Positions 1 through 17,651 of a stretch of DNA of 17,651 bases are shown piece after piece. The DNA lies in assembly GCA_045535075.1 (NCBI GenBank), contig JAZSKX010000003.1, forward strand, positions 1 to 17,651, given 5' to 3'. A program made the position numbers and the translations under genes. Positions within the stretch are counted from its first letter, which is position 1. Every line of letters begins with the position of its first letter. Source of the DNA: Candidatus Spyradenecus sp. (lineage in GTDB: Bacteria > Verrucomicrobiota > Verrucomicrobiia > Opitutales > UBA953). A model generated the notes under the pieces. The model was not told the DNA's origin and searched no databases. It saw nothing but the letters and a program-made list of their open reading frames with translations.

Positions 1-2
1 CC

Positions 3-2003
3 GCACCGGTCCCCCCGGCAATGCCGAAAACGCCGCTTGCGACTCCGCCGCCCGTTCCCGCCGCGCGCCCGAACGCTCCCGTTCCGCCGCCGATTCCCCC
101 GATGGGACGCCCGGCTTCCGCTCCCGTGCCGCCAATGCCGAGCGTTCCCGCGCCCGCAGCAACGGACGCTGCGCCCGGCAAGAAAGAAGAACTTAAAAAA
201 GTTACGATGCGCGCACCGGTCGTTGTTCGCGACCTTGCAACCGCGCTCGATGTACGTCCGTTCCGACTCATTTCCGAGCTCATGAGCATGGGCGTTTTCG
301 CTTCCCTCAATCAGGATTTGGGCGACGAAATCGCAGTCAAAGTCGCAGAAAAATACGGTTTTGAACTTGATATTCACCGCCGCGAAAAAGGCGCGCAGCA
401 GGTGAAACCCGTTGTCATCGAAAAACCCAAGCCGGTTGACGACGAAAAAGACAAGATGCCGCGTCCGCCGGTCGTTTGCGTACTCGGCCACGTTGACCAC
501 GGGAAAACTACTTTGCTCGACTACTATCGTAAATCAAACGTTACGGCAGGAGAAGCCGGCGGAATTACGCAACACGTTGCCGCCTATTCCGTCAAGCACG
601 GCGATCAGTCGATTACCTTCCTCGACACACCCGGTCACGCGGCGTTTTCAAAAATGCGGGAACGCGGTGCCGCTCTCACGGACATTGCAGTCCTCGTTGT
701 CGCCGCAGACGACGGTTTCATGCCGCAAACGGACGAGGCACTTAAATTTGCACAGAAAAACAACGTTCAGCTCGTCGTCGCGATTAACAAAATCGACTCC
801 AAGGGCGCGAACATCGACCGCGTGAAACAACAAATGCAAAAACGCGGGATCACCTCCGAAGACTGGGGCGGAACGATTCAATGCGAACCGGTTTCCGCTC
901 TCAAGGGGACAAACATGGATTCGCTCTTGGATGCGATTTTGCTCCAAGCCGAAATGATGGAATTGAAGGCAAACCCGAAATGCCCGGCGGAAGGCACCGT
1001 CGTCGAAGCCCAAATGGAACAAGGCCGCGGACCGACGGCAACCGTCATCATCCAACGCGGAACGCTCAAAACAGGCGATGCATTGGTCTGCGGACCGCAT
1101 TTCTGCCGCGTTCGCGCCATCATGGACGAATACGGAAAACCGTTGAAGCAAATCGCGCCGGGTTGCCCGGGGCGCGTCATGGGCTGGTCCGGCGTTCCGT
1201 CTGCGGGAGCGATTTTCTCGACAGTTAAAAATGCACGGGAAGCGGAAAAAATCGCCGAAGAAAATCAATACAAGCTCCGCAAGGCAATTGAAGAGGAAGA
1301 AGAAAACAAGCGTCGCGCTCAAGACGAAGAGCAAAACGCCGGTCTTTCCGACATCGAACGCCTCAACCAATTGCTCGCGGGAACAAGCGAAAAAGTTTTC
1401 AAAGTCGTTACGAAAGCGGATGTGGACGGCACGCTCGAAGCGCTCAACGCGGCGCTCGAAGCCATCAAGTCTTCCCGCGTCAAACTCGAAATCGTCGGCG
1501 GCTCCGTCGGTCCGATTACACCGAGCGACGTCAACATGGCATCGGCCTCGAATGCAACGATTGTCGCGTTCGACGTGAAGGCGGATAACGGTGTTCCCGC
1601 ACTGATGAAACGCCAAAACGTCAACCTCGTCACGCACGACATCATTTACATGTTGCTCGACATGGTGAAGGAAGCGATGGCGGAACTGCTCGACCCGGAA
1701 TTGAAGGAAAACAAAGTCGGCATGGCGGAAGCGCGTGTTATTTATCCGTTCGGGAAAAACGCCTATGTCGCCGGCTCGATGGTCACGGAAGGCAGTATTC
1801 GCCGGGACTTCAACGCGCGCGTTTGGCGCAAGGGCGAAGTGCTTCACACGGGACGCATCGACACGCTCAAGCGCTTCAAAGAAGACGTTACGGAAGTCAA
1901 AGCCGGCTACGAATGCGGGATTCGCGTTACCGGCTTCGAAGAATATCAGGAGGGCGACCTCATCGAATGCTTCGAAATCCTCAAGATTCGTCCGCCGCTG
2001 TAA
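3..2003 (+). CDS. infB: Translation initiation factor IF-2 (5'-truncated by window edge)
   Basis: G1 GHVDHGKTTL, G2 GEAGGITQH, G3 DTPGHAAF, G4 INKID, C-terminal LKRFKEDV..VKAGYECG. The frame is open from nt 3 (APVPPAM...), so the true start is probably upstream of the window. The N-terminus is Pro/Ala-rich. Confidence 0.97.
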   Translation, partial: APVPPAMPKTPLATPPPVPAARPNAPVPPPIPPMGRPASAPVPPMPSVPAPAATDAAPGKKEELKKVTMRAPVVVRDLATALDVRPFRLISELMSMGVFASLNQDLGDEIAVKVAEKYGFELDIHRREKGAQQVKPVVIEKPKPVDDEKDKMPRPPVVCVLGHVDHGKTTLLDYYRKSNVTAGEAGGITQHVAAYSVKHGDQSITFLDTPGHAAFSKMRERGAALTDIAVLVVAADDGFMPQTDEALKFAQKNNVQLVVAINKIDSKGANIDRVKQQMQKRGITSEDWGGTIQCEPVSALKGTNMDSLLDAILLQAEMMELKANPKCPAEGTVVEAQMEQGRGPTATVIIQRGTLKTGDALVCGPHFCRVRAIMDEYGKPLKQIAPGCPGRVMGWSGVPSAGAIFSTVKNAREAEKIAEENQYKLRKAIEEEEENKRRAQDEEQNAGLSDIERLNQLLAGTSEKVFKVVTKADVDGTLEALNAALEAIKSSRVKLEIVGGSVGPITPSDVNMASASNATIVAFDVKADNGVPALMKRQNVNLVTHDIIYMLLDMVKEAMAELLDPELKENKVGMAEARVIYPFGKNAYVAGSMVTEGSIRRDFNARVWRKGEVLHTGRIDTLKRFKEDVTEVKAGYECGIRVTGFEEYQEGDLIECFEILKIRPPL

Positions 2004-3373
2004 AAGGCGTTCCCGCCGATTTCGGGAAAGTTGAAAATGTTGCGCACGCAGGACAACCGCTCCGGCGTGCGTGCATTTTTACGCTCGGATGCCGCCTCAA
2101 CCAGTACGAAACGGAAGTTTTACGGGACAAACTTGCCGCGGCCGGCTATCGTGTCGTCGAGTGGGGCGAAGCTGCAGATTTGGCGATTGTCAACACCTGT
2201 ACGGTAACCGGACTTGCCGAAGCAAAATGCCGCCAGATTATTCGCGGTTTTATCAAAGCGAATCCGAACGGATTTTGCGCCGTCGTCGGCTGCTATTCAC
2301 AAACGGGAACGCCGGCACTTGCGCGAATTCCCGGTATCGATCTGATTGTCGGGAATCAGGATAAACTCAACGTCCTCAATTACGTCGGCGACGGCACGAA
2401 AAACGCCGTTCCCGTCATCGTTCGCGAGAAAATTTCCCGGGAAGATTTTTCAGTTTCTTTTGTCGGAGAAATGCCGTTTAACAAACGCGCAAATCTCAAG
2501 ATTCAAGACGGTTGCGACTTCATGTGCTCGTACTGCATCATTCCGTTTGCACGCGGCAGAGCGCGTTCCCGCGAACTCGAAAACCTGCTCGACGAAGCCC
2601 GTTCGCTGGCGGCACGCGGCGTGCGCGAACTCGTTCTCACCGGCGTTAATATCGGAACTTACAGTAACGCGGGAACGGACATCCTCGGAGTCGTCGACGC
2701 GCTTGCCGCAATTCCGGGAATTGACAGAATTCGCATCGGAAGCATTGAACCAAAGACAATTCCGGACGGCATCTTTGACCGCATGAGCGATTCCGCGCAT
2801 CCGCTGATGCCGTTTTTGCATTTACCGATTCAGTCCGGTTGCGAACGCATTTTGCGCGACATGCGCCGCCATTACACGCTTGCAGAATATCTCGAATTTG
2901 TCGAAAAAATCGCCGCACGCGTTCCCGATATTTGTATCGGAACGGACATTATGATCGGCTTCCCCGGCGAAACAGACGAAGAGTTTGCCGAAACCTGCAC
3001 GACATTCATAAACGGTCCGTTCGCGTATTGCCACGTTTTTACTTACTCCGAGCGCGCGGGAACGCCCGCTGCCCGCCGCCCCGACCGAGTCCCCGTTCCC
3101 GTACGCCAACGCCGTTCCGCCGCCTTGCGCGCGCTTTCGTCGCAAAAACGTCGCATGTTCATGGGGCGTTACCTCGGAAAAAATGTCGAAGTGCTTTTCG
3201 AAAATCCCGCCGGCAACACATTTCCGGGTTACACACGCAACTACCTGCGCGTCATCGTTCCCGCAGACGAATTCCCGGGCGAAAATCTCGCAAACCAAAT
3301 ACGAACCGTCCGCCTCGCCGAAATTTCAGGAGATGTCATTTTCGGGGAAAGATGTCCTCCTGAAACAGATTAA
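1967..3373 (+). CDS. mtaB: tRNA t6A37 methylthiotransferase MtaB (MiaB-like radical SAM)
   Basis: UPF0004 motifs TLGCRLNQYE, VNTCTVT and VGCYSQ. Radical SAM motif KIQDGCDFMCSYCIIPFARG, plus GFPGET, HVFTYSERAGT and a TRAM-like end GYTRNYLRV. ATG 1967 is the only in-frame start near the first conserved motif and follows AGGAGG at 1948-1953. The start is inferred. Confidence 0.88.
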   Translation: MLRNPQDSSAAVKGVPADFGKVENVAHAGQPLRRACIFTLGCRLNQYETEVLRDKLAAAGYRVVEWGEAADLAIVNTCTVTGLAEAKCRQIIRGFIKANPNGFCAVVGCYSQTGTPALARIPGIDLIVGNQDKLNVLNYVGDGTKNAVPVIVREKISREDFSVSFVGEMPFNKRANLKIQDGCDFMCSYCIIPFARGRARSRELENLLDEARSLAARGVRELVLTGVNIGTYSNAGTDILGVVDALAAIPGIDRIRIGSIEPKTIPDGIFDRMSDSAHPLMPFLHLPIQSGCERILRDMRRHYTLAEYLEFVEKIAARVPDICIGTDIMIGFPGETDEEFAETCTTFINGPFAYCHVFTYSERAGTPAARRPDRVPVPVRQRRSAALRALSSQKRRMFMGRYLGKNVEVLFENPAGNTFPGYTRNYLRVIVPADEFPGENLANQIRTVRLAEISGDVIFGERCPPETD

Positions 3374-3454
3374 CAATTCGCCCAAAACCGGAATCGTTCT
3401 ACGCGCCGCGATTTGCAGGTATCCGCAATAAATTTAGCGGTGGTGTAGCGTCGT

Positions 3455-3477
3455 CGTTCCCGCGGGAACGCTTTTTT
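3455..3477 (+). terminator. Probable intrinsic terminator after infB-mtaB, made of two overlapping copies of the GTTCCCGC motif
   Basis: Perfect 16-bp palindrome CGTTCCCGCGGGAACG (3455-3470) followed by C and TTTTTT, about 80 nt after the mtaB stop. Confidence 0.6.
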
Positions 3478-3567
3478 GAGTAAATGGAATCGGAATTTTA
3501 CCGACGGGCAGCGAAAGAACATGCTTCACTGCCATTTCAAAATAAGTCAGTATTAGGTGTTTTATTT

Positions 3568-5142
3568 ATGAAAAAAGTTCTTATTCCGACTAAATTGGAT
3601 ACTGTTGCAGCCAAAACGCTTGCTGCCGCCGGATACACCGTTGTTCAGGACGCGGAAACGCCGATTGACGCTCAAGTCGCGACCAACGCCGACACCGTCG
3701 TTCTCATTGTTCGTTCCGAAAAGGTCACGCCCGCGATTATCGACGCGTTGCCGAAACTCAAAATCGTTATCCGCGCCGGTGCCGGATTTGACAACATCGA
3801 CATTGCTTACGCGCGAAAGAAAAATATCGACGTGATGAATACGCCGGGCGCGAACGCCAACGGCGTTGCCGAAGAAGTCGTCGCCATGATTCTCGCCTGT
3901 TTCCGCCATCTCGTTCCCGCAGACAACACGACGCGCGCCGGACTTTGGGAAAAGAAAAAATACATGGGCCGTGAGCTGACGAAAAAAACCGTCGGCATCG
4001 TCGGGCTCGGGAACATCGGTCGATTACTTGCCAAACGCTTGCAGGGCTTTGAGCCGAATCTCATCGGCTACGACCACTTTCTCGCCAAGCAACGCGCCAT
4101 TAATATCGGCGTAACGCCCGTACCGCTCGAACAAATTTTTGAAGAAGCCGACATCATTTCGCTTCACGTTCCCGGCGGAGCTTCGACGCAAAATCTCGTC
4201 AACGCCGAATTGCTCGGGAAAATGAAAGACGGCGCCATGCTTGTAAACTGTTCCCGCTACGGCGTTGTTGACGAAGCGGCGCTCGCCGAAGTTCGCGCTT
4301 CCGGCAAGAAAATTATTTACGCGACGGATGTTCACCCGAAAGATGCGGCCGGCGACAAACCGTCCGCCGCGGTTGCGGATTTAATTCTCCCGCACCTTGG
4401 AGCCAGTACGAAAGAGGCGAATTTCAACGCAGCGAAGCGTGCCGCGGAAGAGGCGATTGCGTATTTTGATAACGGAGACACCTCCTGCGTCGTCAACGCC
4501 GAAGTTCCGCTCGGGCTTGATCCGATGCAACTTCGCCTTGCGAAAATGCTGGCGACGCTCGCCCGTCTCGTCGGCGGGAACAAGGCGATTCGCCGTGCCG
4601 ACTGCACGTTTTCGGGCAGCCTGCGTTCTTTCCGCAAATGGTTTACACCGAAATTGCTCGAAGGTTTGTTGCCGCATGCAGAAAAAGGGTTGCCGCCGCC
4701 GATGGCAGACGTTTCGATCCGCGAGCACGGAATCGTTTATCAGGCGAAGGAGCCGCTCATCGGCAACGTCGAAGAAGATTCCATCGTTCTTGAAGTCATG
4801 ACGGAAGCGGCGGAAGGCAAGCATGAAACCGTCTGCGTTCGCGGGATTGTCGCGGAGAATACTCCGATTATTTCGTCGGTTAACGGCTTTAAAGGGCTGT
4901 ACTTTGACTTGCGCGGAAATCTCCTTTTTGTGCGCTACGCAGACCGGCCGGGCGTGCTTGCGCGCATTACTTCCGTACTCGGAGACGCCGAGATTAACAT
5001 TGAAAACATCACGGCTCCGATTGATCACGAAGCCGGAGAAACACTTGCCGTCATCAAGACGAACAAACCTGTTACGCCGGCTCAGGTTTCTGCCGTCGCA
5101 ACGCTCGTTAATGCGATTTCGGCATTTTCCGTTTCGTTCTAA
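3568..5142 (+). CDS. serA: D-3-phosphoglycerate dehydrogenase, long form with C-terminal ACT domain
   Basis: RAGAGFDNID, NTPGANA, Rossmann motif GIVGLGNIG, PHLGAST.EA, ACT motif YADRPG...INIE. ATG 3568 follows the SD-like AGGTG at 3555-3559. Confidence 0.88.
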   Translation: MKKVLIPTKLDTVAAKTLAAAGYTVVQDAETPIDAQVATNADTVVLIVRSEKVTPAIIDALPKLKIVIRAGAGFDNIDIAYARKKNIDVMNTPGANANGVAEEVVAMILACFRHLVPADNTTRAGLWEKKKYMGRELTKKTVGIVGLGNIGRLLAKRLQGFEPNLIGYDHFLAKQRAINIGVTPVPLEQIFEEADIISLHVPGGASTQNLVNAELLGKMKDGAMLVNCSRYGVVDEAALAEVRASGKKIIYATDVHPKDAAGDKPSAAVADLILPHLGASTKEANFNAAKRAAEEAIAYFDNGDTSCVVNAEVPLGLDPMQLRLAKMLATLARLVGGNKAIRRADCTFSGSLRSFRKWFTPKLLEGLLPHAEKGLPPPMADVSIREHGIVYQAKEPLIGNVEEDSIVLEVMTEAAEGKHETVCVRGIVAENTPIISSVNGFKGLYFDLRGNLLFVRYADRPGVLARITSVLGDAEINIENITAPIDHEAGETLAVIKTNKPVTPAQVSAVATLVNAISAFSVSF

Positions 5143-5164
5143 TTGAACGGATAGCGGAATTCAT

Positions 5165-5206
5165 AAAGCTGCGGGAACGACCTTGGCTTCGTTCCCGCAG
5201 TTTTTT
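5165..5206. terminator. Intrinsic terminator between convergent serA and ABC exporter; stem is an inverted pair of the GTTCCCGC motif
   Basis: CTGCGGGAACGA (5169-5180), loop CCTTGGCT, TCGTTCCCGCAG (5189-5200): a perfect 12-bp stem. It is followed by T6 and preceded by AAAG, so it may be bidirectional. Confidence 0.85.
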
Positions 5207-5226
5207 GTAAAATTATCCGATCCGGC

Positions 5227-7026
5227 TCAAACGCCCTGGCGATTATAAAGCTCTTTGTAAAGCGGGCAGGAGGCGTAAAGCTCGTCGTGGGAGCCGTCGC
5301 CGACGATACGGCCCTGAGAAAAAACGAGGATGCGTTGTGCGATGCGAATCGACGAGAAGCGGTGGGCAACGATAAATGTCGTCCGCCCGCGGACGAGTTC
5401 TTCAAGTTTGTCTTGGATTTTCTTTTCGCTTTCGGAATCAAGTGCCGCCGTCGCTTCATCGAGAATCAGAATCGGAGCGTCTTTTAAAAATGCCCGTGCA
5501 ATTGCCAGGCGCTGACGCTGACCGCCGGAAACGCCGCTCCCGACATCGCCCAGCATTTTATCCAAGCCTCCGCTATTCAACACAAAATCTTCCGCCGCTG
5601 CATTGCGCGCCGCACACTCGACGGCGGCGTCGGAAGCATCCCGGTTTCCGAGGCGAATATTTTCCCGAATGGTGTCACGGAATAGAACGGCATGTTGCGA
5701 AACCAAGGCGATAAAGCGGCGAAGCGTTTTCTTTTTCAAACGGCGAATATCGATTCCGTCGACGAGGATCGAGCCGGCGCTTGCTTCGTAAAAACGCAAA
5801 ATCAGACTTGCGAACGTTGTTTTTCCCGCGCCGCTGGGCCCGACGAGCGCGACGATTTGCCCGGCGGGAACGCGCACGTTGATATCGCTCAACACCTTAC
5901 GCCCGTTTTCATAGGCGAAATCGACGTTGCGAAACTCAATCGTTCCCGCGATCCGTTCCGGCTCAAGCGGCTTGTCCGGCTCGGGCATCGTGTCGGGTTC
6001 CGTCAGAATTTCCTCCAAGCGTTCAAGCGATGCCTGGGCTTGGCTGAATTTATTAAAGGAAACGCCCGTGCGTTTAATCGCATCCGCCGCGAAAAAGAGC
6101 GCTCCGGCGATTGCCATAAAATCCGTCAAAGCCATACCGAGCATTCGCCCGCGAACGAGAACGAACGCAAGCGCAAGTGCGGTTAAAAACTCCAGAGTCG
6201 GAGTCAGCAGCTGCTGGTATTTTACGGTTTTGAGCTGAGCCCGACAGAAGCGATTGGACGCGCGAGCCATGCGCGCCACCTGAGTTTCCTCCATCGCGTA
6301 CGAACGAATTTCGCGCTGTGCGGCAAGATTTTCCTGAACGACCGCCGTCATCTCGCCGATATTTTTTTGAGCTCCGCGAGCTTTGCGGACAACACGCCTT
6401 CCGAAGACAATAATCGGCGCAACGGCGATCACGGCAAAGACTGCGCTCGCGGCAAACATTGATGCTTCGGCCTTGTCGCTCAAGACATAGACAAGCGCGA
6501 CAATCGCACTGACGGCAGTGAGCGGCTGTTTCACGATATCGCTCGAAACCTGCGTGATCATATTTTGGACATTCTGCGCGTCCGTAACGATGCGGCTCAA
6601 AAGATCTCCGCGCATTTGTTTTTCGTGAAATGCGAGCGGTAGAGTTTGCAGGTGCGAGAAAACGCCGACACGAAGATTTTCGAGAACGCGCATCCCGAAA
6701 TAATTTACCGCCATCGCATTTACCCACATCGCCAAACCGCGTATGACGAAAACAATCGGCATTGCCGCGCAAGCGGTAAAAAGAACGGCGAAACCGAGGT
6801 TTTCCGGGCTAACGTACCGCGAAATAAAATCCAAGATCGGGCGCGGCATCGTGGAGGGGTCGAAAACGGCAGGGAAAACCTTGTAAATCAGCACGGGAAT
6901 GCCGAATCCGCTTGCCGCTGCGGCAATGAGTCCGGAAATCAGCGCTAACGCCAAATACCCTTTAACCGGCCAAATGTAGCCGGCATAATGCGCGATACGG
7001 GATACGATTTTTTTTAACTTTTTCAT
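5227..7026 (-). CDS. ABC exporter, fused TMD-NBD (MsbA/ABCB family), copy 2
   Basis: N-terminal TM helices, Walker A GPSGAGKT, Q-loop VSQ, signature VSGGQRQR, Walker B ILILDEAT, H-loop AHR. Its start overlaps the upstream paralog's stop (ATGA, 7023-7026). Confidence 0.92.
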   Translation of the reverse strand: MKKLKKIVSRIAHYAGYIWPVKGYLALALISGLIAAAASGFGIPVLIYKVFPAVFDPSTMPRPILDFISRYVSPENLGFAVLFTACAAMPIVFVIRGLAMWVNAMAVNYFGMRVLENLRVGVFSHLQTLPLAFHEKQMRGDLLSRIVTDAQNVQNMITQVSSDIVKQPLTAVSAIVALVYVLSDKAEASMFAASAVFAVIAVAPIIVFGRRVVRKARGAQKNIGEMTAVVQENLAAQREIRSYAMEETQVARMARASNRFCRAQLKTVKYQQLLTPTLEFLTALALAFVLVRGRMLGMALTDFMAIAGALFFAADAIKRTGVSFNKFSQAQASLERLEEILTEPDTMPEPDKPLEPERIAGTIEFRNVDFAYENGRKVLSDINVRVPAGQIVALVGPSGAGKTTFASLILRFYEASAGSILVDGIDIRRLKKKTLRRFIALVSQHAVLFRDTIRENIRLGNRDASDAAVECAARNAAAEDFVLNSGGLDKMLGDVGSGVSGGQRQRLAIARAFLKDAPILILDEATAALDSESEKKIQDKLEELVRGRTTFIVAHRFSSIRIAQRILVFSQGRIVGDGSHDELYASCPLYKELYNRQGV

Positions 7027-8858
7027 GCGTTCCCGCCTCCGGTTGCGACTTGTTTGTCGTAAAGATCTTTGTAAAGTGCAGACTTGGCGTAGAGCTCGTC
7101 ATGCGAACCGTCGGCGACGATTTGTCCGGCTTCGAAGACGAGAATACGCTGCGCCCGACGAATCGTCGAGAAACGATGCGCGATGATGAATGTTGTCCGC
7201 CCGGTCATCAGTTCGTCGAGCGATTTTTGGATTTTCTCCTCGCTAAGCATATCGAGCGAGGCCGTTGCCTCGTCGAGGACAAGAATCGGTGCGTTTTTCA
7301 GAAACGCGCGCGCGATGGAAACGCGTTGGCGTTGCCCGCCGGAAAGCCCTTCCCCGTCTTCTCCGACGACACGTTCGTAGCCTTCCTTGCGTTCGCGGAT
7401 AAATTCATCCACGGCGGCAAGCGTTCCCGCGGCTTCGACTTCGGCGTCGCTTGCGCTCGGTTTTCCCATGCGAATATTTTCCCGAATCGTTCCTTTGAAG
7501 AGTACGGGAGTTTGGGAAACCAAGCCGACAAACTTCGTTCGGTCGGCGCGGGAAATGTCCTTGAGGTTTACGCCGTCAATTTTTACGGAGCCGGACGCGG
7601 GATCGTAGAAACGGCAAACGAGATTGATAAATGTCGTTTTCCCCGAGCCGCTGGGGCCGACAAGCGCAACAATTTGCCCGGCGGGAAAGGAAACATCGAT
7701 ATTTTTCAGGACGGGAACGCCGGGCTTGTAAGCGAAATTAACTTTTTCAAAACAAAGTTCGCCGCGAATTTTTTCAAGTTTTACAGGATTTTCCGGCTCC
7801 GGCATTTCATCTTTTGCAAAGAGGACATCGTCGATCCCGCCGAGCATTGTCGTTGCGATTTGCATTGTGTTGTAAACGTTCCCGAGGCGCTTAATCGGGT
7901 CGTAACAATAATAAAGCGCGAGCGCGATTGCCGTAAATTGAGTAAGTTCTATTCCGCCGCTTACACCGAAATAAAGCGAAACGGAAAGCGCGACGACGCT
8001 GAGGATTTCAATAATCGGCGTAAGGGCCTGCCGCCACGCCTGCATTTTAAAAATGGCGTTTACGTAGAGGCGGATTTTTCCGCGAAGCAGTGTTGTCTGT
8101 TGTTCTTCGAGGCAAAACGCACGCACATCGCGCTGCGCCGCAAGATTTTGGGAAACGACGCTCGCGACTTCATTCAAACCGGAGAGCATCTGCTTCATCC
8201 GCTTAATCATCCGGTTTCCGATTTTTTTGGTCGCGGGAATACACATTCCGGCAAGCAAAAGGTTCATCAGCAACAAGCCGACTTCGTTGCTGGCGCAAGC
8301 CTGCCACGCGAGAAATCCGAGCGCCGCCAGCAAAGTCAGCGGTTGAATGACAAGGTCGTTCGTAATGCTCAGCATCGAAGTTTGAAGCATTTGCGTATAG
8401 TAGACCGTCGTTGACATCAGGTCGCCGCGGGAACGCTTGTCGTGATAAGCAAGCGGTAATTCCTGCAAGCGGGAAAAAACCTGCAAGCGCAGTTTTTCCA
8501 AAACCTCCAAGCCGACTTTGCTGATGAGGTAGGCGTTTGCGAATGAAAATACGCCGCGAAAGAGCATGAGAGCAGGCATGGCAAGCGCTGCAGTCCACAT
8601 GGTTACAAGCGGGATCTGCTCCTCGGGAACGCGCACGGCAACCCAATTTTGCAAAAATTCCGGGAGCGGTTTTTCTCCGAAAACAATCGGGAAAACCTTG
8701 TCCATCATCATCGGCAAGCCGAAGCCCGCCGTTGCCGCAGCCAAGCCCCCGCAGAAAACGGCAAGCAGGAGAATCCCTTTTTGCGAAGCCAAATAACGCC
8801 GCCAAAAATCCAGATAAACGGCAAACAACGCAGCCTTGTTTTCTTTCTTTGACGCCAT
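7023..8858 (-). CDS. ABC exporter, fused TMD-NBD (MsbA/ABCB family), copy 1
   Basis: Walker A GPSGSGKT, LSGGQRQR, ILVLDEAT, AHR and an N-terminal TMD. ATG 8858 chosen as start; GTG 8879 is an alternative. Confidence 0.92.
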   Translation of the reverse strand: MASKKENKAALFAVYLDFWRRYLASQKGILLLAVFCGGLAAATAGFGLPMMMDKVFPIVFGEKPLPEFLQNWVAVRVPEEQIPLVTMWTAALAMPALMLFRGVFSFANAYLISKVGLEVLEKLRLQVFSRLQELPLAYHDKRSRGDLMSTTVYYTQMLQTSMLSITNDLVIQPLTLLAALGFLAWQACASNEVGLLLMNLLLAGMCIPATKKIGNRMIKRMKQMLSGLNEVASVVSQNLAAQRDVRAFCLEEQQTTLLRGKIRLYVNAIFKMQAWRQALTPIIEILSVVALSVSLYFGVSGGIELTQFTAIALALYYCYDPIKRLGNVYNTMQIATTMLGGIDDVLFAKDEMPEPENPVKLEKIRGELCFEKVNFAYKPGVPVLKNIDVSFPAGQIVALVGPSGSGKTTFINLVCRFYDPASGSVKIDGVNLKDISRADRTKFVGLVSQTPVLFKGTIRENIRMGKPSASDAEVEAAGTLAAVDEFIRERKEGYERVVGEDGEGLSGGQRQRVSIARAFLKNAPILVLDEATASLDMLSEEKIQKSLDELMTGRTTFIIAHRFSTIRRAQRILVFEAGQIVADGSHDELYAKSALYKDLYDKQVATGGGNA

Positions 8859-8868
8859 AGAAACCGGG

Positions 8869-10008
8869 CTAATCGGCACGTTCGCCGACGAATTTTTCGA
8901 GCTGATCCGCGACCACGGCAGCGCGACGGTATTGCTGCGGATTTACTTTTTCCAAATCGATACGGCATGCGCCCCGATTTTTCATCAGCGTTGCAACGAA
9001 ATCCGCAAACTCCGCATTAAATTTCTCCTGAACAAACGGCGATGCCACCGAACGTCCGGCGTTCCATTCCTCGACGTGCGGCGCAAATCCGCAAATATCC
9101 GTACAAATCACCGGTAAGCGGGAAACAACCGCCTCAATCAACACCGATCCGCCGGCTTCTTCCCGCGCGGGATGCACGAGCAAATCCATTCCGCACATCA
9201 GCTCGGGCACATCTCCCCGCCCGCCCAGATAAAAAACGGAATTTCTGATTCCCGCGTCTGTAGCGGCAGCAAAAAAATCCTTCGGATCGGAAGCGCCGAT
9301 CATAAAAAATTTCACGCGTTGCCTTCGTTCTTCCGGCAAAGCCGCGATTGCCGCAATCGCGCGATCCGCACCCTTGCGTTTAAAATCCGAACCGACCAGC
9401 GCGACCGCAAAAGCATCTCCGATGTTGAGTTCCCGCCGAACGCGTTCCCGCACTTCCGAAACATTTTTCACGTTCCCGCAACGGGAATCGAAGCCGACGG
9501 GAAGCGGAATAAAGCGAGTTTCCTGCGTGTTATACCAACGGCGATATTCGTCCTTTTGCTTTTCCGTAAGGGACAAAATTCGTGTGGCGGATTTCGGAGA
9601 AAAAACGCTTTCCTCCATTCGAAGAAAAACACGATAACGCGGAATTATTTTGCGAAACGCCCAAATTATCCGCCTGTGCAGGCTTTCCGCCAGACAGACG
9701 TCTCCGGCGAAATAAAAATCCAAGCCTTTCATGCGGTTAAAACCCAACACGCAATCAAATTTCTGAGCGCGCACAATCCGCCTGAGCTGCCGCTCGAACG
9801 ATTTTGCATAAACGTGATTGGTCATCCCGCGCAACGGAATCGTGTGCCAACGAATGCCTTCTATGGGAGCTTGCGGCAGCTCCGAATTGCGTCCGCAAAA
9901 AAGCTCGACGGAATGCCCGCGGCGCGCACACTCGCACGCCACCCGCAAAAAGTCTTTTTGCAAGCCTCCATGCGGGAAATAGCGAAATATGCATATTGCG
10001 ATTCTCAT
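8869..10008 (-). CDS. waaG: GT4 glycosyltransferase, LPS core glucosyltransferase WaaG/RfaG-like
   Basis: YFPHGGLQKDF, GFNRMKGLDFYFAGDVC, VGSDFKRKG and HPAREEAGGSVLIEA...LPVICTDICG match, from memory, the E. coli WaaG motifs YFPFGGLQRDF, GFNKMPGLDVYYAADVC, VGSDFTRKG and HPAYQEAAGIVLLEA. Confidence 0.85.
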   Translation of the reverse strand: MRIAICIFRYFPHGGLQKDFLRVACECARRGHSVELFCGRNSELPQAPIEGIRWHTIPLRGMTNHVYAKSFERQLRRIVRAQKFDCVLGFNRMKGLDFYFAGDVCLAESLHRRIIWAFRKIIPRYRVFLRMEESVFSPKSATRILSLTEKQKDEYRRWYNTQETRFIPLPVGFDSRCGNVKNVSEVRERVRRELNIGDAFAVALVGSDFKRKGADRAIAAIAALPEERRQRVKFFMIGASDPKDFFAAATDAGIRNSVFYLGGRGDVPELMCGMDLLVHPAREEAGGSVLIEAVVSRLPVICTDICGFAPHVEEWNAGRSVASPFVQEKFNAEFADFVATLMKNRGACRIDLEKVNPQQYRRAAVVADQLEKFVGERAD

Positions 10009-10166
10009 TCCGAACAAGTAACAACGCTCTTTTCATTGTAGTTGCTACGCGTTCCCGCAAGCAACCTTAAAGGCGATTCCGAAAATTAAATTTATCCCGA
10101 AAACGGAATCGGCGGCAACGCGTTCCCGCACAAATCTCAATTTTTCCGCTTTCAAACTTCCGCCTT

Positions 10167-10201
10167 CTTTAGGCTTTAAGCTTTAAGCTACAAACTCTAA
10201 C
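10167..10201 (+). repeat. Degenerate heptamer tandem repeat just upstream of cvrA
   Basis: CTTTAGG CTTTAAG CTTTAAG CTACAAA CTCTAAC, ending 9 nt before ATG 10211. Confidence 0.4.
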
Positions 10202-10210
10202 ATTCCGCCC

Positions 10211-11713
10211 ATGACGTTTACTCCGGACAACTACCTGCTTCTCGGCTCGCTACTTTTGCTCGGAAGTATCTTCGCAGGAAAGGCGACTTACAAAATCGGT
10301 GCGCCGCTGTTACTTCTCTTTCTCGGAATCGGTTTGCTGTGCGGCGAAAAAATCACGTTCACAAACTCCTCGGCCCTGAGCCTGCTCGGCGAACTCGCGC
10401 TCGTGTTCATCCTTTTCTCCGGCGGGCTCGACACCAAATACGCCGACATCCGCCCCGTTGCCGCTCGCGGGAGCATTCTCGCAACATTCGGTGTTTTGCT
10501 CACGGCGCTTTTTCTCGGCGGATTCATCTACGGAATCTCGCAACTTGAATTCGTCCCGCTTCAATTCAGCTTTGCCGAATCGCTCTTGCTCGGTTCCATT
10601 GTTTCCTCAACCGACGCCGCTTCCGTTTTCTCGATTTTTCGTTCCAAAAATACAGCCCTAAAGCACAACCTTCGTCCGCTTTTGGAATTGGAATCCGGCT
10701 CGAACGATCCGATGGCATACGTCCTCACGGCAACGCTCGTCGCCTACGTCGCAAACACCGGATCCGGAGAAGAAACACAGTCGCTCTGGATTGTTTTTCC
10801 GGACGTTCTCATCAACCTCGGTATCGGCGCTGCCGCGGGAGCGCTCTTCGGAAAAATCCTCGTCCGCGTAATCAATCGCGTCAACCTCCTCGTTGAAGGG
10901 CTTTACCCCGTCATGATGATCGCTCTGATGGCGTTGACGTTTTCGGCGACGCAGACACTTCACGGGAACGGTTTTCTTGCCGTTTACATCGCGGGCATGA
11001 TCCTCGGCAACGCGAAATTCATCCACAAGAAGATGATTATTAAATTTTACGACGGGTTCGCGTGGCTGATGCAAATTCTGCTCTTTCTCATGCTCGGTCT
11101 TTTTGCCGACATGAAATCCATTCGCGATGTCGCATTCGGCGGAATTTTAATTTCGCTTTTCCTGATTTTCGTCGCGCGCCCGCTCGCCGTCGGAGCCTGC
11201 CTTGCGCCGTTTCGACCGAACCGAAGCGTATTCGTCTTTACTTCATGGGTCGGCTTACGCGGCGCCGTTCCCATTGTTTTCGCATTAATTCCGCTAACGA
11301 CACCGGGCTTTGATCCCGAAATCGCCACGCTCATTTTTAATACCGTATTTTTCATTTCGGTTTCTTCGCTGCTGATTCAGGGAACAACGTTTTTCGCTGC
11401 GGCAAACTACCTCAAGCTCACTTGTGAATCCGACGCTCCTTCCTGTTCGGCGTTTGACAAAGACCTCGAAGAAATCAACACCCGCCTTTCGGAAATTTAT
11501 CTCGAGTCGAAACATTACGGAGCCGGGAAAACCCTCGCGGAACTCGCGTTCCCGCGCGGCGTCCTCGTCGTTATGATTAAACGCGGGAACGATTTTCTCA
11601 CACCGATCGGCTCAACTCGACTGCACGCCGGCGACATCCTGCAACTTCAGGCAGATACGCCGGAAAATCTCGCCGCCGCCCGTAAACAACTGATACGCGA
11701 AAACGATGTTTAA
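10211..11713 (+). CDS. cvrA: K+/H+ antiporter NhaP2/CvrA (CPA1) with C-terminal RCK_C/TrkA-C domain
   Basis: Many hydrophobic helices, with motifs ILFSGGLDT, SSTDAASVFS, LELESGSNDPMA and WVGLRGAVPIV. C-terminal GKTLAEL.FP...MIKR...P.GST.LHAGD. Confidence 0.9.
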   Translation: MTFTPDNYLLLGSLLLLGSIFAGKATYKIGAPLLLLFLGIGLLCGEKITFTNSSALSLLGELALVFILFSGGLDTKYADIRPVAARGSILATFGVLLTALFLGGFIYGISQLEFVPLQFSFAESLLLGSIVSSTDAASVFSIFRSKNTALKHNLRPLLELESGSNDPMAYVLTATLVAYVANTGSGEETQSLWIVFPDVLINLGIGAAAGALFGKILVRVINRVNLLVEGLYPVMMIALMALTFSATQTLHGNGFLAVYIAGMILGNAKFIHKKMIIKFYDGFAWLMQILLFLMLGLFADMKSIRDVAFGGILISLFLIFVARPLAVGACLAPFRPNRSVFVFTSWVGLRGAVPIVFALIPLTTPGFDPEIATLIFNTVFFISVSSLLIQGTTFFAAANYLKLTCESDAPSCSAFDKDLEEINTRLSEIYLESKHYGAGKTLAELAFPRGVLVVMIKRGNDFLTPIGSTRLHAGDILQLQADTPENLAAARKQLIRENDV

Positions 11714-13388
11714 AAAAACACTTATCGCCCTGGCAACCTGCGCGGGAATTGCCGTCGTCGTTCTCGGAATCTCCGCCTGCGGAGAACGCAATCCGCCGGC
11801 AAAGCGGGCTTCGGAGAAATCCGTTTTGCTCATCAACAACGGAGGCGAACCCTCTGCGCTCGACCCGCAATTCGCGCAACCCGGCGTCATCGAAAACCGA
11901 ATCATGCTCGCGCTTTTCGAAGGGCTTGTCCGCTACGACCCGAAAACACTGGAGCCCGTTCCCGCAATCGCCGAATCCCAAAGCGTTTCCGACGACGGGC
12001 TTCGCTGGACATTTCACCTGAGAAAAGACGCCGCGTTTTCCGACGGAACGCCCGTTACCGCCGACGATTTTCTCTTCTCGTTTCGCCGTATCCTCTCGCC
12101 CAAGCTTGCATCGCCCTGCGCGTCTTTGTTTTTTGCACCCGTAAAAAACGCACGCGCATTCGCCTCGGGAACGATTACAGATTTCTCCCGAGTCGGATTT
12201 TCCGCGCCCGACGCACACACGCTCGTCGTCGAACTCGAAAACCCCTGCCCGTATTTTCTCTCGCTCGCCTGCCACTCAAGCTGGAGCGTCGTTCCCGCGC
12301 ACACGATTTTGCGATTCGGCGAAATCGATTCGCGCTCCACGCTTTGGACGCGCCCCGAAAATTTTGTCGGAAGCGGGCCGTTTCGCCTGAAATCCTGGCG
12401 CGTCGCTTATCGTATCGAAGTCGAAAAAAACCCGCATTATTGGGATGCCGCCAACGTCTCCCTTAGCGGCATTCGATTCGATGCCGTCGAAGATCAATTT
12501 GCCGAAGAAGCCGCATTCAACGACGGTCAATATCACATCACAAACACCGTCCCGCCCTCGCGCGTTCCCGTTTTACGCAAAAAAAACGCTCCGCAACTTC
12601 GCCTCGATCCCTATCTTTCGACCGCGTTTATCCGAATTAACTGTTCTAAAGCTCCGCTAAACGATCCGCGTGTCCGCCGCGCGCTTTCACTCGCGCTCGA
12701 CCGCACGGCGCTTGCGGAACAAGTCATGCGAGGCGGTGAAACTCCCGCGGAAACCCTCGTTCCCGCAGACGCGTACTCCGTTTTGTATTTAAATAAAAAC
12801 AACAAAAGCACTCCGCCCGGAGAAACGCGTTCCCGCGAAGACGCGCTCCGTGAAGCGCGTGCATTGCTAGCGGAAGCCGGTTTCCCCGACGGGAAAGGCT
12901 TTCCCGAGCTCACCTACCTTTACAATACCTCCGACGGTGCCCAGTTTTTTGCACAGGCGATTCAGGAAATGTGGCGAAAAAACCTCGGCATCCGCGTCGC
13001 CCTAAAAAATCAGGAATATAAGGTCTACCGCATCAGCCTCGCCCAAGGCGATTACGAACTCGCTCGCTCGGCGTGGAGCGGCGACTATCTTGACCCGACA
13101 ACATTTTTGGAGCTTTTCGTCTCCGGCGGTCATATTAACTGGACGAAGTGGAGCGACGATCGCTACGACGCACTTCTCGCCGATGCCGCACGGGAACGCA
13201 ACCCCGAAGCCCGGGCACAAAAACTGAAAGCCGCCGAAAAAATTTTACTCGATGCCGCGCCGATTATCCCGACGCTCCATTCCCGCAGCAAATTTCTCAT
13301 TCGTCCGGAAGTCCGAGGCTGGCATCCGAACCTTCTCGATATTCATCCCTACACGGGAATAGAACTTAAGGAAACCTCTATAAATTAG
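11706..13388 (+). CDS. oppA: Peptide ABC transporter substrate-binding lipoprotein (OppA, SBP family 5)
   Basis: Signal peptide with lipobox-like ISAC, plus EPSALDP, LFEGLVRYD, WTFHLRKDAAFSDGTPVTADDF, GSGPFRL, KNPHYWD, DPRVRRALSLALDR and WSGDYLDP.TFL. Confidence 0.88.
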   Translation: MFKKTLIALATCAGIAVVVLGISACGERNPPAKRASEKSVLLINNGGEPSALDPQFAQPGVIENRIMLALFEGLVRYDPKTLEPVPAIAESQSVSDDGLRWTFHLRKDAAFSDGTPVTADDFLFSFRRILSPKLASPCASLFFAPVKNARAFASGTITDFSRVGFSAPDAHTLVVELENPCPYFLSLACHSSWSVVPAHTILRFGEIDSRSTLWTRPENFVGSGPFRLKSWRVAYRIEVEKNPHYWDAANVSLSGIRFDAVEDQFAEEAAFNDGQYHITNTVPPSRVPVLRKKNAPQLRLDPYLSTAFIRINCSKAPLNDPRVRRALSLALDRTALAEQVMRGGETPAETLVPADAYSVLYLNKNNKSTPPGETRSREDALREARALLAEAGFPDGKGFPELTYLYNTSDGAQFFAQAIQEMWRKNLGIRVALKNQEYKVYRISLAQGDYELARSAWSGDYLDPTTFLELFVSGGHINWTKWSDDRYDALLADAARERNPEARAQKLKAAEKILLDAAPIIPTLHSRSKFLIRPEVRGWHPNLLDIHPYTGIELKETSIN

Positions 13389-13444
13389 AGTTTCTGATGA
13401 GCGAGGAGAGGAAAGAGATGATAGGTATTTGCACCTCGCTTTGC

Positions 13445-13470
13445 GAAAAAGGTTTTCGAGAGCCTTTTTC
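13445..13470. terminator. Probable bidirectional terminator between convergent oppA and prmA
   Basis: GAAAAAGGTTT-TCGA-GAGCCTTTTTC hairpin with G-U pairs and flanking A5/T5 tracts. It is adjacent to a second hairpin TTCCCGC-CT-GCGGGAA (13468-13483). Confidence 0.6.
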
Positions 13471-13512
13471 CCGCCTGCGGGAACGCATTTACCCTGAGTA
13501 CTCTTCTCTCTT

Positions 13513-14394
13513 TTATTCGCGAAACAGCGCAACGTCGGACCATTCGCCCATAACGCGCCCGTCCACGCGAACTTTGCCCCAGGCTTTTTGCGCTTTTTTC
13601 TCAAAAATCTCCATGACCGATTTTTGCTCGCTCGCGAGAATCCCGCTCAACGCGAGTACGCCGCCTTCCCTGACGGAGGCGACAAGATTATCCGCATAAA
13701 TGCAAAGCACGTCGCTGATAATATTCGCCAACACAACATCGCGCGCTCCCGCCGAGCGCAAACCGCTTTCCAAACCTTCGTGAACAAAGGCGACGGCGGA
13801 TTCCGGCAAATTGTTCTTCCCGCGGTTTTCGGCGGAGACTTCAACGGCTTCGGGATCGCGGTCAAATCCGTAAACATTTTTTGCGCCGAGCTGAGCCGCC
13901 GAAATCGCAAGAATTCCGGAGCCGCAACCGGCATCCGTCACGGAAACTTCTGCGGGAACGTGCGCGTCAAGAAACTCAACCAAGCGCATTCCGCAAAGGC
14001 GCGTCGTCGGGTGATCGCCCGTTCCGAAGGCCAGACCCGCGTCGAAATAAACAACGGCATCGCCCGCGGGAACGGCGTATTCCGCGCGGCGCCATTCCGG
14101 CACCCAATGCAGGCGGCCGAAACTCCACGGATGCAAATTCGCCTTGTAGGCTTCTTTCCAATCACGATCTTCAAGCGTTCCGACTTGCGGCTTTTCGGGA
14201 AGCATTTTAAACGATTTGCGCAAATCCGCCCACGCGTCGAATGCCTCGGACTCGCTGTCGAAATAACCCATCAGCACGTGCGGAGCTCCGACTTTTTCAT
14301 GAAAAATCAGCCACGGCGAACGCACCAATTCGCAGAAAAAATCCTCAAGCGGTTGCGCCAAGGACGAATCAATTTCACAACGTGTTTCGATCAT
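13513..14394 (-). CDS. prmA: Ribosomal protein L11 methyltransferase
   Basis: DWKEAYK, AGLAFGTGDHPTT, SAM motif DAGCGSGILAI, ANI, LSGIL and a C-terminal GEW. Confidence 0.93.
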   Translation of the reverse strand: MIETRCEIDSSLAQPLEDFFCELVRSPWLIFHEKVGAPHVLMGYFDSESEAFDAWADLRKSFKMLPEKPQVGTLEDRDWKEAYKANLHPWSFGRLHWVPEWRRAEYAVPAGDAVVYFDAGLAFGTGDHPTTRLCGMRLVEFLDAHVPAEVSVTDAGCGSGILAISAAQLGAKNVYGFDRDPEAVEVSAENRGKNNLPESAVAFVHEGLESGLRSAGARDVVLANIISDVLCIYADNLVASVREGGVLALSGILASEQKSVMEIFEKKAQKAWGKVRVDGRVMGEWSDVALFRE

Positions 14395-14420
14395 TTTTCT
14401 AAGATGTAATTAAGGTTTAA

Positions 14421-14999
14421 TTATGCTTCGCCGAGAGAAATGCGCCGAATGACATCGGGAAGAATCTTGTGTTCCGCCGCATGAATTTTTTGTTCAAAGC
14501 TTTCCTGCGTATCCGTCTTTTCGCGACGGACAACCGCTTGATCGATAATCGCCCCGCCGTCCACCGCAGAATTAACGTAATGAACCGTGCATCCGCTGAC
14601 TGCGACGCCGTAGCGCCACGCCTGCCCGATGCCGTCAAGCCCCGGGAACGACGGCAACAGCGACGGATGCAAATTGATGATGCGATTCGGGAACGCATCG
14701 AGTAGCGGCGCTTTCAACACGCGCATAAAGCCAGCAAGCACAATCCAGTCCGCTCCCGCAGCTTTAACGGCTTCGGCGTAAGCGGCTTCGCACTCGGGCG
14801 AGAATTTGGTTTTGAACGGGCCCGGATTCAAGTAGCTCGCGGGAACGCCGTAAGTTTCGCCGTGCGAAAGAATCTTCGCGCCGGGGATATCGCAAAAAAT
14901 CGCAACAGGCTCAGCCTTGCCGAGCGTTCCCGCGCGATATGCCTTAAGAATTGCTTCTGCGTTAGTTCCTGTTCCCGAGCCGAGGATTGCAAATTTCAT
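14421..14999 (-). CDS. purN: Phosphoribosylglycinamide formyltransferase
   Basis: LGSGTGTN, VLAGFMRVL, NLHPSLLPSFPG, GCTVHYV...DGGAII.Q and EHKILP. ATG at 14999. Confidence 0.95.
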   Translation of the reverse strand: MKFAILGSGTGTNAEAILKAYRAGTLGKAEPVAIFCDIPGAKILSHGETYGVPASYLNPGPFKTKFSPECEAAYAEAVKAAGADWIVLAGFMRVLKAPLLDAFPNRIINLHPSLLPSFPGLDGIGQAWRYGVAVSGCTVHYVNSAVDGGAIIDQAVVRREKTDTQESFEQKIHAAEHKILPDVIRRISLGEA

Positions 15000-15116
15000 A
15001 CCGAAAAAACTACTCCCGTTCCCGCTCAAATGCGAGAGAGAATTATTTCGCAACGTTTTCGGACTTTAAGCTCAAAAACGAAAAATGCCGCGAAAGAGTT
15101 CCCGCACAACGACGCT

Positions 15117-15923
15117 TTATTTACGCTCCGATTTCAGCGCCTCAACTTCCTCGCGCAAGCGGCGGACTTCTTCGAGGATCTGACGATTCAACGCCATGTT
15201 TTCTTTCCCGAATTCATCTTCCTGAGGCTCCTGCTTCGGCTGGGATTCCGCAACCGCCGTACACATCACCCCGATGAACAAATTCAAAACCGTGTACGTC
15301 GCAATTACGATAAACGGAACAAACATCAGCCACGCATACGGGAACTCCTCCATCACGGGACGCACAATCCCCATCGACCAGCTCTCCAAAGTCATAATTT
15401 GGAACAAACTGTACATCGACTTCCCGATGCTTCCGAACCAATCCGGAAACGCCGCTCCGAAAAGATTCGTCGCAATCACACTGCAAATATAAAAGAAAAT
15501 CGCCAATAAAAGACTGATCCACCCGATGCTCGGAACCGACTTAAAAAGCGACTCGGTAATTACCTTTAAGCGCGGGATGCGGGAAAACAAACGCGCCACA
15601 CGCAAAACGCGCAACGAGCGCAGCGCCGAAAACGCGCCGTTCCCGGGGACCAGGGCAATCGCCACCACCAGAAAATCGAAAACATTCCAACCCGATTTGA
15701 AAAAACGAGGACCGTCCGCAATCAGTTTTAAAACAATCTCAATCGTAAAAATCGTGATAAACGCAATATCCACGATGCGGCTAATATGCCCGACCGCCGC
15801 CGTCCACGCCGGACTCGTATCCAAGCCCAACTGAATCGCATTCACGATAATACAAAAGAGAATGAAATTCTGAACAAATTTGGAATAAACAAATTTCCCG
15901 CAAAAAAAAGAGAGCGTTTTCAT
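15117..15923 (-). CDS. Voltage-gated sodium channel-like ion transporter (BacNav, 6TM)
   Basis: S2 FTIEI, S3 WNVFDF, S4 RSLRVLRVARL, selectivity filter TLESWSM (15372-15392), S6 LNLFIGV and a C-terminal coiled coil (ILEEVRRLREEVEAL). Confidence 0.92.
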   Translation of the reverse strand: MKTLSFFCGKFVYSKFVQNFILFCIIVNAIQLGLDTSPAWTAAVGHISRIVDIAFITIFTIEIVLKLIADGPRFFKSGWNVFDFLVVAIALVPGNGAFSALRSLRVLRVARLFSRIPRLKVITESLFKSVPSIGWISLLLAIFFYICSVIATNLFGAAFPDWFGSIGKSMYSLFQIMTLESWSMGIVRPVMEEFPYAWLMFVPFIVIATYTVLNLFIGVMCTAVAESQPKQEPQEDEFGKENMALNRQILEEVRRLREEVEALKSERK

Positions 15924-15984
15924 AAATTAAATAAAACCGCATTTAACACCAATGCAGGGGTATAAACGAATACGAATTTTCAAC

Positions 15985-16010
15985 AAGAGGAACACAGCGC
16001 TATTCCTCTT
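15985..16010 (-). terminator. Possible hairpin/terminator downstream of the zinc-ribbon gene
   Basis: Minus-strand AAGAGGAAUA-GCGCUG-UGUUCCUCUU stem; the U-tail is weak. Confidence 0.35.
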
Positions 16011-16055
16011 CTACTCGTGCCCCTTCGTTATTTGACATTAGCGTTAGAAACGACT

Positions 16056-16577
16056 TTAAACTGCACAGAGAATCGACAGAGCAAAAAGTACGCACCAAAC
16101 AATCGTGTAGGCAGGACCGTCCTGAAGAAGCTTTGCCCGCTTATAGAGATAAACCGGAATAATGGCTGTTGCCCAACCGAAATCGGACATATTGAGCTTC
16201 TGTTTCCCCAAATTACTCTCGTCTATATAGCAAAGAACAATATTCAAGATAAGACAACCGCCGCCGAGCCCGATGATAATATCCAGAGTCAGCGGAACAA
16301 TCGCAATCGCCCAAGCGAAAATCATGTTTTTCCGAACGTCTTCGGGAGATAAATCCTCCACGGCGACAAAATCTTCTACAGTTTCGCCTTCCGGAGTCTC
16401 CGCGTTATCCTCGACTTCCGGCGGCGCCGCAAGATCAAGAGATTCCTGCGGGAACGGCTCCTTTAATTTCGCTTCTTCTCCCGCAGAAGCGTTTCCCGTT
16501 TCCCCAACAGCGTTCCCGCAGCTCGGGCAAAAATTTGACGTTTCGGGAAGCTCTTTCCCGCAATGAATGCAAAACAT
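16056..16577 (-). CDS. Zinc-ribbon domain membrane protein
   Basis: N-terminal MFCIHCGKEL...NFCPSCG, an acidic linker and C-terminal hydrophobic segments with IIPVYLYKRA. ATG 16577 is preceded by GGAAAGGA. Confidence 0.78.
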   Translation of the reverse strand: MFCIHCGKELPETSNFCPSCGNAVGETGNASAGEEAKLKEPFPQESLDLAAPPEVEDNAETPEGETVEDFVAVEDLSPEDVRKNMIFAWAIAIVPLTLDIIIGLGGGCLILNIVLCYIDESNLGKQKLNMSDFGWATAIIPVYLYKRAKLLQDGPAYTIVWCVLFALSILCAV

Positions 16578-16591
16578 TGAATCCTTTCCGA

Positions 16592-17008
16592 TTAAAGTTT
16601 TTTCCCGCAAAAAGAGCAAAACGCTCCGCCCTTCGAGGGTTTCCCGCAATGAGGGCAAAAACCGTTGTCCGGCGCGGCAGTATCCGCTCCCGCAGAAGCC
16701 GTACCAACCGCTTGAATGTTTTCTCCGTAACGATTGTAAATCCTCTTATTCGCATTCGACGAATTCGTCGTCGGATCGTTTAAGACAACATCCGCAACGC
16801 CGGTTTCCCGCGGCCAGCACGCCCAAACCATGGCAACCACCCAGCCGACACCGAGAATGGACGAACCAAATACATTGACCACAAAAATGATCCATCTATA
16901 GTGATGTACCCGACAGAATGCGATAATTGTCGGCAAAAGGAATAAAAACAGTCCTGCGACACAGAGAAAAAGAACGAGAATTAATCCGATTATTTCATCT
17001 TCAGTCAT
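16592..17008 (-). CDS. Superinfection immunity (T4 Imm-like) domain protein fused to a C-terminal zinc ribbon
   Basis: FLLPTIIAF.R.H.Y.W.IF.VNVF.....GWVVAMVWA fits the Imm_superinfect pattern (YFLPTIIA..R.H....I..LN..LGWT.IGWV.AL.WA). C-terminal FCPHCGK..KGGAFCSFCGKKL. Confidence 0.78.
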   Translation of the reverse strand: MTEDEIIGLILVLFLCVAGLFLFLLPTIIAFCRVHHYRWIIFVVNVFGSSILGVGWVVAMVWACWPRETGVADVVLNDPTTNSSNANKRIYNRYGENIQAVGTASAGADTAAPDNGFCPHCGKPSKGGAFCSFCGKKL

Positions 17009-17072
17009 AGAAAAAAAAGAGAAGTTAGAGAAAAACCAAAGGCGAAAGTCGAGACTCTCACTTCAAAAGGTA

Positions 17073-17109
17073 AACCTCCTGTACGACAGTATTTTTCGCA
17101 CAGGAGGTT
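17073..17109 (-). terminator. Probable intrinsic terminator after the TM2 gene
   Basis: AACCTCCTGTACGA (17073-17086) and TCGCACAGGAGGTT (17096-17109) form a 14-bp stem. The one mismatch is a G-U pair on the minus-strand RNA, which continues UACCUUUU. It lies 15 nt past the TM2 stop. Confidence 0.65.
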
Positions 17110-17123
17110 CACTATTTTAGTTC

Positions 17124-17345
17124 TTATTTAAACGGAACTCCTTTTCCATCGGCAGTAACAACAATAATGTCGATTAGTGCCCAAATTCCGGTAATAAATG
17201 CTCCGAATCCGGTAAAGCATATCAATAATTGCGCAACCGCAATTCCTGTGCGTCCTGCATAGAAATTATGAACTCCCAAGGCTCCCAAAAAAAGGCCAAG
17301 AAGAATATACGTCATGCGACTTTTAGACTGTACTGTATTTTCCAT
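17124..17345 (-). CDS. TM2 domain-containing small membrane protein
   Basis: KSRMTYILLGLFLGALGVHNFYAG...IWALIDII matches the TM2 signature (KS...A.LL..FLG.FG.HRFY.G). Confidence 0.85.
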   Translation of the reverse strand: MENTVQSKSRMTYILLGLFLGALGVHNFYAGRTGIAVAQLLICFTGFGAFITGIWALIDIIVVTADGKGVPFK

Positions 17346-17376
17346 AAGTAATTGGTTTATTCTATTTTGTTAATGA

Positions 17377-17493
17377 TTAGTAAATTTTGGTGATTTCGAC
17401 GTAGAGTTGACTTCCACGAACTTCCATTTTCACTTTGGCTCGTTCGGTTTCTCTGTACATATTGTTTTTGAGAATGATTTCATTTCTGTGCAT
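17377..17493 (-). other. Possible small ORF or gene remnant (38 aa)
   Basis: Manual translation gives MHRNEIILKNNMYRETERAKVKMEVRGSQLYVEITKIY*. The stop is 31 nt upstream of the TM2 start. No family recognised. Confidence 0.3.
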
Positions 17494-17651
17494 CCTTTCT
17501 ATTGTGTTTCCTTACTCATAGTTTTTGTGAGTTTAATTTTGTTTGTTGTAGGTTGAGAAAAAATGAAATACCCCGTTGCCGGGTTTAATGCCGGGCGACA
17601 GGGTCAATAAAATCAGGCAAATATAAACGCTTTACTTTTGTTGAGGCGGAT

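Follow-up and report, generated by a model that had tools for sequence, protein, structure and literature searches.

The uptake signals of two bacterial families and two kinds of chromosomal words are the closest described counterparts of the sequence analysed here. The DUS of the Neisseriaceae are 10-12-mers that occur in dialects and are read by the minor pilin ComP, whereas the USS of the Pasteurellaceae consist of a 9-mer core with flanks, in a family in which four minor-pilin genes form the operon comNOPQ. For HIP1 of cyanobacteria a periodicity of 10-90 kb has been reported, and Chi and KOPS sites reach densities far below that described below. According to passages of a recent study, known DUES make up as much as about 2% of a genome and about half of them lie in terminators in the known families (10.1101/2025.10.24.684340); an excerpt of another predicts the minor pilin ComN as USS receptor of the Pasteurellaceae (10.1101/2025.06.16.659825). 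HIP1 is described in part of one source as 15- to 300-fold over-represented and conserved, with a proposed role in nucleoid structure (PMC5861425), and sections of a second source state that some cyanobacteria lost HIP1 and that Elhai proposed a model of methylation-dependent mismatch repair for HIP sequences (PMC4390886). As HIP1 shows in these passages, an 8-mer can be hyper-abundant for reasons on which there is as yet no agreement (PMC4390886, PMC5861425).

Abundance and placement of the word

The window, a stretch of 17,651 nucleotides that constitutes an entire contig (C4), stems from a genus of uncultured gut Opitutales (Verrucomicrobiota), and the organism is known from metagenome bins only. 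In the initial annotation the window, assumed to have about 53% GC (0.528 by our count), was reported to be saturated with GTTCCCGC, and this over-representation is confirmed. A recount returned the same 42 copies (27 on the + and 15 on the - strand), as compared to 1.50 expected and a maximum of 5 in 200 dinucleotide-preserving shuffles, and the same numbers of extended copies, 36 of CGTTCCCGC (0.60 expected), 19 of GCGTTCCCGC and 8 of CGCGTTCCCGC; the one-mismatch copies mentioned are also there (seven of GTTCCCGA, eight of GTTCCCGT and three of GTTCCCGG). The motif itself thus stands, but its frame was set one base off the strongest core, the 8-mer CGTTCCCG, with 51 copies in the window (30 on +, 21 on -; Table 1), none of them in positions 16519-17651. 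G is favoured before this core and C or T after it, giving the extended form gCGTTCCCGy.

Table 1. Core copies of CGTTCCCG and elements built from them along the window
Position	Strand	Location	Remarks
53..60	+	infB
143..150	+	infB	exact in G002 and G018 orthologs
657..664	-	infB	same column is motif in 8/19 genus genomes, incl. G000; one-off in G001, G002, G018, G004; two-off in G013
2008..2015	+	directly past infB stop
2304..2311	-	radical-SAM (MiaB-like) gene
2407..2414	+	radical-SAM gene	exact in G018 and G004, one-off in low-density trio
2564..2571	+	radical-SAM gene
2670..2677	-	radical-SAM gene
2920..2927	+	radical-SAM gene
3057..3064	-	radical-SAM gene
3094..3101	+	radical-SAM gene
3256..3263	+	radical-SAM gene
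3455..3477	+	between radical-SAM gene and serA	terminator-like; abutting inverted core pair CGTTCCCGCGGGAACG (3455-3470), then C and T6 run
3912..3919	+	serA
4167..4174	+	serA	exact in 5/5 relatives compared
5169..5206	+	between convergent serA and ABC exporter gene	terminator from two inverted core copies, 5172-5179 (-) and 5190-5197 (+); hairpin CTGCGGGAACG, 10-nt loop, CGTTCCCGCAG, then T6
5865..5872	-	ABC exporter 1
5941..5948	+	ABC exporter 1
7028..7035	+	junction between both ABC exporter genes
7422..7429	+	ABC exporter 2
7712..7719	-	ABC exporter 2
7877..7884	+	ABC exporter 2
8428..8435	-	ABC exporter 2
8624..8631	-	ABC exporter 2
9443..9450	+	GT4 glycosyltransferase gene
9471..9478	+	GT4 glycosyltransferase gene
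10050..10057	+	intergenic (divergent promoter region)
10121..10128	+	intergenic
10963..10970	-	Na+/H+ exchanger gene
11547..11554	+	Na+/H+ exchanger gene
11584..11591	-	Na+/H+ exchanger gene	inverted partner of 11547 copy, 37 nt away
11957..11964	+	SBP_bac_5 gene	exact in G018 and G004; two shared mismatches in low-density trio
12166..12173	-	SBP_bac_5 gene
12290..12297	+	SBP_bac_5 gene
12563..12570	+	SBP_bac_5 gene
12758..12765	+	SBP_bac_5 gene
12828..12835	+	SBP_bac_5 gene
13191..13198	-	SBP_bac_5 gene
13478..13485	-	intergenic
13953..13960	-	prmA
14067..14074	-	prmA
14643..14650	-	purN
14688..14695	-	purN
14840..14847	-	purN
14925..14932	+	purN
15017..15024	+	purN
15638..15645	+	ion-channel gene
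16449..16456	-	zinc-ribbon protein gene
16511..16518	+	zinc-ribbon protein gene	last in window

The excess is not confined to the window. With 5159 copies in 1.95 Mb (2.65/kb, approximately one per 380 bases) CGTTCCCG is the commonest 8-mer of the genome, about 70-fold above the median of 75 copies for 420 8-mers of the same composition, and it is present at 1.97 to 3.21 copies/kb on every contig above 16 kb. The eight core bases amount to about 2.1% of the genome, as computed from the count, and a halo of one-off variants (26 to 857 copies apiece) surrounds the exact word. Genes contain 87% of the copies, at a density of 2.51/kb as compared to 4.08/kb in intergenic DNA, and all six frames are used (sense 358, 301 and 1167; antisense 419, 1462 and 771). 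The enrichment survives a codon-aware null: shuffling synonymous codons within each gene left about 503 copies (476-528) and shuffling codon order 138-197, as compared to 4484 observed. The signal operates on the DNA level. Since the logo has no conserved flanks outside positions -1 and +8 to +10, the word is not part of a longer repeat.

Spacing is near Poisson (CV 1.10) and no promoter preference was seen in the placement of the copies. The C-rich strand carries 54.9% of all copies, and motif skew correlates with GC skew at -0.58; this small skew tracks gene orientation and two giant repeat-rich genes, which hold 61 and 47 copies, each in a single orientation and one frame. Intergenic copies are distributed 315 to 340 between the strands, without replication polarity, and strand skew, proposed earlier as a sign of Chi or KOPS, is therefore too weak for either. 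The pairing in terminators, on the other hand, is borne out. Across the genome 203 CGTTCCCG-N-CGGGAACG pairs within 40 nt were counted versus 130 expected, and 49 inverted pairs of the opposite order versus 133; the pairs have a spacing peak at 20 nt, are flanked by A-tracts and T-tracts, lie mostly past gene ends and include about 6.5% of the copies. The word has been recruited into terminators.

Foreign DNA and history within the genus

As the initial annotation had suggested to check, the word is depleted in foreign DNA, in prophages and defence islands about 5-fold: the density is 0.55 and 0.57 copies/kb in two Mu-like prophages and 0 to 1.5 in defence/RM islands, versus 2.65 genome-wide. 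The prophages are of normal GC content, yet their motif density is still about 14 times the same-composition background by our computation, and an intracellular process could be an alternative account of this residual density. Gaps of more than 3 kb between copies number 20, where a Poisson distribution predicts 1.8.

All 19 genomes sampled from the genus exceed the reversed-word control, 15 of them with 3060-5581 copies of the 9-mer, three with 732-760 and one with 340, whereas in four sister genera no genome out of 102 does so, and none of the 396 other genomes in the phylum sample has a density above 0.09/kb. The excess is thus limited to a single genus. The dialects anticipated for related genomes were not seen; instead, two lineages are decaying. 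At the 724 sites where the sister species G013 still has the word, identity of our genome reaches 95% over the eight core bases as compared to 80% over the flanks and changes sharply at the core boundaries; in the reverse comparison, at 2749 sites of our genome, the values for G013 are 79.5% (core) and 76.8% (flanks). Likewise, 602 of 753 G013 sites are exact in our genome, but of 2806 sites in our genome only these 602 are exact in G013, equal to random 8-mers (20.8%). Polarisation by outgroups assigned seven sites to loss in the sister trio, seven to gain in our genome and one or two to the trio only, and decay in the trio proceeds at the background rate. While this lineage actively maintains the word, it is decaying in two sister lineages.

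Competence genes and competing explanations

How could a genus accumulate such a word? By analogy, CGTTCCCG looks like the "self" tags by which Neisseria and Haemophilus select DNA of their own kind for uptake, and we give a DUS/USS-like uptake signal about an even chance of being the correct reading. It would be a lineage-specific 'self' word of the genus on the DNA level, preferred by a surface receptor of the type IV pilus or competence apparatus. Because of this preference, word-bearing fragments would be taken up and recombined more often, so that in the proposed model the word would spread and then be kept throughout the resident genome. We infer biased DNA uptake as the driving force and a pilin-type protein as the reader. 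The machinery is in part as predicted: ComEC (in Pfam the channel domain only), DprA, a secretin, PilB, PilT-like and PilC proteins and a minor-pilin operon of four genes all occur intact in this genome, whereas neither ComEA, for which the only strong HHH_3 match was Tex, nor a ComP_DUS domain or ComP-type receptor was found there. When 70% of G013 was compared with this genome by synteny, no candidate reader emerged, and we found no paper linking uptake sequences to Verrucomicrobia or this genus. The secretin of about 1000 residues is family-wide, and ComEC, DprA, secretin, pilins and pilus ATPases are equally intact in four low-density species, so that gene content explains neither the genus restriction nor the two losses; neither a competence gene nor a C5 methylase or RecC follows the split into high and low motif density. 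The sequence hallmarks of the uptake reading thus hold, whereas a ComEA/ComP-type receptor and an alternative dialect were not found, and since the competence genes are intact in the motif-decaying sisters, some probability has to be left to a HIP1-like word.

Such a word is the main rival, though an unlikely one. It would be bound by a chromosome or nucleoid protein specific to the genus, or serve another cis function, under ordinary selection without any link to uptake. The core-limited footprint and above-background conservation fit selection on a binding site, cyanobacterial HIP1 is a precedent, and the lineage-specific loss resembles the cyanobacteria that lost HIP1. However, near-Poisson spacing, the use of all frames within genes and the lack of promoter preference speak against this reading, the partial gene-content contrast gave no candidate protein, and we know of no nucleoid protein with some 5000 near-randomly placed asymmetric 8-mer sites. 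Furthermore, a structural role alone does not predict that the word should be 5-fold rarer in prophages whose GC content is normal. The intermediate density in resident prophages is in line with a sequence-specific methylase and a mismatch-correcting nuclease (Vsr-type), or other biased repair, that would make exact copies out of near-matches within the cell, as are the one-off halo, the gains that are ongoing in this lineage and nearly absent in the sister trio, and, as precedent, the model of Elhai as far as the passages mentioned above describe it. We nevertheless consider this quite unlikely. In a survey of the 19 genus genomes C5 and MmeI-type methylases were sporadic (10/19 and 9/19), the former being absent in eight high-density genomes, whereas G001, G002 and G014, three of the four genomes with low density, do have one. 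All C5, Dam-type and MmeI-type methylases of our genome sit in prophages or islands that are poor in the motif. Three N6 methylases were found, each a type I HsdM subunit, and two of these are also conserved in G013, a species of low density. The word is non-palindromic whereas all HIPs are palindromic, and known Vsr effects are small.

A polar signal of the Chi or KOPS type, read by RecBCD or FtsK in repair or segregation, is very improbable. RecC and hence RecBCD is present and the G-rich strand carries slightly more of the G-rich form (54.9%; skew correlation -0.58), but intergenic copies are unpolarised, the overall skew follows gene orientation and the two giant genes, RecC is found in 19/19 genus genomes including the motif-decaying ones, and one copy per 378 bases at about 70-fold excess is to our knowledge far beyond any known Chi or KOPS. 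An origin as a side effect of codon usage or of a repeated peptide, or as an artefact of assembly or binning, is refuted and has practically no probability left. Although the two giant repeat-rich genes hold 108 copies in one frame and frames encoding xVPA and A/T-G-T are favoured, codon-aware shuffles retain 4-11% of the observed count, the word occurs in all six frames and in intergenic DNA, its density is even on all large contigs, and 14 other species genomes, each assembled independently, are saturated with it as well.

Comparison with known systems

With Chi and KOPS CGTTCCCG shares the asymmetric 8-mer over-represented on the chromosome and the presence of RecBCD, but its intergenic copies lack replication polarity. 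HIP1 and the alternate HIPs (GCGATCGC), as far as described in the cited passages, are similar as 8-mers with about one copy per gene, a tens- to hundreds-fold excess, conservation on the DNA level and loss in some lineages; in contrast, HIPs are palindromic and associated with orphan methylases, while CGTTCCCG is asymmetric and tracked by no C5 or MmeI-type methylase. The USS are comparable in being mostly genic in tolerated frames, with an exact core conserved on the DNA level and a one-off halo, and the four-gene minor-pilin operon resembles comNOPQ in layout; unlike the USS, CGTTCCCG has no AT-rich flanking segments, its logo being flat past +10. From the DUS it differs by an unrelated sequence, a host in another phylum (Verrucomicrobiota), the absence of a detected ComP_DUS domain, a higher density (2.65/kb), the distribution of copies (about 6.5% in inverted pairs, 87% in genes) and two decaying lineages in place of dialects. 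Nevertheless, as portrayed in the passages available from the cited work, it is like the DUS a short non-palindromic word with thousands of copies in both orientations that make up about 2% of the genome, that form inverted-pair terminators, lie in genes with a frame bias, occur taxon-wide and are depleted in recently acquired DNA.

The word in the window and in the genome

The initial annotation had counted 42 copies of GTTCCCGC in the window, 27 on the forward and 15 on the reverse strand, and this tally is exact, as are the counts for its progressively longer forms CGTTCCCGC (36 copies versus 0.6 expected), GCGTTCCCGC (19 copies) and CGCGTTCCCGC (8 copies). For GTTCCCGC itself, dinucleotide-preserving shuffles give an expectation of 1.5 copies and a maximum of 5. 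The strongest core is the 8-mer CGTTCCCG, which lies one base off this frame and occurs 51 times in the window. Ten ordinary housekeeping and transport genes hold 41 of these copies (infB, a MiaB-like radical-SAM gene, serA, two ABC exporters, a GT4 transferase, an Na+/H+ exchanger, an SBP_bac_5 protein, prmA and purN), 3 fall in the genes of an ion channel and a zinc-ribbon protein, and 7 lie outside called genes. At the gathering threshold Rfam gave no match in the window. As CGTTCCCG is absent beyond position 16518, the contig end, where GC content also drops (see table), may be the border of acquired DNA.

The excess reaches far beyond the window, which makes up contig C4 in full. In the assembly of this genome (G000; 18 contigs, 1.95 Mb, 99.45% complete) CGTTCCCG is the commonest 8-mer, with 5159 copies over both strands (2.65/kb), where the median of the 420 8-mers that share its base composition is 75, and every contig longer than 16 kb carries it at 1.97-3.21 copies/kb. 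Around the invariant 8-mer the sequence logo has G at -1 in 47% of copies, C (63%) or T (25%) at +8 and a purine at +9, and from -2 and +11 outwards the information content is ≤0.03 bit. Since the information fades beyond -1 to +10, CGTTCCCG is an isolated word and not the core of a longer repeat, and a dispersed repeat of the REP/MITE type, which needs conservation well past the core, was rejected for the same reason. Single-base variants of the word are each raised as well (26-857 copies). Spacing is near Poisson without strong regularity (CV 1.10), except for gaps longer than 3.2 kb, of which 16 were observed versus 1 expected.

Action on DNA, strand polarity and inverted pairs

Does the word act on DNA or does it merely reflect the encoded proteins and their codon usage? 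Gene calling, which was crude, gave 1579 ORFs that span about 91% of the genome; 4478 copies fall inside them (2.51/kb) and 675 in the DNA between (4.08/kb). Copies occupy all six frames (sense 358, 301 and 1167; antisense 419, 1462 and 771), the favoured readings in genes being xVPA and A/T-G-T. The enrichment seen in the initial annotation persists against a codon-aware null: permuting synonymous codons within genes, which preserves proteins and codon usage, leaves 476-528 copies (about 503) versus 4484 observed, and permuting the codon order leaves 138-197 versus the same number. The signal operates on DNA, not on protein or RNA, and a codon-usage artefact is unsupported by these shuffles. 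High-order Markov nulls (order-6 expectation 5030 versus 5159 observed) are uninformative because the sub-words derive almost wholly from the motif itself.

A polar motif such as Chi or KOPS, also considered initially, would require strong co-orientation with replication. With leading and lagging strands taken from GC skew alone in this draft genome, the C-rich form lies on the C-rich strand in only 54.9% of copies overall and 51.9% of intergenic copies (315 versus 340), and the candidate is unsupported. The correlation of the motif with GC skew in 20-kb windows is weak (-0.58) and tracks the antisense preference within genes together with gene orientation. Two extreme skew windows are accounted for by two giant genes (4791 and 4270 aa), which presumably encode repeat-domain surface proteins whose repeat unit carries the word in one frame. 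Elsewhere, adjoining a Mu-like prophage, GC skew flips from negative to positive, and this switch may mark a replication origin or terminus.

Adjacent copies are arranged unevenly. CGTTCCCG followed by CGGGAACG within 40 nt is found 203 times versus 130 expected, the opposite order of the two words 49 times versus 133 expected, and the start-to-start spacing of the inverted pairs peaks at 20 nt. In intergenic DNA such pairs stand mostly after gene ends, framed by an A-tract and a T-tract, and from their shape they are predicted to be bidirectional intrinsic terminators. About 6.5% of all CGTTCCCG copies sit in inverted pairs.

Maintenance, decay and foreign DNA

By IF-2, the closest named records are gut metagenome bins with the labels Opitutales, Candidatus Spyradenecus and Candidatus Spyradosoma. 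All 19 genomes of the genus carry an excess of the word. Counted as a 9-mer, it has 3060-5581 copies in 14 of the 18 other species genomes, 732-760 in a trio (G001, G002 and G013) and 340 in one further species (G014), with reversed-word controls at 37-87. In 12 genomes of other families of the order the count is at most about a quarter above the control, and the same holds for 102 genomes from the family's four other genera. Across the phylum, in a sample of 401 genomes spanning 184 genera, copies run into the thousands solely in the five members of the genus, the maximum among the other 396 being 326 copies in 3.8 Mb. Sampling 52-91 kb per low-density species (four in total) turned up no alternative dialect; the top 9-mer is still the same word in three of them, and the fourth is without a replacement word. 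In a single-gene IF-2 tree the genus is monophyletic (100/100), the trio forms a clade (99/96) that is sister to G000 (100/96), and the 340-copy species splits off basally within the larger clade that includes both. As high-density species are found on both sides of this tree, two independent reductions are parsimonious.

How did the word come to differ between sisters? Starting from the 51 sites of the window and counting those that align, the trio, at ~81% identity, retains exact copies at 6 of 41 (G001), 11 of 42 (G002) and 6 of 41 sites (G013), the rest being mostly relics with 1 or 2 mismatches; two more distant high-density species, at 76-78% identity, retain 16 of 29 (G018) and 12 of 30 (G004). 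Over the 7112 window positions aligned in all six genomes, 7 sites present in G000 and G018/G004 have been lost throughout the trio, 7 are unique to G000, 1 is unique to the trio and 1 occurs in G002 and G018 only. A larger comparison with 70% of G013 (1.48 of 2.11 Mb; 1.06 Mb aligned, 80.2% identity) finds 602 of 2806 aligned G000 sites exact in G013 (21.5%, versus 20.8% for random 8-mers) and, in the reverse direction, 602 of 753 G013 sites exact in G000 (80%). At the G013 sites identity to G000 is 0.92-0.98 per core base (95% over the core versus 80% in the flanks), 0.84 at -1 and 0.82 at +8 with a flank mean of 0.80; at the G000 sites identity to G013 is 0.795 in the core and 0.768 in the flanks, and the core is not distinct. 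Per one-off copy there are 0.80 perfect copies in G000 and 0.23 in G013, at a similar density of one-off copies. Together, the ortholog, footprint and ratio data show that the exact 8-mer is kept and newly made in the G000 lineage. In the sister trio the word drifts off at the background rate. The footprint would look alike under biased uptake, binding-site selection or biased repair, and by itself would not tell these driving forces apart.

Gaps longer than 3 kb number 20 versus 1.8 expected from a Poisson distribution, and Pfam annotation covered the genes in eight gap regions. The comparison of core and foreign DNA suggested in the initial annotation gives 0.55-0.57 copies/kb for prophages and 0-1.5/kb for islands versus 2.65/kb genome-wide. 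The two Mu-like prophages have a normal GC content (0.52-0.55) despite their low motif density. Four defence islands are low in GC. One combines an MmeI-type enzyme with T5orf172 and a reverse-transcriptase protein, and another has a C5 methylase, an NgoBV-type endonuclease and an AAA_15 ATPase; the remaining two contain TIR and PD-(D/E)XK proteins and a 1609-aa double helicase, respectively. One gap is core DNA around rpoB, and genes under very strong constraint seem to keep the word out. The hairpin pattern occurs in 28 IMG/VR contigs, of which not one is dense in the motif (0.11-0.98/kb over the stretches examined), which weighs little because phages of this genus may be missing from the collection. 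In addition, a dispersed repeat of ~61 nt with the motif at its end occurs in four copies in G000 (identity 84-100%) and in about 24 short matches (79-93%) over the trio; it could be a mobile-element end or a small structured RNA.

Locations of features in the window and on other contigs (C) of genome G000
Feature	Location	Properties
~61-nt repeat	window 3403-3463	motif at its end
~61-nt repeat	C6:467-527	
~61-nt repeat	C12:1832-1873	
~61-nt repeat	C13:26227-26287	
Terminator-like inverted pair	window 3455-3477	
Terminator-like inverted pair	window 5169-5206	
Low-GC end of the window	window 15000-17651	GC 0.48; small genes for a zinc-ribbon protein and a superinfection-immunity-domain protein
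Giant gene	C5:125845-140217	61 motif copies, single orientation
Giant gene	C8:185333-198142	47 motif copies, single orientation
GC-skew switch	C16:~190000-200000	
Mu-like prophage	C16:~183000-221000	the two prophages: Gam, MuB-like ATPase, Gp27, terminase, Mu portal, Dam-type methylase
Mu-like prophage	C8:~20000-32300	as above
ORF of a Mu-like prophage	L117:5561-7024	ADP-ribosyltransferase exoenzyme domain, E 6.5e-8
Defence island	C2:15779-22230	low GC
Defence island	C12:44670-48977	low GC
Defence island	C16:146600-152800	low GC
Defence island	C5:229513-234342	low GC
Motif-free core gap	C5:244666-249204	4.5 kb; rpoB, L10 and L1 genes

Competence genes, interpretation and known systems

G000 encodes a ComEC of 570 aa, in which Pfam detects only the Competence channel domain, DprA, one secretin of ~990 aa, a pilB / pilT-like / pilB / pilC cluster and seven pilin-like genes, four of them in one minor-pilin operon at C1:259.1-262.4 kb. 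In control genomes ComEC, DprA and pilus-type genes are also frequent in bacteria not known to transform. ComEA was not found in G000, the sole strong HHH_3 match being Tex, and ComP_DUS (PF16732) gave no match there at E<=0.1. Sequence-specific receptors are ComP in Neisseriaceae and, by prediction, ComN in Pasteurellaceae. Within the genus ComEC, DprA and RecC are each present in 19 of 19 genomes and the ~990-aa secretin in 18 (the exception is a high-density genome, 92% complete; family-wide it is found in 61 of 62 genomes), and pilin-like genes number 7 in 12 genomes, 10 in one and 11 in six. In all four low-density species the minor-pilin operon and the pilus ATPase cluster keep their full length; the stops noticed fall within over-extended predicted N-termini. 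Loss of competence, pilus or RecC genes as the cause of low density was therefore rejected, as none of them tracks the pattern and the low-density species possess them just as well, intact wherever examined. A second T2SS-like cluster, made up of another secretin (~775-880 aa) and 3-4 additional pilin-like genes next to it, is found in G001, G002, G004, G012, G013, G014 and G018, is absent from G000 and 11 others, and is unrelated to motif density.

A synteny screen of the 1579 crude ORFs against 70% of G013 classed 853 as ortholog-like and 76 as lacking within a fully covered syntenic interval, with about 650 in neither class. The 76 are shadow ORFs, island genes, LPS and metabolic genes and fast-evolving membrane proteins, and this partial-genome screen revealed no DNA-binding or uptake candidate, and no plausible reader, among them. 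C5 methylases (10 of 19 genus genomes) and MmeI-type enzymes (9 of 19) are sporadic, and across the 19 genomes neither tracks motif density; other N6/N4 methylases were covered by a crude motif screen in G000 alone. A C5-methylase/Vsr model was tested and is unsupported.

What, then, is the word for? Judged from its sequence properties, the chances that CGTTCCCG is an uptake signal like DUS or USS are about even. The fuller proposal, for which the odds fall somewhat short of even, would make CGTTCCCG the first DNA-uptake self tag outside Proteobacteria, marking about 2% of the genome of an uncultured gut Verrucomicrobia genus and read by a protein unrelated to ComP, with the system no longer active in two sister lineages, where the motif is now decaying. 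Against a simple uptake story count the intact competence genes of the decaying lineages, the failure to find ComEA and ComP, and the intermediate motif density of the prophages. A function in cis like that of HIP1 is unlikely. HIPs are palindromic GC-rich 8-mers, whereas CGTTCCCG is not its own reverse complement, and they have a cognate orphan methylase wherever the word is abundant, whereas C5 and MmeI-type methylases do not follow CGTTCCCG density. How such hyper-abundant words are created and kept up is, for HIP1, still debated after three decades. The same sporadic methylases speak against a word driven by repair or methylation, which is quite unlikely, even if biased repair would leave a similar footprint. 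A Chi-like signal is highly improbable, the intergenic copies being without replication polarity, and an artefact is practically negligible given the fall of the count upon synonymous shuffling. The remaining probability is reserved for an explanation not yet conceived.

If CGTTCCCG is indeed an uptake signal, the two sister lineages would be natural knock-outs, so that comparing them could identify the reader and gauge how strongly uptake-driven molecular drive acts in nature. Frequent natural transformation would be implied in gut Verrucomicrobia, which are abundant yet uncultured, and the word, as an independent third case and in another phylum, would show self-DNA uptake to be a general strategy. 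Moreover, metagenomic contigs, prophages and plasmids could be assigned to the genus with the word as a species barcode. Function aside, the contrast between sister species, one keeping the exact 8-mer (95% versus 80%) and the other at background decay, is unusually clean and constitutes a rare natural experiment on the making and keeping of hyper-abundant words.

Among the literature matches listed for the word itself there are primers and similar uses and no genomic motif is described, and full-text searches yielded no account of uptake sequences in Verrucomicrobia or in this genus. According to a 2025 survey, sequence-specific self-DNA uptake has been described for two proteobacterial families only (10.1101/2025.10.24.684340). 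The traits that it lists for DUS and USS are a word of ~9-10 nt whose thousands of copies can occupy about 2% of the chromosome, terminators with inverted repeats, a bias in frame within genes, a core genome rich in the word and recently acquired DNA lacking it, and limitation to one clade, and CGTTCCCG matches all of these sequence-level traits (10.1101/2025.10.24.684340).

Follow-up and report, generated by a model that had tools for sequence, protein, structure and literature searches.

What places a single short DNA word dozens of times in one stretch of a bacterial genome, and does the force responsible act on the encoded proteins or on the DNA? In the window, the whole 17,651-nt stretch analyzed here, the 8-mer GTTCCCGC occurs 42 times (27 on the plus strand and 15 on the minus strand), whereas 200 dinucleotide-preserving shuffles averaged 1.50 copies; the highest count among them was 5, and none reached 42.

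The word in the window and in the genome

Genome-wide analysis (1.95 Mb) showed that GTTCCCGC, with 4,032 copies, is the core of a longer 9- to 10-mer, (G)CGTTCCCGC. There are 6,528 copies of the 7-mer core GTTCCCG, 3,244 of the 9-mer CGTTCCCGC, and 1,614 of the 10-mer GCGTTCCCGC, and the most abundant 8-mer is CGTTCCCG (5,159 copies). The density of the 9-mer is 1.7 to 3.3 per kb, and the flanks are not conserved beyond ∼12 bp. The word, (G)CGTTCCCG(C/T), is a short non-palindromic sequence found in both orientations, within genes and between them. The observation made in the preliminary description of the window is confirmed and extends to the genome.

The window genes were annotated with Pfam, and the frames of the copies were read from these genes (Table 1). 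The coding copies read as VPA (13), AGT (6), xGN (6), R/C-S-R (4), RER/REL (3), and FPR/FPQ (2). All of these counts agree in number and position with the preliminary description except for xGN, where the five copies claimed become six with the addition of the copy at 15018. The coding status of this copy hinges on the start call of PurN, whose Pfam domain begins downstream of it, at residue 19; therefore, the number of coding copies is either 34 or the 33 originally claimed, and that of intergenic copies is 8 or 9.

Table 1. Copies of the word in the window. M, motif search; P, Pfam; F, frame reading.
Position	Strand	Location	Reading or remark	Basis
54..61	+	IF2	VPA (aa 18, Pro-rich N-terminal arm)	M, F
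144..151	+	IF2	VPA (aa 48)	M, F
656..663	-	IF2	(M)RER on sense strand	M, F
1377..1384	-	IF2	AGT (aa 459)	M, F
1593..1600	+	IF2	VPA (aa 531)	M, F
2009..2016	+	MtaB-like radical-SAM gene, close to start	VPA	M, P, F
2565..2572	+	MtaB-like gene	RSR	M, F
2669..2676	-	MtaB-like gene	AGT	M, F
3056..3063	-	MtaB-like gene	AGT	M, F
3257..3264	+	MtaB-like gene	VPA	M, F
3455..3476	.	Intergenic, 3′ of MtaB-like gene	Overlapping inverted pair CGTTCCCGCGGGAACG, then T-run; terminator-like	
3913..3920	+	SerA-like dehydrogenase	VPA	M, P, F
4250..4257	+	SerA-like gene	CSR	M, F
4574..4581	-	SerA-like gene	GGN	M, F
5162..5206	.	Between convergent genes	Inverted pair (5171-5178, 5191-5198); hairpin, 16-bp stem	
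5864..5871	-	ABC transporter 1	VPA	M, P, F
5942..5949	+	ABC transporter 1	AGT	M, F
7029..7036	+	ABC transporter 2	GGN at aa 615/618 (C-terminal tail)	
7423..7430	+	ABC transporter 2	AGT	M, F
8427..8434	-	ABC transporter 2	RSR	M, F
9429..9436	+	GT4 glycosyltransferase	(R)REL	M, P, F
9444..9451	+	GT4 glycosyltransferase	(V)RER	M, F
9472..9479	+	GT4 glycosyltransferase	CGN	M, F
10051..10058	+	Divergent GT4 / Na/H-exchanger gap	Intergenic	M
10122..10129	+	Divergent GT4 / Na/H-exchanger gap	Intergenic, second copy	M
11548..11555	+	Na/H exchanger	(A)FPR	M, P, F
11583..11590	-	Na/H exchanger	RGN	M, F
11958..11965	+	Family-5 solute-binding protein (OppA-like)	VPA	M, P, F
12291..12298	+	OppA-like gene	VPA	M, F
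12759..12766	+	OppA-like gene	VPA	M, F
12829..12836	+	OppA-like gene	RSR	M, F
13477..13484	-	Convergent OppA-like / PrmA gap	Intergenic	M
13952..13959	-	PrmA	VPA	M, P, F
14066..14073	-	PrmA	VPA	M, F
14839..14846	-	PurN-like formyltransferase	VPA	M, P, F
14926..14933	+	PurN-like gene	AGT	M, F
15018..15025	+	Longest PurN ORF, residue 10	SGN; coding or 5′ leader	
15098..15105	+	PurN-like / ion-channel gap	Intergenic	M
16448..16455	-	Zinc-ribbon protein	(P)FPQ	M, P, F
16512..16519	+	Zinc-ribbon protein	CGN	M, F

Codon choice, reading frames, and the proteome

Of the VPA and AGT tripeptides, the word encodes ∼92%, and it has raised the frequency of both ∼5-fold. These are the two most over-represented tripeptides (5.0 times for VPA and 4.9 times for AGT), whereas permuted tripeptides stay near 1. 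As claimed earlier, all 13 VPA in the window are GTT-CCC-GCN (6 GCA, 4 GCG, and 3 GCC) and none is coded otherwise; genome-wide, GTT-CCC encodes 812 of 888 (91%), compared to 7.9% predicted by codon usage. A dominance of GTT and CCC does not account for these counts, GTT representing 38% of Val codons outside the motif and CCC 21% of Pro codons (CCG, 69%). Similarly, GCG-GGA encodes 1,112 of 1,201 AGT tripeptides (93%). Enrichment over the codon-usage expectation is 12- to 63-fold in every one of the six reading frames, and the density is 2.4 copies per kb in intergenic DNA versus 2.0 in coding DNA. Since the word occupies both orientations, lies in genic as well as intergenic DNA, and has captured VPA and AGT, the force acts on double-stranded DNA and not on protein or RNA, and the earlier interpretation to this effect is supported overall. 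Selection for VPA and AGT peptides, or a codon-pair bias, would fit the top rank of these two tripeptides. However, this cause is contradicted by codon choice (CCC is a minor Pro codon), by intergenic enrichment, and by the enrichment of the four other frames, which encode unrelated peptides; moreover, VPA not coded by the motif is depleted (76 observed versus ∼163 expected from composition). Its probability is negligible.

The imprint on the proteome was also evident in 92 ortholog pairs (∼40,900 residues each) between G000 and G019, a genome from the same family that lacks the motif. VPA, RER, and RSR were ∼5 times rarer in G019 (65 versus 12, 30 versus 6, and 16 versus 3, respectively), and FPQ fell from 10 to 1. 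The contrast was weaker for AGT (106 versus 66, or 1.6 times rarer), and permuted control tripeptides did not rise in G000 in these pairs. Motif-free orthologs therefore do not show equal frequencies, in agreement with the proposal that the word reshapes the proteome.

Conservation and origin of the copies

The preliminary description had also placed several copies in segments under low constraint. The named examples, such as the IF2 arm and the ABC tail, are plausible, and the first ∼53 residues of IF2 fail to align even with the closest relatives, but the claim does not hold in general. When motif positions were mapped genome-wide onto ortholog conservation, motif-coded residues were as conserved as the others in the alignments with G019 (48.5% versus 47.8% identity), and 12.6% versus 12.2% were unaligned. 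At the gene level, a weak trend was apparent, the most conserved genes having lower word density.

In the motif-rich genome G003, the same 8-mer was present at the orthologous place for 47.0% of G000 sites, compared to 12.1% for control 8-mers. Sites touching alignment gaps numbered 6 against 268 scored in the comparison with G003 and 28 against 233 with G019, and gap contact was no higher than for other residues in either. This scarcity at gaps shows that copies arose in genes through base substitution rather than insertion. A dispersed mobile repeat (REP/MITE-like), or its fragments, might give rise to the intergenic hairpins of inverted pairs but is barely credible, being contradicted by flanks unconserved past ∼12 bp and by the few gap contacts; furthermore, 83% of 8-mer copies lie inside called genes, in frame.

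Distribution, polarity, and terminators

In one gut Opitutales (Verrucomicrobiota) genus, all species sampled carry the word in very high numbers, whereas outside the genus it stays at background. It was found in 19 of 19 genus genomes and in 0 of 22 searched outside the genus. The 10-mer has 138 to 3,301 copies in the former, compared to 8 to 35 for a reversed-word control, and 0 to 49 copies in the latter, which belong to other genera and families. Within the genus it persists across GC contents of 46 to 64%. Motif-poor stretches are low-GC defense or mobile islands.

The word is short, non-palindromic, over-represented in native DNA, and absent from islands, as a polar chromosome signal (Chi or KOPS type) recognized by RecBCD/AddAB or FtsK would be. 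Chi and KOPS are far rarer and show strong strand polarity relative to replication, whereas the word shows no replication polarity (51.5% of intergenic copies [n = 610] and 51.7% of all copies [n = 3,828] on the leading strand), which contradicts this reading, and its density exceeds that of known Chi or KOPS by 10 to 100 times. In addition, GGG[AC]AGGG in the same genome is strongly skewed by contig, following GC skew (r, 0.77), and so is a separate KOPS-like candidate. It is therefore very improbable that the word itself plays this role.

Inverted word pairs form terminators. Genome-wide, GTTCCCG-loop-CGGGAAC pairs whose loop is ≤12 bases long number 163, and the 126 that are intergenic are typically flanked by A- and T-runs. 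One arrangement prevails: at 10 to 19 bp, 136 pairs are “+-” and 22 are “-+.” For example, the hairpin at 5162..5206 has an A-rich stretch on one side and a T-run on the other (−27.8 kcal/mol; z, −6.4) and is predicted from sequence and fold to be a bidirectional terminator. The fold of the 3455..3476 pair is by itself weak (−9.7 kcal/mol; z, −0.8).

Neutral biased mutation or mismatch repair, in which an enzyme in the cell makes a functionless word from near-cognates, would explain why nearly all VPA and AGT use the synonymous codons found in the word (91% and 93%, respectively) and why coding and intergenic densities are similar. It would also explain why single-mismatch variants at the five core positions (TCCCG) do not exceed background, since near-matches would soon be converted. 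Very-short-patch repair does convert near-cognates on a small scale. However, no Vsr-family endonuclease was found in the 99.45%-complete genome, the single prevailing terminator arrangement is not predicted, and no repair bias is known to enrich a 9-mer roughly 200-fold. We consider this explanation quite unlikely.

Comparison with HIP1 and DNA uptake signals

Cyanobacterial HIP1 (GCGATCGC) is hyper-abundant, 15- to 300-fold enriched with more than one copy per gene, and its sites are conserved between genomes above control, which has served as an argument for selection (PMC5861425, in part). The word resembles it in abundance, in occupying all frames and intergenic DNA, and in site conservation, and selection for a role at the level of the chromosome (nucleoid organization, repair, or methylation-linked marking) may likewise maintain it, with resident DNA methyltransferases recognizing it as proposed for HIP1. 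Several features fit: density (2 to 4 per kb) and enrichment over chance are within the HIP1 range, motif-rich species share sites ∼4 times more than control 8-mers, and all frames are occupied with no gene-level role. However, HIP1 is a palindrome, phylum-wide, and tied to two conserved orphan methyltransferases, whereas the word is asymmetric and genus-limited, and none of four DNA methyltransferase Pfam families is common to all motif-rich genomes. Among the genus genomes, PF01555 is absent from G000, G004, and G006; PF00145 from G004, G005, G006, G009, G011, and G012; PF02384 from G003, G008, G012, and G018; and PF02086 from 9 of 19. Such a function is thus unlikely, even though the density of the word is nearer to that of HIP1 than to that of uptake signals. 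A recent preprint (10.64898/2026.06.24.733823, in part) puts forward HIP1 itself as a signal for uptake or transformation, and so the two explanations may merge. Reportedly, a second preprint (10.1101/2024.09.10.611283) also treats HIP1 as a transformation or uptake signal.

We tentatively place the word with DUS, USS, and HIP1 as a drive at the DNA level, its likeliest role being that of an uptake signal (probability, roughly 0.45). First, like the Pasteurellaceae USS (AAGTGCGGT/ACAAGCGGT) and the Neisseriaceae DUS (GCCGTCTGAA), it is a non-palindromic 9- to 10-bp sequence with thousands of copies in both orientations, common to a lineage, and inverted pairs of DUS and USS also serve as terminators. 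Second, in all three, every frame is used with two dominant, the strand split relative to genes is ∼40/60, the tripeptides specified are over-represented, residues coded by the word are conserved like others, and genes without homologs in relatives contain few copies (PMC2817400, in part). This likeness is one of genome sequence; that cells prefer such DNA for uptake, are competent, and possess a receptor is a prediction here. Third, ComEC is present in 19 of 19 genus genomes, and DprA, a PilM-x-x-secretin operon, PilB, a PilT-like protein, and a second PilB with PilC beside RecD2 were found. These competence genes also occur in motif-free relatives and are therefore only permissive. The retention of sites in G003 above the control level, the background level of single-mismatch core variants, the lack of replication polarity, and the motif-poor islands fit an uptake signal as well.

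Other observations count against an uptake signal. The spacing is near Poisson (variance/mean, 0.94 at 1 kb), and four congeners carry only 0.23 to 0.40 copies per kb with ComEC intact. No receptor for the word was identified and no ComEA was recognized, the only strong HHH_3 match lying within an 805-aa frame, a size typical of Tex rather than ComEA. The results listed by a literature search included no account of natural transformation from Verrucomicrobiota, and the lineage is uncultured. The density of the word is 2 to 4 times that of USS/DUS (0.8 to 0.9 per kb from counts in PMC2817400, in part). The word also differs from USS and DUS, which span a family, in being limited to one genus, belonging to Verrucomicrobiota, and being unrelated in sequence.

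If the word is an uptake signal, an apparatus of type IV pilus, ComEC, and DprA would preferentially bind word-bearing fragments, and their recombination would spread new copies and restore mutated ones (molecular drive), with selection only removing copies that damage proteins. Terminators would be built from inverted pairs because stem sequence is free to vary there, and recently acquired islands would have yet to accumulate the word. Tripeptide enrichment is ∼5-fold for the word, compared to 1.8- to 2.7-fold for USS/DUS. The word is dense enough to alter which tripeptides the proteins contain, as the DNA uptake signals of Neisseria and Haemophilus do.

Abundance and form of the word

The 8-mer GTTCCCGC was found 42 times in the window (27 on the plus strand and 15 on the minus strand), compared to 1.5 on average and at most 5 in 200 dinucleotide-preserving shuffles. 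The window is contig C4 of the genome under study (G000; 1,949,087 bp in 18 contigs, 52% GC, 99.45% complete), in which the 8-mer is present in 4,032 copies, or 2.07 per kb, balanced between the two strands (2,082 and 1,950). It is outnumbered by CGTTCCCG (5,159 copies) and by the 7-mer core GTTCCCG (6,528 copies), and the 9-mer CGTTCCCGC and the 10-mer GCGTTCCCGC were found 3,244 and 1,614 times, respectively; the top 12-mer, GCGTTCCCGCGA, has 317 copies.

Variants with one base changed within the core, TCCCG, do not exceed background at any of its five positions. Tolerance is limited to a C-to-T change in the last position (1,266 copies) and to substitutions at positions 1 and 3. Around the TTCCCG core, background base frequencies are regained about 3 bases out on each side. 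This means that the unit is a short word and not a longer repeat, which rules out a mobile repeat. GTTCCCGC differs from its own reverse complement and is thus non-palindromic, which sets it apart from palindromes of the HIP1 type. In being short, asymmetric, and far above chance, it resembles the uptake words of the Neisseriaceae (DUS) and Pasteurellaceae (USS), which are present in hundreds to thousands of copies.

Reading frames and codon choice

Pfam matches identified the window genes as those for IF2, an MtaB-like radical-SAM enzyme, a SerA-like dehydrogenase, two ABC exporters, a GT4 glycosyltransferase, an Na/H exchanger, a family-5 solute-binding protein, PrmA, a PurN-like formyltransferase, an ion channel, and a zinc-ribbon protein. 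The readings given for the copies in the preliminary description were reproduced for VPA (13 copies), AGT (6), R/C-S-R (4), RER/REL (3), and FPR/FPQ (2), and all 13 VPA tripeptides were indeed encoded by GTT-CCC-GCN. For xGN, six copies were found compared to the five claimed, a difference that depends only on the start call of the PurN open reading frame (ORF); 8 window copies are intergenic. The GT4 gene, entered by hand because its codon-usage score was under the threshold, is nevertheless confirmed by Pfam; it may have been acquired, although it carries three closely spaced copies of the word. At the low-GC end of the window (GC 0.48), the zinc-ribbon gene is overlapped by another ORF. The coordinates of these features are listed in the table.

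Coordinates of features in the window and in other Opitutae or Puniceicoccales sequences
Sequence	Positions	Strand	Feature	Remarks
Window	3455-3476		Short palindrome with T-run	
Window	5162-5206		Hairpin between convergent genes	Fold -27.8 kcal/mol, z -6.4
Window	8869-10017	-	GT4 glycosyltransferase gene	
Window	9429-9479		Three copies of the word in 51 bp	In the GT4 gene
Window	15018		Extra xGN copy	At residue 10 in the longest PurN ORF, before the Pfam domain
Window	16056-16658	-	Zinc-ribbon gene	
Window	16592-17008	-	ORF with superinfection-immunity domain PF14373	Overlaps the zinc-ribbon gene
L006	1-14298		GCGGAGGAA(A), 17 copies in 14.3 kb	0.28 expected; 13 and 4 on the two strands
L017	2-115		Perfect tandem array of 7-bp GACCCAA	At contig end
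L023	16822-16913		Perfect tandem array of 8-bp TTGAGCCG	At contig end

The question of whether ordinary codon usage explains this choice was answered genome-wide. Outside the motif, GTT makes up 38% of Val codons, and CCC makes up 21% of Pro codons compared to 69% for CCG. From this usage, GTT-CCC is predicted in 7.9% of VPA tripeptides, whereas it was found in 91% (812 of 888), and the usage explanation therefore fails. Another example is AGT, encoded with GCG-GGA in 1,112 of 1,201 cases. The word is enriched in all six frames, 63-, 30-, 12-, 43-, 42-, and 49-fold above the codon-usage expectation. At least one core is present in 1,253 of the 1,420 genes called, and only 23 of the 802 genes of at least 900 nt have none. 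Called genes have a density of 2.0 per kb, and the rest of the genome has 2.4 per kb; this intergenic class takes in some missed genes because our own crude caller covered 85% of the genome. The six-frame enrichment, the intergenic density, and the codon capture rule out a protein-level or codon-level cause.

Imprint on the proteome

Among tripeptides seen at least 100 times in the genome, VPA (5.0-fold) and AGT (4.9-fold) are the most over-represented, followed by RER (3.7-fold), TGT (3.5-fold), VPV (3.0-fold), and RSR (2.8-fold), and the permuted tripeptides (VAP, PAV, GAT, TAG, and others) are at about 1. Genic copies in all frames and enrichment of the encoded tripeptides are also features of DUS and USS; mean enrichments of 1.8- to 2.7-fold are given for Haemophilus influenzae in PMC2817400. 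VPA without the motif occurs only 76 times compared to about 163 expected from composition, and pre-existing VPAs were therefore largely recoded too.

The same shift was seen in 92 ortholog pairs shared with G019, which lacks the motif and belongs to a different genus of the family (48% amino acid identity). The counts were 65 compared to 12 for VPA, 30 compared to 6 for RER, 16 compared to 3 for RSR, 10 compared to 1 for FPQ, and 106 compared to 66 for AGT, and the permuted control tripeptides were not elevated. In the motif-rich congener G003, the tripeptide counts are equal to or above those of G000. Since the counts are neither explained by codon usage nor equaled in motif-free orthologs, the earlier proposal that pressure on the DNA has reshaped the proteome holds.

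The preliminary description also placed several copies in segments under low constraint. The examples named are reasonable; for instance, no alignment is obtained for the N-terminal 53 residues of IF2, even against the nearest relatives, and one ABC exporter copy lies 3 residues from the C terminus. As a rule, however, this fails genome-wide. Compared with G019, motif-coded residues are 48.5% identical and other residues 47.8%, and the unaligned fractions are 12.6% and 12.2%, respectively. The density drops only in the most conserved genes, to 2.9 per kb at 60 to 70% identity and 1.6 per kb at 70 to 80%, compared to 3.4 to 4.2 per kb in genes below 60%. A matching conservation pattern is reported for USS and DUS by Findlay and Redfield (PMC2817400).

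Strand, spacing, and inverted pairs

With replication direction set from windows oriented by the KOPS-like skewed word GGG[AC]AGGG, CGGGAAC was on the leading strand in 51.5% of 610 intergenic copies and in 51.7% of all 3,828 copies. This balance rules out a polar signal of the Chi or KOPS type, and equal orientations with no replication polarity are what DUS and USS show. The sole strand bias is toward the sense strand of genes (61%), alike on leading and lagging genes, consistent with the AGT frame having the commoner codons. Two frames dominate, and the 39/61 split resembles the 40/60 split of the 956 copies in H. influenzae ORFs (PMC2817400). The words GGGCAGGG and GGGAAGGG are strongly skewed by contig (C1, C5, C8, C15, and others), with strand ratios of 12:1 and 12:0 on C1 and 0:6 and 1:12 on C5, respectively; the skew tracks GC skew (r 0.77), making them a candidate KOPS-type orienting word.

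At short range, spacing over the 18 contigs is approximately Poisson (coefficient of variation, 1.09; variance/mean, 0.94 in 1-kb windows), with the exception of 16 gaps longer than 2.56 kb compared to about 1 expected. Ten motif-poor stretches were read, mostly of 41 to 50% GC, with two at 52 to 55%. They contain a C5 methylase with an NgoBV-type endonuclease and an AAA_15 ATPase, a reverse transcriptase, a type I specificity subunit, TniB, and a DEAD/UvrD helicase fusion. The stretches examined are defense and mobile islands, and scarcity in recently acquired DNA is again a DUS/USS feature. An Rfam scan of the ten gave no match, and so they are not rRNA operons.

The core also forms inverted pairs in excess. 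The arrangement GTTCCCG-loop-CGGGAAC was found 136 times at 10 to 19 bp, compared to 22 to 39 times for each of the other three arrangements. With loops of up to 12 bases there are 163 pairs, 126 of them fully intergenic and usually between an A-run and a T-run. These pairs are predicted to act as transcription terminators, a use that inverted DUS/USS pairs also have. This bears on whether a neutral repair or mutation bias could have produced the word. Such a bias would agree with the near-absence of one-off core variants and with the codon capture, but it does not predict a single favored terminator arrangement, and Vsr was not found in the genome, so that we regard it as quite improbable.

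Distribution among genomes

All 19 genomes of the genus contain the 10-mer, in 138 to 3,301 copies compared to 8 to 35 for the reversed word used as a control. Outside the genus it has 0 to 49 copies, like the control word, in 22 genomes (6 from four other genera of the family and 16 from other families). Occurrence throughout a lineage but not in its neighbors is likewise the DUS/USS pattern. The organism is known from metagenome bins alone, and the neighbors of its IF2 gene come from uncultured Opitutales of the gut, Candidatus Spyradenecus and Candidatus Spyradosoma among them. The word is dense in relatives across 46% to 64% GC. The 9-mer reaches 3.3 per kb in G003 and is low in four congeners: G001, G002, and G013 have 0.37 to 0.40 per kb, and G014 has 0.23 per kb.

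Between G000 and G003 (69% amino acid identity), the same 8-mer was at the orthologous place in 47.0% of cases (n = 264), compared to 12.1% for control 8-mers; between G000 and G014, the values were 6.1% and 7.6%. Conservation of sites above control is a property of HIP1-type words, and, together with the density, it fits a methylation-linked or structural word as described for HIP1 in PMC5861425. HIP1, however, is a palindromic octamer with cognate orphan methyltransferases in every carrier and with periodic spacing at 10 to 90 kb. The genus word is asymmetric, and PF01555, PF00145, PF02384, and PF02086 are each missing from some motif-rich genomes, so that, scored by presence only, none of the four families is shared by all carriers. 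We regard a HIP1-like word as unlikely. The two classes may nevertheless converge, since HIP1 itself is now proposed as an uptake signal in a preprint (10.64898/2026.06.24.733823).

Several other repeated words were encountered. L006, from an uncultured Opitutae bacterium whose IF2 is 65% identical, may represent a lineage with its own hyper-abundant word, GCGGAGGAA(A). In three Opitutales loci of 44 to 47% GC (L009, L010, and L035), TTTTGCCG/CGGCAAAA is dispersed on both strands at about 1 per kb, a modest enrichment in L010 (22 compared to 4.8 expected). The top word of G014, GGGTTGGTGGTG, was considered as a replacement signal. It is present at 0.88 per kb on either strand (L111 to L120 and L145 to L147) and not in G000 or G003. 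Its copies form clustered arrays of about 18-bp period near contig ends and thus are not a dispersed word, and a dialect switch was rejected; the array-type repeat probably breaks the assembly. In two further bins of Opitutales or Puniceicoccales (L017 and L023), perfect tandem arrays lie at the ends of contigs. In G019 (L088, L091, and L092), GGGTAGGGACGAC-type words (45 to 52 copies in a 397-kb sample) are confined mostly to three 20-kb stretches, on both strands, as a local repeat family. An unrelated Patescibacteria repeat contains GCGGGAAC by chance.

To see whether the word is carried by phages, viral contigs were scanned with the 14-base palindrome GTTCCCGCGGGAAC as the seed, a selection by the word that makes the scan circular. 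Most of the 80 loci matched by chance, and their median core density was 0.37 per kb, seed counted. L180 alone (IMG/VR, 15.2 kb, 63% GC) looked host-like, with 23 cores (1.5 per kb) and 9 nine-mers, and is possibly a prophage or phage whose host is a genus member of high GC.

Discussion

What remains is a process that recognizes double-stranded DNA and creates or preserves the word. We give a probability of roughly 45% to the reading that this is a sequence of the uptake-signal type, since the overall pattern fits DNA uptake sequences: an asymmetric 9- to 10-mer in both orientations, limited to one lineage, present in all frames, with enriched tripeptides, terminator pairs, and scarcity in islands. 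In Neisseria, the receptor for the DUS is of the ComP-like minor pilin type. G000 encodes DprA, a PilM-x-x-secretin operon, and a PilB/PilT-like/PilB/PilC cluster adjoining RecD2; ComEC is intact in all 19 genus genomes, the four low-density congeners included, and no ComEA was recognized in the genome. Motif-free relatives also have ComEC, DprA, and a secretin. The competence genes, found in carriers and non-carriers alike, are therefore uninformative as a discriminator and only permissive for uptake.

To our knowledge, sequence-biased uptake with a genomic signature is established only in the Neisseriaceae and Pasteurellaceae, with HIP1 recently proposed as a third case. Full-text searches turned up no paper that deals with the word or that describes uptake signals or transformation for this group of Verrucomicrobiota. 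The type of phenomenon is already known; the novelty lies in the lineage, in the word, and in how strong the imprint is. Tentatively, the word could represent a third independent family of DNA uptake signals, the first in Verrucomicrobiota and the densest yet seen, and other lineages of Opitutae may show the same trait with words that differ from this one.

The finding matters in several ways. First, with 5-fold tripeptide shifts and more than 90% codon capture, it is a stronger natural example of a DNA-level drive that overrides codon choice and alters protein sequence. Second, the word is a simple genomic marker of native compared to acquired DNA, for use in binning and host assignment in this lineage. 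Third, the density of the 9-mer varies within the genus from 0.23 to 3.3 per kb, so that the gene responsible can be sought by comparing its own members. Finally, if the uptake reading is true, such words arise repeatedly, and an uncultured gut genus of Opitutales would be capable of natural transformation and would strongly prefer its own DNA.

Follow-up and report, generated by a model that had tools for sequence, protein, structure and literature searches.

In the accessible text of two studies (bioRxiv 10.1101/2025.10.24.684340; PMC1852404), uptake sequences are treated as a trait of two proteobacterial families. The sections of Kingsford et al. (PMC1852404) on which we draw report that about 55% of terminators in Neisseria hold the uptake word DUS, and that DUS pairs are enriched tail-to-tail, have tails that match gene direction and show one dominant arm order. 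For the USS of the Pasteurellaceae the same sections give a share of 17-29% of terminators, and the same picture of uptake-word terminators is drawn in the cited portions of PMC2397512 and bioRxiv 10.1101/2025.10.24.684340. A sequence-only reading of the locus described here had noted that inverted DUS/USS pairs commonly serve as intrinsic terminators in Neisseria and Haemophilus. HIP1 of the cyanobacteria is an 8-nt palindrome, genic, lineage-specific and of unsettled origin, and we know of no use of it as terminator material.

Here we describe an 8-nt word, CGGGAACG, that resembles the DUS of the Neisseriaceae (GCCGTCTGAA; PMC1852404, in the parts cited) in its thousands of copies on both strands, both intergenic and genic with a frame bias. 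Further points of likeness to that word, as far as its description was accessible, are taxon specificity, depletion in foreign DNA, tail-to-tail pairing and the dominance of one arm order, and the share of terminators that bear the word is 39-49% here compared with about 55% in Neisseria. On the other hand, it is another word in another phylum, the Verrucomicrobiota, its 8-nt core is denser (one per 378 bp), and its extended form has no A/T flank that could account for the arm-order bias. Neisseria has the receptor ComP; no word-specific receptor was found here, nor was ComEA. With the USS of the Pasteurellaceae (AAGTGCGGT; PMC1852404, in the parts cited) it shares its genome-wide behaviour and the terminator pairs, but in the USS the extended motif is long and AT-rich and the arm-order bias is weaker, while the bias here is 152:1 and there is no AT extension. 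Compared with HIP1, the word is of similar density, but it is asymmetric and used as inverted pairs.

The window, by which we mean the whole 17,651-nt stretch of DNA analysed, corresponds to contig C4 of a genome of 1,949,087 bp in 18 contigs with 52% G+C. On its plus strand, a gene for a serA-type D-3-phosphoglycerate dehydrogenase occupies positions 3484-5142 (552 aa, TAA at 5140-5142), its domains being those of the SerA type (2-Hacid_dh_C, 6.6e-44; 2-Hacid_dh, 9.1e-26; ACT, 9.9e-10). Convergent to it, an ABC exporter gene lies at 5227-7026 on the minus strand (599 aa; ABC_tran, 1.1e-31; ABC_membrane, 3.8e-26), with its stop 26 nt from a hairpin that sits centrally in the 84-nt spacer, 26 nt from the gene on either side. 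Read on the plus strand, the hairpin begins with an AAAG tract (5165-5168) that pairs with the T tract in the fold, followed by the 5' arm CTGCGGGAACGA (5169-5180; core word at 5172-5179), the 8-nt loop CCTTGGCT (5181-5188), the 3' arm TCGTTCCCGCAG (5189-5200; core as reverse complement at 5190-5197) and a T6 tract (5201-5206) that forms the U tract of the serA transcript. The sequence-only reading had placed such a hairpin between convergent serA and ABC exporter genes, and its arms, loop, T6 and neighbours are all as it quoted them.

The 12-bp stem is perfect and G+C-rich, and extends to 16 bp with the A/U extension; a repeat search delimits the arms as 5162-5180 and 5189-5207 (19 nt, 89% complementary, gap of 8 nt). 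The 84-nt spacer folds at -37.2 kcal/mol on the plus strand (z -5.8), a value equalled or bettered by none of 200 shuffles, and at -32.1 kcal/mol (z -4.9) on the minus strand, where the transcript has only CUUUAU from the AAAG side after the stem, a weak tail. The distance from the serA stop to the start of the stem is 24-26 nt, compared with a median of 22 nt (IQR 18-32) among 153 terminators built from the word. The hairpin thus has the features of a Rho-independent terminator, namely a stable G+C-rich stem-loop with an adjoining T tract shortly 3' of a stop codon. It is like canonical terminators in its G+C-rich stem, short loop, U tract and placement 20-30 nt past the stop, and departs from them only in that both arms are copies of the commonest word of the genome. 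From these features we consider it highly probable that the hairpin is the Rho-independent terminator of serA. The nascent serA RNA would fold into the 12-bp stem and 8-nt loop with U6 directly after it, and polymerase would be released about 60-65 nt past the serA stop; for the ABC exporter operon on the opposite strand, the same element would be a weak terminator at best.

A simple consensus terminator scan does not have the 5165-5206 hairpin on its list, presumably because the extension of the stem into the A/T tails consumed the T run; with 46 terminator-like sites in total compared with 36.5 in shuffles, that scan is uninformative. A second scan of our own, which looks for a hairpin and a T run, recovers the serA hairpin with a 14-bp stem, the 8-nt loop and the tail TTTTGTAA, and finds no further terminator-like hairpin for serA or for the ABC exporter gene. 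Assembled metatranscriptome contigs (runs X19 and X20) cover serA up to 5079 and the ABC exporter gene over 5748-6660, and none spans 5114-5415. The window holds a second hairpin made of the word, on the plus strand at 3455-3477, in which the pair occupies 3455-3470 as CGTTCCCGCGGGAACG followed by CTTTTTT, in the usual arm order and with zero gap. It lies 81 nt past a radical-SAM/UPF0004 (MiaB/RimO-like) gene and 13 nt before serA. In the DNA contigs of runs X1 and X2, the bases directly 3' of this second hairpin (3471-3473) are variable.

The arm of the serA hairpin is far from rare in its surroundings. Allowing at most two mismatches, the 12-mer arm occurs 37 times in the window (5 times exactly) compared with 2.8 expected and with 8 in the largest of 200 shuffles. 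Genome-wide, CGGGAACG is the commonest 8-mer, with 5159 copies (2527 forward and 2632 reverse), where simple arithmetic for a random 8-mer at equal base use gives about 60, and the 10-mer GCGGGAACGC has 1614 copies compared with 8 for a control with its letters reversed. A maximal-order Markov expectation was discarded as a yardstick of abundance, since the sub-words of the word are enriched too and render it useless. Density is about 2.0-3.2 per kb on 15 of the 18 contigs and 0-1.5 per kb on three short ones (3.1-3.7 kb). The flanks favour C or T at -2, G (63%) or A at -1 and C (46%) at +1, so that the extended word reads Y-G-CGGGAACG-C (YGCGGGAACGC); coding copies show neither A/T tails nor an extended AT motif. 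In a literature search for the word itself, nothing relevant was found among the matches listed, subscription journals being outside its scope.

All counts relative to genes rest on a map from our own crude ORF caller (1525 genes, 89.6% coding). By this map, 4372 of the 5159 copies (85%) lie inside genes at 2.51 per kb, and 787 are intergenic at 3.82 per kb. All six frames contain coding copies (2625 sense, 1750 antisense), with a bias towards the frame xCG-GGA-ACG (Ala/Thr-Gly-Thr; 1511 copies) and, in antisense, towards the Val-Pro-Ala type (1201 copies). Their spacing along the genome is near random (CV 1.10; median 262 compared with 258.5 for an exponential distribution). The leading strand as defined by GC skew holds 54.7% of word copies and 58.2% of gene bases, so that there is no polarity of the Chi/KOPS type, and a polar word of that type was rejected for want of a strong leading-strand bias. 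A promoter or transcription-factor site was rejected as well, there being no positional peak by start codons. Unpaired copies are similarly frequent in divergent, tandem and convergent spacers (2.2-3.2 per kb).

Inverted pairs of the word are distributed very differently from a shuffled arrangement. We call the order CGTTCCCG...CGGGAACG RF and the reverse order, which is that of the serA hairpin, FR, with cores 0-20 nt apart. The genome contains 171 RF and 27 FR pairs at such gaps, along with 43 and 56 direct pairs. The RF pairs fall into tandem (82), convergent (61) and divergent (1) spacers, with 25 in genes and 2 elsewhere; counted by spacer, such pairs are present in 56 of the 200 convergent spacers, in 79 of the 939 tandem ones and in just 1 of the 196 divergent ones. 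Intergenic RF pairs number 144, compared with 40.3 when orientations are shuffled (no shuffle of 500 reaches 144) and 15.8 under random placement. A T run borders 129 of the 146 non-coding RF pairs, in 70 cases on both sides, and the tails match the direction of the upstream gene: out of 8 positions, tandem plus-strand spacers have 6.35 T downstream compared with 3.86 A upstream, tandem minus-strand spacers show 3.90 versus 5.72, and convergent spacers 5.85 versus 5.75. The sequence-only reading had proposed that inverted pairs be counted relative to stop codons, and this count finds them strongly enriched past stops with T tails on the correct side, so that its concern that pairs might not gather there (144 intergenic RF pairs versus 40.3 shuffled) is dispelled.

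Counted gene by gene, a 3' end is defined for 1516 genes; 994 of them leave 25 nt or more of room, and in 396 of those a hairpin and a T run follow. The exact word stands in both arms of 153 of these predicted terminators; 19 others combine an exact with a one-mismatch copy, in 21 a single exact copy is the sole occurrence, 34 contain one-mismatch copies alone and 169 contain neither. Hence 193 of 396 bear one exact copy or more, and the share of predicted terminators with the word is 39-49%. The commonest core-to-core gap is 12 nt (53 successive pairs), and the loop sequences differ. Inverted pairs of the word would thus be standard terminator material in this genome.

That the same stem is common to many intergenic hairpins would also be expected if the hairpin were a copy of a mobile REP/MITE-like palindromic element, the other concern raised by the sequence-only reading, but several observations speak against this. 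The great majority of copies are genic (4372 of 5159) and their spacing is random-like, loops vary in length and sequence, the flanks are merely runs of A and T, and no Rfam family matches either hairpin of the window (5165-5206 and 3455-3477). Furthermore, the serA-ABC spacer has no second copy in its own genome and none in the 18 other genomes of the genus. With no longer conserved intergenic unit seen, the element reading is contradicted and, in our estimate, exceedingly improbable.

The serA hairpin itself stands apart in its arm order. Among the 153 exact terminators of this kind, 152 are RF and a single one is FR, namely the serA hairpin. Of the 27 FR pairs, 20 lie in genes, and a T run is found only at the serA hairpin; intergenic FR pairs are under-represented, with 7 compared with 39.9 expected. 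A/T flanks were rejected as the source of the arm-order bias, the extended word having no A/T tails, and so was an asymmetry of C and G between arms, as the 5' arms of 117 hairpins that lack the motif contain 386 C and 376 G. The sequence-only reading had taken the serA hairpin as the strongest single feature tying the word to the DUS/USS class. The tie holds up through the pairs found genome-wide, but the hairpin does not serve as its strongest witness, being of the minority order (1 of 153); since it stands in an under-represented order, the argument for the class stands on the other pairs, including the one at 3455-3470. The serA hairpin is a true member of the class of terminators made from the word, yet its least typical one, and it illustrates that a terminator can form in the 'wrong' arm order and persist within a species.

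The unusual order raises the question of whether two copies of a common word simply came to lie side by side at this locus without terminating transcription, serA ending elsewhere or through Rho. Random placement predicts about 16 intergenic pairs of FR order within 20 nt, and FR order is otherwise unused in terminators, both of which would suit such a coincidence. However, the arms match over 12 nt, 4 nt past the 8-nt core, T6 adjoins the stem directly, and the stem is kept among strains, which places the pair beyond chance; moreover, the other 26 FR pairs are all without a T run, the distance from the stop is typical of terminators built from the word, and there is no alternative hairpin for either gene. 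We thus regard a chance juxtaposition as improbable, and a terminator of serA as the preferred reading of the hairpin.

The evidence from strains comes from public sequencing runs. Across 11 studies of gut or faecal samples from sheep, goats and other animals, 20 runs contain the stretch. A DNA contig from run X2 has an identical hairpin with T8. The contig from run X1 has 57 differences over 4.5 kb and keeps the arms except for 5169 C>T (G·U in RNA), followed by T7, while its loop differs at 7 of 8 positions and reads AGCCAACG, which matches the reverse complement of the loop in the window in all but one base. In these two other strains the stem is thus retained, whereas the loop can flip and the T run has only lengthened, in contrast to what coincidence would lead one to expect; a stem that stays the same while its loop inverts is consistent with selection on structure. 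The flip in X1 amounts to a small inversion, an event to be expected where inverted repeats are perfect.

Beyond the species, the junction is not conserved. In the 18 other genomes of the genus, only the 3' end of serA (in G001, G002 and G013, at 82-84% identity) or the 3' end of the ABC exporter gene is matched, on different contigs; serA and the ABC gene are hence not neighbours in these relatives and the junction is species-specific. Downstream of serA, the motif-rich loci L005, L011, L051 and L059 have RF hairpins and T runs of their own, L006 and L007 have degenerate hairpins of the motif, and the loci closest by SerA (L001, L002 and L008) have a hairpin without the word. In L010 and L012, serA is followed by an FR-order pair with a gap of 22 and no T run and then by an apparent tRNA gene; in L013 it is followed by a single copy of the word without a T run, again ahead of an apparent tRNA gene. 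These last three layouts indicate that the neighbourhood of serA varies among species of the genus.

Inside serA, the word is held in place. We aligned serA by codons across 13 motif-rich species, leaving aside L010 (frame offset), three low-density relatives and the Akkermansia loci. Among 1525 ungapped 8-nt windows, just 7 show no difference between the 13 species, and all 7 overlap two sites of the motif; of 15 windows common to at least 12 species, 10 overlap the same two sites. Invariant third codon positions number 35 of 513. The word in serA is conserved even at synonymous sites, which is a constraint at the level of DNA.

DNA of foreign character, by comparison, is poor in the word. 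The longest stretches free of the motif reach 5.4 kb, and 74 proteins were scanned there. They contain two Mu-like prophages with Mu Gam, Mu portal, Mu gp27 and terminase (C16:183-221 kb, loci L090 and L091, and C8:20-32 kb, locus L094, of this genome, G000), where AAA/TniB-like proteins are also present. Other such stretches contain a cytosine methylase with an NgoBV-type endonuclease, a TIR/PD-(D/E)XK island, and a low-G+C gene for a 1609-aa DEAD/UvrD helicase. The restriction-modification island (C12:44.6-48.9 kb of G000; L093) is 40% G+C, has one copy of the word in 4.3 kb, and encodes a C-5 cytosine methylase, the NgoBV-type restriction endonuclease (2.2e-119) and an AAA_15/AAA_21 ATPase. 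The two prophages have word densities of 0.53 and 0.27 per kb and the restriction-modification island one of 0.23 per kb, 5-10 times below the 2.65 per kb of the genome as a whole. Poor in the word as they are, the prophages still exceed chance by a wide margin (20 copies over 37.6 kb). An ADP-ribosyltransferase domain (6.5e-8) was recognised in a prophage protein encoded at L091:3562-5022.

The range of the word has a sharp taxonomic edge. All 19 genomes of the genus have the 10-mer in great excess, with 138-3301 copies in the other 18 compared with 8-35 for the reversed control, while sister genera (6 genomes from 4 genera, 6-24 copies) and other families of the order (16 genomes from 16 families) show it at the level of the control. 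At loci around serA from 13 relatives (G+C 47-68%), the core occurs at 2.5-4.5 per kb, compared with 0-0.5 per kb at serA loci of Akkermansia, whose SerA is about 60-68% identical to that of the window, and of other Verrucomicrobiota and Lentisphaerota, with L077 (0.92 per kb) as the sole exception. An 8-mer frequent in L027 was dismissed as another such word, being merely a local 12-bp tandem repeat. A process acting on DNA itself would keep the genus-specific word at thousands of copies.

Within the genus, four genomes (G001, G002, G013 and G014) have 138-341 copies of the 10-mer, five- to ten-fold fewer than the others. G001 and G013, sampled over 79 and 100 kb, contain the core at 0.70 and 0.57 per kb, respectively, and there it is still the first or second commonest 8-mer; these samples contain no new dialect of the word. 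The ratio of one-mismatch to exact copies is 4-5:1 in G001 and G013, compared with about 1:1 in G003 and 1.25:1 in the present genome. In a syntenic block of 5.1 kb (L112 compared with L117-L119), there are 9 sites here and 2-4 in three low-density relatives, all of them among those 9. This pattern fits decay of the word in one sublineage, with gain in the present genome as the alternative in a comparison confined to these four genomes.

Parts of a competence type are encoded in the genome, namely ComEC, DprA, three T2SSE ATPases and a 984-aa secretin that has TPR repeats, together with seven pilin-like genes. Four of these pilin-like genes form one operon on the minus strand (G000 C1:259.1-262.4 kb; L112:1104-4398), located between ruvX and a pseudouridine synthase gene and encoding proteins of 345, 246, 249 and 228 aa with the N_methyl motif; these pilins are candidates for a DNA-binding minor pilin. 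A canonical ComEA was not found, the only HHH_3/TIGR00426 match being a 787-aa Tex protein. All 41 genomes of the family have ComEC and a secretin, genera free of the motif included, so that the two genes have no discriminating value; competence genes were accordingly ruled out as discriminators of motif-rich genomes. Loss of the pilin operon was likewise discarded as a cause of low word density, as in a comparison of its four genes the frames are open, at 79% identity, in low-density G001, G002 and G013, leaving the operon intact in three relatives with five-fold fewer copies. In the open literature, subscription journals being outside the scope of the search, natural competence or uptake sequences are not reported for Verrucomicrobia in the text accessible to us, and on the genus ('Spyradosoma') the accessible text of the same open sources holds nothing past taxonomy and surveys.

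The word behaves as a DUS/USS in every computable respect, and uptake itself is a candidate role. Its most likely driver would be preferential uptake and recombination of word-bearing DNA, of the DUS/USS type, with its use in terminators secondary; taken by itself, uptake as the driver is, from our analysis, a proposition at roughly even odds. The terminator could instead be real while the abundance of the word stems from a system unrelated to uptake, based on sequence-specific binding, modification or repair, that would mark self DNA or bias mismatch correction, with terminators reusing an abundant G+C-rich word. Such marking or correction systems have been discussed for highly iterated palindromes of cyanobacteria. 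The failure to find ComEA, the equal presence of competence genes in motif-free sister genera and the pilin operon without gene loss in low-density relatives are all in keeping with a driver of this kind, and any lineage-specific drive on DNA would yield all the features of distribution seen. Nonetheless, the word has no strand polarity and no positional peak at promoters, and uptake bias is the only process known to us that combines terminator pairs and an arm-order bias with an approximately 200-fold excess of a non-palindromic 10-mer. Terminator pairs and the arm-order bias are both documented for DUS/USS in the cited sections of PMC1852404. We hence consider a driver other than uptake rather unlikely. 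To the full explanation, in which the terminator of serA is made from a pair of copies of a word driven by uptake and recombination, with terminators a secondary use, we assign a probability of about 0.6. A more far-reaching proposal is that the word is a natural-transformation signal of an uncultured Verrucomicrobiota genus of the animal gut, independent of those of the Neisseriaceae and Pasteurellaceae, outside the Proteobacteria and working without canonical ComEA; we put this forward tentatively, at slightly less than even odds.

It is debated whether uptake words originate by molecular drive or by selection, and a third unrelated case would be an independent replicate. The genus offers a clean one-genus boundary, a G+C range of 47-68% in sampled loci and a sublineage in apparent decay. 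If the word is a true uptake signal, the low-copy sublineage, in which the drive has apparently been switched off, would provide a natural on/off comparison for a receptor search, and the word would be relevant to gene exchange in the ruminant gut.

Roughly half of the terminators of the genus are predicted by the word, which would also flag mislabelled metagenome bins. Loci L006, L010 and L012 combine a SerA 78-79% identical to that of the window with 3.4-3.7 copies of the word per kb; their records bear the titles Enterobacteriaceae, Sphaerochaetaceae and Bacteroidaceae, and L001 and L008 are titled with a genus placed in the Lentisphaerota by NCBI; these five are probably mislabelled bins. 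In a Lentisphaeria record of about 7.5 kb (L063), several 10-mers occur 15 times each and the 8-mer AAGTTTGA 24 times, and these repeats are probably an array, CRISPR or tandem.
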